A stretch of 64,000 nucleotides of DNA. Source: a virus. Taxonomy: Duplodnaviria > Caudoviricetes. The stretch spans positions 1 through 64,000 of the IMG/VR virus record IMGVR_UViG_2933096044_000001. One strand, given 5' to 3'. The number at the start of each line of letters is the position of its first letter. Position 1 is the stretch's first letter. The notes under the pieces are model-generated. The model did not search any database, had not been told where the DNA came from, and saw nothing but the letters and a program-made list of their open reading frames with translations. The position numbers were made by a program, and so were the translations under genes. Below, one piece after another: positions 1-64,000 of this stretch.

Positions 1-78
1 GTGCGTTCCGTGCCATACGCGTTCCGCCGTTCCCGTTCCCGGGAGAAGACACAGGTGGGGGCCTGATCTTGAAGGGGT

Positions 79-122
79 CTCCGGAGCCGGGTGCGCAGGT
101 TCGAATCCTGCAGGGGGCACCA
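79..122 (+). mobile_element. att core: 3' half of tRNA-Arg(CCG), anticodon loop to CCA; not an intact tRNA
   Basis: ctCCGga-gccgggtgcgcaggttcgaatcctgcagggggcacca has the anticodon loop, T-arm (GTTCGAATC) and CCA. Upstream sequence has no D-arm or 5' acceptor strand. The integrase ends 130 bp away. Confidence 0.85.
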
Positions 123-131
123 TCTCGACAG

Positions 132-162
132 CCAGGTCAGACGTCGTCTGACCTGGCTTTTT
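132..162 (+). terminator. intrinsic terminator after the tRNA 3' end
   Basis: ccaggtcagacg/cgtctgacctgg inverted repeat followed by a T-run. Confidence 0.6.
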
Positions 163-251
163 GCATGTTTCCGTGATCATCAGCTCTTGCCATCCTGCGA
201 CACCATTCGGCACGTTGAGACGACTTCCGCGTGCCGTACGCGTTCCCTTGA

Positions 252-1622
252 TCATCCGCTGTCCTCTCGGGCGCGGTTCATGCGCTCGATCCACACCTCG
301 TCGTATCCGGCCATGCAGCGGTGGTAGATCCGCTGCAGGACCTCCACGCTGTGCCCGGCCCATTCGGCCACCTGAGCCGCGGGCACCCCAGCGGATAACC
401 GCCAGGTGACGCCCGCGTGCCGCAAGTCGTACGGCTTGCCCATCAACGGGGTGGCGAGCTCCTCGGGTGTGAGCGCGAGCGCGCGGACCTTCTTCCATAA
501 CCGTGAGTAGGTGGACTTCGGGACCGGACGTCCGCTCTCGGAGCGGAACAACCGGCCGTCCTCGGCCACCCCGAACCGGGCAATGTGCTCGCGTAATAAC
601 GTCACCAGCTCGGGCGAGATCGGCACCACCCGGACGGTCTTCTTCGACCGCCCCTTCAGAGAGCGGTCGTCGTGCAGTTCGCCGCTGTCGGTGTAGTCCT
701 TGCCGACCTCGGGCTTGGACGCCTCCAGGATGAGCTTCCCCCATCCCGACTCCGGCAGGTGGCAGTCCGCCCTTCGCAGCCGGCTCACCTCGGCCGGGCG
801 CATCATCGCGTAGTACATGCAGCCGAAGAAGGCCACGAAGCGCCTGCCCTGGCGGCGTCCGACATAGCTGCACGCGGTGAGCGCTTCGGCGATCTGACGC
901 GGGTTACCCACCGCGCGGGGATCAACGGCGTCATCGACGTCGGGCTGAGCCCAGTCGCTCCTCAGCGCCTTGTCGTCGAGCGGGTTCGCTCCTAGCCGTT
1001 CCTCAACAACGGCGTATCGCAGTGAGTTGTAGAAGATGCGGCGGCGGCGCCGGTAGTACTCCGGTGAGGCTTCTTTGCCGTCGAGTTGCGTGGCGCAGGC
1101 ATCGAGGGCGTTGGCGACGATCTTGCGTTCGGTCAGCGCGGCCAGCGGCAGGGAAGCCCTGTGCAGCCACCGCAGTGCCGCCTGTACGTCGCTTGGCCGT
1201 TCCTCCTCGGGCCGGGACTGGATGAACGCCCATCGCAGGGCGTCGCGCAGCGTCTCAGGGTCGGGCGCGCCGCGCAGATTGCGGGCCAGGACCGGCGTCA
1301 CGGCAATCATGCTTTCGACGATGGAGCGCCGGGAGTTGGCGGACGCTTTCGGCCACTTCTTGGCGACGTAGTCGAGCGCGTGCTGAAACCAGGTGATGTC
1401 CTGGTCTTCCCGATGCATCGACTCCGGGAGCCCCGTCTCGGTGTCGAACGCCTCGCCCTTCCGGGCGGCGGCCATGAGTTCGGAGCGGCGAGAGTCCGCC
1501 AGGCCGTGGGTGGTGAACGACTCATTGAACACCTTGCCCTCGACGACCCATCGGAGCATGAACGGCGCACGCTTGCCCTTGCGGACCGTGATCTTCCAGA
1601 AGCGGACGTTGTAGCTCTTCAC
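252..1622 (-). CDS. int: tyrosine integrase (AICE/actinophage type)
   Basis: Catalytic motifs MRPAEV, YDLRHAG, WAGHS...IY. GTG at 1622 overlaps the xis stop (GTGA); the ORF-track start at 1790 is probably too long. Confidence 0.92.
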   Translation of the reverse strand: MKSYNVRFWKITVRKGKRAPFMLRWVVEGKVFNESFTTHGLADSRRSELMAAARKGEAFDTETGLPESMHREDQDITWFQHALDYVAKKWPKASANSRRSIVESMIAVTPVLARNLRGAPDPETLRDALRWAFIQSRPEEERPSDVQAALRWLHRASLPLAALTERKIVANALDACATQLDGKEASPEYYRRRRRIFYNSLRYAVVEERLGANPLDDKALRSDWAQPDVDDAVDPRAVGNPRQIAEALTACSYVGRRQGRRFVAFFGCMYYAMMRPAEVSRLRRADCHLPESGWGKLILEASKPEVGKDYTDSGELHDDRSLKGRSKKTVRVVPISPELVTLLREHIARFGVAEDGRLFRSESGRPVPKSTYSRLWKKVRALALTPEELATPLMGKPYDLRHAGVTWRLSAGVPAAQVAEWAGHSVEVLQRIYHRCMAGYDEVWIERMNRAREDSG

Positions 1623-1873
1623 GCCTGCTCCTGGTTGTCGAGCCACTCCTGCAGCCACTCCGGGCGGATGCGGTAGGGACCGTTGCCGGGTAGCCGGATC
1701 GAGCGCGGAGCCTGGCCTCTCTCCTGCCACCGGTCCCAGGTGCGGCGGGACACCTTCAGCTTCGTGCACACCTCGTCGAGGGTCAGCCATTCCTCGTCAC
1801 TGCTGGATCTGATCGAGCTGCTGGCCTTGGTCCTGGCTGCGGTGCGACGCGTGGACCTGCTTGTGCGCGCCAT
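1619..1873 (-). CDS. xis: excisionase / AlpA-MerR-like HTH
   Basis: WLTLDEVCTKLKVSRRTWDRW...PRSIRLPG; AGGAG-type RBS; coupled to int. Confidence 0.85.
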   Translation of the reverse strand: MARTSRSTRRTAARTKASSSIRSSSDEEWLTLDEVCTKLKVSRRTWDRWQERGQAPRSIRLPGNGPYRIRPEWLQEWLDNQEQA

Positions 1874-2166
1874 GATAGGAGCGCTCCTTCCCTTGTCGTA
1901 TGGACGGGTTGGGAGTGCGGCCCCGGGCGGTGTGCTGGCAGGCGTTCGCCCGGGGTCGCCTTTGCTGGTCAGAGGGGACTGTTCCGGCTGGATGTCTAGA
2001 GTGGCGCGCGAGGCGCTATTGTCTCGCTTGTCATCTCAGTCGTTACATCCGTTACGCGGACACGGTAGCGCAATGTGTCGTTTTGTCCAGCATGCAACGA
2101 CAAGTCACGTCAAGGCTTCTATATGCAGATAAGGCATATGTGTCTTATTTGTCGCAAATGACGGTC

Positions 2167-2454
2167 TTAGTAATCCCAGGTCAGCCACGCCACCAGCACC
2201 AGCGCCGACCCCACCAGCGCTGACGCCCAGCCCTCACCCCATGTCAGCGCCGCCAGGAGCCACGACGATGTGACTGTCAAGGTCACAGGCAGGAGACGAG
2301 CCCCCACCGTCAGCAAAGGCACCAGCGCCGACGACAGCAGGGCCGCAGCAGGTAACACCAGGGCCAGGTCAGGGCTCACTCCCGCAGCACCCGCCGCAGC
2401 CTGCCAGGAGCACAACCACGCCAGCATGATCAGCGACCGTGCCGCCGTACCCAC
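2167..2454 (-). CDS. small multi-TM membrane protein
   Basis: 95 aa, very hydrophobic, directly follows the TraB-like gene. Confidence 0.6.
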   Translation of the reverse strand: MGTAARSLIMLAWLCSWQAAAGAAGVSPDLALVLPAAALLSSALVPLLTVGARLLPVTLTVTSSWLLAALTWGEGWASALVGSALVLVAWLTWDY

Positions 2455-4403
2455 TACGCCACCCGCCTTCGGTCCGCGATCACGTACCGGTCACCGGCCC
2501 TGCATGCTTGGCCCTGCTCCACCAGCGACCCGGCCACCCTGAACGCCACCGGCAGCGCCAGCCCCGACCGCGACACCAACTCCGGCCCGGCCAGCCCCGC
2601 CTCGCCAGCGGCGGCCAGCAGCGACAGCACCTTCTCCTGCGCCGCGGCGACGTCGGCCTGCGCGAGGCCCGGCATCTGCGCGGGCACGTCGAGGTCGACC
2701 ACGTCGGCCGCTGCGATCGCGGGCGCGCGGCGGCCCTGGCCGCCCTTCTTCCGCGACGCCGGCGCGGCGTCGTCCGCGAGCGCGACCTTCGGCAGCTTCA
2801 CCGTCATCGCGGGCACGCCTCGCATGACCGCGCCCATCTTCGGGATGTGGCGGGCGCGCATCATCACCGGCCGGTCAGTCGCGCCCAGCAGGTAGCCGCA
2901 TCCCTTCGTCGACGCCCGCGAAGCCGGGAAGTACAGCTTGATCAGGTGCGGGTACGCCGTCATCCGCTCCCCGAACGTGGCCGACGCGATCCGGCGGTCG
3001 GAGACCCGCATCACCACGACGTTGCCCGCCGTGACCAGGGAGAGGATGTCGCCGCCGCCCATCCCGCCGACGTACACGTTCTGGTCCAACGTCCACACCG
3101 TCATGCCGCACTTGCTGCCTTCGGCGAGGATGTCGTGCACGATCGTGGCCAGGTCCTCGTGCCGCGCCACCAGGTGCCATTCGTCGATGGCGATGATCAG
3201 CAGAGGGAAGCCGTGCACGCCCGGGTGGTCGTACGACTGCACGCCGTGGTGCAGGTCGCCGTCCTCATCGGTCCACTCGACTTTCGACAGCAGCGCGCGG
3301 CGGCGCTGCATCTCGGCCTGGTAGGCGTACAGCCGCTCGCGGATAGCGTCGATGCCGAGCGCGTGCGGCACGTACGGCAGCAGAGCCGGGCAGCTCTGCC
3401 CGTCCTGCGGGTCGAGGTAGTCGAGCACGATCCGGCCCTCGGTGCGGGCGAACTCCGCAGCGGCGATCTTCAAGATGGAGCTCTTGCCGCTGCGCATCGC
3501 GCCGAAGATCCCGACCGGCAGTGGGCCGCTGCCCGGCTCCCACACCTGCAGACAGGCGTCACCCCAGCCGTCCTCGAACGGGCCGATCGGCAGGATCCCG
3601 GTGTCGAGGTTGAGCAGCGGCTTAGTCCACAGCTCCGGCTCCACGACGGCCAGCGTCTTGAGGAACGTCGCCATCGCGGCGTTCTGCGCGCCGTCGTCCG
3701 GCTCTTCCATGTGCACGTAGTTGATCGCCTTGCCGAAGTCGGAGCAGACCCGCTTGCGCGCCTGCATGGCGTCCTCGGTCGTCTGCCCGTCCAGCACCAC
3801 CCGGTAGCGGACCCCTTCGGCGCCGCCGCGCACGAACTCCTCGCGGTTCGTCAGCTTCGAGTCGGCGAGTGCGCCCCTCCTGCCCGCGGTCTTCTGCGCC
3901 CAGCGGATCACGATCGGGTCGGCCGCCTCCAGCTCCTTCGCCCGCGCTGCCTCCAGCGCACGGCGCTTACGCTCCGGCCGCGTGATGTAGCCGCGGTTTC
4001 GCCACACGAACGGAACCGTCCACAGACCGGCCGCCGCGAAGTACACGCTCTGCATCAGCCCGGTCGCGCCCACCTCGGCCGCGACCGGCAGCCACATGCC
4101 CGCGCCGGCCTGCCACCAGCGCCCCGCGAGGAGCTTGCGCGTGCTCGGGAACAGGGTGCGCACCGTCGCCGCCGCGGCGTAGACAGCGGCCTCACCAGCG
4201 AGGACCTGCCAGGCGGGCACGTCGCCCAGGTGCAGGGCCGCTCCCGTCCCCCACACGCCAGCGACGGTGGCGTGCGGGGCGACGGCGCGGCGGTAGCGGT
4301 GGGCGGCCTTCTTCGCGACCGCCCTGGCGGCCCAGGCCAGGGCCTGCGTCTGCTCGTCCTGCTCCTGTTCGGGCTGCAGGTCGGGCGTGGTGCGGCGAGC
4401 CAC
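2454..4403 (-). CDS. traB: FtsK/SpoIIIE-family conjugative DNA translocase (TraB-like)
   Basis: N-terminal TM segments, Walker A GAMRSGKS, Walker B LIIAIDEWH, C-terminal winged-helix-like region; AICE context. Confidence 0.78.
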   Translation of the reverse strand: MARRTTPDLQPEQEQDEQTQALAWAARAVAKKAAHRYRRAVAPHATVAGVWGTGAALHLGDVPAWQVLAGEAAVYAAAATVRTLFPSTRKLLAGRWWQAGAGMWLPVAAEVGATGLMQSVYFAAAGLWTVPFVWRNRGYITRPERKRRALEAARAKELEAADPIVIRWAQKTAGRRGALADSKLTNREEFVRGGAEGVRYRVVLDGQTTEDAMQARKRVCSDFGKAINYVHMEEPDDGAQNAAMATFLKTLAVVEPELWTKPLLNLDTGILPIGPFEDGWGDACLQVWEPGSGPLPVGIFGAMRSGKSSILKIAAAEFARTEGRIVLDYLDPQDGQSCPALLPYVPHALGIDAIRERLYAYQAEMQRRRALLSKVEWTDEDGDLHHGVQSYDHPGVHGFPLLIIAIDEWHLVARHEDLATIVHDILAEGSKCGMTVWTLDQNVYVGGMGGGDILSLVTAGNVVVMRVSDRRIASATFGERMTAYPHLIKLYFPASRASTKGCGYLLGATDRPVMMRARHIPKMGAVMRGVPAMTVKLPKVALADDAAPASRKKGGQGRRAPAIAAADVVDLDVPAQMPGLAQADVAAAQEKVLSLLAAAGEAGLAGPELVSRSGLALPVAFRVAGSLVEQGQACRAGDRYVIADRRRVA

Positions 4404-4412
4404 GTGGTGCTC

Positions 4413-5369
4413 CTAGTTCTCGTAGAAGGTCATGCGGCGGACCACCTTGACCGGCGCGGACTTCACGGAGCGGGCGATGTCTCCGTGGCCGTTGTCGAGC
4501 GCCGAGATAACGGCCGCTACGGCTGGCTGGGCGCCGCCGCACGCGATCACCACGTCGGCGGTGTGGCGGGTAGCGATAGCAGCCGCGTTCGCTTCCTGCT
4601 CGGCCTGGGCGAGGACTTCCCACATGCGAGTGATCGTCCGGTTGTCCAGGCCGTCCGCCTGCACGGCTTGGAACGCCTGCAGTGCGAGGGCGTACTTGTT
4701 GCGAGCGCGGGCGGCGACGTCCATCGCGTCGTCGTGCACGTTGCGTGCGTCCGTCTCGAGAACGCCCGACGCTCTGAAGAAGGCCCGCAGCCAGTTCATG
4801 AATCTGTCAAAACCGCCCGTGGCCAGCGCCTCCTGGAGTTGGGGGACGGTGGGCAAAGGGGTGACAGTGCCATTACCGGCAGGCACGAGGGGGGCCTGCG
4901 ACATGTCGATCCCTTCGAGTTCCACAGCAGGTGCGGGGTTGTGAACCTGGTCGTCGAGCCGCTTTGTCTCCACCGCCGACGGCTCGGCCGGGCGTGACCG
5001 TGCGACGGTGATCTCGATCTTCGGCGGGGAAGGTGGGGCGACAGCGGGACGAGCAGGCTCCGGAGGCGGCGGAGTGTGCGGTCGGACCTGCTCAACAACG
5101 ATGGGTTCGACCGGCCGCGACTCGTCGCGAGCCTCGCCGTCCTGTCGTTCAGCGACGCCGCGCGGCGCGGCGTCGCGTGCGGGCTTGGCTGGCCCGAGGG
5201 CACGCTTGACCCAGGCGATCGCGACGCGAGCCCAAATCTGCTCGACTTTGTACTCGGTAGGCTCTGCGGGCTGGTCTGGCTCCGGCTTTCGGAAGAAGAA
5301 CCAGCCGCCGACGATGAACAGCGCGAACGCCACGATCACGGCGAGCACCGCGAGTAGGGCGTCGCTCAT
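4413..5369 (-). CDS. membrane-anchored protein with Pro-rich linker and helical C-terminus (transfer accessory)
   Basis: Start MSDALLAV, coupled to the upstream stop; N-terminal TM helix. Confidence 0.6.
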   Translation of the reverse strand: MSDALLAVLAVIVAFALFIVGGWFFFRKPEPDQPAEPTEYKVEQIWARVAIAWVKRALGPAKPARDAAPRGVAERQDGEARDESRPVEPIVVEQVRPHTPPPPEPARPAVAPPSPPKIEITVARSRPAEPSAVETKRLDDQVHNPAPAVELEGIDMSQAPLVPAGNGTVTPLPTVPQLQEALATGGFDRFMNWLRAFFRASGVLETDARNVHDDAMDVAARARNKYALALQAFQAVQADGLDNRTITRMWEVLAQAEQEANAAAIATRHTADVVIACGGAQPAVAAVISALDNGHGDIARSVKSAPVKVVRRMTFYEN

Positions 5370-5815
5370 GACCAGTTCTCCACAGCCTGGCGCATGACCT
5401 CGACGGTGAACTCGTCGTACGCGACGGGTCCCCAGACTGAGCCGAACGCGATCCCGCCGAAGATCCACAGGACGGAGCAGGCCACGAAGGTGGGCATGTC
5501 GGGCTTGGCGTCCTTCGCGATGTCCTTCACAACGGCTCCGGCGAGGAACGCGAACGCAGCGGCGAGCAGGAAGAGAACAACCGAGCCGACGAGGGTCGCG
5601 ATCGAACCGCGCGTGGCCATTTCCACGAGCAGCGCTCCGACGTTCACGAACAGGCGACCGGTCGGCAGCAGGAACATGCTGGCCGAGAACATCACCAGCA
5701 GGAGGACGGCGATCACGCCGAGTGGCTTGCCGGGCAGCTTGTCCTTCTTGCGGACGCCCGCGAAGACCCAGCCGAGGCCGAATGAGAAGCCACCGCCGAG
5801 AACAAGAGCGATCAT
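5366..5815 (-). CDS. integral membrane protein (Spd-like candidate)
   Basis: Start MIALVLGG; about 4 TM segments. Confidence 0.6.
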   Translation of the reverse strand: MIALVLGGGFSFGLGWVFAGVRKKDKLPGKPLGVIAVLLLVMFSASMFLLPTGRLFVNVGALLVEMATRGSIATLVGSVVLFLLAAAFAFLAGAVVKDIAKDAKPDMPTFVACSVLWIFGGIAFGSVWGPVAYDEFTVEVMRQAVENWS

Positions 5816-5829
5816 GAGGGGTTTGCCTT

Positions 5830-6369
5830 TCAGAGCAGAGCTGGCAGGAGGGGAAGGAAGATCATCAGCAGGTAGGACCAGACCGTGATCGGGCCCCAGA
5901 ACTTCAGGCCGGGCCAGCAGGCGGCGGACCAGGCGGCGACCCACACGCGAGAAAACCCGGACAAGGACTTGAGCGGCGGGAGCTGCGCGCGGCATAGGCC
6001 AGGGAGGCCCTCCTCGCGGAAGCGGCGCCAGCGTCGGCGGGAGTCGCCCGCGCCGAGAAACGCGATCGAGGTGCACACGAAGCACCAGCAGACGGCGAAG
6101 ACGCCATGCACCCGCGCGAACCAGTCGAGCAGCCCGGCCTCGAACGGCACGTACTCGCGCTCGCGGTGGTAGGCGCGCACCGTCGCGACCGAGGGCAGCC
6201 GCGCTGTGCGCACGCCGCGCATCCGAGCCCGCTGCTCCAGAACCTCGATCCAGGAGGGCCGCGCCGGCGCGACCGCGGGGGCGGAGCCGACTGCGGGGGC
6301 AGGCTGCTCGGCGGTCTTCGCGGGCTGCTCCGGCGGCAAGCCCTCGGGCGAGACGAAGGAGAACGTCAT
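5830..6369 (-). CDS. membrane protein
   Basis: Start MTFSFVSP coupled to the upstream stop; hydrophobic C-terminal half. Confidence 0.55.
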   Translation of the reverse strand: MTFSFVSPEGLPPEQPAKTAEQPAPAVGSAPAVAPARPSWIEVLEQRARMRGVRTARLPSVATVRAYHREREYVPFEAGLLDWFARVHGVFAVCWCFVCTSIAFLGAGDSRRRWRRFREEGLPGLCRAQLPPLKSLSGFSRVWVAAWSAACWPGLKFWGPITVWSYLLMIFLPLLPALL

Positions 6370-6746
6370 ATCGTCCGCCTCTCGGCGTCCTCGGTGTTGA
6401 GCTTCTCGGCCATCGCGCGGGTCTGCGTGCTCAAGTCCGTTGCGATGGTCGCGGCCCGCCCTGGGTCGTGCTCGGCGAGCTGCTTCAGCTCCGACGTCAG
6501 CCACTCGGCCGCCCGGAGGAACTCCGTCCACGGGTGGCGGGCGGCGGCGATCCGCTGCTCGGCGTACCGGTGGCGGTTGGACGCGGCCACTGCCCCTCCT
6601 TGATCACGAAGTGTGAGCGTGTTACGGTGCCCCTCGCGCGCGCCGCGCGCGGCGCGCGGCGCGCCCGCGCGTTGGGACTCCCGCTCGGACGACCCGAGGC
6701 CGTTCTGCGGCGGCACCCACACCTGTGCGTGGTCACGAACAGTCAC
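6366..6746 (-). CDS. hypothetical protein (alternative start 6590)
   Basis: GTGA coupling at 6746; strong AGGAGG before the GTG at 6590; helical C-terminus. Confidence 0.5.
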   Translation of the reverse strand: MTVRDHAQVWVPPQNGLGSSERESQRAGAPRAARGAREGHRNTLTLRDQGGAVAASNRHRYAEQRIAAARHPWTEFLRAAEWLTSELKQLAEHDPGRAATIATDLSTQTRAMAEKLNTEDAERRTI

Positions 6747-7129
6747 GACGCCTCCTCGGCGCAGGCCCGCGCGAACGCGTCCCAATCCGGCTCGCGAGCG
6801 ATCTCCGGCAGCGACTCCAGGTGCCACGCAAGGAGCGCTCGCGGCACCCGGAGCGCGACCGGCTCGGCGGTGCGCAGGTCCCAGCGCACGAACTCCTCGT
6901 CCAGAGGCCAAGCGGCCAGCGCCCCACACTCCGCGCGCCTGATCAGGCCCTCGGTGAGCACGTCCAGCGGCGCGTCCACACCGAGCTGGCGCTCGACCGC
7001 GAGCCGGACGAGGTACGGGCTGTCGGCGCGGAACGCCGCCTCGACCATGACGACGGTGGGGATGTCGGCGAGGTGGTCCCAGGTGGGGATCGGCATGTGA
7101 CGGACCACGATCCCGTTGAGGGCGGTCAT
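6743..7129 (-). CDS. hypothetical protein
   Basis: ATGA-coupled ORF in the operon, normal composition. Confidence 0.65.
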   Translation of the reverse strand: MTALNGIVVRHMPIPTWDHLADIPTVVMVEAAFRADSPYLVRLAVERQLGVDAPLDVLTEGLIRRAECGALAAWPLDEEFVRWDLRTAEPVALRVPRALLAWHLESLPEIAREPDWDAFARACAEEAS

Positions 7130-8646
7130 GCTGCGTCTCCTGTCGCGGTGGCACGTTCATCAGTGCGGCCCGATGTCTTGGTCCGGTCGCCGGGCCCGTC
7201 CCGTGGTCCGGTCCGTGGTCCGGTCGCGCCGCCGCGGTGGCCGGGCCGCGGGTCCGGTTGGTCCGGTCCGGAAAGAAGCCCCATCAGGTCGGTGGCGACC
7301 TGCGTCGAGGCGCTCTGCCCCGCTTCGCGAAGCGCAGCCTGGAGCCTGCGGCGGGTGAGCTTCTGTCCCTCTCGCTTGAGCCGGCCCGCGATCGTCCGGC
7401 CCAGCGGCAGCAGCTCGTTCACCCGGTCCGCCGAACCGGTCGTGCTGCTGCGTACGGGCTTCTTGTTGGTCCGCTTGGTCCGGTCACGTGACCCCGGAGC
7501 GGGAAGGGCGTCGGCGGGCTTCTGGTCCGGTCGGTCCGGCGCGGGGACCGGACCAGCGGGCCGCCGCGCGGTCCGCTTCCTGGTCCGGTTCTTGGTCCGA
7601 ACCATCTCCCGGTAGCGGGTCCGGAGCCTGGTCCGGTAGCGGGGGCGGTGCTCGCTCTCCGGAGTCGGTTCCTGGTCCGCTGGTACGGTCTGCGGCTCCT
7701 CCGCCGCGACGGCCGGACCAAGCGGCGGCCGGTATCGCGGCACCAGACCTGCGCCCACCGAGTTGATGAACACGGCCGCGTCGTGCATGGCCTTCTCCGC
7801 GTCCGGCCGAAGGCCGCGGGTCTCCTCCGCGAGCGCCGCCATCCGGGTCAGCGTGAGCTGAAGCTGTGACCGCTGAGAGGCGATCACCGCGCCCTGCGCC
7901 TGGACGACCGACCGCCACGTCATGTCCACGCGGCGGGCCTGGCGCACGACCTGGACGGCGACGGTCGGAGACTGCTCGCCCTCACCGACCGCCCACCGGA
8001 ACGCGGCGAACGTCTCCGGCAAGTGCAGCAGCCAGCGCATCGGCGAGAACTTGGGCGCTCTCGGATCGATCAGGCCCTTGTCCCGCAGGTCCTTGCGGTG
8101 CAAGTGGCGCGAGTGCATGCTCCACAGCCACGGGCTTGCCAGAGAGCAGGCGGCGAACAGCTCTGGCACGAGCGGCACGTGCGTGTAGTTGAGGTAGCCC
8201 GCGCCAGCGCCGATAAGGTACGACGTCATCCGCGTGCGCCAGGCCGAGTCGCCCTCCCGCAAGGCGACGTGCGCGTGCCACGAGACGTAGACGGCGACGG
8301 ACTCGACGATCGCGGCGCCGAGCACGGCCAGCAGCACCGGCCAGCCCAGCTCGTGGAACACGAGGAACTGGCCGGCCACCGCGACGATGTTGACGCCGAC
8401 GTTCGTCACGCTCATGACCATCAGGCGGCCCGCTGCCTGCAAGCGGGTCTTCCACCGCTCGCGCGCCTGCTCGCGTTTACGAGCGCGGTCGCTGCGGGCG
8501 GTTTCGTTGCGTTCGCGCTGGTCGACCTCGGCCGCCCGCGCGTCAGCGCGCCGGGCCTCGCTGGCCAGGCGGCGGCGCTGGATCCGGAGTCGCTCGGCTT
8601 CGAGAGCCCGCTTCTCCTTCTCCGGGTCGGCCTTAAATAGCACCAT
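7126..8646 (-). CDS. DUF2637/SpdB-like membrane protein with coiled coil and low-complexity C-terminus
   Basis: N-terminal coiled coil, about 4 TM segments, GLIDPRAPKFSPMRWLLH motif; AGGAGAG RBS. Confidence 0.7.
   Translation of the reverse strand: MVLFKADPEKEKRALEAERLRIQRRRLASEARRADARAAEVDQRERNETARSDRARKREQARERWKTRLQAAGRLMVMSVTNVGVNIVAVAGQFLVFHELGWPVLLAVLGAAIVESVAVYVSWHAHVALREGDSAWRTRMTSYLIGAGAGYLNYTHVPLVPELFAACSLASPWLWSMHSRHLHRKDLRDKGLIDPRAPKFSPMRWLLHLPETFAAFRWAVGEGEQSPTVAVQVVRQARRVDMTWRSVVQAQGAVIASQRSQLQLTLTRMAALAEETRGLRPDAEKAMHDAAVFINSVGAGLVPRYRPPLGPAVAAEEPQTVPADQEPTPESEHRPRYRTRLRTRYREMVRTKNRTRKRTARRPAGPVPAPDRPDQKPADALPAPGSRDRTKRTNKKPVRSSTTGSADRVNELLPLGRTIAGRLKREGQKLTRRRLQAALREAGQSASTQVATDLMGLLSGPDQPDPRPGHRGGATGPRTGPRDGPGDRTKTSGRTDERATATGDAA
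7179..7720 (+). repeat. cluster of TGGTCCGGT direct repeats (candidate clt / TraB recognition sequences)
   Basis: Exact 9-mers at 7179, 7204, 7216, 7259, 7476, 7523, 7581, 7629, plus about 8 variants and inverted copies at 7548 and 7713. Confidence 0.7.
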
Positions 8647-8939
8647 CAGAGCTCTCCTATTTCGCTTGCGATACCGCTGGCGTTATATGATCGCTCGCTG
8701 GAATTATGAGCATGATCAAAACACAGCCGCGCATGCTGGATGGCCGCGCCTGCGTCACCGCGCACCTTGGACACGCCGCAGGCGAAGCACTCGAACACGC
8801 CAAGCGATGTCAGCGCGGGGCAGGCGTTAAGCCGCACCGCTTCCCAGGCCACGCTGCCGTAGACACGGATCACACCGTGCCAGCCGTACGCGAGCAGGTG
8901 ACACGCGCCACCATCTGGGGCGACATGCGCCGCGGTCAC
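8646..8939 (-). CDS. small Cys/His-rich hypothetical protein
   Basis: Coupled at both ends (GTGA, TGATG); CxxC...H..C. Confidence 0.45.
   Translation of the reverse strand: MTAAHVAPDGGACHLLAYGWHGVIRVYGSVAWEAVRLNACPALTSLGVFECFACGVSKVRGDAGAAIQHARLCFDHAHNSSERSYNASGIASEIGEL
8663..8682. promoter_or_regulatory. palindromic element copy 1 (cgcttgcg-atac-cgctggcg)
   Basis: Just upstream of the RBS of the 7126-8646 gene; 23/24 identical to the copy before terS. Confidence 0.65.
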
Positions 8940-9355
8940 GCCGCACTCCTGGCAGACTCCGCTTTGCGTTTGATCGCCTCGGCCTTAAGTGCTTCCACCA
9001 GCGCTTTGACCTGCTTGGACCGTTCGGAACCGAGAACGCCGCCGCGCGCACCGTGCAGACTGTGGACCGACCCGCCGTAGACGTAGATGGACAGCGCCTC
9101 CTCGATGACGGTCACCCGGAGGCACTCGTCGCGCACCGTGCACGGCTCACACAGAAGACGAGCCTTGCGCCGCGTCAGGCCCTGCGCCACCCAGCGGTCA
9201 TCGTGACTGCCAGCGCAGATGCCGCTCTCGCTGACCCTTTCGGTCAAGCTGCGAGCCTCGGCGCATAGCCGATGCTCCAGTGGCGGGGCCAACGTGGACG
9301 ACTTGGCGTGCTCGTGGCCAGCGCTCGTGTCGGACGAGGTCAGGCTGGTGCTCAT
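8936..9355 (-). CDS. WhiB-family Fe-S transcription factor (divergent)
   Basis: C...CEPC-x5-C spacing, with GARGG in place of G[VI]WGG. Confidence 0.65.
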   Translation of the reverse strand: MSTSLTSSDTSAGHEHAKSSTLAPPLEHRLCAEARSLTERVSESGICAGSHDDRWVAQGLTRRKARLLCEPCTVRDECLRVTVIEEALSIYVYGGSVHSLHGARGGVLGSERSKQVKALVEALKAEAIKRKAESARSAA

Positions 9356-9646
9356 CGGTCACCTGGTTTCTGTCGCAAGGAGAAGGGCGGCGATGCGGCG
9401 ACCCCGGGATGATCGCTCTCGGGCACCGTTGGCGTTGACGTGATTTCTGCCAGAAGCACGCCAGGCGCAACAGCGGCCAACCGCTAAGCTGTTGGTACGA
9501 TCATGGTACGCACACCAAGAACGTACCGCAACTCCTGGGCCTGTCGCCGAGCCAAGATCATGCGCCCGTCACACTGGACGGATCATGAATGCCTCTAAAG
9601 TTGACTCCACAGCCCGGAAACCGTCCGAGGAGCACATGGAGAACGG

Positions 9647-10324
9647 ATGCCGATCCCGCCCGCGAAAGCTCAAGGCATAGCGGACCAGATCGCCGCCAGA
9701 ATCAGGCGAGGCGAATACCCACCGGGGAGCTGGCTCCCCTCGGAACGCGAGCTTTCGCAGGAGCATCAGGCAAACCGGTCCACCATCCGCAACGCCCTCA
9801 AGCTGCTCGCCGACGAGAGCCTCGTCACTCGCATCCCCAACCAAGGCGTGCAAGTCTCCGACCCCAGCGCCCCCCGGAGCACGGCCCAACCGACACAGCC
9901 GGCTCCAGAGGTCGCTTGCGAACAACGGCGATGCTGCCTCACGCTTGCCGGTATGACGGCATGGCTCGCATCCCAGGACAGGCTGACACTCGTGCGGATC
10001 GACGACATCACGTCCGTGCAGATCGTCGTCCCGGGCGAACCCGATCCGCGCCTACACCCCACCAAGCGGCTTGACCGCGCCCAGGAGGTGCAGATCATGG
10101 TCGGAAGCCGCGCCGGCGTCGCGATGTGCGCGACAACCTGCCCTGGTCGTGACGCGCTGTGGGCTCGGGACGAACTGCTGCATGTGGTGAACGCGATGCG
10201 ACGGAAGACGGCCGACAGCGCCGAGCTGTACGTGCACGCGCCCGCGTCGTGGCCACGCAAGAGACCTGGACAGTTGTGGCAGACGTCCTCCCATCTGCCC
10301 GCGCCGGAACTCATTCAGCAGTGA
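9647..10324 (+). CDS. GntR-family regulator with atypical C-terminal domain
   Basis: IRRGEYPPGSWLPSERELSQE..NRSTIRNAL wHTH. Confidence 0.75.
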   Translation: MPIPPAKAQGIADQIAARIRRGEYPPGSWLPSERELSQEHQANRSTIRNALKLLADESLVTRIPNQGVQVSDPSAPRSTAQPTQPAPEVACEQRRCCLTLAGMTAWLASQDRLTLVRIDDITSVQIVVPGEPDPRLHPTKRLDRAQEVQIMVGSRAGVAMCATTCPGRDALWARDELLHVVNAMRRKTADSAELYVHAPASWPRKRPGQLWQTSSHLPAPELIQQ

Positions 10325-10371
10325 TCGAGAACGCCTAATCAATTCGCTCGTTCTCCGGATAACATGCCCTC

Positions 10372-11106
10372 ATGGTCCGCCATCAAGAGGTGTCCGACGA
10401 CCTCAGAGCCAAGATCCTCAACGGAACCTACCCGCCTGGCAGGCCGCTGCCGCACTCCGGCCTACTCGCCATCGAGTACGACGCCTCCAGCAGCACCATC
10501 TCCCATGCACTCGCGACCTTGAAGACTGAGCAGCTCGTCATCCGCCACGCGGCCGAAGGAATGATCGTCCAGCCACCTCCCACGGTCGTGGACCTCGTCC
10601 TCCACGGGCCACACGGCCACGGGCCGCTTCCCTGGACCAAATGCTGTGAACGCTCCGGCACCGAAGGCGCGATGATCACCGGCAAGGTAGCCACAGAGAA
10701 GGCTGACCTCGATACCGCCGGACTCCTCGGCCTCGACACCGCCGACCAGGTGGTCAAGCGGCACCGACGCGCCACCATCGGCGACACCGTGGTCCGCCTC
10801 GACGAGGCGATCTACCCCCATCAGCTCGTGAAAGACACCCCGATCGCCAAGCGCGGCCAAGTACCGCGCGGCATCTACCGAGCCCTCGCCGACGTCGGCA
10901 TGGAACCACACATGGTCGTGCGGCGGGTCATCGCCACCCGACAGGCCACCGACGCTGAAGCCAAGACCCTGAAGCTCGTACGCCGCGCCCTGGTCCTCAC
11001 CTACGACCAGGTGATCGCTGATCGCCAGGGCACGCGAGTGGAACTGCTGCGATTTGTCGCCAATCCAGCACGCATCAGGTTCGTGGACGAACAGTTCTCG
11101 CTGTAG
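10372..11106 (+). CDS. GntR/HutC (UTRA) regulator, KorSA/KorA-like
   Basis: N-terminal GntR HTH and UTRA-like C-terminus; typical AICE transfer repressor position. Confidence 0.8.
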   Translation: MVRHQEVSDDLRAKILNGTYPPGRPLPHSGLLAIEYDASSSTISHALATLKTEQLVIRHAAEGMIVQPPPTVVDLVLHGPHGHGPLPWTKCCERSGTEGAMITGKVATEKADLDTAGLLGLDTADQVVKRHRRATIGDTVVRLDEAIYPHQLVKDTPIAKRGQVPRGIYRALADVGMEPHMVVRRVIATRQATDAEAKTLKLVRRALVLTYDQVIADRQGTRVELLRFVANPARIRFVDEQFSL

Positions 11107-11298
11107 CGGCAAAGGCATAGCACCAGGTAGACGATACAGATGCCGTCATACGCAGTGGCGCCACTCCACCACAGCGGGGAAGGACGAGGCCGCGGATGAG
11201 TGACATCAAACTGCTCCGAACGACCGGGTGGATGCGCGTGTACGAAGGCTCCTACCTCCAGATCACACCCAAGTGATCTCAGCTCCGCCCGCTCCGAG

Positions 11299-12426
11299 TC
11301 ATGCAGGGTCGCCCTGGAGCGCGGTCGTGCCGAGCAGGGCGCGCAGCCTGGCCTCGCCTTGATCCACTGCCATGGTGAGGGCGTCCAAGTGGGCTGCTGG
11401 GAGGCTCCCGGCGCCGAATCCCGAGGCGGCGAGCACGCCGGCGAGTTTGTGTTCCTGCTGGGGGGTCATGCGGGAACGCATCCCGTGGTGAGCGAGAACG
11501 TCTCGAGCAGCGTAGGCGTCCGTGACGGCCACGCCGATGACCGCGGACCGCAGGTCGGCGTCGTGTGCTGTGGGCTGGCCAGCGGTCAGGTCGAGCGCGG
11601 CCAGGCCGAGCCGAGCCCGGAATGCCGCGGTCATCGGTTCAGGGTCGGCGATCAGCGGGAGTGCTTCCCTGACCACGTGCTCCAGCTCGTCCTGTGATGG
11701 CGTCGATGTCGTCGGCCGACAGGAGATGCGCAAGATGGCGGCGACGGCGATCTCCCACGGCTCCGTGGGCACGCTGGAGGTGATCATGTCGGCGGCTTGC
11801 TGGTGGAGGCCCTGTTCCGCCAACGACATGATCGTGATCTGTCGGCCGTCCAGAAGCCGCTCGCCGACGCCGCGGTGCGCGGCCATGGATTCGGCTGCCT
11901 CGGTCCATCGGCCAACGCTGGCGAGGGCTCTGGAGCCGTCAACCAGCAGGGTGACCCACAGCTCCGTGCAGATCTTGCGGTGGTCTGCGACGGTCTGGAT
12001 CAGCGGCGCCAGGTCGACATCGTGATCACGGATGATGGTGGCGCCACGCTGCTGTGCTGCCCGGTACAACTGCTGCAGCAAGGCGAACGCGGCGCTGCCG
12101 TCGCCCTCGCGGGTCAGGAGCCGGGAGATGTTCACCAGCGGCATCAGCGACATCACGGCGATGTCCTGGTCGAGGGTGCCGGCTTCAGCGAAGACCTTGT
12201 GCTGCCGCCAGCACAGTTCGGCGGCCAGGTCGGGCATCCCGCTGTCGGAGGCGATGAGCGCGGCCAAGTTGAGGACGCCGCTGGCGCGGGCCACCCGCTG
12301 GGAGTGGTCCGCGCTGGGCGTTTCGACGGTCAGCGCGGTGAGCTTTGCAATGCGCCTGTCCAGGGGAAGCCCGGGGGCCTTGGGCCGGCAGACGAGCGGG
12401 ATACGGCGGGCGATCGCAGAGTTCAT
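11299..12426 (-). CDS. hypothetical helical protein at the end of the FxLD operon
   Basis: 375 aa, GGGGAG RBS, 15 bp after the methyltransferase stop. Confidence 0.75.
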   Translation of the reverse strand: MNSAIARRIPLVCRPKAPGLPLDRRIAKLTALTVETPSADHSQRVARASGVLNLAALIASDSGMPDLAAELCWRQHKVFAEAGTLDQDIAVMSLMPLVNISRLLTREGDGSAAFALLQQLYRAAQQRGATIIRDHDVDLAPLIQTVADHRKICTELWVTLLVDGSRALASVGRWTEAAESMAAHRGVGERLLDGRQITIMSLAEQGLHQQAADMITSSVPTEPWEIAVAAILRISCRPTTSTPSQDELEHVVREALPLIADPEPMTAAFRARLGLAALDLTAGQPTAHDADLRSAVIGVAVTDAYAARDVLAHHGMRSRMTPQQEHKLAGVLAASGFGAGSLPAAHLDALTMAVDQGEARLRALLGTTALQGDPA

Positions 12427-12441
12427 CGCGCTGCTCCCCTT

Positions 12442-14484
12442 CTACGGCCAGTCGATGACGAGTCGGCTGGCGGGCTTGTCGATGATGAAGCGCGGGTCGT
12501 CGGCCTTCAGCAGGTCGCGGTGGGCGTCGGTGGCCATCCGGAAGCCGGGGGCGGGGGCGTCGTTGCCGTAGTCGCGGGCCCACTCCTCGATCGAGGCAGC
12601 GACCTGCTCGGCGAGGACGACGGCGGCCGGGCCGTGGCCGATGACGCCGATCTCCCAGAACCGGCCCGCGGCGTCATCGCCCTCGCGGACGGTCAGGTAC
12701 GCGAGGCTGTCGCCGTCGAGCGCCGCCATGGAACCCCACCCGAAATGCGGGGTGAACCCCGGCCGCTGGCCAGGCATGCGGGACAGGCCGTTGGGCAGGA
12801 CGCACGCCAGCCACAGGTACACCCACTCCCAGGCCGAGCCCTTGCGGAACTTCACGCCGGTGTACACCGTGTGGGAGGGCTCGTCCAGGACGGTCCGCAT
12901 CGCCTCTCGGTCGACCTGCTGCTCGGTGTAGGTCTCCAGCCGGACGTTGCCCTCCCCGGCCATGACGATCATGGTGCGGATGTCGTCGCAGATGCCCTTG
13001 CGCATCGGGACGAACGTGGCCATCTCGCAGGAGACGGCCTTCCAGGTGTCGCCGTCGCGCTCGAAAGCGAAGGAGCGGGAGATGCTGCCGCGAATCCGCA
13101 TCGGGATGACCACGCGGCCGCCCGGCGCCAACTGCTCCAGGACGGTGACGGGGATGTCGCCGGCGCCCACGGTGAACTGGATTCGGTCGAACGGGGCGTG
13201 CTCGGGGAGCCCGGCCGCGCCATCGGCCAGCAGCACGGTCGCGTTCGTTACGCCTGCGGCCTCCAGGTGCTTGCTGGCGGTGTTCACGAGGTCGGTGTCG
13301 ACGTCCACGGTCCACACGTGCCCGCCGGGGGCGACGAGCCGCGCGAGGAGTGCGGCGTTGTAGCCGGTGGCCGCTCCGGCTTCCAGGACCTTGTGGCCAG
13401 GCTGTGCGTCCAGTTGCTCCAGCTGGGTGGCGACGACCGACGGCGCGGAGATGCAGGAGATCATCTCGCCATCCGGGTCGTACTTGATCGACACGGCGTC
13501 GTTGGCGTAGGCGGCCTCGATGTCGGCGTCGGGAATGAACCGGTGGCGCTCGACTTCCCGGAAGGCGGCGATGATCGCGGGGGTGCGCAGATGCCCGGAG
13601 TCGGTGAACTCGTCCACCATGGCGTTGCGCAGGTCGATGGGATCGCTGGCAGTGATGGTGTTCTCCATTCGCTTGAAGGTAGGGGTTGCTGGTCCAGACC
13701 GGCCGGTAGACACGGCCGCCGGCGGGTCATCTCCGAAAGCGACGTGCCAGCCCAGCCAGGCCGCGGCGGACTGCTCGGCCACGGATACGGCGGCGCGGTT
13801 GAAAGCGAAGATCGCATGGTGGGCGAGGACGGCGCGCAGCCCTCGCCCGAGTTGCCCGCTGGCTGCGAACCCGGCTAGGCAGCGGCCGGCTTCCTCGAAC
13901 GCGGCGACGCGGTCGAGCCAGCCGGGTTCGGTGGTCTCCCGCTGGGCGGCGTCTGCGTTCATGAGGCGCCGCATCGCGGCGATGGCCTCCGCCCGGGGCG
14001 CCATCTCAGGCGGGTTGATCGGCGGGCGGAGGTTGCCGACCTTCGCCCATACGTCGCCGATCTCGAACGGGTCGAGGCCGGCCGCGCGGTTCATGGTGGA
14101 GATCAGCAGGATGCACCGCTCGCGGGCGTGCGAGCAGCCGGTTCCGGCCAGAGCTGCGGGGCTGTCGGCACACCACACGTCGTGGGCGAGGTCCATGCCC
14201 AGCCGGCCGCCGAAAGCCTCGGTCTCCGGCTCGTAGATGCCGTCAACCCAGCCGGTCGCGAGCTCGTCGCCGACAAGCTGGTCAAGCAGCTCGGCGGCGG
14301 GCCGGTCGGTGCGCAGCCGGAGCTTGCCCTCCTTGCGCACGAAGTGGAAGCGCCAGCCGGACAGCGCACTCGCGAGCGTGGCCGCGGCTAGCGGGGTCAC
14401 GCCGGCGTCGCCGGGGAAGCGGACGGTGGCTTGCCACCATTCCCGCGCGTCGGGAAGCGGCATGTTCTCGTCGTCGAGGTTCAT
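12442..14484 (-). CDS. fxlM: fusion: thiopeptide-type/LanB elimination domain + FxLD-system PIMT-like methyltransferase
   Basis: N-terminal FHFVRK, YEPETEAFGG, HHAIFAFNR; C-terminal VERHRFIP, SCISAP, VLEAGAATGYNAA, APFDRI, QLAPGGR. Confidence 0.88.
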   Translation of the reverse strand: MNLDDENMPLPDAREWWQATVRFPGDAGVTPLAAATLASALSGWRFHFVRKEGKLRLRTDRPAAELLDQLVGDELATGWVDGIYEPETEAFGGRLGMDLAHDVWCADSPAALAGTGCSHARERCILLISTMNRAAGLDPFEIGDVWAKVGNLRPPINPPEMAPRAEAIAAMRRLMNADAAQRETTEPGWLDRVAAFEEAGRCLAGFAASGQLGRGLRAVLAHHAIFAFNRAAVSVAEQSAAAWLGWHVAFGDDPPAAVSTGRSGPATPTFKRMENTITASDPIDLRNAMVDEFTDSGHLRTPAIIAAFREVERHRFIPDADIEAAYANDAVSIKYDPDGEMISCISAPSVVATQLEQLDAQPGHKVLEAGAATGYNAALLARLVAPGGHVWTVDVDTDLVNTASKHLEAAGVTNATVLLADGAAGLPEHAPFDRIQFTVGAGDIPVTVLEQLAPGGRVVIPMRIRGSISRSFAFERDGDTWKAVSCEMATFVPMRKGICDDIRTMIVMAGEGNVRLETYTEQQVDREAMRTVLDEPSHTVYTGVKFRKGSAWEWVYLWLACVLPNGLSRMPGQRPGFTPHFGWGSMAALDGDSLAYLTVREGDDAAGRFWEIGVIGHGPAAVVLAEQVAASIEEWARDYGNDAPAPGFRMATDAHRDLLKADDPRFIIDKPASRLVIDWP

Positions 14485-14523
14485 GGTCGTCGTATTCGCT
14501 CCAGATCGGTCGGGTACGCGGGG

Positions 14524-15585
14524 TTAGTGGATGAGCAAGGCGCGGGTCCAGCCGGTCATGTTGGAGCCCTCCAATGCCAGGACCGCCCCGGCTCGCCCTT
14601 CCAGAAACCCGGGCTTGGGCAGCGCAGCGATCCCGGCGACCAGCCGCTGGCGGGTCTGCCAGATGGGGTCGCCGAACCGGTCGGGGGTGGGGCTGTCGGC
14701 TGCGATGGCGGCCGCCACGGTCAGCATCCCTGCCCAGCCGTGGCACAGGGAGGCGTCGGTGACCCGGTCCAGGCGGGCCGGGTCGGTGAGGGCGGCGATC
14801 GCGACCTCCTCGGCCTTCTGCCGGCGGGCGTCGTCGCCGAGCGCGAGCGCGGCCAACTGGAGGGTGCGAGCGATACCGAGGTCGCTGTAGCACCAGGAGG
14901 GGCGCAGCGGCGGCTGCGGCGGCTCGTCGGCGATCAGGTGGTCCAGGGTGATCCAGTAGAAGCCGCTGAACTCCTCCAGCCAGGTCGCGAACGTGTCGAT
15001 CGCTTCCATCTGGCCGTCCACCAGGATGTCGCGGCGGGCGGCGAGGGAGAGCAGCGCCAGCGGGCCGGCGATGCCGTGCGCCACACCGTTGTTCGCGTGG
15101 CCACCCGTGATCTCCTGATGGCCGGGGCTGTCCGGCGACCACCATCCCGGCAGGGCTCGGACGCCCGCTTCGGCCGGGCACGCCAGCGTCACCAGATGGG
15201 CCAGCACCTCGCGGAGCAGCGACGGCGGCCAGCCTGCGCGGGAGAGCAACAGCGCTCCCAGACCGGTGAGTCCCCGGATGAGATCGAACTCCGCCAGCGG
15301 CGGAAGCTGCGCCGACTCTCGCCGCCGGAGGGCCGCGGCGAGCTTGGCGCGCACAACTCGGTCGACGGCCGCCTGAACGGTCGGGTCGGCGTGCCCGGCG
15401 CGGCCCAGCACGAACTCCAGTGCGGGCGCGCCGTGGAAGAGGCAGGCGTTGGCGCCGGTGCTGACGCCTCCGGCGACGGCCTCGGCGAGCAGGGGCCGCG
15501 CTGCGTCGAGGTTGCCCCGCTCGATGTGGAGCAGCGCCCTGCCGAGCACGCCCTCGGACAGGGCCTGCGTCCTGGGCGGGTTCAT
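14524..15585 (-). CDS. lanC: lanthionine cyclase LanC
   Basis: FDLIRGLTG, GVAHGIAG, WCYSDLG, LCHGWAG, GFLEGRAG; ATGA coupling at 15585. Confidence 0.92.
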   Translation of the reverse strand: MNPPRTQALSEGVLGRALLHIERGNLDAARPLLAEAVAGGVSTGANACLFHGAPALEFVLGRAGHADPTVQAAVDRVVRAKLAAALRRRESAQLPPLAEFDLIRGLTGLGALLLSRAGWPPSLLREVLAHLVTLACPAEAGVRALPGWWSPDSPGHQEITGGHANNGVAHGIAGPLALLSLAARRDILVDGQMEAIDTFATWLEEFSGFYWITLDHLIADEPPQPPLRPSWCYSDLGIARTLQLAALALGDDARRQKAEEVAIAALTDPARLDRVTDASLCHGWAGMLTVAAAIAADSPTPDRFGDPIWQTRQRLVAGIAALPKPGFLEGRAGAVLALEGSNMTGWTRALLIH

Positions 15586-17612
15586 CGGCCCGCCCTCACG
15601 GCGACGACGATGCTGTGGGCCCGCCCACCGATCCACCCATCGGCGTCCCGCGGCGGCGCGTCGTAGAGCGCCACGGTGGAGGAGATGCCCAAGTGCGTGC
15701 GCAGCACGTCCAGGTCCATCCGCTTGGTGAGGTCCAGCGGTAGCCGCTGATCGTCCATGGCCAGGAGCACCCGCTCCGGCACGCCTGTCCGGCCGCGCCA
15801 TGCGTGCAGGTGCTCGGCCCACTCCTCCAGGCGTGCCGTGCGGCCGGGCAGCGTGCGGGCGCGCAGCTGCCAGCGCGCGGCGACCAGGATGCTGCGCCGG
15901 TAGTGCAGCGCCGGGGTGAACGGCAGCGTCCACGCCGCACCCCAGTCGAACCATGTCACCTGCGCAGTCGCGGCGCGGCTGATCTCGGCCAGGAACCGGG
16001 CCAGCGGCGGGGTGAAGTTGTTCCACACGAAGTTGATCGCCGTGGGCGCGAGCAGTTCCAGGCGCTGCCCGGTGGCGGCCACCGCGAGGTAGAGGTGATC
16101 GCCGCGCACGCCGACGACCAGATCGGCGGGAAAGAGCGCCGCATCGTCGCTGCCGCGGAACTCGCCGACGCTGACCAGCTTCGGCAGAACCTGCGGGCTG
16201 CGGGTGAGCAGGTCGGCCTCGACGCGGGAGGGGTGGAACGACAACTGCGCCAGTTCCCCCACGGGATCGACCGTGGGGAGGGCCACCTGGTCGGCCGGGT
16301 TCTGCGGGAACAGGTGCCGGAAGCGTCCCGTCATCGTGCCGGCCGCCCGGGAGACGGTGTGCACGCTGACGCGGAAGTTGCCCCGGTCGAGCGCCGGGAG
16401 CGAACCGGCTTGGACTTGTGCGCACACCTCGAAGTGCGGGGCCAGTGTGGTGGGCCGCGCGCCGGCGGCTGCCTCCAGCTCCTCGATGAGCGGCTCGGAA
16501 AGGATCACCGCCCGACGGCGTTCCACGGCGGCGGTCCCGGCGAGATCCAGCAGCAGCCGGTCGCGTCGCGACATCGGCCGCGGCGGCGCGGACACCGACC
16601 CGAACCCGTCAGGCAGGCCCAACCCGATGTCGGGGTCGACGAGCTGCTCCAGGCCGACCTCGGCGCCGTCCCCCCACCGGGCGGCGAACCGCTCGGTGTA
16701 GCGCTGCCACGCTGCCGTTCCGCGAGGGTGGGGCGTGAGCCTGGCGAGCGCGGTGGCCGCGGTCTCGATCTCGACCGCGACCGTTTCCGGTAGCCGCACC
16801 TCGGCGTCCAGCCGTACATCCACGGCCGCCTCCCGCTCGCGGACATCCAGGACGGCGGCGGGCAGGACGGCTGCCGGGTCGGCGATCGTGGCGGGGGCGC
16901 GCAGCGCCGACCGGAGCAGGTTATGACGCAGCAGCTCGCCGAGGAATACGGCATGGCGGGGCTCGCCCGCCTGCGGGAACTCTGCCGCGAGCTTTCCCGC
17001 GAGCGCCGCATGCCGGATCGGTGACGCGGCCTCCTGGAGCACGAGCGCCAGCGCAGGAGTAAGGGCGAGGGAGAACTCCGACGCGCCCTCGGCCGGCACG
17101 TAGACGCGGCCGTCACGCACGTACGCCAGGTTGTTGACGCACACCTCGACATCCGCCATCAGGGCGGCGTCCGCCTCCCGCACCATGATGGCCTCGTTCA
17201 GCACCCGAGGATCTGGCCGGGCGACGATCTCGTGCCCCTCCCCGACGAGCACGGCAGACGTGGCGCCGAAGTCGAGCGGGCAGACGCCGGCGAACAAGCC
17301 GAACGGCGTGGACCGGTGCTCGTACCTGAGGGCGTATCGGGCGAGTGCGAGCGCGGCGCGGCGCGCCCGGCGGGCGTTCGTTGACCGGCCGTCCAGGATC
17401 GCCTCCACCTGGCGGGCAAGATCCGGGCTGGCGTTGGCGATCGTGCGACGGAAGATGTCATCGGCCCATATGGGGGCGAGCCAGGAACGCCACTGCGCGG
17501 TGGGCGCGTCGGGCCCTGGCCATTGCGGGATGACGGGGGCTGACAGGTTCACCGCCGCGCGGAGCATCCCAGTGCCGGTGCGCCGGTACAAGGTCCGCCG
17601 TGACCGTGTCAT
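15582..17612 (-). CDS. lanB: class I lanthipeptide dehydratase (glutamylation domain, split LanB)
   Basis: RSTPFGLFAGV motif; LPFTPALHYRRSILVAARW; DDQRLPLDL; no C-terminal elimination domain. Confidence 0.9.
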   Translation of the reverse strand: MTRSRRTLYRRTGTGMLRAAVNLSAPVIPQWPGPDAPTAQWRSWLAPIWADDIFRRTIANASPDLARQVEAILDGRSTNARRARRAALALARYALRYEHRSTPFGLFAGVCPLDFGATSAVLVGEGHEIVARPDPRVLNEAIMVREADAALMADVEVCVNNLAYVRDGRVYVPAEGASEFSLALTPALALVLQEAASPIRHAALAGKLAAEFPQAGEPRHAVFLGELLRHNLLRSALRAPATIADPAAVLPAAVLDVREREAAVDVRLDAEVRLPETVAVEIETAATALARLTPHPRGTAAWQRYTERFAARWGDGAEVGLEQLVDPDIGLGLPDGFGSVSAPPRPMSRRDRLLLDLAGTAAVERRRAVILSEPLIEELEAAAGARPTTLAPHFEVCAQVQAGSLPALDRGNFRVSVHTVSRAAGTMTGRFRHLFPQNPADQVALPTVDPVGELAQLSFHPSRVEADLLTRSPQVLPKLVSVGEFRGSDDAALFPADLVVGVRGDHLYLAVAATGQRLELLAPTAINFVWNNFTPPLARFLAEISRAATAQVTWFDWGAAWTLPFTPALHYRRSILVAARWQLRARTLPGRTARLEEWAEHLHAWRGRTGVPERVLLAMDDQRLPLDLTKRMDLDVLRTHLGISSTVALYDAPPRDADGWIGGRAHSIVVAVRAGR

Positions 17613-17637
17613 CACGCACACTCCGTTCCTGGGGAAG

Positions 17638-17665
17638 GGCGCGGGCCCGGTGCGGGGCCCGCGCC
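17638..17665 (-). terminator. stem-loop between precursor and lanB
   Basis: ggcgcgggccc-ggtgcg-gggcccgcgcc, 11-bp perfect stem. Confidence 0.6.
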
Positions 17666-17672
17666 GGGCGGG

Positions 17673-17852
17673 CTAGGAGCCAGAGGTCGTGCAGGCGCTC
17701 GGGCAGGAGCTCCCGCAGTTGTCGCCGGTGCTGCACAACAGCACCGTGTCGGCCGCCGGGGTGTTCTCAATGAAGGTGATGTCGAGCTCGAACGGGTCGG
17801 ACGTCGCTCCCGTGTCGACCGTGGCGGTCTGCTCGATGGTGGGAGTGGTCAT
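17673..17852 (-). CDS. fxlA: FxLD-family lanthipeptide precursor (59 aa)
   Basis: MTTPTIEQTATVDTGATSDPFELDITFIENTPAADTVLLCSTGDNCGSSCPSACTTSGS; FELD leader motif; AAGGAG RBS. Confidence 0.93.
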   Translation of the reverse strand: MTTPTIEQTATVDTGATSDPFELDITFIENTPAADTVLLCSTGDNCGSSCPSACTTSGS

Positions 17853-18052
17853 GTCCTGCTCCTTGTCCTGTCGGGTGGAACAGATGCGCGGTCGCGCATC
17901 TTCTCTTCGCCGAAACACGGCGAATGTGCGGCGTGTCATCCTCAGCAGGATCTTGCGGGCGTGCTTGAAGATGGGCCGCAGAGGTCTGTTCCCCGGATCC
18001 GGCTGAAACGGGTCGCCCATGACGAGGATGATGAGGTCGATGGAGCCTCCCT

Positions 18053-18331
18053 TCATATCGCCTGTTGGCGGGGGCGGAGGGCCAGGTAGCTGCCGCGGAA
18101 GCGGTACAGGATCGCCTCCTGTCGGCTGAGCGCATAGAGGAGCGAGACGTAGTCCGCCCGCTGTACGACTTCTTTGAGCCCGGCCTCCCTCATGTGCTGG
18201 GTGATCTCCACGCGCAGGGTCGCCTGCCAGCACTCCTGGCCGGAGTCGTCTTTGCCGCGGGCGAAGTCATAGGCCGGGTGGGACCTGCGGAGGGCGGAAA
18301 GTCGCAGATGAGCGACTGTGGTGGGGTTCAT
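18053..18331 (-). CDS. hypothetical protein
   Basis: Protein-like C-terminal part of the ORF, from MNPTTVAH. Confidence 0.5.
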   Translation of the reverse strand: MNPTTVAHLRLSALRRSHPAYDFARGKDDSGQECWQATLRVEITQHMREAGLKEVVQRADYVSLLYALSRQEAILYRFRGSYLALRPRQQAI

Positions 18332-18759
18332 GGAGGTCACCGTGTGTGCTTGTGCTCTTTGCTGGTCGGGGCGGGCCGTGGGGCGGCAGAGTGGAAACAG
18401 CGCCGTCCCACGGCCCTCGCCGCCCCAGACGGGCTTCCGGGGCGGGGTGTGCTGCGGGCCTGGGAGCGGGGTTCTGGCCCGCAGCGAAGGAGGCTCCCCG
18501 AGCGTGTCTCCTCGGTGGCCTCCCAGCCGCCCAGGAAAATGGCCATCCGCGCGAGCATGGGCGGCTAGGAGGAGTGGAACCACAGTCCACGGCAGCGTCT
18601 CGTTCTCTGTCGTGGACTGTGGGAGTTGCGCGGCGCGGGCAACCTGAGTGTGATCGTTGATCGGTCTGCCCGCGCCGCAGTGCGCGGCCGGCGGGTAAGA
18701 GGTCTGCCCGCCAGCGTGCCCAGGCTGGGTCGCAGCATGCCAGGCCACGTCTCGCTTCA

Positions 18760-19104
18760 TCACCCTGCCTCCGTCCGCAGGGCGTCGGGAAGCCGGCGGC
18801 TCAGTTCCGGAGGCGGCGGGTGTATGCCGTTCTGGATCGCCCAGAGGCGGCTCTGACGCTGCGTCTCGCGGATGTTGGCCCACAGCGGCTCAGGGTCATA
18901 GACGTTCCCTGAGTGGTAGACGCCAGCCGGGTTCCAGTACCCGCGGTAGAAGGCGATGACGAGCTCATCGACCTGGAGAGCCAGCCACCAGTAGCCAGTT
19001 TCCAGCTCAAGCCGGTCCGCCCACCACCGGCCCGTGCTGGGACAGCCCGCTCGGCCCCGCTCGCCGGAAGGCGTCGCTGAGGCGAGATGGTGGCGGGCCT
19101 GCAT
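18760..19104 (-). CDS. hypothetical protein
   Basis: AGGAG RBS before MQARHH; Trp/Tyr-rich. Confidence 0.5.
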   Translation of the reverse strand: MQARHHLASATPSGERGRAGCPSTGRWWADRLELETGYWWLALQVDELVIAFYRGYWNPAGVYHSGNVYDPEPLWANIRETQRQSRLWAIQNGIHPPPPELSRRLPDALRTEAG

Positions 19105-19156
19105 CAAGTGTCTCCTCACGTGGGAACGGGACGTATCGCGGATCAGGGGTTGGTGA

Positions 19157-20077
19157 TCACATCTGGTCGACGAGGTAGGTCAGCCACTCACGGCCGGCGT
19201 CGGCCAAGCGGACAGAACCTTCGTGCGGCTGGCTCAACAGGTGGCCCTGATGCAGGTGAAACAGCGTCCACAGCGCGGTCATCCCGGCCATCAGCTCAGG
19301 GGGCGCCTCCCGCCAGGCAGGGATCGCCCACAACAGGGCGTGGACCTCCTCCGGCGACCAATGGCCGGCGATGAGATGGGGCGCGAGCAGCGCCGGGTCG
19401 ATCCACGCCTGGCCCGCGCACGCCTCCGCCCATCCGACCACGGATACGACCTGGCCCTTGATGAGCAGGTGCCGGGCGCTGAGATTGCTGTGCAACAGGG
19501 TGGGCCCGTTGAGCCTGTCGATCACGAACCCGTTCAGGGCCTTGTCATACAGGCTGCGCTGAAAGATGGCGTTCGGCTGCATCCTGAGGACCACTTGGGC
19601 CTTGGCTACCAGCGGGTTGAGCCGGTGGACGATCGTGCGGGCCCCTGACGGACACGGGGTGAGCAGCTTGCCGAGTTCCGCCACCGTGTCGAGCACGGCC
19701 GGCACGTCGGATGAGCTAGCGCGCTGGAGATCGACCGGACGGGCGTGATCGTTGATCAAGTCCCATGCGGTGACATGCCAGACGGAAGACTTGCCACCGC
19801 TGCAATCCAGCTCCCACGCCTTGCACGGCACGGGCGCCGCAGCGGGTAGGTGGCGGGCCGCCCACCGCTCCCGCTTGTGCAGGTGGGCGTACGGGCTGCT
19901 CGTCGGAGTCGCCTTGAGATACACCTCATCGCGGCCGTACACGCGGGCCGCGAACACGCCGGAGGCAGCCGGAACGCTGTGCACCTTGGGGATGCCGCCG
20001 ACCTGCTCAGCGATGGCATCGCGCACGTGAGGGGGGAGGTTGAGCCAACCCAGATGGTCATTCACGATGATCTCCAA
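19157..20077 (-). CDS. aminoglycoside phosphotransferase-like kinase (catalytic motifs degenerate)
   Basis: VYLKA, LLHSNLSARHLLI (HxD replaced), VVGWAEA (DW replaced), AWIDPA. Confidence 0.65.
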   Translation of the reverse strand: MEIIVNDHLGWLNLPPHVRDAIAEQVGGIPKVHSVPAASGVFAARVYGRDEVYLKATPTSSPYAHLHKRERWAARHLPAAAPVPCKAWELDCSGGKSSVWHVTAWDLINDHARPVDLQRASSSDVPAVLDTVAELGKLLTPCPSGARTIVHRLNPLVAKAQVVLRMQPNAIFQRSLYDKALNGFVIDRLNGPTLLHSNLSARHLLIKGQVVSVVGWAEACAGQAWIDPALLAPHLIAGHWSPEEVHALLWAIPAWREAPPELMAGMTALWTLFHLHQGHLLSQPHEGSVRLADAGREWLTYLVDQM

Positions 20078-20167
20078 AGGGGTGTTCAGGCGTCGCGCCG
20101 CTCAGCGTCAGGGCGGTACCGCCTCCGATGTCGCCGTACTTTCTTAAGCTCGGCCATCCCGCGGCAG

Positions 20168-21262
20168 TCACGGCTTTCGCCCTACCGCGCACAGGACGAA
20201 CCGGTCATCCGCCCCCGCATTGATCATGTCGTCGGTCGGCCGCCATTGGTCCAGATGGACGAGTCCGGGCTCGATCAGCTCAAAGCCGTCGAAGAACTGC
20301 TGGATCTGCTCCGTCGTTCGCGGTACGACCGGGGCGCTGGCCTTACGGTAGGCGTACTTATCGGCACCCGCCCGCGCGACGCCGCCCGGGTCGTCCCACA
20401 GATGCGACAAGATCAGATAACTGCCCGGCGCCATCAGGTTGCGGATGCTCTCCACCAATCGATCCGGATCGTCCTCGTCGGCCAGCAGATGCAGCACCGC
20501 CACCAGCAGCACCGCCACCGGCTGGCGGAAATCGATGTGAGCACGCAAGTCGGGATGCTCCAGGATCTCCTTCGGGTCCCGCAGGTCACCCTTGATCGTG
20601 ATCACATCGGACCTGACGCCGGACAACAGGGCACGGGCGTGGACCAGCACGATCGGATCATTATCGACATATGCCACGCGAGCGTCCGGGGTGACCCGCT
20701 GCGCCACTTCGTGCACGTTCGGCGATGTCGGTACGCCAGTACCCAGATCGACGAACTGCCTGACGCCTGCCCGGACGACGGCGTCCGTCGCGCGTATCAG
20801 GAAGCTTCGATTCGCCCGCGCCGTCGTCCGCGCGTTCGGAGCGGCCCGCAGAACCTGCTCGGCCAACTCCCGATCGACGGCGAAGTTGTCCTTGCCTCCG
20901 AGGAAGTAGTCGTACACCCGGGCGATGCTGGGCGTGTTCGGGTCCACTCCGGATGGGGGCGATGTGGTGCGGTCAAGGGTCATGGAAACCTCGAAGGGGG
21001 ATGTGCGTACGCCGTCTGCGATGGGGGCCGCAGGCGCTGCGAGCAGAAAAGCGACACGGTCAGCAGTTGCACGCTCATCGCCCTGCTCACCGAGTTCGTA
21101 TCCGTAGTCCGTGAGGTAGCGGCCGTTCGTGGCAGCCACCACCGTGTTGATTCGCGGATGCAGGGGGTTTCCCACGGCCACCGTGGTGCCGTCCTTCTCC
21201 GCGACAGATAGTCCGCGCGCTTTTAGAAGGTCGTGCAGAATTGCCGTGGGATTCGCGTCCAT
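20168..21262 (-). CDS. actinobacterial SAM-dependent methyltransferase (DUF574-type) with ~90-aa N-terminal extension
   Basis: PSIARVYDYFLGGKDNFAVDR, QFVDLGTGVPT, YVDNDPIVL. Confidence 0.88.
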   Translation of the reverse strand: MDANPTAILHDLLKARGLSVAEKDGTTVAVGNPLHPRINTVVAATNGRYLTDYGYELGEQGDERATADRVAFLLAAPAAPIADGVRTSPFEVSMTLDRTTSPPSGVDPNTPSIARVYDYFLGGKDNFAVDRELAEQVLRAAPNARTTARANRSFLIRATDAVVRAGVRQFVDLGTGVPTSPNVHEVAQRVTPDARVAYVDNDPIVLVHARALLSGVRSDVITIKGDLRDPKEILEHPDLRAHIDFRQPVAVLLVAVLHLLADEDDPDRLVESIRNLMAPGSYLILSHLWDDPGGVARAGADKYAYRKASAPVVPRTTEQIQQFFDGFELIEPGLVHLDQWRPTDDMINAGADDRFVLCAVGRKP

Positions 21263-21298
21263 GCCTCAATCCCACTGCCGCTGGTCAGCGAGCGGGAT

Positions 21299-21784
21299 AT
21301 GACAACCTATGACACGGAGATGATCATGCCTCTGGTGGCGGCCATAACGGGGACACGGTCAACCGGGCACCGTGAGCTCACCTGGTACGCAGATGTGTTC
21401 AACACCTACCTATCGCCGTTCGCGACCGATGACGCGCATTTCTACGTCGGAGGCGCAGTCGGCATCGACAGCTTGAGCCTGCTGTGGCTGGCTGGCAGCA
21501 CAAAAGCGCGGATCACCGTTGTTGTGCCATGCGCTGTCCAGGACCAGCCAGCCGAGGCCCGGCAAGCCATTGCCCAGTGCCGTGACCGAATCACCGAGAT
21601 CGTCGAGCTGCGCGCCGCAGAGCTCAAGACACCGGCCTACCACGCGCGAAACCGATGGATGGTCGATCGCGGTCGCATGGTGATCGGGTTTCCCCACGGC
21701 AGGGACGAGACGACATCGGGCACGTGGCAGACGATCAACTACGGGGCTTCGCAAGGAAAGCCTCGACTGATCGTGCCCGTGTGA
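21299..21784 (+). CDS. SLOG/DprA-like nucleotide-binding fold protein
   Basis: AITGTRS, VGGAVGID, ARNRWMVD, SGTWQTI. Confidence 0.75.
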   Translation: MTTYDTEMIMPLVAAITGTRSTGHRELTWYADVFNTYLSPFATDDAHFYVGGAVGIDSLSLLWLAGSTKARITVVVPCAVQDQPAEARQAIAQCRDRITEIVELRAAELKTPAYHARNRWMVDRGRMVIGFPHGRDETTSGTWQTINYGASQGKPRLIVPV

Positions 21785-21809
21785 ACACAGATACGGGCAT
21801 CATGAGGGC

Positions 21810-23153
21810 ATGAGCGCGCACAGCCGGTTAACCGGTGCTGCCATGCTCAAGCGGCTACGGCGGTCCCGTGGGTGGTCCCTCGCCAACGCCGCACGAGCCC
21901 TTGTCGATATGGCCGTCCGGCTCGGGCAGCCATTCGACACCAGCATCGCGAGCGTGCAACGGTCCGTCGCCCGATGGGAGAGCAACACCAGCCCCATCGT
22001 GCCCAGCGAGCGATACCAACTGCTGCTCGCCCACCTGTATGCCCACGACACCCGAGGACAGATGTCTCTCGGCTCTGGCAGCGACCTCGCCGAGCTGCTG
22101 GAGGCGCTCGGGCACTTCGGCGTCAACGAGGGGCGCCTCAGTGAACTGCGCACGATCCTCGTTCGAACGGCAACTGACACCGGGGTAGAACTGCTTGCGC
22201 TGCTCGGTCCATCCACACAGGCCGCCCTTTCTGCCGCTCTCGCTGACCCATCACACCTTGACGAGGGGCTTTTGACCGCGATGCGAGATTCCATCTCGCA
22301 CGTGAACGGCCAGGTCGGGAGCGTCCCGTTCGTACGATTGCAGCTACTGCTAGCGCCGATCATCGAGTCCTGCCGACGGCTGCTGAACATGTCCGTCCCC
22401 AAAGTGTTCCTACCGGATCTACAGCTCATCTCCGCGCAGGCGTACACGCTCGCTGGCCGATTCGCATTCGAGACCCGAGACGATGACGCCTCCCGGGCAC
22501 TGTATTCGGCCGCGACGGACGTGGCCGGCAGCCTGGGAGTCCCTTGGCGGCGCGCGGTCGTCCACATGAGCAACGCCCTCGTCACGCTGTACTCGACGCC
22601 CGGCTTGGACGCCGCCAAGGCCCTCATCGACGCCGCGGTGCGTGATGCGCGCGTCGGCCAAAGCGTCACCGTCCGGGCCCGAGCGCACGCGTTGCAGGCA
22701 GAGATCGCTGCCCGAGCCGGTGCGGAAAAGCACGCGAAGGCGGCGCTCGCGCTCGCCTGGTACGACCTGGACCAAGATCGCGCCACTGACCCAGCCACAA
22801 GCTCGTTTTCGCCGGCTCATCTGCGCGGTTTCGAGGGAATTACGTCACTGTATGTCGGAGATCCCGCCCAGGCGCATGACTACTTCGCCAGCTCTGCTCA
22901 GGCATTGGTCGCGCCGCGTGAGCGGGTGCAGCGGGCGATCGTGTCGGCAGACCAGGCGCTCGCGCGAATCCGTCTTGGCGATCCGCAGTCAGCAGCCGAA
23001 CTGCTGCACAGCTGTATTGATGCCGCATCCGAAACCGGGGGGCGAGTCGCCATGATTCGCATGCACCGTGCACGTCAGGATCTGCGGCCATGGCGGCGGG
23101 AGGGGTTCGTCGCCGACCTGGACGACCATTTGATCGAGTCGCTCGGCAGGTGA
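21810..23153 (+). CDS. XRE-type HTH regulator with TPR-like helical C-terminus
   Basis: LKRLRRSRGWS...VARWES HTH; long helical repeats. Confidence 0.8.
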   Translation: MSAHSRLTGAAMLKRLRRSRGWSLANAARALVDMAVRLGQPFDTSIASVQRSVARWESNTSPIVPSERYQLLLAHLYAHDTRGQMSLGSGSDLAELLEALGHFGVNEGRLSELRTILVRTATDTGVELLALLGPSTQAALSAALADPSHLDEGLLTAMRDSISHVNGQVGSVPFVRLQLLLAPIIESCRRLLNMSVPKVFLPDLQLISAQAYTLAGRFAFETRDDDASRALYSAATDVAGSLGVPWRRAVVHMSNALVTLYSTPGLDAAKALIDAAVRDARVGQSVTVRARAHALQAEIAARAGAEKHAKAALALAWYDLDQDRATDPATSSFSPAHLRGFEGITSLYVGDPAQAHDYFASSAQALVAPRERVQRAIVSADQALARIRLGDPQSAAELLHSCIDAASETGGRVAMIRMHRARQDLRPWRREGFVADLDDHLIESLGR

Positions 23154-23240
23154 CTGGTGAGTGCCAAGGCGTGATCGCCGCAGCGGGGAGAGCATCCGCC
23201 AACGGCGGATCAAGCGTCGCCCCTGGTTGAAAACAACAAA

Positions 23241-23278
23241 AAGCCCCGTCCACCTCCCGCAGGAGGTGGACGGGGCTT
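23241..23278 (-). terminator. strong intrinsic terminator closing the phage late operon
   Basis: 17-bp perfect stem aagccccgtccacctcc/ggaggtggacggggctt with an adjacent A-run. Confidence 0.8.
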
Positions 23279-23340
23279 GGTCTGTCCCAGGACGAACGTT
23301 ACCGCTGATCAGGCGACGGGCACCACGAGGCGATCGGATG

Positions 23341-23955
23341 CTATTGCTGATCCGTCGACAGGTCGGCTCCCACGACGCACACCACCATGTTCAGCGGAGG
23401 GTAGTCTCCTCCAACGTCCGTGGGGAGCTGGGTGAGGTCAGGGTGAGTGAACGTCCGGGTGCCGTTCACGTTGTAGAGGTTGGGGAAGGCAAACACCGTG
23501 CTTGTCACGGCGAGCGCCGGTTGCCGGACGTCGTACGTGGGAACGAGCGCAGTCAACCAGATGACCCGGTCTTCCGGCTCAGCCGTCAGTGGAGTTGCTA
23601 GCGGAGAGAACCGCCATCCGGTCCCGGTGAACAGCTTGTTGTCGTTGCCGGTCTCGGCGATCAGCCCGCCCGTTACGCTGTAAACGGCTAGCCGGGATTC
23701 ACCAGTGGTGGCGTTGCCGCGTGCTTCGCTCGACACAGGCACGCCTAGGTGCGTGATGCTCTTCCCCGCAGGCACGATGGCCTTTGCGCACACCATCTGC
23801 CGATCAAGCCAGGCGAAACTGTTGATCTCCTCGGGCAGAACGGTCGCACACGTCAGTTTGGACAGGGCCTCGCGACGCAGCACGGTCGGCGCGGACGCCG
23901 ACGGAGCGTCACCGCAGTTGATGGTGATGTCGTCGGCGTGAATGGTGATCGTCAT
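23341..23955 (-). CDS. hypothetical phage protein (beta-rich)
   Basis: 204 aa ORF with GGAG RBS, after the holin. Confidence 0.65.
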   Translation of the reverse strand: MTITIHADDITINCGDAPSASAPTVLRREALSKLTCATVLPEEINSFAWLDRQMVCAKAIVPAGKSITHLGVPVSSEARGNATTGESRLAVYSVTGGLIAETGNDNKLFTGTGWRFSPLATPLTAEPEDRVIWLTALVPTYDVRQPALAVTSTVFAFPNLYNVNGTRTFTHPDLTQLPTDVGGDYPPLNMVVCVVGADLSTDQQ

Positions 23956-24006
23956 GAACGCTCCAAGTAGGTCGGGCGCTGGCCAGTAGACGGACGCGGT
24001 GATGGC

Positions 24007-24264
24007 CTACCGCTGCTCCAGCGGCAAGTCAGGCCGCGCGGTGTGCTTAGCCCTGTAGCCCGACACCCAGGTGATCAGGCCAGGCAGCAGCGGAACAGTG
24101 AGCGACTCCAGCCAGTCAGGCAGGAAGCTGATCAGGTCGAGGTCCGCGTTCACCGTCTGCAGGACGGCCAGGACCGCCACCAGGCCCAGGTACGAGCCCG
24201 CAGCCGCGGCCGTCACCTTCCGCTCCACGGGCGGTTTGCCGTACTCGACAGGGTCGGCGTGCAT
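24007..24264 (-). CDS. holin
   Basis: 2 TM segments, PVERKVTAA...AKHTAR, typical of actinophage holins; after the endolysin. Confidence 0.8.
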   Translation of the reverse strand: MHADPVEYGKPPVERKVTAAAAGSYLGLVAVLAVLQTVNADLDLISFLPDWLESLTVPLLPGLITWVSGYRAKHTARPDLPLEQR

Positions 24265-24344
24265 CATGATCCTCCTAGGGGTTCGGGCACGAAAAATGGC
24301 CAACCCGGTCGGGCAGGCCATCTGCGATCAGGGCAGGGCAGCGG

Positions 24345-25070
24345 TCAGTCCACGCGCATCAGCTTCGGCCAGGTCTTCGGGCCGCATTCGCCGTCCACCT
24401 TCAGGCCAGCCGCCTTCTGGAAAGCGCGCAGCGCGTCCTCCAGCGGCGTCCCGAACACGGTGTCGTCGATGCCACCGTTCAGCGGGTAGCCCCGGGCGTG
24501 GAGCAGGTAGAACAGCGTCTTGACGTCGTAGCCGCGGGCACCGCGCTTGAGCAGGGGCAGGGTCTTCACGATCTCCTCCGTCCAGGTGAGCTGAGGCTTA
24601 GGAGCGGCCTTACTCGAGTACGCCGGATAGCCGTAGCCGGCGACGAGGCCGGAGCGTTCGCGGCGCATCACGCGGTTGCTGGTGTTGCCCTCGATCGTCA
24701 CGATCGTGCCGTTGGAGCGGACGGCCTCGACGATGCCGACGTGGTCGATCGCGGGTATGTTGCGCGAGCCGGCCCAGTCGAAGAAGATCACGGCTCCCTT
24801 CCTCGGCGTGTGCCCCCAACGACCGCGGTCTTTGAACCACTGCGCGTGCCCCGGCGTCCAGGCCGAGTCACCCACCACGGAGATCAGCCCAGCCCGATCA
24901 GCCGCCCAGGCCAGGAACATGTCGCACCACGGCTCGTAGGCCCAGGACTCCGGCTTGTTATGCCGTTCCGCCCACCACGCGCCGTACTTCGTCCAGCCTG
25001 ACGGACCCTCGGTGTAGCCGAGCTGGCCACGGATGATGTCCAGCAGCCGATCCTCAGGCGACTTCGCCAC
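24345..25070 (-). CDS. endolysin (CHAP domain + peptidoglycan-binding domain)
   Basis: PWCDMF, HVGIVE, TIEGNT; C-terminal FQKAAGLKVDGECGPKTW. Confidence 0.92.
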   Translation of the reverse strand: MAKSPEDRLLDIIRGQLGYTEGPSGWTKYGAWWAERHNKPESWAYEPWCDMFLAWAADRAGLISVVGDSAWTPGHAQWFKDRGRWGHTPRKGAVIFFDWAGSRNIPAIDHVGIVEAVRSNGTIVTIEGNTSNRVMRRERSGLVAGYGYPAYSSKAAPKPQLTWTEEIVKTLPLLKRGARGYDVKTLFYLLHARGYPLNGGIDDTVFGTPLEDALRAFQKAAGLKVDGECGPKTWPKLMRVD

Positions 25071-25335
25071 TTTCCACCTCCTCGTGGTCCTCGTCCTCGA
25101 CCACCGACCCAGGCTCCTGCGGGAGCCACGACTGATCGGGGTCGAACTCGGTCACGTCCGCGTCCATGTACGGCGCGGCCGGCTTCGGGTCTTCGTCGTC
25201 AGGGGTCACGACGTCCTCCAAGGTGTTCAGGGCCAGCCAGTCGGCAACGGTCAACTTCAGGTCCGCGTTGGACACGCGGAAGGGGAGGGCGACGGGCACG
25301 ACAAGCACGCCGTCCTCGACGGGGAACACGGTCAT
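25054..25335 (-). CDS. acidic hypothetical protein
   Basis: ORF in the lysis cassette. Confidence 0.55.
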   Translation of the reverse strand: MTVFPVEDGVLVVPVALPFRVSNADLKLTVADWLALNTLEDVVTPDDEDPKPAAPYMDADVTEFDPDQSWLPQEPGSVVEDEDHEEVESGEVA

Positions 25336-25343
25336 GGGGAAGC

Positions 25344-25685
25344 TCAGCCGCGGGTCAGCGCTATCAGGGCAATGACCGCGCTGGCGACGGTCACCAGGAC
25401 CGAAACGACAGCGATGATCTGCTTGGTACGGTCGGCCAACTGAGTGCGCGTCACGGCCTCGCGCTCGATCGCGTCCAAGCGTGCCTCCAGCGCCGCGTAA
25501 CGGAGCTCGGCAGCCGCTCGGTCCTGCTCGACACGCTGGACCAGCTCGGCGTGCCTGTCGTCCGCCTGCTCCAGGCGCTGCAGGATGAGCTGGGTCAGGC
25601 CATTGTTCTTCTCGAACCCGACCTCGACGAGGCGCCTCAGCTCCGACAGGGCAAGTGCCAGGTTGGGCACCTCCTCAGAATTCAC
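25344..25685 (-). CDS. coiled-coil protein with C-terminal TM (lysis accessory)
   Basis: GTGA-coupled; C-terminal hydrophobic helix. Confidence 0.65.
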   Translation of the reverse strand: MNSEEVPNLALALSELRRLVEVGFEKNNGLTQLILQRLEQADDRHAELVQRVEQDRAAAELRYAALEARLDAIEREAVTRTQLADRTKQIIAVVSVLVTVASAVIALIALTRG

Positions 25686-26086
25686 AGCGGCACCGACTCG
25701 GCTTCCAAGTCGTAGGTGATGGTCCAGTCGTCGTAGCGGCGCATCACGACGTCGCGGCCCTGAGCGGCGAGCGCCTGGGCGAACTCGGCTGCTGCGATAG
25801 GAACGGGTCGGTACTGGCCCGGCACGCCGGTCGGGTGCTCCACGACGGCGTACAGCACCCACGATGTCCCGGAGGCAGGTGTGGTGCGGACGCACACGAA
25901 CGTCGTCCGGTCTGACAGGTACAGCACCTGCCCTCCGATAGCGAATGCGCCCCGGCCGGCGTGGCCGTACCGGTAGAACAGCTCGGCCGCCTGGTCTACC
26001 TTGGCCAGGTCCGGACCTGGCCCGCCGTTGGGGTCGTCACCGATCGGCAGTGCCAAGTCGGTATCGGGAGGAGTGAACAGCAGCAT
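25682..26086 (-). CDS. hypothetical phage protein
   Basis: TGATG coupling; start MLLFTPPD. Confidence 0.6.
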   Translation of the reverse strand: MLLFTPPDTDLALPIGDDPNGGPGPDLAKVDQAAELFYRYGHAGRGAFAIGGQVLYLSDRTTFVCVRTTPASGTSWVLYAVVEHPTGVPGQYRPVPIAAAEFAQALAAQGRDVVMRRYDDWTITYDLEAESVPL

Positions 26087-26763
26087 CAGGAGTCTCTCCC
26101 AGGGGGTTGCATGCCCGCGAACGTCGCAGGCGGCTTGACGAAGAAGTTCGGGGCGGCCGGCTGGTCGACCGATTGGCGCTGCCAATCCAGGAAGGCCCGC
26201 TTCGCGGCCACCCGCGCCGGATCGAGGCGCACCGTGTCCCGGATGGGCGCGAGCGGGTCCGCGGGTGCTTCGCGAGCGGAGCCGACGTACACGAGCGCGG
26301 CCTGCCGGTCGATCTGCGCGGCGGGGGTGACGACGAACCGGTGCTGTTTCACGGCAGCGATCCGCCTCAGGCATGCGGCTCGGCGATCGTCCGGGCTGAC
26401 CCCCGGTGTGAAGGTGGTGGGGAGCTGCGCGGTCGCCTTGATGACAGCGAGTGCGCCGGGATCTTGGTAGGCGAGTGGGTCGCTTCGGTCGGGAAGGCCG
26501 CCTTCGTGCAGCACCACGTCCAGCAGCGTGACCACGTCGTCCGGATCGATGGCGTGCTCGGCTGATCGCCACTCCAGTGTCGCGTTGGGGAACACGTGGA
26601 TGCCGTTCTCACCTGCGCTGTTCACGAGGTAGACGCCCCACAGCGGTTCGGCTGAACCGTCAGGGACCAGCACAGGCTGTGCAGGTTCCTGGTACGGCGG
26701 CTGGCTCAGCGTGGTGTGCGAGTAGCCGAGTTCCGCATCCCATATCTCCACGATGTCGGGCAC
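26086..26763 (-). CDS. hypothetical phage tail-region protein
   Basis: AAGGAG RBS; HVFPNATLEWRSAEHAIDPDDVVTLLDVVLHE. Confidence 0.7.
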   Translation of the reverse strand: MPDIVEIWDAELGYSHTTLSQPPYQEPAQPVLVPDGSAEPLWGVYLVNSAGENGIHVFPNATLEWRSAEHAIDPDDVVTLLDVVLHEGGLPDRSDPLAYQDPGALAVIKATAQLPTTFTPGVSPDDRRAACLRRIAAVKQHRFVVTPAAQIDRQAALVYVGSAREAPADPLAPIRDTVRLDPARVAAKRAFLDWQRQSVDQPAAPNFFVKPPATFAGMQPPGRDS

Positions 26764-26868
26764 GACGAATCTCCTTAAAGCGGCGGCGGGGGCGACAAGG
26801 CGCACGTATTGTCCTTCTGACCTTGGGCGTGTGAGCCTTGAGTGTGACGCGCAGGAGGCGGCGGAAAT

Positions 26869-27963
26869 TCACGCCCCCTCGTCGGCTGGGGCCTGTTGGG
26901 TGTGCGTCGGCTCGTCCTTCCTCAGCACACCGCCCTTGGGACCAGGCTCTAGATCCCAGCCGATAGGCCACGCCTGCGGGCCCCGCCCACTCGTCACCCG
27001 CACTTTCTCCAAATCAATCTCGGCCACGGCCCCCTCGAGCCAAAACATGACGGCACCGGCGAAGGTCGCCTTCCGGAAACGGGCGGCACTGGTGAAGGTC
27101 GTCTCGACGAACCAGGCGTCGTCGGTGAAGGTCGCCCCGGAGAACCAGGCGTCGCCGGTGAAGGTCGCCCCGGAGAAACTGGCCTCGCCGGTGAAGGCCG
27201 CGTCGCTGAAATCGCCGCCATCGGTAAAGGTCACGTCGTTGAAATACGCCCGATGGACAAGGCAGTGCCTGAGCGAGAAGGCGAGTAAGTTGGCGCCGGC
27301 CAGGTCGAGGCTGATACCGGGCCAGAAGAGGGGGTTGGCGGTGGTGGGGCGCTGCCACCACCGTTGGCGTTCGTGCCAGCGCAGGTGATCCTCAAGGAGG
27401 CGCTGGGCGGTGAGTCGGACCAGCCGTTCTTCGTCCGGGTCCCGGCTGGCCCGAGCCTCAGCACGGCCAACTGACCGTTTGCGGGCGGCGCGGATCCGTT
27501 GCTGCCGATCCTCCGCACGTGGCGGCGTCCATGGCATCCGCAGATAGGCACAGATGACGTCAACGACGGTCTGCCGCAGCCGGGGGTTGTTCTGCGCAAG
27601 CTGCTCCAGCGCGTACAGCCCGCCGAGGCGGACCGGCGCCTGGCCGTTGCCGAGCTGCTCGACCGCCTTGCTGAAACGGTCGGTGTCGTGGCCGCGCTCG
27701 CCGAGCTGGAAGGCGCGCCGGGCAGTGTCGGCGTTGCGCGCGGTGTAGTACACCGCCAGCAATGCGGCAAGGCCAGTGGCCACGGCCAGGACGTTGCCCC
27801 GGATCGCCGAGAGCGCGGCGGCCCGGTCCTTGTCTTCGGCGAAGACGGTGGTGTGGTCGACGTGCTCCAGCACCCACGTGGCGCCCGGACCGAGCATCCA
27901 CACCAGCGTCGGGACTGCCACCAGGACCAGCACGGCCACGACGATCGATGAGCGCTTCATCAT
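26869..27963 (-). CDS. membrane-anchored pentapeptide-repeat protein (copy 1)
   Basis: 2 TM segments, RFSKAVEQLG..PVRLGGLYALEQLA, VICAYLRMP, (FSGATFTGDAW)n. Confidence 0.85.
   Translation of the reverse strand: MMKRSSIVVAVLVLVAVPTLVWMLGPGATWVLEHVDHTTVFAEDKDRAAALSAIRGNVLAVATGLAALLAVYYTARNADTARRAFQLGERGHDTDRFSKAVEQLGNGQAPVRLGGLYALEQLAQNNPRLRQTVVDVICAYLRMPWTPPRAEDRQQRIRAARKRSVGRAEARASRDPDEERLVRLTAQRLLEDHLRWHERQRWWQRPTTANPLFWPGISLDLAGANLLAFSLRHCLVHRAYFNDVTFTDGGDFSDAAFTGEASFSGATFTGDAWFSGATFTDDAWFVETTFTSAARFRKATFAGAVMFWLEGAVAEIDLEKVRVTSGRGPQAWPIGWDLEPGPKGGVLRKDEPTHTQQAPADEGA
27091..27255 (-). repeat. 33-nt tandem coding repeats
   Basis: ggtgaagg recurs at 27091, 27124, 27157 and 27190, with a variant at 27223. 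Confidence 0.8.
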
Positions 27964-27976
27964 TTCACGATGACGC

Positions 27977-28028
27977 CGTCCGCCCCGCCTGGCCAGGGCG
28001 GAGCGTCCCTGGCCAAGCGGGGCGGACG
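27977..28028. terminator. long GC hairpin upstream of the pentapeptide gene
   Basis: cgtccgccccgcctggccaggg...ccctggccaagcggggcggacg. Confidence 0.55.
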
Positions 28029-28156
28029 AGCCGAGCTCAGCAGTTCTTGTAGTCCATGCGCGAGCTGTTGTACAAGCACGAGTCGACGAGCTAATACCGA
28101 GCGACACCTCGGTACCCTCGGGGACCACCAGGCACAGGATCTTCCAGGCGAGCTCC

Positions 28157-30898
28157 TTAGTGGCGGTGGGTCCAGAAGTAGTAAGCCTTGGATGATGTGG
28201 TGGTGGTCTTCACCGTGAACCCGAGCTGGGTGGAGTAGACGAGGCACCAGTTGGCATTCGGGTTGAAACTCGGCTGGCTGTTGGAGTTGCCCGCGGCGCC
28301 GTCCCTCATAGTCACGACGGGCCCCATGTTTCCGGTCATCTCCGCGCCGTAGGAGAAGGTCCCGAACTGGGTACCGCTGCCGAGGCTGATGGAGCCGGCG
28401 AAGATGCCCGCGGTGTTGCCGAGGACGGTGTAGTCCCACCAGCGGCCGATGTGTCTGGTCCGGCCGGTGTTGTCGAACCAGAAGTACTGTTCGCGGTCGG
28501 CGCTGCGGAAGTACCCGTACCTTGCGTAGCCTTCCGCGATTTCCATGAGTCCCCCGTTGGGGGTGGACAGGCCCGCGTCCAACACCTGCATCTGCATGAA
28601 GCCTGCAGCGATCGTAGTTTGGCTGGCGGCGGTCGCGCCGGAGTTGGTGCCCGACGTGATCTCGAACGTGGCCTCGCCCGTGAATCGGTCGTCCCTGGTC
28701 CGGAGCCGGGTGTAGTTGGTGCCGGCCCCGCTCGGGATGAATCTCATCTCGGGGTACGCCGCACCGGGCGGGGCGAACTCCAGGCGGCGGCCGGTCGAGG
28801 CCGTTCTGATGTGAGCGCCCGTGATGGTCTTGCCGTCGATCGCCGTGGCGGTCAGCCGTGTCGCGTCCACGGAGCCGGCCGCGAGCTTGTCCAGCGTGAC
28901 CGCGTTGGCACGAAGGTGGCCGGTGTCGATCGCGTTGGCCTGGACGAGATTGCCAGTGACCGTATTCGCGATCACCGCGTCGGCCGCGTTCACGGTTCCG
29001 TCCACGATGTTCGCCCCGGAGATGACCTTTCCAATGAGGTCGGTGTCTACCAGCGGCTGCGTCGCGATGCTCGCCGAGCTCGACGGCGCCGACTCGTTCC
29101 CTCGGCGGTCCACGCTGGTGAAGCGGAACCACCGCGGCGTGTTGTACGGCTGGTCCGCCACCAGCGCGGCCCCGGCCGCCCGCAGGTGGTCCACCACCTC
29201 GAACGGGCCGTCCTCGGCCGCCGCCATGTGCACGCGCACCAGCTCGAAGTCCGACGGCATACCGCCGCCGTTCTGGCCCAGGCCGTCCCAGTCGACCTCG
29301 ATCACGCCGAGCCGCGTGGTGAGCGCCGGCGTGCTCGGCACCGGGGGCGGGGTCGTGTCGTCCTCGATCAGCGCCACCACGGGATCGCTGAACTCGCCCT
29401 TGGTGCCCTGCGCGACCGCGCGTACCTTGAAGGCGTACGTCGTGGCCACCACCAGCGGCGAGTACGTCGCTGCGGTGTCGTCGCTGCTGGCGATCAACCG
29501 CCACGGCTCTGCCGCCTGATTGACGCGGGCGTACAGCTCGTAGTTGTCCGGGTCGATGGCGACGCCGTTCACGTCCTGGGTGACGGGTGACCACGTCGCA
29601 GTGATCTGCCCCCGCGCGTACCCGTACTCATCCACGTACGCGGCGTCGTCGATGAGCAGGCCGAGAGGCTTCGTCGCCACTCGGCCACCCGGCTGCTCGG
29701 GTGCAGGCTCGCCTCCGTCGCCACCGGAGCCGACGCCTCCCGCGAGGATGCCGGCCGCCCGGCGCGCGAGCTTGAGCTCGCGCTCCAGAAAGCGATCGTT
29801 CAAGGTCACGTTGCCGGATGGCGTGCCGTCCTTATCCATCGCGAGCGTGATCTGCCGCAACCGTAGCGACGTCATCTGGCCGCCAGGACCGGGCGCGAGA
29901 ACATGATCGCCCGGACGGTAGTGCTCGAACGGCAACCACCGCGCGATCTCGAACCGGATCCCGCGAGTGAGCTGCGCACGCTCCCGCGAGGCGCGCTGCA
30001 GCGCGTTGTTCCCAAGGAGGATCGCCGTTCCCTGGTCGGACACGCCGCCTTGACTCTGACTGGTCTCCCATCGACCCCACGGCGTGTATGCGTCGGGGTT
30101 GGTCACCTCGACCATGAGCCCCTGCTCACCCCGGACGAGGATCGCTGACGCGATGTCCTCCAGGGTCGCGCTGTCGGGCGCCTCATCGATGTCACGGCCC
30201 ATCCGCAGGTCTACAGGGGCGCTGCCGCTGGCCAGGTCATGGCCGAGCACCGTGCCCTCGTTGTAGACGCACAGCTCCCGGCCTCGCATTGTCCAATCCA
30301 GGACCCCCTGCTCAGCCAAATTGATCAACAACGTGAGCAGATCGACGCCGGGCTCCAGCTCCAGGGTAAGAAGCTTGTCCTCATCCCACGGCTGGCCCGC
30401 GCTGTCACGCGTCGTGGAGAACTTGGCATCCAGGTGGGTGAGCGTGCCGCGGTTCACACCCTCATCTATGAGCGTCCGCAGGATCGCCCCCGCGCTCACC
30501 GCCGAGAATGGCCTCTTGCCGTCCGCCATGACCGGACCTGCATACATGATCAGCTTGCGGAGCTGCCACGACCAGGCCGGGCACTCGTACGTGCGCGTAC
30601 CGCTGAGGCCGGACATGTCGGCGCCACGCTTAATCCGCAGGAACCGGCCCCCGTCTGGTTCCTGCCACTGACCGCCGTCGATCGCGTACTCGACCGCGAT
30701 CTCCGCTGGGGTCTCCAACCACTCAGCGCCGACGCCAGCGGCCGGGTAGGTCAGCTTCAGGCTCGGCACGTCATTGAGAGGCGTGCCGACCTCGAAGCCG
30801 AGATGATGCGGCAATACCCCCAGCCGGTCGCCGTTCGGCTCGTACGCCACCAAGCGCAGCGCGTACCGCTGCGGCTGGCCAGGAATGATGACCTGCAC
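28157..30898 (-). CDS. minor tail / baseplate hub protein with FN3 domains and C-terminal fibre
   Basis: Position after Dit; YAFKVRAV FN3 motif; ITGAHIRT-type repeats. Confidence 0.85.
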   Translation of the reverse strand: MQVIIPGQPQRYALRLVAYEPNGDRLGVLPHHLGFEVGTPLNDVPSLKLTYPAAGVGAEWLETPAEIAVEYAIDGGQWQEPDGGRFLRIKRGADMSGLSGTRTYECPAWSWQLRKLIMYAGPVMADGKRPFSAVSAGAILRTLIDEGVNRGTLTHLDAKFSTTRDSAGQPWDEDKLLTLELEPGVDLLTLLINLAEQGVLDWTMRGRELCVYNEGTVLGHDLASGSAPVDLRMGRDIDEAPDSATLEDIASAILVRGEQGLMVEVTNPDAYTPWGRWETSQSQGGVSDQGTAILLGNNALQRASRERAQLTRGIRFEIARWLPFEHYRPGDHVLAPGPGGQMTSLRLRQITLAMDKDGTPSGNVTLNDRFLERELKLARRAAGILAGGVGSGGDGGEPAPEQPGGRVATKPLGLLIDDAAYVDEYGYARGQITATWSPVTQDVNGVAIDPDNYELYARVNQAAEPWRLIASSDDTAATYSPLVVATTYAFKVRAVAQGTKGEFSDPVVALIEDDTTPPPVPSTPALTTRLGVIEVDWDGLGQNGGGMPSDFELVRVHMAAAEDGPFEVVDHLRAAGAALVADQPYNTPRWFRFTSVDRRGNESAPSSSASIATQPLVDTDLIGKVISGANIVDGTVNAADAVIANTVTGNLVQANAIDTGHLRANAVTLDKLAAGSVDATRLTATAIDGKTITGAHIRTASTGRRLEFAPPGAAYPEMRFIPSGAGTNYTRLRTRDDRFTGEATFEITSGTNSGATAASQTTIAAGFMQMQVLDAGLSTPNGGLMEIAEGYARYGYFRSADREQYFWFDNTGRTRHIGRWWDYTVLGNTAGIFAGSISLGSGTQFGTFSYGAEMTGNMGPVVTMRDGAAGNSNSQPSFNPNANWCLVYSTQLGFTVKTTTTSSKAYYFWTHRH

Positions 30899-30911
30899 TT
30901 CTCCCCCGTGC

Positions 30912-32054
30912 TTAGGGCCGGGCGGCCAGCGCGGCGATCTGCCGCACCATCCGCAACTGGTTGTCCTCTCGGCGGTCAGCCAAGATCAGGTTCCCGGCGA
31001 CCACTCCGCCCGCCGACCTGGTGAGAGTGACCTGTCGCACGCGCATCGGCGTCAGCTCGCCGCCATCTCCCGGGGCGAGAACCATGTCGCCCGCCCGGTA
31101 ATCACGTAGGGGCAGGTGTCGTGCCTGGTACATGGTGATTTCGCGGGTTCGCTGCACGCTCGGCCGCGCCCCGCGCAGCACCGTCACCGTGCCGATGTTG
31201 TTCGCTGACGTCGTCGAGGTGATACCGACCTCGCGGACACCTGCCTCCCACCGCCCCCAAGGCAGCGAAGCACCGACGTTGACGGCCTCCTGGCGGATGT
31301 TGTTGTCCCCCACCACGTACGCGGCCGACGCCAGGTCCTCCAAAGTGACGAGGTCCGGTGCGGCGGTCACATCTCGGCCGGCCCGCAGGATGACAGGGGA
31401 ACTTCCCGTCGAGAGGTCGCGCAGCGCCCCAGTTCCGGGGTTCCACCCGGAGAGCTGTCGTGCACCCGTCATCCGGAAGTCGAGCAGCCCGTAGGAGACG
31501 AGCCGCAGCAGGAGCGCGAGCAGGTCTGTGCCAAGCGGTACGCCCATCGCCATCGGATTGGCCCACGGGGCTCCGGAAGAATCGGTGGACGCGTTGAAGG
31601 TCCACGTCAGGCCCGAGACGGCGCCGCGGGTCTGCGCTTCGGCCAGCAGGGTTTGCATGATGAATCCAGACGTAGCCGCCGCGCTGAACACGCGGTTGCC
31701 GTTCGTGGGCTCAATCGAACTGCTGGCGTACGTGACGGCCTTCTGCAACGTCCACAAGTAGCCGGGGCAGTCAAACTGCCACATCCCAGCCTGGTCAATT
31801 TGGTCGCCTTGCCGCTGGATCAGCAGGAACCGGCCCTCGGAAAACTCGAACCACGTGTTGCCGTCCGAGGACCACTGCAAGCCGATCTCGCAAGGCGTCG
31901 CTATCAGGTCGGCACCGGGCGCGTGCATGCTGTAGCTGAACTTCAGCGACGGGATGTCGTTGAAGGGAAACGCCATTTGGATGTGCAGCGGGTGAGCGAG
32001 CAGGCCGCGCCGAGCACCGTTCGGGTCATAGGCAATGAGCCGGAGGTCAAACAT
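30912..32054 (-). CDS. truncated paralog of the tail hub protein (N-terminal ~380 aa only)
   Basis: Colinear similarity to 28157-30898 (LRLxAYxPNG, NDxPSLK, TLEDxASA, PWGRWE, RQxTL); GGAGGT RBS. Confidence 0.85.
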   Translation of the reverse strand: MFDLRLIAYDPNGARRGLLAHPLHIQMAFPFNDIPSLKFSYSMHAPGADLIATPCEIGLQWSSDGNTWFEFSEGRFLLIQRQGDQIDQAGMWQFDCPGYLWTLQKAVTYASSSIEPTNGNRVFSAAATSGFIMQTLLAEAQTRGAVSGLTWTFNASTDSSGAPWANPMAMGVPLGTDLLALLLRLVSYGLLDFRMTGARQLSGWNPGTGALRDLSTGSSPVILRAGRDVTAAPDLVTLEDLASAAYVVGDNNIRQEAVNVGASLPWGRWEAGVREVGITSTTSANNIGTVTVLRGARPSVQRTREITMYQARHLPLRDYRAGDMVLAPGDGGELTPMRVRQVTLTRSAGGVVAGNLILADRREDNQLRMVRQIAALAARP

Positions 32055-32350
32055 GAAACCTCCCACATAACACCGATACAACACAGACCGTGTAAACAAC
32101 GCAACTTGATGCCCTTTGAGCAATTTAGGTTGCATGAGATCATGATGCGAATTACAGACCTCTTCGCCACCCGCTTAGTGGCGGACCGAAACTATGCTGC
32201 TGCTGTGTCCTGCACAAGCCCCTCAGTAATATGCAAGGCATGCCGTGGAGCAATTCCCTGGTCGGTCAGCGACCATATGGGTTGACCGACACGGCCCCGG
32301 GGTCACCCAACCCAAAGGGAACCGGATCGGGGTCGAGACAGGAGAGGCAG

Positions 32351-32458
32351 TTGCACGGCAAGGGAGAGGCGCCTGACGACAGACAAGAACAGCTGCTATT
32401 ACTGCAGCTCGTCCTGATGCTGCTCGACTGGTACCTCAAGCAGCGGGGGCTCGGCTAG
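32351..32458 (+). CDS. 35-aa hydrophobic peptide (type I toxin-like, copy 1)
   Basis: AGGAGAGG RBS, TTG start, MHGKGEAPDDRQEQLLLLQLVLMLLDWYLKQRGLG; homolog at 58575. Confidence 0.65.
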   Translation: MHGKGEAPDDRQEQLLLLQLVLMLLDWYLKQRGLG

Positions 32459-32529
32459 CCGTACGGCCGACCGAGCCCCTAGGCGGGCCCCGGATCTAGG
32501 TGATAGCCGAACCGGAGCCTTCTGCAGCG

Positions 32530-32563
32530 ATCGCGGCTGTTTGTGGCAACAAACAGCCGCGAT
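32530..32563. terminator. perfect 15-bp hairpin
   Basis: atcgcggctgtttgt-ggca-acaaacagccgcgat. Confidence 0.65.
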
Positions 32564-32775
32564 TTCATCTTACTAATCTCTCCCTGTTCGGGAAACGGGC
32601 ATCGTTGGCAGTACGACTTGCAGGTCGCTGCCACACCCCTTCCAACCGCCGACCATGCCGGTACGGTTTGGGCTACGCCAAACTGCCCGAAGGATCTTGC
32701 TCGGGATGCTGATGTGGAGGCGTCTGCTCGTCAAACGGCTCGAAAGTCGTCGTCAGCGTGGACCCTTGCCGGGGG

Positions 32776-33657
32776 TCATAGATACGAGCGGCGAGCCCGG
32801 ACTTCGAGTCCAGACGCCGCGGTGGTGCCGGTGGCGGTGCACGAGACGAGTACCGCGCGGCTGAACGGATCTTGTACGGCCATCACTGGGGTGAGGTGAA
32901 TCCACCGGTTCGCCGAGCCCGGCCCAAACACGCTGATCGCTCCAGTCCGATCGGTTCCTACGGCTACATCCCAGGTGTCCGTGGTGACCATCGCGGCCCG
33001 CATAGCGATCGCGTCGATCAGGAGCCGCTGACCGGCCGTCAGCGTGTTCGAGCCCGAGGTGAGAAGACCAACGCTGCCTCCGCTGGCCACGTCCCGCACG
33101 GTGATGTTCGTGGCCGGCCCGGTGACGCGGATCAGCGCGTCCGTGATCGGCGCGGTGCTTCCGGCGAGCGTGGTCACCACCTGGTCGGTAGCGTTTGCCG
33201 ATCCCGCCCAGGTGGTGACTGTCTCGTCTCTCCAGTACGCGCCCGGTACCTCGACGACCACCGTTAGCCGGGCGCGGGCCGCCCCCACGGTGATCTCGGG
33301 GTCCGTCGCGGCCGTGACGGTCACGTCCGCGACCCGGACGATCGGGCCTGCTTGGTAGCGCAGGCTCATGAGCCGGTTGCGCACTCCGAGCAGCGCCGTC
33401 AGCGCCTCCAGGTTGGTCTCCATCTGCGGGTAGCCGCCGTCCGTCCCAGCCGGAGTCGCGCCCGTCACCACGAACGTCAGCGAGAACGACGTCGCCTCGT
33501 GGTCGAGCCCGACGATCGGCAGCTCACCGGCACGACCGGTGACCGAGACGCGGACCGCGCGGGCACCCGGAAGTGGACGACGCTGTGTGCCCCGCTTGAG
33601 CCTCCAGCAGCCGGCCGGGTGATCCAGCCCAACCCCGTCCAAAGTGTACGACGGCAC
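32776..33657 (-). CDS. distal tail protein (Dit-like)
   Basis: Immediately after the tape measure gene; AGSTAPITDALIRVTGP. Confidence 0.75.
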   Translation of the reverse strand: MPSYTLDGVGLDHPAGCWRLKRGTQRRPLPGARAVRVSVTGRAGELPIVGLDHEATSFSLTFVVTGATPAGTDGGYPQMETNLEALTALLGVRNRLMSLRYQAGPIVRVADVTVTAATDPEITVGAARARLTVVVEVPGAYWRDETVTTWAGSANATDQVVTTLAGSTAPITDALIRVTGPATNITVRDVASGGSVGLLTSGSNTLTAGQRLLIDAIAMRAAMVTTDTWDVAVGTDRTGAISVFGPGSANRWIHLTPVMAVQDPFSRAVLVSCTATGTTAASGLEVRARRSYL

Positions 33658-33658
33658 G

Positions 33659-36028
33659 TCAGATCACCCCCAGGGCACCCGCGAGCTGCAAACCCCTGTT
33701 GACGGACGTCGAGGTGGGCTCTGCCTGCGGGTAGTAGTTGGTTTGATGGATCACCGTCCGCGAGTTGGCCGAGCCGCCAGAGAGACCGTTCGGGACATCG
33801 ATCCCTGGCGACAGGGTCGGCATCGTCGTACTGGCAGCCATCGCGGCCACCTTCCGCAGCGACGACGTGACCATGCCCGCGCCCTGGTTGATGCCCTTGG
33901 CCATGCCAGCGGGGACCATGCGGCCGATCCAGGCGAAGACCTTGCTCGGCGAGTTGATCCCGAGTGCCTTCTTCGCCGAGTTGACAATGTTCGCGAAGAA
34001 GCCGGACACCTTGCTGTAGAGACTGCTGGCCAGCGACTGGAGTTTGTTCCAGAAGCCGTCAACGACGCTCTGGGCAATGCCTGACATGGTCGGCCCGATG
34101 GAGGACACGGCATTTTTGATCTTGCCGGGAAGATCACGGAACCAGCCCACGAGCGTCGTCCCGATCCATCGGCCGATCCCGTTGACCATGTCGGGGATCA
34201 CGCTGTGACCGACCAAGGTGTTGTACATCCACCGGAAGACCTGGACTCCGGCCTCGATGGCGGGCTTGATCTGCGCGACGATCTGCGCCACCTTGGCGCC
34301 CATCTGCACGAAGGCAGCTCCGAGCTCGGTGACGATCGGGATGATCGGGACGACGGCAGGCAGGATGTCCTTGATCGCCATGACGAGCAAATCGGTCAAA
34401 AGCGGAATAAGCGGATTTACGGCATTGATCAGTTCAACAAAGGCAGGAACTAGCCCATTTAGCAACGAAGGGATCAGTTGCAAGATCGGCGGGAGCAAAG
34501 ATTGTACGATTGCGCCCAAAATATGCCCAAAAGCTGCATAAATGGGCTGCATCGCGGGGCCGAGTTGGGCAAAAGCGGACGAAATTGACATCAGGGCGGG
34601 CTGCAGGGCGCTCGACAAAGCAGCGATCACTGGACCGAGCGCAGCCGAGAGATTACTCAATGCAATGCCGAGGACTTGGCCTACGATGCCCGCCAACTGC
34701 GCGACCACAGGCAGCAGCGGAGCGACCGCAGCGAGGGCCGCCGAGAGCCCCTGACCGAGCATGAGCAGCCCGGACTGCAGCTCGGGACTTGCGAACGCTT
34801 GTGCGAGCATCTGCGCGACCAGGGTTAGCCCAGGACCCAGGGCCGCCAAGGCCGGCCCGAGGGCCGACACCGCCGCAGCGATACCTGGGCCCAGCGCGGT
34901 CGCGATGTTGGCGATGTGCGGCGCTACCTGCGCCAACGCACCGCCCAGCGCCTTGAAGATCGGCATCAGAGCGCCACCGACCTGCGACAGCGCCTGGAAG
35001 ATCGCGACGAGCGCCTTCTGCCCCTCGGCGCTGGCCAGGAAGGCGTTGAGCTGCGAAAGGATCTGGCCGAGCACGCCCAGCGCGTTCGATCCGCCAGTGG
35101 ACATCGCGGCGAAGATCGACTTGACGATGCCGATCACGTCGCCGCCGATCTGCCCGAGCTGGCGGAAGACGTCCAGGGCGCCCTGCATCCAGGCCAGGGC
35201 CTTGCCGGACGCCGCGGCGTTCGACAGGAACTCGCCGAAGCGCTGAGCCGCGCTGCCGATCCCAGGGGCGAGCCCAGACGCGAAGGACGCGCCCACGACC
35301 GCGACGTCACGGAGCCCGGCCAGCAACGGCTGAATCGCGGGCTGGACGGCCGCGACCGCTGATCGCAGCGAGCCGAAGATCGACGTCACGGCCGATGCGC
35401 TGGCTGCCGACGCCGCGAACCGCGCGGCCTCCCCCGCGCCGAGACCGAACTCCCGCGCCACGCCGGACATACCCGCCCGAAGGGGGCCAGCCAGGGCCGC
35501 CGCCGCAGCGGTGATGTGGCCTGCCAGCGGCTGGAAGAAGGCGTCCTGAACCGACGACTTGAGCGCGTCGACCACTGGCTTGACGGCTCGCAGTTCCAAG
35601 GCCGCAGACCGCGCCGCAGGTGACAGCCCTGCGATCGACTCGGCGAACTTCTCCGGGTCGTCGCCGAGCGCGGCCGAGAAAGCCTCGCCGACCCCTGACA
35701 GCGCGACCTTCAGCGTGGCCAAGGCCCCCGCTCCGAGCGCGAGCACGCCGGGCAGAGCCGCGACGATGCCCGCCGCAGGAGCGAGCGCGGCCACGAACGC
35801 GATGCCGCCCTGAGCTGCAACCGCGAGCCCACCGGCCGCCACCGAGCCGGCCAGCGCCATCGCGGTCAAGCGGGCGCTCATCGCGGCCGTGTTCGCCGCG
35901 ACCGTTCCCAGACTGGTGCGGGACTTCTTGGCCGCCTGGTCAAGATCGTTGTGAAACTGCTTGAGCTCTGGCCGCGACCGGTTCCGGACGAAGATCGTGG
36001 CGAAGAGTTCGCCCACGTTGAGGCCCAT
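33659..36028 (-). CDS. tail tape measure protein
   Basis: Start MGLNVGEL; Ala/Leu-rich helical repeats; ALGINSPSKVF. Confidence 0.92.
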   Translation of the reverse strand: MGLNVGELFATIFVRNRSRPELKQFHNDLDQAAKKSRTSLGTVAANTAAMSARLTAMALAGSVAAGGLAVAAQGGIAFVAALAPAAGIVAALPGVLALGAGALATLKVALSGVGEAFSAALGDDPEKFAESIAGLSPAARSAALELRAVKPVVDALKSSVQDAFFQPLAGHITAAAAALAGPLRAGMSGVAREFGLGAGEAARFAASAASASAVTSIFGSLRSAVAAVQPAIQPLLAGLRDVAVVGASFASGLAPGIGSAAQRFGEFLSNAAASGKALAWMQGALDVFRQLGQIGGDVIGIVKSIFAAMSTGGSNALGVLGQILSQLNAFLASAEGQKALVAIFQALSQVGGALMPIFKALGGALAQVAPHIANIATALGPGIAAAVSALGPALAALGPGLTLVAQMLAQAFASPELQSGLLMLGQGLSAALAAVAPLLPVVAQLAGIVGQVLGIALSNLSAALGPVIAALSSALQPALMSISSAFAQLGPAMQPIYAAFGHILGAIVQSLLPPILQLIPSLLNGLVPAFVELINAVNPLIPLLTDLLVMAIKDILPAVVPIIPIVTELGAAFVQMGAKVAQIVAQIKPAIEAGVQVFRWMYNTLVGHSVIPDMVNGIGRWIGTTLVGWFRDLPGKIKNAVSSIGPTMSGIAQSVVDGFWNKLQSLASSLYSKVSGFFANIVNSAKKALGINSPSKVFAWIGRMVPAGMAKGINQGAGMVTSSLRKVAAMAASTTMPTLSPGIDVPNGLSGGSANSRTVIHQTNYYPQAEPTSTSVNRGLQLAGALGVI

Positions 36029-36080
36029 GAGCCACCTCTCGGGAGTCGAGATCAAGTGCAGGGCGAGAGGAAGCGATCGC

Positions 36081-36100
36081 CGCCAGCGGTAGCGCTGGCG
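36081..36100. promoter_or_regulatory. palindromic element copy 2 (cgccagcg-gtag-cgctggcg)
   Basis: Perfect palindromic arms, intergenic upstream of the tape measure gene. Confidence 0.7.
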
Positions 36101-36101
36101 A

Positions 36102-36793
36102 TTACCGTCGTTTGCGGCGGACAGCAGGTTCATCGCCCGGGTCCAGCGCCCGCGCGATCCGCGTGTCAGCGGTCAGCAGGCCCACAACGCGGGCCTGCAA
36201 CCACCGCCACGACCGGCGCTGGAGGAGGTGGGGCTCGTCGAGGTCAATCGCGTATTCGCTGTGAAGATCTGCCTCGACGAGCCCCCACCTGGTCAGGAGG
36301 TCTTGCCACGTGACCCGGCGGCCGTGCGTCGAGAGGCCGTCGTCTTCGTACCAGTCGCGGAGCCCCGAGGTCGGGTCGATTTCGCCGCCGTAGCTTCCGT
36401 CGTCGGGGCTTCCGCTTCCCCCTCCGGGCCTGACTCCCAGTGCTTGGCCGCGGCCTCGAGGCCGGCCGCGACCCAGATCAGCGCTGTCTGCCCGACGTGC
36501 TGAATCGCTGGCCACGACACCTTGTCGGCGAGCAGCTCGTCCCAGACCGTGCCCAGGATGGTCTGGTAGAGGTCCTTCTCCTGCTCGTCGTCCAGGACGA
36601 GCTGGGCCAACTCGTTCAGGCCGTTCTCGTCCACCGCCTGCCCTGCTTGTGCGGCGATGCTGGCCTGCATGAGTCGCTGACACAGCAGGCCCACCTCGGC
36701 TGACGGCGGCGGGACGACGTATGTCTTCCCGCTGACCGGCAACTTCAGGGTGGGGTCGAAGAACTCGTCGAGGTCCTTGAATGCCGCCGCCAT
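36102..36793 (-). CDS. tail assembly chaperone (short form 36293-36793; -1 frameshifted long form ends at 36102)
   Basis: Two overlapping ORFs before the tape measure gene; slippery GGGGGAA at 36416-36422, frames consistent with -1. Confidence 0.85.
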
Positions 36794-37266
36794 CAGGGCG
36801 TCACCAGCGGGTTATCGATCTCCTCCGGAGCGCCCTGGCCGAGCAGAGTGAAGCTGAAGGGCTCCAGATCCGTGGTCTCGCCGCCCTCGGTGTACTCGGT
36901 GACCGTGCAAACGCCCTGGTAGGCGTCGGGCGCTCCATCTCGACGGAACCACCTGACGCGGATATTGGCGTTGAAGCCGACGATCTGCGAGGCCCTGCGG
37001 ATCTTCTCCTGCCCGGGGTCCGGCGTGAACACGGGGTCGTCGGTGCGCTTGCGGCGCCCCTCGGCCTCGATCTGCCACGTCCGCCCGGTGACGACGGAGC
37101 TGCCGTAGCCCTCCTCGTCGTCGAAATCGCCGTCTTCCTCGGTGTTGTCATCACTCGACCGCTCGAAGCTGGTCAGACCCTTGACCGGGGTCCAGATCGG
37201 ATCAGCCGCGCCGGGCGCGGAAGTGTCCACGTCCAGCCGCCAGTCACGCGCGAGAAGGCTTCGCAT
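36793..37266 (-). CDS. major tail tube protein
   Basis: DPGQEKIR, VRWFRRDG, FSFTLLGQG; position. Confidence 0.85.
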   Translation of the reverse strand: MRSLLARDWRLDVDTSAPGAADPIWTPVKGLTSFERSSDDNTEEDGDFDDEEGYGSSVVTGRTWQIEAEGRRKRTDDPVFTPDPGQEKIRRASQIVGFNANIRVRWFRRDGAPDAYQGVCTVTEYTEGGETTDLEPFSFTLLGQGAPEEIDNPLVTP

Positions 37267-37342
37267 GATCGTCTCTCCTTCGGTGCATGCGAAAGCGCCG
37301 CCCCGCTGCTGCGGGACGGCGCGAAAGGGAAAGGGAAGAGAG

Positions 37343-37795
37343 CTAGTCGCGGTGCGGCGTCGGCCAGACCACCATCAGCTCGTAGCTGTCCGGCCGCTCC
37401 CACCGGCCGGAAGAGTCACGGCCCAGCACGGCCACGATCGTTCGCCGGATCAGCAGCACGACCACGCCCGTGGACAGCGTGAGATTCGACCGGCCGTGCA
37501 GCGTCGCGAACACCGCGTCGGCGTAGTCGCCTGCCATGCGCGGATCCGACGCCGTGCGTGCCCGGACCTGCACCAGCACCGTCGAATCCGACTGCTCGGG
37601 ATCGTCGCCACCGGTGCCGGTGCCGTAGATCGCCAGCGAGATCGCCTCGTCCGGCTTACTCGGCAGACCGCCGAGCGTGATGGCCCGCTGGGACGCGGTG
37701 TAGGCGCCCACCGGGTCCCAGTCGCCGACGCCGGCCTCGGCTAGCAGCACCGATAGGCCGGTGAGCAGGTCGCGCGAGAAGGTCTCGGCACTCAT
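37343..37795 (-). CDS. tail terminator / minor capsid-type protein
   Basis: VQVRART, LGRDSSGRWERPDSY. Confidence 0.75.
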   Translation of the reverse strand: MSAETFSRDLLTGLSVLLAEAGVGDWDPVGAYTASQRAITLGGLPSKPDEAISLAIYGTGTGGDDPEQSDSTVLVQVRARTASDPRMAGDYADAVFATLHGRSNLTLSTGVVVLLIRRTIVAVLGRDSSGRWERPDSYELMVVWPTPHRD

Positions 37796-38193
37796 CCGCG
37801 CAATGCCCTCTCGATCTGCGTACCGATGATCTTGTGGACGGTGTCGACCTCGGCGCGGAGCGTCTTCTCCAGCCACTTCGGCTCGCCCTGGATGGGGTGC
37901 TCCCAGGTGGTCTCTTCGTGCTGCCGGGCGGCATAGGCGATGTCGTAGCCGAGAGCCGCCTTGAGCTTGCCCGTGTCCACGGCGATCGAGCCCGGCCGCT
38001 CACGCGGGTCGCCGGACCTCTGCAGGTCTCCGGTACGCCAGGGGGTACGGGGAGCCGCCTCGGTCAGGACGTGCTCCGACGCCAGATACACACCGCGGGC
38101 TGCGGCCTCGTTCAGCTCGTGCTCGATGATGTCCGGCCCCATCTTGAGGTCGAGTCGCACATCCACCTTGATCCGTGCGTTGGCCTTAGCCAT
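37792..38193 (-). CDS. neck protein (HK97 gp10-like)
   Basis: TPWRTGDLQRS, YAARQHE, PKWLE. Confidence 0.75.
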   Translation of the reverse strand: MAKANARIKVDVRLDLKMGPDIIEHELNEAAARGVYLASEHVLTEAAPRTPWRTGDLQRSGDPRERPGSIAVDTGKLKAALGYDIAYAARQHEETTWEHPIQGEPKWLEKTLRAEVDTVHKIIGTQIERALRG

Positions 38194-38501
38194 CAGCGGC
38201 ACACCACCTCAACGTGATCAGGGGTCGGCAGGCCGCCGCCGTCGCGGGAGTAGCTGGCGATGACGGTGGTGACTCGGCTGTTGACGGTCACTCGCGACCC
38301 TTCGGGGCACTGGACCCCAGGGCGAAAGAAGATCGTCGTGTCGGAAACCGTCTCGGCGCCCTGTGCGTCCCTCACAAGCCGCCGCTCATCATCGACGAGG
38401 CACTGCTCCGTCACTGGCGGGCCGTAGAGCGGCCCGTACGCGCCATCTCCGAGAAACGGCTCGATCTGTGCCTGATGCCTGAGCAGCCAGTCAGGAAGCA
38501 C
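38193..38501 (-). CDS. head closure / stopper protein
   Basis: GAYGPLYG, RRLVRDAQGAETVS. Confidence 0.75.
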   Translation of the reverse strand: MLPDWLLRHQAQIEPFLGDGAYGPLYGPPVTEQCLVDDERRLVRDAQGAETVSDTTIFFRPGVQCPEGSRVTVNSRVTTVIASYSRDGGGLPTPDHVEVVCR

Positions 38502-38505
38502 GCGA

Positions 38506-38895
38506 TCACCAGGCCGTCGTGTCGAATGCGTACCCGGGCAGCAGCCCAGCGACGTGCAAGATCCGGCCGGCATCCGGCGCGTGACGCGGTGGCCCGCCTT
38601 CGGTGTTCCGACCGCCCAACCGGACTGAGCCGATTTGCACATCCTTGAACGCCGACGCCACACCGTATGGATCACCGAGCGCCAAGGACCATGCGGCTTG
38701 CGCGCACGTGGCGCGGGTGATCGCGTCCTTCTCCTTCGGATCGGTCGGCATCTCGCTGTCGTCGGTGCTGTAGACCGCGCCGATGAGCAGTTCGTCGATT
38801 CGCTCTGAAGCCCGACTCAGCACGGCATCGATACCGGCCGGGGCGGGCTTGTCGGTGTAGTCCGCGTAGTCGTCGGCCGTTGCGTACACCACCAC
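38506..38895 (-). CDS. head-tail adaptor
   Basis: YATADDY..RASERID..ATCAQ; exact start uncertain among tandem GTGs. Confidence 0.75.
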   Translation of the reverse strand: MVVYATADDYADYTDKPAPAGIDAVLSRASERIDELLIGAVYSTDDSEMPTDPKEKDAITRATCAQAAWSLALGDPYGVASAFKDVQIGSVRLGGRNTEGGPPRHAPDAGRILHVAGLLPGYAFDTTAW

Positions 38896-38916
38896 CACGG
38901 GCCTCCTCTCGGGTCT

Positions 38917-38936
38917 CGCCAGCGGCACCGCTGGCG
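38917..38936. promoter_or_regulatory. palindromic element copy 3 (cgccagcg-gcac-cgctggcg)
   Basis: Intergenic, just upstream of the adaptor RBS. Confidence 0.7.
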
Positions 38937-38939
38937 TTT

Positions 38940-39284
38940 TCAGGCGGGTAGCTCGTACACCGAGACCTGGACGTCCGCGGGGTTGTCGTAGTTGATCCAC
39001 ACCGTGTCGTCCTCAGCCCTGCGGTAGATCGGCGGGAACGGCGGCACAAGCAGGTCGTCGCCAGCCGCCAGCGGGTACGGCTGGTCCGGCAACTCCTTGC
39101 CGTCAACTTGGCCCGGCATGACGACGGTCACCGTCCGGGTGGAAGCACCAGCGTTCACGAGCCGGATCTGTCGCCGGGACGAGTAGCCGAACGCGTGGCC
39201 ATCTGCCACGGCCGCCGTGAGAGCAGCGTTGAGGTTCACGCCGGCGCGGCCCATGCCGGTGATCGGGAGGTTCTCCCTAGCCAT
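38940..39284 (-). CDS. virion structural protein (putative capsid decoration)
   Basis: 114 aa, beta-rich, in the head cluster; AGGAGGAG RBS. Confidence 0.65.
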   Translation of the reverse strand: MARENLPITGMGRAGVNLNAALTAAVADGHAFGYSSRRQIRLVNAGASTRTVTVVMPGQVDGKELPDQPYPLAAGDDLLVPPFPPIYRRAEDDTVWINYDNPADVQVSVYELPA

Positions 39285-39621
39285 CGTTCTCCTCCTCCTG
39301 GCCGAACTCCTCGACGAGGGCGGCCTTGCCCAGGGCCTTGGCGTCCTTCTCTGCCATGCCGCGCGATACCGCGTAGATGACCCAGATGGCCTTGCTCGCG
39401 CTCTCAGGCGGCGGGCCGGGCGGGAGGTCCTGCGCGGGGGCGGCCGGAGCCTGCGCGGCAGGCTCCGGCGAGGACGGTGCGGCGGAGGGTACCGGGGCTT
39501 CCGTCGCTGCTGGCCGGGACGTGATCGTCCAGTTCGGCCAGCAGTCCAGGATCGCGTCTCGCTCCGGCAGTTCCACCGTCTGTCCGGTGTTCGCGTTGTG
39601 GTAGACCCATATTTCGGCCAT
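39277..39621 (-). CDS. head-region protein with Pro/Ala linker
   Basis: Follows the capsid gene; PPESASKAIWVIYA motif. Confidence 0.65.
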   Translation of the reverse strand: MAEIWVYHNANTGQTVELPERDAILDCWPNWTITSRPAATEAPVPSAAPSSPEPAAQAPAAPAQDLPPGPPPESASKAIWVIYAVSRGMAEKDAKALGKAALVEEFGQEEENDG

Positions 39622-39623
39622 CC

Positions 39624-40568
39624 TTAAGGCTTCGCCTTCGTGGTGCCAGAGGTGATGACCACAGCGCGGTCGGGGTCGAGAGTTTTGACCCCGTACAACG
39701 TATCAATGGACACGACATCCTGCTTTTTGGAAATGTCGTAATCCATGACCACGCGCAATCCGAATCCCTTATAGGATTCGACGTGCGCGTTTGCCGCACC
39801 CTGGGGCAGAACGAGCGGTCGGGTGACGAGCGCAAATGCCGTCCTGTGAAATGCAACCCCGATCTCATGGTCCGGGAGCGTCGCTCCCTGTGGGTCGGAA
39901 GCCAGAAATTCCGGCTCCTTGATATTCTGCGTCTGATAGCTATCGAAGCCGAAAACCCGCCTTCCCAGATTCGCTTCGCGAAGGCCCTCGGTATCGCCGC
40001 GAGCATCGGCCCTGTGAAACAGTTCATCCGAGAGCCAAAGCGCTTCCTGCTCGGGGCCGACCACGATGTATCGGTCGGTCGCAGGGACATTGCGCTGGTT
40101 GAGGACCCTTCGCCCGGCGATGGCCACACGGGGGTTCGCGTAGCGGAACTTCTCGTTCGGGTCGGTGTTGAGGCCGACCTTCTGTACGACGTCGCTGCGG
40201 AGCGACAGGATATCCCTGTCGATTTTCTGCGCGATGGCCTCGGTTGCCGGGGCGAGAAGCTGCTGGTTGAAATCGATGATGTCGAGCGTGAGTTCTTCGC
40301 TGGTCACGGCGAAACTTACGTCGGCGAAACGGTCGAGGGTGATCGGGATTGACCCCTCGGTCGCGTTCTGGATTTCGATGCCGGTCGCCCTGTCGAAGTT
40401 CTTGGCCTCGAACTTGGCAGGCTTCCTGATCGTGATCGTGTCGCCGATCCGCGACACGAATTCCTCTTCGTAGTCTCGGTAGACGAGCTGCGACATGACG
40501 GTCGTCTCGTAAAGGTTGGCAAGAGCCTGCCGCGCGATGATGCTCGGCGTTAGAAACGTGTTAGCCAT
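39624..40568 (-). CDS. major capsid protein (P22 coat-like)
   Basis: MANTFLTP, GDTITIRKP, SIDTLYGVKTL. Confidence 0.9.
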   Translation of the reverse strand: MANTFLTPSIIARQALANLYETTVMSQLVYRDYEEEFVSRIGDTITIRKPAKFEAKNFDRATGIEIQNATEGSIPITLDRFADVSFAVTSEELTLDIIDFNQQLLAPATEAIAQKIDRDILSLRSDVVQKVGLNTDPNEKFRYANPRVAIAGRRVLNQRNVPATDRYIVVGPEQEALWLSDELFHRADARGDTEGLREANLGRRVFGFDSYQTQNIKEPEFLASDPQGATLPDHEIGVAFHRTAFALVTRPLVLPQGAANAHVESYKGFGLRVVMDYDISKKQDVVSIDTLYGVKTLDPDRAVVITSGTTKAKP

Positions 40569-40592
40569 TTTCGGGCCTTCTCTTATCAGCTT

Positions 40593-40612
40593 CGCCAGCG
40601 GTAGCGCTGGCT
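40593..40612. promoter_or_regulatory. palindromic element copy 4 (cgccagcg-gtag-cgctggct)
   Basis: Intergenic between scaffold and capsid genes. Confidence 0.7.
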
Positions 40613-40616
40613 AGCG

Positions 40617-41489
40617 TTAAGACGACTTCTTCGCCTGTCGCTGCTTGCGGAAGTCGTCGATGGACGGCTCGGACGAAGGGCTGCGCCCGCCAGGCCCGCC
40701 GGCGAACTCCCCTCCCGAGCGAGAGGGCGGCCCCGCCTGGGGACCGCTCTTGAACTTGGGGTTTTCCGTGATCGCGAGCTCGATCATCTCGCCGAGCTTC
40801 GTCGTGAAGTCCTGCGCGTCGATGTCGAGGTCACGGGCCTTCTTGAGGAAGGAACGGGAATCGAGCAAGGCATCGGGATCGGCGCCGAGCTTGAGGCCCT
40901 GGCGGTGCACGGCCAGCTCCATCAGTGCGCGGCGGTGCCGGTCCTTCTCTTCGTCTCTCTCCTTCGCGGTCGTGTCCCGCTCGGAGGTGAGCTGCTCGAT
41001 GATCTGCTCCGGCGTGAGCTGCTTCTGCTCCTCGCCGAGGAGCCCCAGAGCTTTCCCGATCTGCTGAGCCAGGTCGGACTGGACCTGCTGAGTGATTTCC
41101 TCAGCAGACGGCCCCTTCGCGCGGGCAGCCTCATCGGCTGCCTTCTGGGCTTCGCGAAGCTGGCTGCGGAACTCGGCAGCCTCGTTCCGGGTCTCCCGGA
41201 TGAGCTTCTGCGCCCACGAGGGGAGCTGATCCACCTTAAGCGCGTCCGGATTGACCTGCTCCTCCCGCTGCCGGGTAGCAGCGAGCGGGTCCGGCGCGGT
41301 CCCTTCCTGCTGGGCGGGCTGCGTGACCCCGGCCTCAGGACCGCCGCTCTGCGGTTCGCCCTGCGGCTGGCCTTCGCCCCCTCCCTCGCCTTCAGGCGCA
41401 CCGCCAGCGATCAGGCGGATCGGTCGACCGGACTTGCGGTAGCCGATGATCGCGCCAGGCGTCGTCGGCAGGGTGTGATCCTCGAACAT
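40617..41489 (-). CDS. capsid scaffolding protein
   Basis: LPSWAQKLIRETRNEAAEFR, DALLDSRSF; AGGAGG RBS. Confidence 0.8.
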   Translation of the reverse strand: MFEDHTLPTTPGAIIGYRKSGRPIRLIAGGAPEGEGGGEGQPQGEPQSGGPEAGVTQPAQQEGTAPDPLAATRQREEQVNPDALKVDQLPSWAQKLIRETRNEAAEFRSQLREAQKAADEAARAKGPSAEEITQQVQSDLAQQIGKALGLLGEEQKQLTPEQIIEQLTSERDTTAKERDEEKDRHRRALMELAVHRQGLKLGADPDALLDSRSFLKKARDLDIDAQDFTTKLGEMIELAITENPKFKSGPQAGPPSRSGGEFAGGPGGRSPSSEPSIDDFRKQRQAKKSS

Positions 41490-41563
41490 CGTTGGCCCTC
41501 CTGGAGCCGGACATGAAGCAGGCCCGCACCAGGCGGCCCTACAGAACGGACAGGAATCCCTCG

Positions 41564-41737
41564 TCAGCGCCCGGCTGGCCGGTTCCTGCGATATATGCGC
41601 ACCCACAGCAGGGCGAGCGCTCGGTTACGGGCGTCGCCTGCAGGGTCGTACGGACAGTCGGTGATCGGGCGCCGGCTACGTGCCGCCCATCGCGCCGTCG
41701 TCACCGCCGCCCGACGATCAAGTTCAGAGAGTGTCAT
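41564..41737 (-). CDS. small Rmf/CrpP-like CPY-motif protein
   Basis: ATGA-coupled; ITDCPYD...LWVRIY. Confidence 0.55.
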   Translation of the reverse strand: MTLSELDRRAAVTTARWAARSRRPITDCPYDPAGDARNRALALLWVRIYRRNRPAGR

Positions 41738-43608
41738 CGGCGGTTCTCCCTGGTCCGCTGCGCCGCCTTCTTGTCGCTGGCGCGGCCGAGGAGCTGCGCG
41801 CGGAACTCGGTCGCGGTCATACGCGGGTGGTCCTCCCACCAGCGTTTCAGCTCGTCGGAGGCGTATTTGTAGGCCATGTCCTGACGGCCGGACAGCAGCG
41901 AGCGGCCGTCGATGCCTCGCTGGCGTCCCTCCGAATTCACCATGACGCCGCGGGTGTACCGCTCGGCCGCAAGGAAGGTCATCTCCAGCCACTCATCGAA
42001 CAGCCTTCGGACCACCTGATCCAGGGACTCGCCTGGCAGGCGTTGCGTCTCGACCTGCGACCGTGCGTCCTCACGACGCGCCAGGTCCGGATCTAGCCCG
42101 TACACCGTCGCGTACGCCTCCAGCGGGTCCACACCGCTGTCGAGGAGTTCGGTGACCGCCCGGTCCTCCGGCGCCTCTTCCAGGTCCCATCGCCAGCTCG
42201 GGTCCTGCTCACGTCGGTCCAGCTCGGCGAGTAGCCGCTCCAGGGCCACGTCATCGCCGGCGCCGGAGAAGCGCTCCACAAGGTCGAGCACCTGCTCGTC
42301 GGTGACCTTCGAGAAATCGTCGGGCAGCTCGCGCACCGCGGCGCTCACCTGCTCGGCTCGCTCCTGTTCCCGGTCGATGTCGCGCTGCTCCAGGACCTGG
42401 GTGATGCGGTTGACGGCGGCTTCGTCGTCGGCGTGCTGTCCGAGCAGCGCCGCCAGCTCGTCGTCCGGTCGCTTCTCCAGGTTGCGCGGCAGCACCTTGG
42501 CCCGCTGCCGGTCGCGGCGGATCGGCAGGCCGGACGCGTTGGCGTGCTCGCGGATCTGCGCGTTGAGCGACTGGACGCGCTGCTCGGCCCGTTCACGGTC
42601 CTTCTTCTCCAGCGCGACCGATGCCTGCCGCTTCGCGGCCCGCAGGTCCCGCTCCATCCGCCGCATCTTCTGCGAGTCGCCGTAGTCAGCCGGGTGCTTG
42701 CGCACCACGGGTCTCTTCGTGGCGCCGGGCAGGTAGGTGAGCAGGTTGTGCCCACATCCTGGGTGGAGCAGGCCCGCTGTGCGGGCCTGCTCCACCGTTC
42801 CTTCGACGAGCACGTCAACCTGCTCGTCGGAGACGTAGGAGAGTTCCTGCCGCCACCCGATCCGCCCCGACTGAGTGAGGATCTTGCCTTCCCAGAAGTC
42901 GCACCTCGGGCAGGTGAACGGGAGCCGGCTCACGATGACGAGATCGACGCCGTTCTCCTTCAGCGTGGCCAGGTGACCGTCCACGGCAGCACGCGCCATC
43001 GCGGTACGAACGGCCATCTCCGTGTACGACCCCATCGACCACGAACGGCCCTTCGAGTCCGTGAACCCGGTAATGCCCTTGCGCGCGAACATGTCGAGCG
43101 CACGTTGTGTGGCCTGCTCCCTGGTTTCCGCGCCCGTCAGCGCCCGCCCAGCAACCTGTGCGATCACCTGGGAGAACACGTCCTCCATGGTGCGCAGGGC
43201 GCCCATGTGGACGCTCTGCACGCGTGCCACGGTCTGGCGTGCCAGCTCGATCACGCCCTGGCCCTGGCCGATCCGCTTCGCGTTCCCCAGGTGCGTCAGG
43301 TCCGCCATCGCGCGCTGCACGCCGCGGCGCCACGCCGCGTCGACGCCGGTCGTGACGAGCTTGTCCGACAGCCGCTCCAAACGGTGCACCACCCGGTCCG
43401 TCTGACGGCGCAATTCCCGCAGTTCGGCGAAGCGAGCGCCCTCCCATTCGGGCTCGCCCAGCCGCGCGACCAGTGCTTCCGAGACGACGCGCAGCAGTTC
43501 CCGTTCCGCGTCGTAGTAGATGGCTGCTACGGCGCGGGCGTGGTCGAGGGCTGCCTCGATGTGCTCCAGGTCTTGCTGTCCCAGGGCCTCGGCCGCCGCG
43601 GTGGTCAT
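41734..43608 (-). CDS. phage minor capsid / MuF-like protein with C-terminal extension
   Basis: GRSWSMGSYTEMAVRT, CPRCDFWEGKIL, GLLHPGCGH; about 250 extra C-terminal residues. Confidence 0.85.
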   Translation of the reverse strand: MTTAAAEALGQQDLEHIEAALDHARAVAAIYYDAERELLRVVSEALVARLGEPEWEGARFAELRELRRQTDRVVHRLERLSDKLVTTGVDAAWRRGVQRAMADLTHLGNAKRIGQGQGVIELARQTVARVQSVHMGALRTMEDVFSQVIAQVAGRALTGAETREQATQRALDMFARKGITGFTDSKGRSWSMGSYTEMAVRTAMARAAVDGHLATLKENGVDLVIVSRLPFTCPRCDFWEGKILTQSGRIGWRQELSYVSDEQVDVLVEGTVEQARTAGLLHPGCGHNLLTYLPGATKRPVVRKHPADYGDSQKMRRMERDLRAAKRQASVALEKKDRERAEQRVQSLNAQIREHANASGLPIRRDRQRAKVLPRNLEKRPDDELAALLGQHADDEAAVNRITQVLEQRDIDREQERAEQVSAAVRELPDDFSKVTDEQVLDLVERFSGAGDDVALERLLAELDRREQDPSWRWDLEEAPEDRAVTELLDSGVDPLEAYATVYGLDPDLARREDARSQVETQRLPGESLDQVVRRLFDEWLEMTFLAAERYTRGVMVNSEGRQRGIDGRSLLSGRQDMAYKYASDELKRWWEDHPRMTATEFRAQLLGRASDKKAAQRTRENRR

Positions 43609-43609
43609 C

Positions 43610-45178
43610 TCAGTCCTCGCCGCTGGCGTCCGGGATCAGGACGTCATCGAGCCGGTCCGGGTCGGGAACGGTCAGCCCGAGTTCGTCGCGCAGCCTCTTG
43701 ACCTCGGCCGTGACCTGGTGGTCGTCCCACTCGGCGTGGACGAGGCGCACCTTGGACTCCAGGCTGATCGCCTGGGCCCGGTTGAACAGCTCGACCGTAC
43801 GACCCAACGCTTCCGGGTCCGGCAGGACACCGTCTGGCCAGTGCACTTCGGCCCGCTCGGGCGTGACCTTCGTACCCCACACGCCAAGGTCCACCGACAG
43901 CAGGGCCTCTGAGAGCCACTGCAAAGGCGGCGTCCAGTAGCCCGTCTTCCTGCCCCTGGTCGAGAAGGACTTGCGATCGCGGCTGTGGATCTCCGTTGCG
44001 GTCAACTGCCGGCCGGAGCCGTCCGCCTCGCCGAACGATGACGCGCTGTATCCCGCGCCCCTCAAGATTTGGGCGATCAGTGCTTTGGCGGACTCAACAT
44101 GCTCGGTCACCCTGATCGCGAACTGGCTGATCGTCAGCATCGCGTTCGGCGCGGCACCGGGCGGCGGGAGCATCGCCAGGCCGGAGTAGATCTCCTTGTC
44201 CGGGTCCCAGCTCGCGCCCTTGCCACGGCCGTGGTTCTCAAGGAACAGATCCGGGATCACAATCCTGCCCTTGCCAAGGCGGATGTCGCGCATCAGCGAG
44301 GTCCACACCTCGTCGAGGCTGTCCATCAGGTGCTCAACGCCCTGGTAATCGGAGCGTCCGAGCGCCGTTCCCCTGATCAGTCGGTGGGGCCTCATGTTGG
44401 GCACGTAGCTGGTAAGCAGCCCGCGGGGGAAGTAGGTGTCGAACCCTCCGGTTTCGTCCACTTTGTCGGCGTAGATCTTGGTTTCGGGATGCTCCGTCAG
44501 CGGGATCGGCTTGCCGAGTTTGTCGCTGGTGCCCTCGTAGAGGCCGTGGTAGACGCGGCCCTTCTCATGTCGTTCCAGATGCCGGATCACGCACTTGTCG
44601 TCCTCGGCGAGGACCTTCCAGAACGTGACTGCCGCCAGAGCTCCGTATCGGAATTCGGGGATGGCGGAGTCGGGCGGGAACACTGACAGAACCGGGTGGT
44701 CGTACATCTCGGTGTCCCAGCCGACTCTGAGGAACACTCCGCCGTACGCTGAGCTGACCTCCGCAGCCTCCAGGAGCGCCCCGTAGATGCCGGCCTCGTG
44801 CATGAGCGCGTCGAGCCGCTTCTGCCCGTTCTTCCCCTTCACCCTCAGGGTCGGAGGTTCGCTGAACAGCAGGTCGGCCGAGGTGCTGCTGATGTCGCCC
44901 GCGACCGGCACGTGCAGCTTCGTGTTCCGGACCTGCCCGGCCGGCGTCGGCGAACCCCAGAACCAGCGCGACACGCGGTTGATGATCCCGGTCACCCCTG
45001 GTTGTGGGCGGTCCCACCCCTTCGGATCCAGGCCGATACCGTGGACCTGGTTCGCGCCGTACACGCGCGCCAGATGGTCAGGATCCCCGGCGTACCACGC
45101 CTCCCACTGCTGGTAGAGCCGCAGTTCACGCTTGATGTGCGGCGGCGGCCACTCCTGGTCCTGCACCGGCAGCGGCAT
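43610..45178 (-). CDS. portal protein
   Basis: KLHVPVAGDISSTSADLLF, YVPNMRP, GRSDY, GYSASSFG. Confidence 0.9.
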   Translation of the reverse strand: MPLPVQDQEWPPPHIKRELRLYQQWEAWYAGDPDHLARVYGANQVHGIGLDPKGWDRPQPGVTGIINRVSRWFWGSPTPAGQVRNTKLHVPVAGDISSTSADLLFSEPPTLRVKGKNGQKRLDALMHEAGIYGALLEAAEVSSAYGGVFLRVGWDTEMYDHPVLSVFPPDSAIPEFRYGALAAVTFWKVLAEDDKCVIRHLERHEKGRVYHGLYEGTSDKLGKPIPLTEHPETKIYADKVDETGGFDTYFPRGLLTSYVPNMRPHRLIRGTALGRSDYQGVEHLMDSLDEVWTSLMRDIRLGKGRIVIPDLFLENHGRGKGASWDPDKEIYSGLAMLPPPGAAPNAMLTISQFAIRVTEHVESAKALIAQILRGAGYSASSFGEADGSGRQLTATEIHSRDRKSFSTRGRKTGYWTPPLQWLSEALLSVDLGVWGTKVTPERAEVHWPDGVLPDPEALGRTVELFNRAQAISLESKVRLVHAEWDDHQVTAEVKRLRDELGLTVPDPDRLDDVLIPDASGED

Positions 45179-45217
45179 CTCACGCCCTCACTCTTCTGTT
45201 GTTGATCACCGGGACGT

Positions 45218-45469
45218 TCAGGCGGGCCAATGCCAGGTGCCTGGGAGGTCGCCGGGCGGGACGTTGTACTCGTGGAACCCGCCTCGGGCGCCGGGGGTGA
45301 AGACCCACAGATGCGCATGCAGCGGTGATTCCAGCGGCGGGACCGCGCCGACCTGGACCCCTTCGGGGTCGAGAGTGTCCACGTCAGCGGTCACGATCGC
45401 TGCCCTGATCGCCTGCAGGCCCTGTCGGCCGCGATAGCGGACGATCCGCCCGGTTGTCGGACGCTCCAT
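45218..45469 (-). CDS. small phage protein
   Basis: PTTGRIVRY...PGTWHWP; AAGGAG RBS. Confidence 0.7.
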   Translation of the reverse strand: MERPTTGRIVRYRGRQGLQAIRAAIVTADVDTLDPEGVQVGAVPPLESPLHAHLWVFTPGARGGFHEYNVPPGDLPGTWHWPA

Positions 45470-45478
45470 CAGAACTCC

Positions 45479-45778
45479 TTAGATGACGTAGATCAGCCCT
45501 GCGGGCAGCACCGGTAGTTGAGGCGGGGCCGTCACGCGGACCCACGCCTGGTAGGTGCCGTCCGGCCGCTCGACCGTGCCGCCAGGGCCGAAGAGGATGC
45601 GCGCGTCTGCGCCCTGCTGGGTGATGGAAGCGGGGTCCCATTCGGCGTCGTTCCAGTCGTCCTCAACCGGCTCCACGCCAGGAACGGTGAAGGCGATATG
45701 CACGACTTCCGAGCCGTTCGCTCCGCGCACGAAGAACGGCAGCCACTCGCGCGACAACGACGAGATGGGTTCCTGCAC
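45479..45778 (-). CDS. small beta-sandwich virion-type protein
   Basis: GTYQAWVRVTAPPQLPVL; AAGGAG RBS. Confidence 0.65.
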   Translation of the reverse strand: MQEPISSLSREWLPFFVRGANGSEVVHIAFTVPGVEPVEDDWNDAEWDPASITQQGADARILFGPGGTVERPDGTYQAWVRVTAPPQLPVLPAGLIYVI

Positions 45779-45789
45779 CAGGGATCTCC

Positions 45790-47235
45790 TTACGTGTGCG
45801 TCGAAGCGGACCAGGAACGGCGCGGCGGATCAGCGCTCCACAAGCGCCGACCACTGCTCGCGCCCCATCGCCGACACGGGCCGTCTGCGCTCGTGATCGC
45901 CCGACCGACCTCGATGACGAGCGCGGCCTCGACCAGCGCGGACGAGTCGGAAGCGCTGGTCGGCTGGTAGGACGACGCGGTTTCGGCCGCCGCCGCGGTG
46001 TCGGTGCGTTCGAGTAGCACGGTCACGGTGGCCGCTTCGCCGATGGCCGCCGTCTCCTGGGCACCTGGCCCGGCCGCGGCTTGCTCATCCAGGGCGCCAG
46101 CATCTGCGGCGGTGCGGAGCACATCGACGCGCGCGGCCTCGCCGAGTAGCAACGTCTCGTCGGTGATGTTCTGAGCCGACAGAGCGGCTGTCTCCACGGC
46201 CGCCGCGGTGTCGAAGGTGACCGGCCCGAAGATCTCTTCTCGTGATGCCGCCTCGCTCAGTGCTACTGAGTCGGCTGCGGCCAGGCCGATGTTGGCCTGT
46301 TCTACGAGGGAAGCTGCATCGTCTCGCGCCAGGGCCACCTGGAGGGTGGCCACGTCGGTCAGGCCCGCCGCCTCGGCGCGCCCCGTGTCGGCCGTGATCG
46401 TGGACGCTTCCGTCTGCGATGCGTTGTCGGCGGCCGTGGCCGAAGCGCTGACGGTGCCTGCCTCCGTGACGCCGGCGACGTCATCGGCTCGCGGGCCTGC
46501 CTGTGCGAGGTCGATCATTGCGGCTGAGTCGGTCCGGTCGAGCAGGACAGCCTGCGACACCATCTCCGACAGGGCCGCTGAGTCTACGCCCGTCTTCTCC
46601 ACTGGGCCGGTCACGCCGGACGCGACCCGGATCGTCACGCCGCCGATGATCCACGCGAAGCTCGTGCTCAGCGTCATGTCGGGGGATGTCTCGCCCGCGC
46701 CGAGCTCTCGGGTTCCGAGCCAACCCGACGCGTAGACGTCGGAGCTCAGGCTGGCTTGAACGTCCCAGGCCGGATCGGCCTCCCAGGTGAGCGATTCGCC
46801 ATCGGGCAGCGCAGCGGCCCACCGGATGTCCAAGGCCGGTCCGGCCCCGACTCCCTTGGTGACGATCGAGCCGAGCGAATCGACGTGCTCAACGAGGAAC
46901 TGCGGGGTGACGGCTGTATCCGCTTCCGCTACCGACAGGACGACAGCGACACCGTCAGCGCCGTTTCCCTTTGCGAAACCGTACGATGCCGGTTCAGCTG
47001 AGCCGGCGACCTTCCACCACACCTTGTGCAGAAATCTGCGCCCTTGGAAAGTGCCACTGCCATAGAGGAATTGCCAGGTCGTGCCACCGGTCGGGGTGGT
47101 GAGGTCGGTCTGCGCGCCAACATCGGCGACCTGGAACGCGAACATCACGTCCTGGGCGACCGTCCCGGGCGGCTTGGTCACGGTGAACGAGGTCGCTAGC
47201 CCGGTATGCCACTCCCGGCCCCTGACGTGAGCCAT
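45790..47235 (-). CDS. fibre-like protein: globular N-terminal domain + acidic Ala-rich repeats
   Basis: KPPGTVAQD, WWKVAGSAEPASY; repeated DxAxLxExA units. Confidence 0.7.
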   Translation of the reverse strand: MAHVRGREWHTGLATSFTVTKPPGTVAQDVMFAFQVADVGAQTDLTTPTGGTTWQFLYGSGTFQGRRFLHKVWWKVAGSAEPASYGFAKGNGADGVAVVLSVAEADTAVTPQFLVEHVDSLGSIVTKGVGAGPALDIRWAAALPDGESLTWEADPAWDVQASLSSDVYASGWLGTRELGAGETSPDMTLSTSFAWIIGGVTIRVASGVTGPVEKTGVDSAALSEMVSQAVLLDRTDSAAMIDLAQAGPRADDVAGVTEAGTVSASATAADNASQTEASTITADTGRAEAAGLTDVATLQVALARDDAASLVEQANIGLAAADSVALSEAASREEIFGPVTFDTAAAVETAALSAQNITDETLLLGEAARVDVLRTAADAGALDEQAAAGPGAQETAAIGEAATVTVLLERTDTAAAAETASSYQPTSASDSSALVEAALVIEVGRAITSADGPCRRWGASSGRRLWSADPPRRSWSASTHT

Positions 47236-47266
47236 CAGCAGTGCCTCCGTTCAGAGGTGAGGAGGC

Positions 47267-47809
47267 TCAGGTCAGGGTCAGCGTCACAGACAGCACCCAG
47301 GACGCAGCGCTTGTCTTGGTGCCGAGGCTCTCGACCTTGCGGTTCAGCATCCGACCGCCGGTCGCAGCGTTGAAGATCGCCCACTCGTTCCAGGCATGGT
47401 TGGCCTCGCTGGTCGCGAACGTCGCCCTGAAGGTGATCGTCGAATTCGCGGTGCCGCCTGTGCCGTCCGTGTGCTGCGGGAACCCGGAGTCCATGGCCTT
47501 GCGCAGCTTGTTGGTCGCGGCCTGGAGGTCGGTCTGCGTCTTGGCTTCGGCGGCGGTGGAGTCGCCGACGCCGAGGTGCGCGTTGGCCGCGTTGTAGTAG
47601 GTGAGCGCCTGGCCTGCCGTCGCGGTGCCGTTGCCGATCAGCATCTGCCAGATCGCGGACGCGCCGCCGTGCATGAGGGCGTTGCCCTCGCGCTCGATCA
47701 CGTCGTAGGGCAGGGCGTCGGGGCCGGTGTCGTCGCCCCAGTACTTCTCCAGCCGCCACGAGACCTTCCACTTGAGCGGGTCTCGGGTGAGCAGGCTCTC
47801 GGCAGACAT
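47267..47809 (-). CDS. tail-collar/fibre-anchor-like virion protein
   Basis: LGVGDSTAAE..TDL, ANHAWNEWAIFNAATGGRMLNR. Confidence 0.65.
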   Translation of the reverse strand: MSAESLLTRDPLKWKVSWRLEKYWGDDTGPDALPYDVIEREGNALMHGGASAIWQMLIGNGTATAGQALTYYNAANAHLGVGDSTAAEAKTQTDLQAATNKLRKAMDSGFPQHTDGTGGTANSTITFRATFATSEANHAWNEWAIFNAATGGRMLNRKVESLGTKTSAASWVLSVTLTLT

Positions 47810-47995
47810 ACAAACTCCCTGGTCAGGGTCGGGTCGTCACAGGTCCAGCAGTGCGGCTCCGGCCCCGCGCTGCCCCTCAACAGCGGGGGCCGGGGCCGCA
47901 CCTGGTGCTCGACGCGCGTACGGGGAAGCCGCGCGGAGCGACGCACCTCCGGGCGGCCAGGCCGCCACAACCGGCCGCATGTCCGGGGTGCGCGT

Positions 47996-49282
47996 TTAGA
48001 GAACGGGGACGGGTTCGAGCAGCCTCAACCAGGCCGCTTGGGTGGTGTGCAGGGAATACCGCAGGGCATCCACGCTGTGGTCGTCCACCTTGACCGGAAC
48101 GTCATCGCCGCGCTCGGCCTTGCGCTCGTCCCACGCGTAGCCGACCATCTCGTCGAGCAGGCCGCGGCAGCTCGCGTGCACGCGCAGGTGGTCGGCGGAG
48201 ATGAGGTTCGACACGGTCCGGATGCCGTCCAAGACCGCGTTGTCGGCCTGCATGGGCCGGTAGTGGTCCCGGTAGAGCTGCTGGATGAACGAGGCCGCGC
48301 TCGGGTCGACCACGAGCCACTCGGGCCTGACGCCGCGCGTCCCCGGCCCGTAGGTGTCCGGGATGCGGTCCAGCCAGTCGGTCAGCCGCGTGCTGTACTC
48401 CGAGTCCGTCAACTGCCGCCGCTCGGCGCGGGAGTCGTAGCGCATCTCGGATGCGACGTAGATGCGGCGCTGCCCCTCGCGATCAGGCACGCTGACGCCC
48501 AGCAGCACCGCGGCGAACGGATTCGTCGTGCCGTAGTCCACGCCGACCGACAGCCACTTCTCCATCAGCGGCAGCGAGGTCACAACATGCTTGTCCTCGT
48601 CGAACTGGTCGTAGATCGCGCCCTCAGCCATGACCCACAAGCCCTGAATGAAGCGCTTGTACCAGAGCCCGGAATACTCGCTCTTGAGGGCCTTGACGTA
48701 GGCCGGGTCAAGGCTGTGGTTGTCGTCCAAGGTGAAGTGCCACGACCTCAGATCGAGCTCGTGGGCCCGATCGAGGAAGTCCTTCTTCAGCCAGTGCGAC
48801 GGCGCGTCCGGGTTCGTGCTCCCGAACAACTTGGCGCCCGTTACCGACAAGCGGCTGAGCAACATGTCCCAGAACGCGCGGTCGATCAGCGTGATCTCGT
48901 CCACGTACGCGCCGACCGCCGTCATGCCGCGCAGGCGGTTCTCTGCTCGGGCATCGTTGGAGGTGACGATCTCGACAGTGCGGCCCAAAATCTTCGCGGT
49001 GGGCGCACCTCTGGTGTAGGTGATCCTCTTGGCGATCGGGCCGGTGATCGCGGGGTCCATGAGCGGCTCGAAGACGTTTCTGCCGACGGTGTCGCTCGTC
49101 TTGCCGACCACGACCAGAGAGCCACCCCTTGGCGCGTTCGCCACGAAGATCACCCAGCGGATCAGCGAGGCGATCGTCTTCCCGCTGCGGATCGCCCCCT
49201 GCCAGATGTTCAGACGTGCCGTTGACTCAGCGATGCTCTTCTCTTGCTTCGGCGACAGCTTGACCGCCAGGCCCAGGCTCAA
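47996..49282 (-). CDS. terL: terminase large subunit (PBSX/SPP1-like)
   Basis: GAIRSGKT, YVDEIT, STNPD, GVDYGT, VDPSAA, DHSVDALRY. Confidence 0.93.
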   Translation of the reverse strand: MSLGLAVKLSPKQEKSIAESTARLNIWQGAIRSGKTIASLIRWVIFVANAPRGGSLVVVGKTSDTVGRNVFEPLMDPAITGPIAKRITYTRGAPTAKILGRTVEIVTSNDARAENRLRGMTAVGAYVDEITLIDRAFWDMLLSRLSVTGAKLFGSTNPDAPSHWLKKDFLDRAHELDLRSWHFTLDDNHSLDPAYVKALKSEYSGLWYKRFIQGLWVMAEGAIYDQFDEDKHVVTSLPLMEKWLSVGVDYGTTNPFAAVLLGVSVPDREGQRRIYVASEMRYDSRAERRQLTDSEYSTRLTDWLDRIPDTYGPGTRGVRPEWLVVDPSAASFIQQLYRDHYRPMQADNAVLDGIRTVSNLISADHLRVHASCRGLLDEMVGYAWDERKAERGDDVPVKVDDHSVDALRYSLHTTQAAWLRLLEPVPVL

Positions 49283-49776
49283 GCTTCGCCCCCGGCGTCG
49301 TCGTATTCGATCGCGCCCTGGATGACCTCGGCTTCGAGAATTACGTCGGTGTCCGGGTCGGGCACGTTGTGGCGCTGCTGGAGCTGGAGCAGCATGTTGC
49401 CGAGCAGGCTGGCCATGTCGTTGTCGGCCGCGCCGTTCCTGTTGATGAGGTCCAGGCCCAGGAGACTGGCTCGCTTGTTCACGATCTTCAGGGCGGCCTC
49501 GACGGCGTTGACCTCGCCCTTGAGCACTCGCGGCCAGACGGACGCCATCATGCGGTCCAGCCGGTTGATCTCCAGGTGCAGCAGTTCCTCGGCCGCCATC
49601 GCCTCCTGCTTGGCCGCCTTCTTCAGCGCGGTCGTAATGTCCTTGGAGACGAGCTGCGGCGAGGAGTAGCCGAGCCGCTGCGCGATAACCGCGTTGCTGA
49701 CTCCAGCGATACGCATCTGCAACGCCTGGTAGCGCCGCTCGTGCCGCGCAAGCTTGACCTGGGCGTCTTCGGCCAT
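49279..49776 (-). CDS. terS: terminase small subunit
   Basis: N-terminal HTH IAQRLGYS; RASLLGLD; directly upstream of terL. Confidence 0.8.
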   Translation of the reverse strand: MAEDAQVKLARHERRYQALQMRIAGVSNAVIAQRLGYSSPQLVSKDITTALKKAAKQEAMAAEELLHLEINRLDRMMASVWPRVLKGEVNAVEAALKIVNKRASLLGLDLINRNGAADNDMASLLGNMLLQLQQRHNVPDPDTDVILEAEVIQGAIEYDDAGGEA

Positions 49777-49793
49777 TAGGGGTCAGCTCCTTT

Positions 49794-49813
49794 CGCTTGC
49801 GCTACCGCTGGCG
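49794..49813. promoter_or_regulatory. palindromic element copy 5 (cgcttgcg-ctac-cgctggcg)
   Basis: Overlaps the ParB-like stop, adjacent to the terS RBS. Confidence 0.7.
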
Positions 49814-50557
49814 TTGCGCGTGACTTCGCAGTGCCGCCATCACCACCTCCGCAAGCGACGCATCACCGTCTCGGCTGCGGATGCCCGCGACCAAGCCGGT
49901 CACCTCGTCGTGCTGAGCGGCGGTCAGCGGCACGATCAGCTCGACCATCGCGCCCGCCTTCGGGCGCGGCGGCGGCGCAGCCGAGTTGGCCGGCTCGTCG
50001 TGCGCGTCTTGGTCGTGCCTGTCCGTGGGTTCGTCGTCCTCGATGTCGGACGGGTCGTCCTCGTCGTCGGGGTCGTCTTCGAGAGACGCGGGTGCGGAAG
50101 GTGCCGGTGTCGGCGTTGGCCTGCTGGTGGCGAGTTCGTCGTGCACGATCTCGATGTCGCCGAGGTCGTCGAGCAGGTCGGAGAGGTCTTCGTCTCGCCA
50201 ACCGGTGCCGTCCAGGTCCGGAAGCGACTGCAGCAGCTCTGCGAGCTTGGCGTCGTCGTACTGGCCGTACTCGGCGAGCCGGTTGTCCGCGAGCATGATC
50301 CGTTGAGCGGTCTCGTCGTCCACGTCGATGATGACCGTGGGCACGTGCTTCAGTCCGGCCTTGGCCGCTCCGCGCCAGCGGTGCTCACCTGCGACGATCC
50401 GCATCCGGGACTTCTGCGCGACGACGGACCCGTAGAAGCCGAACTGCTTGATCGACCCTGCGATGCGGTTCACATCGCCCTGGTGTGGGTTGTCCGGGTG
50501 CGGCTCCAGGTCGCTGACCGCGACCATCCGGTACTCCTGCGGCGCGATCTTCGCCAT
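49802..50557 (-). CDS. ParB/Srx N-terminal domain protein
   Basis: LEPHPDNP, IVAGEHRWR, MLADNRLAE. Confidence 0.85.
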   Translation of the reverse strand: MAKIAPQEYRMVAVSDLEPHPDNPHQGDVNRIAGSIKQFGFYGSVVAQKSRMRIVAGEHRWRGAAKAGLKHVPTVIIDVDDETAQRIMLADNRLAEYGQYDDAKLAELLQSLPDLDGTGWRDEDLSDLLDDLGDIEIVHDELATSRPTPTPAPSAPASLEDDPDDEDDPSDIEDDEPTDRHDQDAHDEPANSAAPPPRPKAGAMVELIVPLTAAQHDEVTGLVAGIRSRDGDASLAEVVMAALRSHAQRQR

Positions 50558-50632
50558 CAGCCCTCCCCTGACGCCCTCGGGAGGGCCAAGTAGTCGACTA
50601 TCCTGACCTGCGACTTTTCGTGTTTCCGCAGG

Positions 50633-50875
50633 TCAGTTTCCGAAGTGGTCGTCATCAGCCGCCAGCGTCTCCAGCACGGCCGACTCGGGCGTCTCGACGA
50701 TCTCGACTGTCTCCCCGGTCATCCACAGCGCGCGGGCGCCCGCCCTCTCGGCGAACGCCATGAGCGTCTGCTGGGACTCCGGGTCGCCATCGAACTGATC
50801 CGCGATCAGCGCGAACGGCTCCTCGTGGATGCCGGCCAGCTCGACCAAGGGGAGCCGCAGGACCTGGATACGCAC
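50633..50875 (-). CDS. hypothetical protein
   Basis: Coupled small ORF. Confidence 0.6.
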   Translation of the reverse strand: MRIQVLRLPLVELAGIHEEPFALIADQFDGDPESQQTLMAFAERAGARALWMTGETVEIVETPESAVLETLAADDDHFGN

Positions 50876-51177
50876 TACTCAGCCGCCGAGACGAGCGGCG
50901 CGTATCTGCGCGCGAAGATCGACTTCGGGACGGGCCAGAACTCGCCCGCCCCGTCGTGCAGGACGTAGTCGCCGAGGCCAGCGCGCTGCATGCCCTCAGG
51001 CGTCTGAATGTCCACGTACTCACCGGCGCGGCCCCGGATCGCGGTCTGCCCGACAATGCCCCGCAGGTTCGAGTATTGGTTGATCCAAGACACGACGTCC
51101 TCGACCTGGCCGCCGACGACCTCCACGGCCTCGACCAGCTCGGGCGCGTGCTCGCACTCCTTGATCTCCAAGGTCAT
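50875..51177 (-). CDS. conserved phage protein (TPEG...GDY...GEFWP motif)
   Basis: IQTPEGMQRAGLGDYVL..GEFWPVPKSIF. Confidence 0.7.
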   Translation of the reverse strand: MTLEIKECEHAPELVEAVEVVGGQVEDVVSWINQYSNLRGIVGQTAIRGRAGEYVDIQTPEGMQRAGLGDYVLHDGAGEFWPVPKSIFARRYAPLVSAAE

Positions 51178-51225
51178 CTTCTCCTTCGGCGCGCAGCGCT
51201 TATTTTGAGTAGGTAAGTTAAGGGT

Positions 51226-51588
51226 ATGGCAGGTCTACAACGCATCACCCAGCCCACACTGGACGTGCTGGAAGTGCTGCTGCGCGCCCACAAGGAGGGC
51301 GAAAAGATCTACGGCTGGGCGATCATGAAAGAGACGAAACGCTCCGGCCCAACCGTCTACAACGCCCTCGACCGCCTCGAAGATGCAGGCTGGATCACCG
51401 GCGAGTGGGAAGACCTCGAACCTGACGCCAACCGCCCTCGGCGCCGCTTCTACCAACTCACCGGCGAAGGAGCTCCCGCAGCCCATGCGCTCCTCGCGAA
51501 GCGCCGCCCCGACGCCATGAAGACGCGGCCGAAATTCGGCTTCGCCCCGCTCTCAACGGTCCGTGCGTTGCTGAGTGGTGGCCAATGA
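51226..51588 (+). CDS. PadR-family regulator
   Basis: YGWAIMK, SGPTVYNALDRLEDAGWI, RRRFYQLT. Confidence 0.85.
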   Translation: MAGLQRITQPTLDVLEVLLRAHKEGEKIYGWAIMKETKRSGPTVYNALDRLEDAGWITGEWEDLEPDANRPRRRFYQLTGEGAPAAHALLAKRRPDAMKTRPKFGFAPLSTVRALLSGGQ

Positions 51589-52106
51589 CCACAGAGATAG
51601 CGATGCTCATCGTCGGCGTATTACTGGCCGAGGGAACGGAAATCGCTCCCTGGCTCGCAAAGCGACTCGTACGCTGGTCAGCTCACATCCGCTACCTCGA
51701 CCGAAGAAGAGCAGAAGTGCGCGCCGAAGAGTGGGAAGCAGTCATCGAGCACCGGCCTGGGAAACTGTTCAAGCTTGCCACGGCTCTGCTGTTCACATTG
51801 CAAGCCGGAGCAACGTGGACTTCCCGTCTGCTGGTCCGGCTGCGGGTGTACGTGCAGGCCAAACGGAACCACAGCCGCCGATCCGCTCCTCCGCCCGAGG
51901 CCATCCTCACGAAAATTATCAAGGAGAAACAAAGCTTCTTGGAAGACCAACAGAGATCGACAGTGGTCTTGAACGATCGAGCGCTTACCCCTGTTGTAAA
52001 TAGAGGGGTAACCGTCCTAATTGATTATGGGAATACCGTTACAGCTCACGTACCCGGATGTTCATGTCAGACAGACCGAAGCGACGCCGACAATGAGGCC
52101 CGCTGA
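51585..52106 (+). CDS. PadR-coupled membrane-associated protein
   Basis: ATGA coupling; N-terminal hydrophobic segment. Confidence 0.6.
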   Translation: MTTEIAMLIVGVLLAEGTEIAPWLAKRLVRWSAHIRYLDRRRAEVRAEEWEAVIEHRPGKLFKLATALLFTLQAGATWTSRLLVRLRVYVQAKRNHSRRSAPPPEAILTKIIKEKQSFLEDQQRSTVVLNDRALTPVVNRGVTVLIDYGNTVTAHVPGCSCQTDRSDADNEAR

Positions 52107-52117
52107 ATAGGAATGGC

Positions 52118-52903
52118 CTAGCGGTTCACCCACACGGACTCAACAGCGTACCGCCGCTCATCCGAGCTGGATGCGCGCACGCGGTAGTCGATGCGTCGCC
52201 AGTCGAAGAGTAGCTCGTCGTACAGCTCCGACCGGTAGCCGGACAGCACGATCGCGGACTTGCAGGCGGCGAGCACCTCCAGGAGGCGGCGGTGTTCGGG
52301 CTCGCGGTCCATCTCCTTGACGTAGTGGCCGCTGCCGAACACGTTTCTTGTGCTGCGCAGGTACGGCGGGTCCACGTACATGGCTGTCTGCGGCGAATCC
52401 ATACGGGCGATCAGCTCGAACGCGTCCACCTGCTCAATGAACGCCTCCCGCAGCCGGGCCGCGTGCCAGCGCAGCGCCGCGGCGGCCCGCTTGGAGCCGG
52501 CCGGGTTGTTGACCCTCGTTCTCGAGGTCGGTCTCCGCCAAGAGGCGCCCGCCTCGCCACTTCGGGACTGAGTGCATTGGATCCACCAGCGGCGGGCACG
52601 TTCGAGGTCAGTCTCTGCGGTGTCGCCCAGCTTGGCGGCCTGGTGCTCGGCGCGGGCGTACGGCGTGAGCTCGATCGCGCGGATCAGGGCGCGGGGACGG
52701 TCGCGGAGGGTTTGCATGAAGCACACGAGGTCGCCGTTGATGTCGTTGATCGTCTCGATGGGGACGGGGTCCTTGGCGAAGAAGACGGCGGCCGACCCTG
52801 CGAAGGGTTCGACGTACACCTCGTGCTTGGGGAGCAGGCTGGCCAGGAAGGGGCCCAGCCTGCCCTTGGCGCCGTAGTACTGGAAAGGGGGACGCAACGC
52901 CAT
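52118..52903 (-). CDS. Dam-like (D12 class) N6-adenine DNA methyltransferase
   Basis: YYGAKG, YVEPFAGS, INDIN, YVDPPY. Confidence 0.92.
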   Translation of the reverse strand: MALRPPFQYYGAKGRLGPFLASLLPKHEVYVEPFAGSAAVFFAKDPVPIETINDINGDLVCFMQTLRDRPRALIRAIELTPYARAEHQAAKLGDTAETDLERARRWWIQCTQSRSGEAGASWRRPTSRTRVNNPAGSKRAAAALRWHAARLREAFIEQVDAFELIARMDSPQTAMYVDPPYLRSTRNVFGSGHYVKEMDREPEHRRLLEVLAACKSAIVLSGYRSELYDELLFDWRRIDYRVRASSSDERRYAVESVWVNR

Positions 52904-52940
52904 CGAGCCCTCCTTGCTGCACTGGATCGATTTCCGTAGC

Positions 52941-54260
52941 CTATTCATCCCTATCCCTAGCGCTCTCAACCGCGCCCAGGATGGGCGGACCCTGTGCGTC
53001 TTGCGACTCTTTTGGCAATATCACAATCGCGGGCGTGGGCATCGAAACGCCCCAGGGCGGAACGTCCCAGGACGATACATTTTCAAAGTTAAGTTGTCCG
53101 CCATTAAACATGACCCTAGTAAATGACATCACAGTACCGGCGAAGCTGGCTTTAAAGAAGTTGACTACAGCTCCATCAAAGACTGTCCTGAGAAAGGTAA
53201 TTGTCCCACCGAGGAACTTTGCGTTCCGAAAGGAGACTTCGCCACTGGCGAAAGTGGCCCCACCAAAGGAAACCTGGGCACCAGAGAAGATCGCATCAGT
53301 GAAGAAGAACTTCTTCGCAGCGAAGGTTCCATAATCAAAGAAGACTCGACCACTTACGAAATCCGCGCCGCTGAACATCACCCTCTGACTGATGAAGGTC
53401 GCACCACTGAAAGAGATTGTCGCGCCGGAGAACACCGCTCGCATGAAGTGTGTAGTTTCACCAGCGAAAGTCGCCTTATCGAAGGAGACATGACCACCCG
53501 AAAAGATCGATCGGCTGAAATTCGCGGCATCAAAGACGACGCCGGTGAAATCCAGGTCGTGTCCCTGCCAGGAAATTGAGGCGCCCTCAAGCAGATGTGC
53601 GGCGATGAGTCGGACAATGGTAAGGCGGACTTCGCGCAGTCCAGCAAAGGCCAGTTGGTCAGGTTCGGAAGCATCCTTCCCAGGATCGGGGGCGTACGGC
53701 ATGCGAAGGTATGCACACAGCACGTCGATGCAGGTCTGGCGCAGCTCACGAGTGGGAGCATCATCGGCCAGGCCCGCTAGGGCATGCACGCCGGCCAGAC
53801 GGACCGCAGGCGAGTCGTGACCGAGTTGCCCAGCCGCCGTGGCAAAGCGCTCGTTGTGCAACTTCGTGGTTTCCCGTTGCTCGGCCCGATGCGCACGATC
53901 CTCGCCCTGCCTGTCCAAGTCATGCGCGGCCTCGGCCAGCTGCTGGGCCGCCTCGCCTACTTTCTGCCGCCGATATGCCACCACGAGCGCTACCAGACCG
54001 CCCAGACCAGCCACCGCGGCGAACGCGATCTTGAGCAGGTCAAACAGTGTCGTGGCGCTCACCTGGGCTTCCGGCTTCAACCCCTGCACGCCGAGCAAAG
54101 CGAGCCCGCCGACGATGAGCACCGTCAGCAACGCCACCGCGGCCCCGGACACCAACGCGAGCGCTCGCCCAATCCTCATCAAGCGTAGGCCCGGCAGCGC
54201 CTCCGGTTCCTGTCGCTTGCTTGCTTGCTGGTTCTGGTCTGGCTTCTCTACTTCCCCCAT
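52941..54260 (-). CDS. membrane-anchored pentapeptide-repeat protein (copy 2)
   Basis: 2 TM segments, RFATAAGQLG..AVRLAGVHALAGLA, VLCAYLRMP, (FSGATF)n; AT-richer 3' half. Confidence 0.85.
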   Translation of the reverse strand: MGEVEKPDQNQQASKRQEPEALPGLRLMRIGRALALVSGAAVALLTVLIVGGLALLGVQGLKPEAQVSATTLFDLLKIAFAAVAGLGGLVALVVAYRRQKVGEAAQQLAEAAHDLDRQGEDRAHRAEQRETTKLHNERFATAAGQLGHDSPAVRLAGVHALAGLADDAPTRELRQTCIDVLCAYLRMPYAPDPGKDASEPDQLAFAGLREVRLTIVRLIAAHLLEGASISWQGHDLDFTGVVFDAANFSRSIFSGGHVSFDKATFAGETTHFMRAVFSGATISFSGATFISQRVMFSGADFVSGRVFFDYGTFAAKKFFFTDAIFSGAQVSFGGATFASGEVSFRNAKFLGGTITFLRTVFDGAVVNFFKASFAGTVMSFTRVMFNGGQLNFENVSSWDVPPWGVSMPTPAIVILPKESQDAQGPPILGAVESARDRDE

Positions 54261-54381
54261 GTAGTGGCATCAGCGCAGATCGCGCTGTTGTTACGTCGCC
54301 GCCTGTCACACGGGTGGATGTGCTTCTGCCTTCATAGGCGAAACGCCAGACGCGCACCCACAGTGCCGCAATACTCACCGT

Positions 54382-54771
54382 ATGAACACCCCATGCGACG
54401 GCATCGCCACCAACGAACCAGCGATCGGATCGCCAGAGCTCGAACGACTTCTGAAGGCGAACCATGAACTTTGGAAGAACGCCAGGATATGCGCGAGGCT
54501 TGCGGCCAAAGCCAACCCTGCCGGACTACCTGTCAGCGACGGCTACATCGATGCGCTCGACCAGTTCAACACCGCACTCGCGGACCGTGGGGTCCACATT
54601 GTTCGCGAAGCGTCGCGCCGCTACATCAGCACGTTCGACCTCCTCAGCGGGCGCATCCCTGCTGATGCGGCCGGAGGCGCGCTCCTCGATGCCGTCGTTA
54701 CCCTCGGCCTCGCGCTGAAGTCCGTGGACAACGCACGCACCAAGGTTCCCCCCGGTGAGCGCATGCTCTGA
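54382..54771 (+). CDS. hypothetical protein
   Basis: 129 aa ORF followed by a hairpin at 54808-54836. Confidence 0.55.
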   Translation: MNTPCDGIATNEPAIGSPELERLLKANHELWKNARICARLAAKANPAGLPVSDGYIDALDQFNTALADRGVHIVREASRRYISTFDLLSGRIPADAAGGALLDAVVTLGLALKSVDNARTKVPPGERML

Positions 54772-54842
54772 CGACATCCGAGTGGTACGGCCTGAGCGGG
54801 GGAGAGATCGGTGACCAGTTCGCGACAGGTCACCGACTTTCG

Positions 54843-55817
54843 TCATTCCAGCGCCGACGCCACCAACTGTGACGGGTCGCGCTCCAGTTGGCGTCCGGAG
54901 TGCACGTAACCCATGGTGGTGTCCATGGATTCGTGATCAAGTGCTTCCTTGATCTCGAATGGGTCCGCGCCCAGTTCCGCAGCCAGCGACGCCCACGTGT
55001 GCCGCAGCACATGTGCGGTGACCTTCGCGAGGATGCCGGCCTGACGGCCGATGCGCGTCACCAGGGCCGACGCTGACGACCGGTAGAAGCGGCCTCCCGT
55101 GTCGGTCACGAAGATCCGCCCGCTGAGCTGTGACATCTCGACGCCGGCGCGGCGCGCCCGGTCCTCCAGATACCGGTCGAGCGCGTATCCGGTCTCCACT
55201 GGGAGGCGGCGCTTCTTCGGCTTGGTGCCCTTGCCGACGATCCGCAGCGTCCGCAGCCCGCGCTCATGCCCGAGCGCGCTCAAGTCGGCGGAGATCGCTT
55301 CTTCGATCCGGATCCCGGTGTGCAGCAGGACTCGGATGAATGCCGAGGTGCGCAGCCGGGCCGGCCCGTGGTCGCTGTCGGCCGCCGCCACCAGGGCGCG
55401 GGCCTCGTCCCGCGTGAGCGCGGTCGTCTCGGAGTACCCTCGTGACACCTTCGGCCTACGGGTCCGCTTGAAGCGGTTGGCGTCGATGATCTCCTCGTCG
55501 GCGAGGTACTCGTACCAGGACGACACAGCCGAGATGCGGCGCTGCATGGTCTTCGGCGGGACCGGCTTTCCAGCCTGGAGTTCGAGCCACCGCTTGTAGA
55601 CGTCGCCGTGGGACTTACGCGCCTTCAGCGGGTCGAGGCCGGTCTCGCCGCAGAACGCGAACCACCGCTCGATCTCCAGCCGGTAGGCGTCGCGGGTGTT
55701 CTTCGAGTCGAAAGACAGCAGCCACGCCATCGTCGCGTCCTGGGCGAAGCCCAGCAGAGTCGACGGGAAGGCGATCCTCCCGGCTCCGCTCGGCTCGCGA
55801 ATCAACTCAGCGGTCAT
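54843..55817 (-). CDS. XerC/D-like tyrosine recombinase
   Basis: HTGIRIEE, VGKG, HVLRHT, LDHES..TTMGY. Confidence 0.9.
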   Translation of the reverse strand: MTAELIREPSGAGRIAFPSTLLGFAQDATMAWLLSFDSKNTRDAYRLEIERWFAFCGETGLDPLKARKSHGDVYKRWLELQAGKPVPPKTMQRRISAVSSWYEYLADEEIIDANRFKRTRRPKVSRGYSETTALTRDEARALVAAADSDHGPARLRTSAFIRVLLHTGIRIEEAISADLSALGHERGLRTLRIVGKGTKPKKRRLPVETGYALDRYLEDRARRAGVEMSQLSGRIFVTDTGGRFYRSSASALVTRIGRQAGILAKVTAHVLRHTWASLAAELGADPFEIKEALDHESMDTTMGYVHSGRQLERDPSQLVASALE

Positions 55818-56041
55818 GAGCCGACCGTGGGGTCAGTGAGAGTCAGCTCTAGCATCGCCCCATCTGGCGCGTGTATCTGATAGCGGACCTCGCCGCGGTG
55901 AACCAGGTGCGCCAGCACGATGTGGAAGTCAGCTTCAGGGCCGGAGAAGAGTTCGGCGAGCTTGGCGGCTAGGGCTGCGAGATGAGGCGGAGGCGCTGAG
56001 GCGGGGCGACTGTCGCCGTGAGGGATGTGGTCTTCGCTCAT
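55814..56041 (-). CDS. small protein coupled to the recombinase
   Basis: ATGA overlap with the recombinase start. Confidence 0.5.
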   Translation of the reverse strand: MSEDHIPHGDSRPASAPPPHLAALAAKLAELFSGPEADFHIVLAHLVHRGEVRYQIHAPDGAMLELTLTDPTVGS

Positions 56042-56091
56042 GGCCGTCCGTTTCGAGAGGGGATGTGCTCTCGACCCTACCGGAAACGATC

Positions 56092-56119
56092 TATGGACAT
56101 AACATGGATTATGACCACT
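56092..56119. other. dif-like 11-6-11 recombination site
   Basis: TATGGACATAA-CATGGA-TTATGACCACT: inverted arms with the CATAA/TTATG core, upstream of the recombinase operon. Confidence 0.65.
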
Positions 56120-56290
56120 TCTCAACGATCATGGCGTGCGACGGAACAAGATGGTCGCTGCTGCGGGATTTGATGCCCGAACCTCGCCACCCGCTCAAGA
56201 GCGCGCGAGACAATGACACGGGCATCCTTGCCGGCCCTGAGTAGAACGTCGGGGACGATCGACTAGGGCTCACTGCGTCAGGAGACAAGC

Positions 56291-56836
56291 ATGCAGGCGT
56301 TCGATCGAGCCATGGCGGTCTTCGATCGCCGCAGCGTCGCAATCATCATGCTGATCGGAGTCATTGCCGCAGGCACCTTGGCGATGGGTGTTGCGATCTT
56401 CACCTGGCGACCTCCCCTATGGCTGTTCGACGGCTTCTTCGCCGCCTACGCAGTGAGTCTCGGGAGTGCACTCTGGCTCTCCTGGCGGCGAGGAACAAGA
56501 CGTATCGCTCAGGCGGCAGAGGACCCCGGCGAGGTCCTTCGCGAACGGATCTCGCACGTCAACGCTGCGTTCGCCGCGGCGGCCGTGCTGATGGATGACC
56601 TCCGTCGCGATCTCGAAGCCCAGCAGGCCGCGCGTGAAGCGCTCGTCTCCCACGCCGAGGAGCAGCAGCGACTCTTGGAGGTGAACGAGGATCAGGCCGA
56701 GAGGATTCGGCAGATTCTTGTCGGCGAGACGAAGGCAACCATCCGCGCGGAGCGGCGGCAGCAGTGGATGTTCTTCGCGCTGGGCGTGGTCGTGTCGATC
56801 CCGATCGGCGTCATGATCAACTTGCTTGTGCCGTGA
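56291..56836 (+). CDS. 3-TM coiled-coil membrane protein (moron)
   Basis: AGGAG RBS; 2 N-terminal TM segments, coiled coil, C-terminal TM. Confidence 0.7.
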   Translation: MQAFDRAMAVFDRRSVAIIMLIGVIAAGTLAMGVAIFTWRPPLWLFDGFFAAYAVSLGSALWLSWRRGTRRIAQAAEDPGEVLRERISHVNAAFAAAAVLMDDLRRDLEAQQAAREALVSHAEEQQRLLEVNEDQAERIRQILVGETKATIRAERRQQWMFFALGVVVSIPIGVMINLLVP

Positions 56837-57296
56837 TCACGAGACCTGATGCGGCAAGCCGACCTTCCGAATCTTGGGGGGTGTACCCCCTCGGCGCGCT
56901 GCGAGGTGCGGCATGTGTCTGCCGAGTGACAAGTCCGTCGACAGCGTGGGACCGAGAGACCGCCATGATGCAGACTGAGAGATGAGGCAGCGGCGGCGTA
57001 AGGCTCCGGCCCTCCTCATTCAGGAGTGAAACCAGATACCGACCCGCGACACACCGGATCACCCCATAGAGTTTCCGTCCCCGCTAGGACAGAGCGACCC
57101 GCAGTACGGAGCCAGGACCGTAGGAAGCTTGGGATGAAGCCCGGCGAGGTGCTACGCGATGTCTGGCCTCCTGAACACCATCTCCACCGTGCTCCCTGAG
57201 TTGCGCGCCATTGCAGAGGAATTGTTCCTGCTGACAGCCCAGGTCGTCGGCTACTACGTGATCCTGCGATACCTCTGGACTCACCGGAAGTAGCTC

Positions 57297-57323
57297 GGGG
57301 CCCGCCGCTGAGCGGCGGGCCCC
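57297..57323 (-). terminator. hairpin after the small-gene operon
   Basis: ggggcccgccgct-g-agcggcgggcccc. Confidence 0.55.
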
Positions 57324-57514
57324 TACATTGAGTGCCCCCGCTCGGGGAACATCTCGCCCCAGTTGAAGGACGCGCCGGTCGCGAGGGCCAGGTGCAGCCG
57401 CATGTATGCGTCGGCGACGATCACGCATGACTGGACGTACGCGTTGTCGAGGAGGTTCTTGGCGGCGTCGTCGAGGAGGTCGGCCGCCTTGGCCGCGGCC
57501 TGGTCGGGGGTCAC
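57323..57514 (-). CDS. hypothetical protein
   Basis: GTGA-coupled, 63 aa. Confidence 0.55.
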   Translation of the reverse strand: MTPDQAAAKAADLLDDAAKNLLDNAYVQSCVIVADAYMRLHLALATGASFNWGEMFPERGHSM

Positions 57515-57750
57515 GCGTCCGCTCCGGCCGTCTCGGTCGTCTCGGTCTTCTGCGAGGCGCGGGTGTCGCCGCCGCGGTGGCGCAGCTCGGCGCCGGCTTC
57601 TTCGAGGAGACGGTGCACGAATCCGTAGCTGCGGCCGATGTTGAGGGCGATGAGACGGATCGACTCGCCGCCGGCGTACTGCTTGGCGAGCGCGTCGGCG
57701 AGCTGGGCGCGCTCGGCGCCGACGATGCGCTTATTCTTCGGAAGTTTCAC
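57511..57750 (-). CDS. actinobacterial small HTH protein (HTH_58-like)
   Basis: YAGGESIRLIALNIGRSYGFVHRLLEEAG..LRHRGG. Confidence 0.75.
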   Translation of the reverse strand: MKLPKNKRIVGAERAQLADALAKQYAGGESIRLIALNIGRSYGFVHRLLEEAGAELRHRGGDTRASQKTETTETAGADA

Positions 57751-57766
57751 GAGGGGCCTTCCTGGT

Positions 57767-58000
57767 TCAGGCGGCGCGGCCGAGCTGGGCGCGCAGCTCG
57801 TCGCGGTCTTCGGGGGTCGGGGGTACGGGGTCGCCGCGCCAGATACAGCCCTCGATCGTGGCGACGTCATCGTAGTCGTAGACGACCTCGCGGCCTGCAC
57901 GGCCGAGGACGCGCGCTTGGTAGCGGCGGGCCCACTGTCGGATGGTGCCGGGTTCGCGTTCGAGCCGGTCCGCGGCTTGGCGTGCGGTCGCTGGATGCAC
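57767..58000 (-). CDS. small HTH-like protein
   Basis: TARQAADRLEREPGTIRQWARRY; GGAGGTG RBS. Confidence 0.65.
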   Translation of the reverse strand: MHPATARQAADRLEREPGTIRQWARRYQARVLGRAGREVVYDYDDVATIEGCIWRGDPVPPTPEDRDELRAQLGRAA

Positions 58001-58574
58001 GTCTCACCTCCGCAAGGGTCGCGTTCGTGGACGTATCAGGCGATTCCGGACAGGCGAAAGCGTGAGATCGACGTGCTGTAGTCAACGCTGACAGGCGATT
58101 TCGCATGTCCGAAAGGGCAGAGATGGACGGAAAGTCGATCTTGTTAGGCGCGCTCTCAGCGCTTTGCCGAAGTTTCCGCAGGTCACGGACCTAAGCCGTG
58201 TGACAGGCACAGATCACCTGCCGACACGAAGTGTTACACAGCCGCCAGCCCGTCGCAACACGACCCGGACACCAGCAGAGAAGAGGGAAGAAACCGCCCA
58301 TGTCGCAGCACGGGAAACGACCCGCCTCATCACGCACGAGGGGCCACAATAGGGCACCAGCATGGCGACTCGTCGATCATGTGCTTAGGTGTACTTCACC
58401 AGTTGACAGTGGACGCCAGCAGTTACCATTAGAATTTCGCCGAAGAATGGCAACAATCGCCACAAAGAATCGCTAGGATGGCCTTAACTCGCCGCTTAAT
58501 TGGCTCCTCGGCGACGCGACCGCCGGGGGCGACCGCGCCCCCTCCCTCAGGGAGTCAACCACGAGGAGATGACC

Positions 58575-58685
58575 ATGTTAGGTGGCGACGCCCCAGAGGA
58601 CTCGGACGGTTGGGTCAGGCTGCTCCTGCTACTACAGGCGCTGCTGATCTCGCTGGACCTGTACCTCAGAGTCCAGGGGCTCTAG
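58575..58685 (+). CDS. 36-aa hydrophobic peptide (type I toxin-like, copy 2)
   Basis: GAGGAG RBS; MLGGDAPEDSDGWVRLLLLLQALLISLDLYLRVQGL; 14-bp perfect hairpin 58673-58705 over the stop. Confidence 0.65.
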   Translation: MLGGDAPEDSDGWVRLLLLLQALLISLDLYLRVQGL

Positions 58686-59063
58686 CTAGACGCTAGAGCC
58701 CCTGGGATAAACGAACGGCCCCGTCTCTGGTCTCCACCTACGGCGGGGTCGCTTCGTCTGTACCCACATCGTACAACCAAAATAACTACCCTGTACTATG
58801 AGATGAGGAAAACAGATTGCGGCCCCAAAAGCTCTAACGCCGGATATCGCAGATGCAGAAATGACTACGAGGTCACCGCAAAGATAAACATGGTGGCACT
58901 CTTCTACAAAATAAGCATCGTCGATACGGCTTCCCGCATAACGCTAACGATGCGGCTCACCTCAGAGCACTATCTCGTAGCACTTAGCGAGACACTCACA
59001 TGACGGAAGCACTGCTTAACACGTAGGCAGCGAACGACATCCGCGATCCATAACCTGCATCCG

Positions 59064-59846
59064 TCACCGATCCGCCTCCTCGGCGACCAGGCCCCGCTCC
59101 TCAACCTCGCCGACGTGCTTCCCGCACGCCCCACACACGAAGTACCCCACCCGCGCATCCCAGCGGAGATTCCGGTCACCGCACGAGCATCGCGCCGGCG
59201 TCCAGCTCGGCGGCTCGTCCTCCACCGCCCGCCGCAGACGCCGCTCCCAGCCGAGCGCTCCCTTCACCAGCTCGGCCGGCCCGGCCGCCGCCGCAGCAAG
59301 CACCGACTCCAGGTGATCCACCAGCCACGCCACCGCCCGCGACCTCGCCACCGCACCCCGAGCACCCGACGGACGCGGCGGAAACCCCAGCACCGCCCGC
59401 GCCTGATCCTCGAACCACAGCAGCTCCCCCACCAACTCGTCGAGGAGCTCCGCGTCCGGTGACACCGCAGGCTTCGGACGCGACCCCGACACCCGCGACC
59501 AGCGCGACGCCGGACGAAGACCATCCCCCCGCGCGGCCACCACCGACGCCAGCGCATCCACCACCAGCAACGCCCGCCTCGTCGTCGCCCGACACCTCCC
59601 ACAGACGAGCGGCTCCCCCGGCCGCCACGACACCTCAGGCTGAACCGGCTCCGCAGGCGGCTCACCCTCGGCGCCCTCCGACACCCACCGATCCACCGCA
59701 TCCGCATGCACATCACGCACCCGAAGGAACGCGGCCCACACCTCACGCGCCCTGTCGTTGCACGGCCCCACACACGCACGACCAGCCACCACGCACCACC
59801 CCTCCGGAGACGACCCAACACAGTACAAGATCAACTCCTTTCCCAA
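59064..59846 (-). CDS. Zn-finger-containing phage protein
   Basis: CVGPC, CGRC, CSCG, CGACG; start uncertain. Confidence 0.65.
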   Translation of the reverse strand: MGKELILYCVGSSPEGWCVVAGRACVGPCNDRAREVWAAFLRVRDVHADAVDRWVSEGAEGEPPAEPVQPEVSWRPGEPLVCGRCRATTRRALLVVDALASVVAARGDGLRPASRWSRVSGSRPKPAVSPDAELLDELVGELLWFEDQARAVLGFPPRPSGARGAVARSRAVAWLVDHLESVLAAAAAGPAELVKGALGWERRLRRAVEDEPPSWTPARCSCGDRNLRWDARVGYFVCGACGKHVGEVEERGLVAEEADR

Positions 59847-59954
59847 TGAACCAAGCCAAGTGGAGACCCTGGGGGCCTTCCGGAGGGGGGTTCGAGGGCG
59901 CGCGGAAGCCCCGCGCGCCTGGCTGGCGCGCGGGGCTCGCTGGCGTGGTTCGCG

Positions 59955-60677
59955 TTAGGCGCGTGTCCTGCGGTTCGGGCGGCGCTCCACACGTTCGCGT
60001 GCCTTCTCAGCGCTGCGCGCGTAACCGTTGATCTCGCGCAGCATGCCGTTCCGTGCGAGCTGATCCATGAGGCGTAGCGACTTCAGCGCTTCGACCACGT
60101 AGGAGGCATCCTCTTGGGCCTGTCCGGTGGCGTGCTGGCGCGCGTAGCGGGCTTCCTGGTCGTACCGGCCGAACTGGGGCGCGTCCCACGTGATCACTAC
60201 CTTGCCGTTCTCCGACGTCACGCGGACGTGAAGGAGGTAGCCGCACGTAGCGAGTAGGCGAGTGATCTCGGACGCCGCGCGCTGGACGGCTGCTAGGACG
60301 CCGGTCGGCTCCGGTTCGATCGGCTGCCGGATGTGCTCCAGCGGAACATCATCGATGATCGCGCCGGACCGGTGCTGGTGTAGCAGGTAGGACGTGTGCA
60401 GGGACGTGCGGCACGTGTCCGTGACGTACCACACTCCGTGCAGGTGGACGGCGGGACCGTGGTACTCCACGCCGCTGCCCTGCGGCGCGTAAGCGAGTAG
60501 GGCCGCGTGGCTGGTCTGGCTGCTCATGTAGACCTCGCGCTGAAGGTCTCCGAGCACGTGGCACTCTGCGTGGTTGATGCACTTGCCGCACCCGGCGCGG
60601 TGGTCGGCAAGCTCCTGCCGTGCGGCCTGTACGGCCTCGACGGCCACATATGCCGCGCCCCGCTTGATCGCGTTCAT
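59955..60677 (-). CDS. hypothetical protein (HxxxCxxC motif)
   Basis: GGGAG RBS; 240 aa. Confidence 0.7.
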   Translation of the reverse strand: MNAIKRGAAYVAVEAVQAARQELADHRAGCGKCINHAECHVLGDLQREVYMSSQTSHAALLAYAPQGSGVEYHGPAVHLHGVWYVTDTCRTSLHTSYLLHQHRSGAIIDDVPLEHIRQPIEPEPTGVLAAVQRAASEITRLLATCGYLLHVRVTSENGKVVITWDAPQFGRYDQEARYARQHATGQAQEDASYVVEALKSLRLMDQLARNGMLREINGYARSAEKARERVERRPNRRTRA

Positions 60678-60705
60678 GCTGGTTTCTCCCTGTGGTGGTT
60701 GGGGG

Positions 60706-61534
60706 TGTGGTGGGTGCCCCCGCCCCCATATGGGGCGGGGGCGGGGGTCACTTCTTGGGGGTCGCCTTGGGCTTGGCGGGGGCCTTCGGCTTGTCCGCGT
60801 CGACCTTGTCCGTCTCGGCCTTCTCCGCGTCGGCCTTTGCCTTGGCTTCCTCGCGGCGCGCGGCCTTCTCGTTCTTGGCCTTGGTGCGGCGCTCGACTTC
60901 GGCGCGTCCCTCGGCGCTGAGTTCCGCCATGAGGGCGGCGCGGGCGGGGTTCGTCTCCGACAGGTTCATGATCGCGTTGACCGTCTCGCGTTCCTGCGTA
61001 GACAGCTTGCTGCCCTTCTCGCCCTCGGGGGCGGGGGTGAGGGCGGCTGCGATGACCTCGAACGGGGCGGACACGTCGGGCTGGGTCGCGCGGTACAGGG
61101 CCGCGATGATCGCGCGGTCGGACTGCTCCGCCACGCCGTCCCAGGACACGGCGGGGTGCTCGTCGTCCAACTCGTACAGAGCCGCGCCCTCAACCACGAG
61201 CGTGGACGGGGCCACGTCGCGAAGGATCGGCCACGACTTCGGGGACGCGTCCCAACCGTGCTGAAGCGCTGCCAGCATGCCCACGAGCGGGATGCGGGCA
61301 CCGTTGCAACGCCACGCGAGACGGGCGGGGCTGTTGTTGCTGTCGTCGGAGTTGATCCGGCCGGTAGCGGGGACCAGCACGGCGGGGCGGGGGGTGCCGT
61401 CCGCCATAACGGTGAACCACGTAAGCACCGTGGTCAGCGCGGCCTTGATCGCGTCCGTGGTGGGCTTGGTAGCCATGAGGTGTTGCCTTTCGCTGTGGTG
61501 GGATGCCCCCGCCCAGCGGGGCGGGGGCGGGGGT
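60706..61534. repeat. duplicated ~42-bp G/C-tract leader (60706-60748 and 61494-61534)
   Basis: tgtggtggg(a)tgcccccgccc..ggggcgggggcgggggt upstream of two consecutive genes. Confidence 0.75.
60748..61476 (-). CDS. hypothetical protein with Lys/Ala-rich (histone H1-like) tail
   Basis: Start MATKPTTD; C-terminus KPKAPAKPKATPKK. Confidence 0.7.
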   Translation of the reverse strand: MATKPTTDAIKAALTTVLTWFTVMADGTPRPAVLVPATGRINSDDSNNSPARLAWRCNGARIPLVGMLAALQHGWDASPKSWPILRDVAPSTLVVEGAALYELDDEHPAVSWDGVAEQSDRAIIAALYRATQPDVSAPFEVIAAALTPAPEGEKGSKLSTQERETVNAIMNLSETNPARAALMAELSAEGRAEVERRTKAKNEKAARREEAKAKADAEKAETDKVDADKPKAPAKPKATPKK

Positions 61535-61537
61535 TTG

Positions 61538-62314
61538 CTACTCGCCCGCGTTACCGCTGGCGTTATGTGATTCTCGACGCTCGCGCCACCTGCGTACGGC
61601 GACATAGGACGCCGTAAGGGCTGCTGTCGCGAGTAACGCGCCGCCCGTGAGCAGAAGCGGCAGATTGATTCCCTCGTCCGACACGCGGCGCATGCTGGAA
61701 GCGCTCGGAGAGTCGGACGGGTCCGGCGTGACGGTGGTGTCCGGCGCGACGGTGACGGCAGGTCCGGGCGTGCCGTTCCTGCCGTTGATGCCGTCCCTGC
61801 CGGGCGTACCGGGGTTGCCCTGCCCGCCCGGCTCACCCTGGGGACCGGGCGAGCCTGCGGGACCGGTCGGACCGGGCTCGCCGGGCTCACCCTTCGGACC
61901 CTGGGGGCCTGCCGGACCCTGGTCTCCCTTCGGACCCTGCGGGCCTGCCGGACCCTCCGGACCCTGCGCGCCGGTCGGACCGGGCTCGCCCTGCGGACCC
62001 TGAGGACCGGGCGAACCCTGCACGCCTGCCGGACCCTGAGGACCGGGCGAACCGGCGGGGCCGGTGAGGGTCACCACGTCCATGCAGAGCGGGAACGGCA
62101 TCACGGTTTTGATCACCTGGGGCGGTTCACCGGGAACGGTGATCTCCGCCGTAGGCGTCACGGTGACGCACACCGGTACTTCGGCGTACGCCGTGGTGGT
62201 CGCGCTGCTAGGCACGACTTGTGCGGCGATGGCCAGCGTTGCGGCGGCGGTCGCTGCGCTGAGAAGCGCTGCTCTCGCTGCCCTGGCCGTTGATCGGTTT
62301 CTCACGCTGCACAC
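61538..62314 (-). CDS. secreted, C-terminally anchored collagen-like protein
   Basis: Signal peptide, about 33 Gly-X-Y triplets, C-terminal TM + RRWRERR. Confidence 0.85.
61543..61562. promoter_or_regulatory. palindromic element copy 6 (cgcccgcg-ttac-cgctggcg)
   Basis: At the 3' end of the collagen-like gene; 26/30 identical to the copy 1 context. Confidence 0.6.
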
Positions 62315-62776
62315 TCTCGTTTTTCGGATAACGGAGTGTCCAGTGTTGTCAAGTTTTCGTTATACACACGTTATAAGGCGGGGCTCCAGCTATACCCCAA
62401 TACCCCATCTGGCCTGCGACAACCTACTAAGTTGGGACGACAAACTAAGTTCCGGGCGCAGTCGAACCATGATCCACCGACCCGCGCCCAGCCGCCGCCA
62501 TAGTCACCTTTGGGTGGTGTCGAGGCTGGCTGGTGCGGTGTGGTTTTGCGCGTTGTTGTCGCTTGTGAGCGCTTATGTGTGCAGGGGTTTCTCCTTGTAC
62601 CGGTCTGCATGTGTTCGTGCTTGTGTGTGGACGCTGTCAGGTCTTTCGCTGGTGTTCCGTGTCTGGTCGTGGTCGAGGTTCTGCGTGTGGTCCTGTTTCA
62701 TGCGAAAACCCGTCATCGACGACCAGGACGGTTGGGCCTGGGTGGGTCGGTGACGGGTTGGTGGTGGTGCTGGTGG

Positions 62777-63568
62777 TTAGTCGTCTCGGGCGAGCCGGTC
62801 TGCGGCGCAGGATCGGCAGGGTTCGGCCATGTAGGGGTGGGTGGGGCACATGCGGCCGGCGCCGCGGTGTTCGCGGGGTGGTTGGGGCAGGTACTGGCTG
62901 GGGTCGGCGCGGAGTGCTCGGAGGACGTACCGGTAGGGGTTTTTCACGGTGCTGTGGGCGCGGCCGAGGATGTCGCGCCGGATCTGCGCGGCTTGCTGGT
63001 CCGTGAGGTCCTGCGCGGCGAGCGGAGCGAGTTCGCGCTTGAGCATCTCGTCTACCTGGGAAAAGTCCTGTCCGTCTGTCTGGTTGTTGTCGTGGTCGCG
63101 CGGGGGGTACGGCGGGATAGATGACTGACTAGAGAAGTTGTGTTGGGAGTGGGATTGGGATGGGATTGGGGCAGCGTCTTGCGACACGTCGTCGGACGCG
63201 TCACGAGACGCGTCTCCCTGTGATCTTGACTGGTCTCGTTTCCGCTCAAGCCACCGCTCTTGACGTGCTCGTTTAGCGTCACGACCCTCCCTGATCTTCT
63301 CTGCGGAAGGCTGATATTCGAGGTAATCGTGCACGCACCAACCTGAGTCCGTTCTCTCCCACAAACCGACCGAAACCAGCTCACTCGCGTACCGTTTCGG
63401 AGCGCGAATGTCGCTCACGAACCTCAGGTCACGCTCCGGGATCACCCCGTCGGTCAAGTTGTCGTTGCACCAGCACAGACCACTCACGAACAGGCGGAAC
63501 GCCTGGTCGGACAGGTGCCGCACCTTCCGATGGTGCGGAAACTGATCATCGACACGAACCCACGGCAT
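62777..63568 (-). CDS. phage replication initiator (RepA/O-like)
   Basis: MPWVRVDDQFPHHRKV..CWC..NLTDG, VHDYLEYQPS; internal repeats; AAGGAAGG RBS. Confidence 0.75.
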   Translation of the reverse strand: MPWVRVDDQFPHHRKVRHLSDQAFRLFVSGLCWCNDNLTDGVIPERDLRFVSDIRAPKRYASELVSVGLWERTDSGWCVHDYLEYQPSAEKIREGRDAKRARQERWLERKRDQSRSQGDASRDASDDVSQDAAPIPSQSHSQHNFSSQSSIPPYPPRDHDNNQTDGQDFSQVDEMLKRELAPLAAQDLTDQQAAQIRRDILGRAHSTVKNPYRYVLRALRADPSQYLPQPPREHRGAGRMCPTHPYMAEPCRSCAADRLARDD

Positions 63569-63776
63569 CGAGCGCCGCCCTTCCCTTCCTGAACATGAAG
63601 CGGGGACCCGCCACCGAGGGAAGTGGTCGAGCCCCCACCGTATATGCGCCGATATGTGCCCTGCGGCCCTGGCCAGGTTCGCGTGCTCCGATCATGCCGG
63701 GTGCTTCACGGCCCCGGGGAGTGGAGCGGCGATGCAAGTTGGTGCAGCCTTGTTGTAGTTCCTGCGTTAACCACCT

Positions 63777-64000
63777 TCACGCGCGCCGTGACGTCCGCCC
63801 CGTCAGGTCGTACACCTCACGCCGGCGCGGGTCGGACAACACGTCCCATGCCTCCGTCACCGCCTTGAACCGCTCGGCCGCCGCGGCGTCGCCCGGGTGT
63901 AGGTCCGGGTGGAGCTGGCGGGCCAGGCGCCGGTACGCCCTCTTGATGTCGAGCGCGGTGGCCCTCTGGTCGACGCCGAGCCGCTCGTGCAGTCCGCCCG
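63777..64000 (-). CDS. J-domain (DnaJ-like) protein, 5' end outside the window
   Basis: Hand translation [26 protein letters not shown]...[14 protein letters not shown]; not in the ORF track. Confidence 0.85.

Follow-up and report, generated by a model that had tools for sequence, protein, structure and literature searches.

The DNA described here very probably belongs to a single element of 99,050 bp, a circular phage-plasmid of siphovirus-like, temperate type from Nonomuraea, likely to be both packaged in virions and transferred by a TraB-type protein. The host is a filamentous soil actinomycete, and the element also carries a DNA pump of actinomycete-plasmid type with its partner genes. 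The window (the 64,000-nucleotide stretch analysed) is the first 64 kb, or about two thirds, of this element. The initial annotation had proposed one element with virion, lysis, cargo, TraB/Spd, excisionase and integrase genes behind a single att site, and this is supported in four ways: because the sequence forms a circle in which attP occurs once, because one att pair encloses both modules in three relatives, because the linkage between the TraB-like and portal genes is conserved and co-diverging across the genus, and because the same palindrome precedes operons of both modules, here and in relatives. We infer that the element spreads both as virions and by conjugation. Relatives combining phage and plasmid-transfer functions are already published, the closest known being pZL12 of Streptomyces and PhiNon1 of Nonomuraea, for which passages of PMC5431353 report both circular and integrated forms by PCR.

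The 99,145-bp virus record is one contig, classed as DTR and rated 100% complete. Bases 1-95 are identical to bases 99051-99145, and with this 95-bp overlap the contig closes to a circle of 99,050 bp that has a single attP. The features around the attachment site are:

1-78, plus strand: left arm (P) of attP, continuous with contig end 99,050; in the relatives G001 and G163 its homologue lies on the left side of the distal core
9-25 and again at about 222-238, within the attP arms: arm-type-like repeat GTGCCATACGCGTTCC, read from the sequence
79-121, plus strand: attP core, corresponding to tRNA-Arg(CCG) between anticodon loop and acceptor end (3' part)
122-251, plus strand: right arm (P') of attP, with a terminator-like hairpin at 130-158
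252-1622, minus strand: tyrosine integrase (PF00589, E 1.4e-7, 31.9 bits against a cut-off of 27.1)
1619-1771, minus strand: excisionase-like HTH protein (HTH_17, E 6.7e-5, 23.5 bits, under the cut-off of 27)

A tRNA-Arg core had been annotated, and it was indeed found: positions 79-121 agree base for base with the final 43 nt of tRNA-Arg(CCG) on the related chromosome G001 and match a Nonomuraea chromosome at 100%, while the P' arm has a 93% match beside the intact tRNA in G001. No whole tRNA was detected by ARAGORN in the window or the 99-kb contig. The other att copy had been expected beyond 64 kb; because the contig is a closed circle, such a copy is impossible here, and no further copy of the core occurs anywhere in the 99 kb, so that no internal att pair delimits the first 23 kb either. 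The integrase and excisionase genes lie near att on the minus strand, as annotated; the excisionase-like ORF may start at 1873. The integrase is 83% identical in G001 and G005 and missing from the circular G003 contig. A strand bias was likewise confirmed: our own GC3-based caller put 61 of 69 ORFs of the window on the minus strand, and 112 of 124 when the entire contig was taken.

Both states of the site left traces in the sequencing runs. In run X1, which may be the source, the element contigs had word depths of 598-636 and the contigs with the tRNA 5' half and chromosomal flank 186-190, values that are not copy numbers, as the tool itself warns; loose ends carried the tRNA 5' half before position 79 and, after 120, flanking chromosome. 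Run X2 contained a copy of 98.7% identity that was bridged, at chromosomal depth, to the tRNA 5' half and 1.5 kb of chromosome, the P' arm being contiguous with the tRNA 5' half.

Relatives in Nonomuraea are found in two forms, inserted with one att pair at their ends or assembled as circular contigs that lack int. On the complete chromosome G001, tRNA-Arg (4358585-4358658) and a second core about 89.8 kb away enclose the TraB-like and virion genes in an element of 89.9 kb; in G163 both modules lie between cores at 13,023 and 113,962 (about 100.9 kb), and in G002 both are within an att-bounded relative at tRNA-Arg(TCT). Syntenic copies are present in G003 and G005 as circular or att-ended contigs, that of G003 being circular, and the ORFs conserved out of 124 number 86 in G001, 96 in G005 and 95 in G003. 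Across the genus, the TraB-like gene was found in 14 of 110 genomes, all 14 with terL or portal; in nine of them it shares contig and strand with the portal gene at a distance of 29-40 kb. In five of five further genomes, a profile search detected a TraB-like gene that is diverged and stands 34-41 kb away from portal, which brings same-strand linkage at 29-41 kb to 14 of the 19 genomes tested. No stop occurs inside the TraB-like match in the 14 genomes, and portal identity rises with TraB identity (Spearman 0.85 over 14 points that are not independent). Such comparisons mark the TraB-like module as a conserved, co-diverging backbone part of the phage lineage.

In the light of these genomes it is hardly credible that a prophage and a separate AICE bearing the lanthipeptide cargo were fused by the assembly or stand in tandem at a single tRNA. 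Tandem arrays at att do occur, as in G002 and G163, where the core is present a third time 7-9 kb past attR, and the cargo and transfer block do sit at one end of the map; however, these extra cores lie outside the 96-101-kb element and not between the modules, our element has no internal core copy, the gene order recurs in independent assemblies including a complete chromosome, the TraB-like/portal linkage is conserved across 14 further genomes, and the modules have an operator motif in common.

Around attP, the genes form an AICE- or plasmid-like block, with a RepA candidate on one side and TraB-like, small membrane, DUF2637, WhiB and GntR proteins on the other:

contig 97,798-98,994, directly across attP from the transfer genes: RepA candidate, plasmid-type wHTH
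2167-2454, minus strand: small ORF, hydrophobic, following the TraB-like gene, no Pfam match
2454-4403, minus strand: TraB-like FtsK-fold DNA translocase, 649 aa (predicted structure and Walker A motif)
4413-5369, 5366-5815, 5830-6369, 6366-6722 and 6743-7129, minus strand: five small ORFs of the transfer operon
7126-8646, minus strand: DUF2637-like membrane protein whose tail is rich in R/T/G/P (PF10935 under its cut-off at E 0.0067; phrog_10376, E 3.4e-14)
7180-7636, plus strand: array of TGGTCCGG(T) repeats in a single orientation, candidate clt (TraB loading site)
8662-8691, plus strand: copy of the palindrome-type operator ahead of spd-traB (motif at 8672)
8936-9355, minus strand: WhiB-like regulator (PF02467, 24.7 bits, above cut-off)
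9647-10324 and 10372-11106, plus strand: two divergent GntR-family regulators (GntR and UTRA in the pooled scan)

The traB gene named in the initial annotation is not recognised by sequence libraries, and its identification as a TraB-like translocase comes from the predicted fold. The protein had no match of note in Pfam, PHROGs, NCBIfam or PDB sequences, scoring 12.4 bits against PF01580 (FtsK_SpoIIIE) under a cut-off of 24. The AF2 model (pLDDT 76 overall, above 85 across most of the core, 160-540) has N-terminal helices, Walker A GAMRSGKS at residue 301 and a C-terminal winged helix, and Foldseek aligned it with the FtsK motor (6t8g, E 1.3e-12), TcpA (6o1x) and EccC, in line with a motor of the FtsK/TcpA type; the N-terminal helices fall below the threshold of a simple hydrophobicity test, which makes a membrane anchor no more than putative. 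Homologues were found in 27 actinomycete plasmid records and no phage records, and the gene has a dN/dS of 0.33-0.46. The five ORFs upstream, without Pfam match, are conserved in G001, G003 and G005, and three have hydrophobic segments; they are called Spd-like by position and hydrophobicity. The GntR regulators, 61-85% conserved in relatives, are Kor-like by position. PhiNon1 similarly has DUF2637 together with a TraB-like gene of 26% identity, and in both PhiNon1 and a 92.7-kb Streptomyces plasmid the DUF2637 gene is placed alike beside the TraB-type gene.

The motif GGTCCGG occurs 11 times in 7180-7636 against 26 times across the rest of the 99 kb. An identical 8-mer cluster stands at the homologous place in G003 and G005, whereas G001 has a different 8-mer there and a different TraB winged helix as well; the array may co-vary with the winged helix, as this single switch suggests. 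Since it falls inside a coding tail of low complexity, the repetition could also be one of the protein. The palindrome claimed to precede terS and the spd-traB operon was recovered before that operon and before the gene upstream of terL, where a plus-strand operator copy at 49793-49822 (motif at 49803) precedes the packaging genes. Allowing at most one mismatch, TACCGCTGGCGTT has four matches in the window where 0.06 are expected and eight in the whole contig, all on the same strand; both operator copies are conserved in place in G001, G003 and G005.

Between the transfer block and the virion set lies an FxLD-type class I lanthipeptide cluster (11299-20947, minus strand), which bears out the annotated cargo and includes, with further ORFs:

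11299-12426, minus strand: DAO-like ORF, weak match below cut-off
12442-14484, minus strand: LanB-C/PCMT methyltransferase fusion
14524-15585, minus strand: LanC
15582-17621, minus strand: LanB
17673-17852, minus strand: FxLD precursor peptide of 59 aa, with FELD motif and Cys/Ser/Thr-rich core
20168-20947, minus strand: Methyltransf_19

Its DNA matches fxlM/LanB/LanC clusters on Streptomyces plasmids at 73-76%. Core cluster genes (g013, g015-g018 and g020) had no match in G001, G003 or G005, and the cluster occupies a variable cargo slot. A few of its ORFs have partial or paralogous matches in the same three relatives.

Recombination and replication genes were less simple than annotated:

54843-55817, minus strand: second tyrosine recombinase, Xer-like, 324 aa (phrog_1, E 2.6e-39; Phage_integrase and Phage_int_SAM_1 in the pooled scan)
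62777-63568, minus strand: candidate phage-type replication initiator, with N-terminal resemblance to actinophage proteins

A second integrase had been thought absent; this holds for the 11-23 kb junction and not for the element, given the Xer-like recombinase, which is 78-95% conserved in G001, G003 and G005 and 30% identical to that of the 92.7-kb Streptomyces plasmid. No att pair belonging to it was found in the element, and hence no separate phage integrase with its own pair. Contrary to the statement that the transfer module has no Rep, the RepA candidate lies just across attP, with weak HTH_36 matches and generic winged-helix fold matches (E at least 0.08). The Rep assigned to the phage part is traced to 62777-63568, which has no Pfam match and whose N-terminal 130 aa, about half the protein, share 35-38% identity with proteins of actinophages whose annotation reads replication initiation or RepA-like (296 records). 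Two supporting arguments of the initial annotation, no Rep beside the transfer genes and no second recombinase, were thus wrong.

Virion and lysis genes were found on the minus strand, as described earlier:

24345-25070, minus strand: endolysin with CHAP and peptidoglycan-binding domains (phrog_9589, E 2.4e-30; CHAP and PG_binding_1 in the pooled scan)
28157-32054, minus strand: distal tail proteins (phrog_31834, phrog_38009)
33659-36133, minus strand: tape measure protein, 824 aa (phrog_305, E 6.3e-66)
36293-37795, minus strand: tail assembly chaperone, major tail protein (36793-37266) and head-tail connector (phrog_3860, phrog_3884, phrog_2595)
39624-41489, minus strand: P22-coat-like major head protein (39624-40568) and scaffold-like protein (phrog_283, E 4.6e-69; phrog_8952; P22_CoatProtein in the pooled scan; dN/dS 0.03-0.09)
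41734-45178, minus strand: minor head/morphogenesis protein and portal (43610-45178) (phrog_12049, E 1.2e-92; phrog_533, E 8.5e-94)
47996-49776, minus strand: PBSX-type large terminase (47996-49282; phrog_2, E 1.4e-41) and the 165-aa ORF preceding it
49802-50557, minus strand: ParB-N-domain protein (phrog_8071, E 3e-39; ParB_N in the pooled scan)

These genes also bear on whether the element is a conjugative plasmid or AICE with phage-derived particle genes, its particles being defective or GTA-like, with fragments inside and no whole-element infectious virions, which we regard as distinctly improbable. The terminase is 55-57% identical to those of Streptomyces phages and 88-93-kb Streptomyces plasmids, and the closest phage terminases (about 56%) come from phages of 34-39 kb as against 99 kb here; the RepA-like gene is of plasmid type, and neither ParA nor recognised Rep, primase, helicase or polymerase families were found in about 140 ORFs scanned. 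Yet the head, tail, packaging and lysis sets are complete in a record rated as complete, the virion genes are intact, with dN/dS values of 0.03-0.18 for MCP, portal and terL that mark strong purifying selection, and element size is held at 90-101 kb across relatives despite differing cargo, as a headful limit would impose. The 88-93-kb Streptomyces plasmids moreover have the same terminase and coat types, and a lytic phage cycle is described for the 90-kb plasmid-phage pZL12 in passages of PMC4487206 and PMC5431353.

From a mechanistic point of view, the phage-plasmid would integrate at tRNA-Arg or persist as a low-copy circle, with multimers possibly resolved by the Xer-like recombinase. Upon induction, the PBSX-type headful terminase would package it, and lysis would set the particles free. 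In a separate process, TraB hexamers that load onto the TGGTCCGG array might pump the double-stranded circle into neighbouring hyphae or compartments, assisted by the Spd-like proteins, and one regulator reading the shared 20-bp palindrome may tie both programmes together.

Cross-walls in a mycelial host are a barrier that any episome must pass, and the TraB-like/Spd block could accordingly serve not intermycelial transfer but spread or segregation of the episome across septa and into spores, or another role in the phage, exclusion for example. We judge this rather unlikely, while it fits a module that is conserved backbone of the phage lineage and not sporadic cargo, and a protein too diverged for the Pfam FtsK model. 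SsgA-type septation genes are found on the same element in PhiNon1 and a relative, according to parts of PMC5431353. [quoted passage not shown]

The record from which the window is taken (hereafter the contig, 99,145 bp) has its bases 1-95 exactly duplicated at its end and is classed as a virus record with direct terminal repeats, 100% complete; the unit is therefore a circle of 99,050 bp. A physical terminal repeat of 95 bp was also considered, and is unlikely because the break falls within an att core which the chromosome also carries. Window positions 79-121 are indeed identical to the final 43 nt of a tRNA-Arg(CCG) gene in a related chromosome, ARAGORN detected no tRNA in the window or in the whole contig, and no second copy of the core was found across the 99 kb. 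A core without a second copy in a closed circle is thus an attP, and this molecule lacks the other att copy that the initial annotation expected past 64 kb.

Our own GC3-based ORF caller gave 124 ORFs in the contig, 112 of them on the minus strand (69 and 61, respectively, in the window), with the following main features:

252-1622: tyrosine integrase (int), adjoining attP
beside the integrase: excisionase-like ORF (xis), HTH_17
2454-4403 to 7126-8646, minus strand: transfer operon, with a 649-aa protein (2454-4403), five small ORFs, then a 506-aa DUF2637-like protein (7126-8646)
after the DUF2637-like gene: WhiB-like gene and two divergent GntR regulators
11.3-20.9 kb: FxLD-type class I lanthipeptide cluster, with LanB, LanC, a LanB-C/PCMT methyltransferase fusion and a precursor
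17673-17852: lanthipeptide precursor, 59 aa, with a FELD motif
24-50 kb: complete siphovirus set, with endolysin, distal tail proteins, tape measure, chaperone, major tail, connector and head/packaging genes
head/packaging genes: P22-type coat, scaffold, minor head protein, portal and PBSX-type large terminase
after the virion set: ParB-N protein and DNA methyltransferases
54843-55817: second tyrosine recombinase, Xer-like
beyond the window: RecT and YqaJ recombination genes, regulators and further methyltransferases

Terminase, portal, capsid and scaffold or maturation proteins were assigned from phrog_2, phrog_533, phrog_283, phrog_12049 and phrog_8952, and a pooled scan also returned P22_CoatProtein, SPP1_portal and Terminase_6N. 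The non-contractile tail set and lysis genes are present, with no sheath family among the families listed and no holin identified. Megablast of 23001-48000 and 1-11000 against a phage collection gave no match, nor did Rfam across the 99 kb. Among the early and middle genes, a collagen-triple-helix repeat protein (61538-62314, E 1.1e-16) and a pentapeptide-repeat protein (52941-54260, E 1.8e-12) were also observed.

Whether transfer and virion genes belong to one element was addressed through syntenic relatives in other Nonomuraea genomes (G001 to G005 and G163). Close homologues of the 649-aa protein, referred to as TraB-like, were found in five genomes, all five of which also carry the terminase (88-99% identity). 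In the complete chromosome of G001, the entire element is syntenic, flanked on one side by an intact tRNA-Arg(CCG) and on the other by a second core about 89.8 kb away, with the TraB-like gene and the virion genes both inside the att pair; the copy in G163 is likewise bounded by cores (at 13,023 and 113,962) and holds both modules. The same backbone is found in G002 at another gene, tRNA-Arg(TCT), with a different integrase, so the int-att cassette is exchangeable. A genome search for traB and terL within a single att pair, as the initial annotation had proposed, thus found the combination in G001, G163 and G002. Since the att pairs of these relatives enclose both the TraB-like and the virion genes, the reading as one element is supported, and a tandem or chimeric origin from two elements was rejected. 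Two of the arguments first advanced for a single element were nevertheless wrong, namely that no Rep lies beside the transfer genes and that there is no second recombinase.

Homologues of the 124 ORFs number 86 in G001, 96 in G005 and 95 in G003, and the transfer and virion genes are kept in all three. The G005 element is a 98.5-kb contig ending at the core. That of G003 is a 94.7-kb contig (C75) whose overlapping ends fall inside a pentapeptide-repeat gene; it has no int, xis or attP, and may be purely episomal. Only about 740 bp separate its RepA-like region from the region upstream of the TraB-like gene. Relatives also differ in which way round the short attP cassette (P arm, core and P' arm; window 1-260) sits with respect to the rest of the element: the integrase adjoins the tRNA in the window element, in G163, in G004 and in sequencing run X2, and the RepA-like end lies at the tRNA, with the integrase at the distal core, in G001 (L010/L015) and G002 (L029/L030).

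Two sequencing runs, inspected as Logan contigs, bear on the state of the element in the cell. Run X1 is possibly the source sample and, if so, not independent; its element contigs have word depths of 598 and 636, and for the contigs carrying the tRNA 5' half or the right-hand chromosomal flank of the core the values are 189.5 and 186, a ratio of about 3.2, although word depth, by the tool's own warning, does not equal copy number. These depths would be compatible with an episome of about three copies. Run X2, from another organism, holds an element copy with 52 differences in 3,922 bases, and a single contig, no deeper or shallower than the others of the run, links this copy with the 5' half of the tRNA and a further 1.5 kb of chromosome; this copy is in the integrated prophage state.

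The linkage of the TraB-like gene with the phage genes was indeed found well beyond the close relatives. The TraB-like protein was detected in 14 of 110 species genomes of the genus (E up to 1e-20), and terminase or portal was present in all 14. The TraB-like gene and the portal lie on one contig, on the same strand and 29-40 kb apart in nine of these genomes (the distance in G003 being counted over the circular junction), and on separate contigs in the other five. Portal homologues are found in 44 of the 110 genomes (E up to 1e-50). In a distant portal clade (62-66% identity), a profile built from 17 homologues revealed a TraB-like gene, diverged but on the portal's strand and at a distance of 34-41 kb from it, in five of five genomes, all of which the single-protein query had missed. 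The TraB-like gene was found at a fixed distance from the portal in 14 of the 19 genomes tested. At the family level, three of 151 sampled genomes had a match (E up to 1e-20); two of the three were already known, so with a single-protein query the lineage is not widely found outside the genus. Portal and TraB-like identities to the window proteins co-vary (Spearman 0.85, n = 14, the points not being independent), and pairwise dN/dS is 0.33-0.46 for the TraB-like gene and 0.03-0.18 for coat, portal and terminase. Within one genus, the TraB-phage linkage thus proves old, conserved and widespread; from this linkage, the co-varying identities and the dN/dS values, the TraB-like module is therefore a maintained backbone part of the phage lineage and not a recent accident.

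From a mechanistic point of view, the assignment of the 649-aa protein comes from its predicted structure. Pfam and PHROGs gave no match, PF01580 scored 12.4 bits (below the cut-off of 24), and searches of NCBIfam and of PDB sequences returned P-loop noise only, while transmembrane helices fell below a simple hydrophobicity threshold. The protein has a Walker A motif (GAMRSGKS), and an AlphaFold model built with 17 homologues (pLDDT 76 overall, >85 across most of residues 160-540) shows a C-terminal winged helix and matches FtsK motor domains (6t8g, E 1.3e-12), TcpA, which is an FtsK-like conjugation coupling protein, and EccC/EssC ATPases. Homologues detected by tblastn lie in 27 plasmid records from actinomycetes, the 50,697 phage records searched having yielded none, and three of the five small ORFs of the operon contain hydrophobic segments. 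The designation TraB-like is therefore by fold and context, and not that of a tested family member. The candidate clt is a co-oriented array of TGGTCCGG repeats: 11 copies of GGTCCGG fall in 7180-7636, inside the 3' portion of the DUF2637-like gene, compared with 26 over the remaining 98.6 kb. The identical 8-mer array is found at the homologous position in G003 and G005, and a different 8-mer in G001, whose TraB winged helix differs at four of 14 positions where the other three agree. This co-variation of repeat and winged helix is no more than a hint at a clt function for the array, as it comprises one switch only and the array lies in a low-complexity coding tail.

The transfer module had been described as lacking a Rep, a view that no longer holds, as a plasmid-type RepA candidate of 398 aa (contig 97,798-98,994), absent from our ORF calls, sits directly opposite int across attP. 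Its matches are weak HTH_36 ones only, and its fold search gave generic winged-helix matches only (E 0.08 or more), for which reason it is kept as a candidate. Homologues are carried by 52 plasmid records of actinobacteria, among them pNon2 of N. gerenzanensis and frequently close to where the record begins, as well as by many Nonomuraea contigs of about 94-112 kb; locus-tag numbers place the RepA-candidate and TraB-like genes side by side both in a 94-kb Microtetraspora plasmid and in the G003 element, which has no int. The candidate is frameshifted and split over two frames in the integrated G001 copy (element about 18,826-19,768); G005 and the circular contig of G003 have it intact. Once circularised, the block formed by Rep candidate, attP, int, xis, TraB-like gene, small membrane proteins and GntR is laid out like an AICE.

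The phage part had likewise been credited with a Rep; the ORF concerned is 62777-63568, and the N-terminal half of its protein resembles actinophage proteins annotated as replication initiators (35-38% identity). No curated Rep, primase, helicase or polymerase family was found among the approximately 140 ORFs scanned, of which 100 went through a pooled scan that lists the 25 families matched by most members, so that a lone weak Rep match could escape it. Among the per-ORF scans and these 25 families, no AICE-type Rep was found (RepSA, RepAM PF12307, Prim-Pol PF09250 and the plasmid families listed in the accessible text of PMC3218068). ESM Atlas held no usable match for a 346-aa ORF (contig 95,268-96,308), and a repeat search found no iteron array in the gene-poor stretch of 2.1 kb at 96.3-98.5 kb. 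All that the search found there was a 56-nt direct-repeat pair (contig 96,502 and 97,754; L002:12502-12557 and 13754-13809), 80% identical and 1,252 bp apart, with the last early gene to one side and the RepA candidate to the other. As for partition, no ParA was found, and a ParB_N protein and the Xer-like recombinase are present.

The earlier observation that the same motif precedes both the packaging and the transfer operons proved real: TACCGCTGGCGTT, with at most one mismatch, occurs four times in the window, against 0.06 expected. This motif, which is half of a 20-bp palindrome, occurs eight times in the contig, always on one strand and mostly just upstream of minus-strand genes, and G001, G003 and G005 have the palindrome motif at the homologous sites, ahead of the DUF2637 gene and of the packaging genes. 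The half-site GCGnTACCGCTGGCG has 28 matches with up to two mismatches over the 99 kb, with similar counts in relatives; examples lie at window positions 36081, 38917, 40593, 49799 and 61543. Judged by its distribution, the palindrome looks like an operator network spanning the element.

The lanthipeptide cluster shows the leader motif, LanB, LanC and PCMT-type methyltransferase (FxlM) that characterise the FxLD type, and matches other clusters annotated as fxlM and FxLD family lanthipeptide. Its core genes are absent from G001, G005 and G003. The corresponding slot holds a DnaE-like polymerase, a TPR protein and tailoring enzymes in G005, and a glycosyltransferase, a phosphoesterase and an EPSP-synthase-like gene in G001; the slot, which lies between GntR and the lysis genes, thus takes several alternative cargos, of which the lanthipeptide cluster is one. 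The polymerase of the G005 slot (L020:2926-6480) is a full-length DnaE-type DNA polymerase III alpha subunit of 1184 aa. At the edge of the slot in the window, 21233-21784 (plus strand) has a weak DprA-like match (DNA_processg_A, E 2e-4, below cut-off).

The combination of phage and plasmid transfer has a precedent in the Streptomyces plasmid pZL12, the original description of which is reportedly that of Zhong et al. in 2010, in J Bacteriol 192:3747. As a plasmid-phage, pZL12/ZL12 has had its replication, transfer and lytic cycle characterised, according to the accessible text of PMC3583192, PMC4487206 and PMC5431353; in those portions it resembles our element as a circular actinomycete plasmid of about 90 kb combined with a tailed phage with a conjugal locus (a major tra gene and adjacent genes), and its relative pSLE1 is given two putative integrases (PMC4487206). 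A 92.7-kb Streptomyces plasmid, presumably pZL12-like, has the same layout, with P22-type coat, PBSX terminase, tyrosine recombinase, TraB-type gene, DUF2637 and GntR; its identities to the element are 55% for terL, 41% for portal, 29% for coat and 30% for the recombinase, and it matches only eight of the 124 element ORFs. Unlike pZL12 and this plasmid, the element has TraB-like and RepA-like proteins of other lineages, as well as int, xis, attP, relatives in tRNA-Arg, no ParA found, and a lanthipeptide cluster. A second published case, PhiNon1 (59,257 bp), comes from Nonomuraea gerenzanensis; the accessible text of D'Argenio (2016, PMC5431353) describes it as a plasmid-phage detected as a circle and also inserted at the 3' end of a tRNA gene, and makes no mention of TraB, FtsK or conjugation. 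It shares with the element the host genus, a DUF2637 gene and a 654-aa TraB-like homologue (26% identity, E 1e-9 to 1e-14), but differs by its HK97-type capsid, other terminase, tRNA Val and a size 40 kb smaller, and only three of the 124 element ORFs match within its first 50 kb.

Likeness to the AICEs and to the TraB-clt-Spd-Kor plasmids of Streptomyces (pSAM2, SLP1, pSVH1, pIJ101) is found in a tyrosine integrase sited at the 3' end of a tRNA, xis, a translocase that in the element is FtsK-like by predicted fold and ends in a winged helix, downstream genes for small membrane proteins, regulators of GntR type, an 8-bp direct-repeat array, and a Rep (a candidate in the element) beside int. 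AICEs are about 9-24 kb in size. The element differs from them by its 99 kb, its complete tailed-phage gene set, a Tra below the PF01580 cut-off, and a Rep that is none of RepSA, RepAM and Prim-Pol. The accessible parts of te Poele (2008, PMC2440964), Ghinet (2011, PMC3218068) and Thoma (2015, PMC4447253) cover these systems. A site-specific recombinase does adjoin a tRNA-3'-end att site at which relatives are integrated, as Ghinet et al. set out for AICEs; in the terms of the same text, the element falls outside the AICEs on Rep type and, formally, on PF01580.

With the phage-plasmids (P1, N15, SSU5), as the accessible text of PMC7969092 and PMC12282955 presents them, it shares a phage set accompanied by maintenance genes of plasmid type (candidates in the element), a circular and, for the element, probably extrachromosomal state, a phage part that is conserved while the cargo varies, and a narrow size range; unlike general phage-plasmids, it also integrates. 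According to the accessible part of a 2025 review (PMC12282955), no phage-plasmid and no integrated prophage is conjugative. The phage and plasmid-transfer combination is already published, a kind known but little noticed. The CONJscan models are not known to cover TraB-type transfer. It is with CONJscan, through mating-pair formation and relaxase models, that conjugation was sought in the 2021 phage-plasmid survey (Pfeifer, PMC7969092), the accessible text of which makes no mention of Streptomyces or pZL12. Our results add the lineage-wide conserved linkage, the exchangeable int-att cassette with an int-less plasmid form, and a lanthipeptide cluster in the cargo slot.

We give even chances to the proposal that this Nonomuraea temperate phage lineage retains working TraB-type dsDNA conjugation as a core part of its genome. 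If true, the lineage would have three lifestyles (integrated prophage, low-copy plasmid and virion) and two independent horizontal routes, by either of which biosynthetic clusters such as the lanthipeptide cluster could be moved. Phage spread is fast, donor-killing, receptor-bound and limited by capsid size, while conjugation is slow, contact-dependent and donor-sparing; with a functional TraB-like module, these elements would escape the usual trade-off between the two; in the accessible literature, pZL12 is the one experimental precedent. This would also contradict the statement of the 2025 review that no phage-plasmid or integrated prophage is conjugative. An antibiotic-type cluster in a swappable slot offers a possible route for the movement of natural-product clusters in soil actinomycetes. 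Spread by both virions and conjugation is inferred from sequence, and the conserved linkage and cargo slot offer a concrete, testable system for it in a non-pathogenic soil actinomycete.

A third copy of the att core was also observed 7-9 kb past attR in two relatives (G002, L030:12592-12636; G163:C14:123084-123126), with a second integrase homologue just inside it in G002. These third copies suggest that a further, small element, perhaps a satellite or a small AICE, has inserted in tandem at this site.
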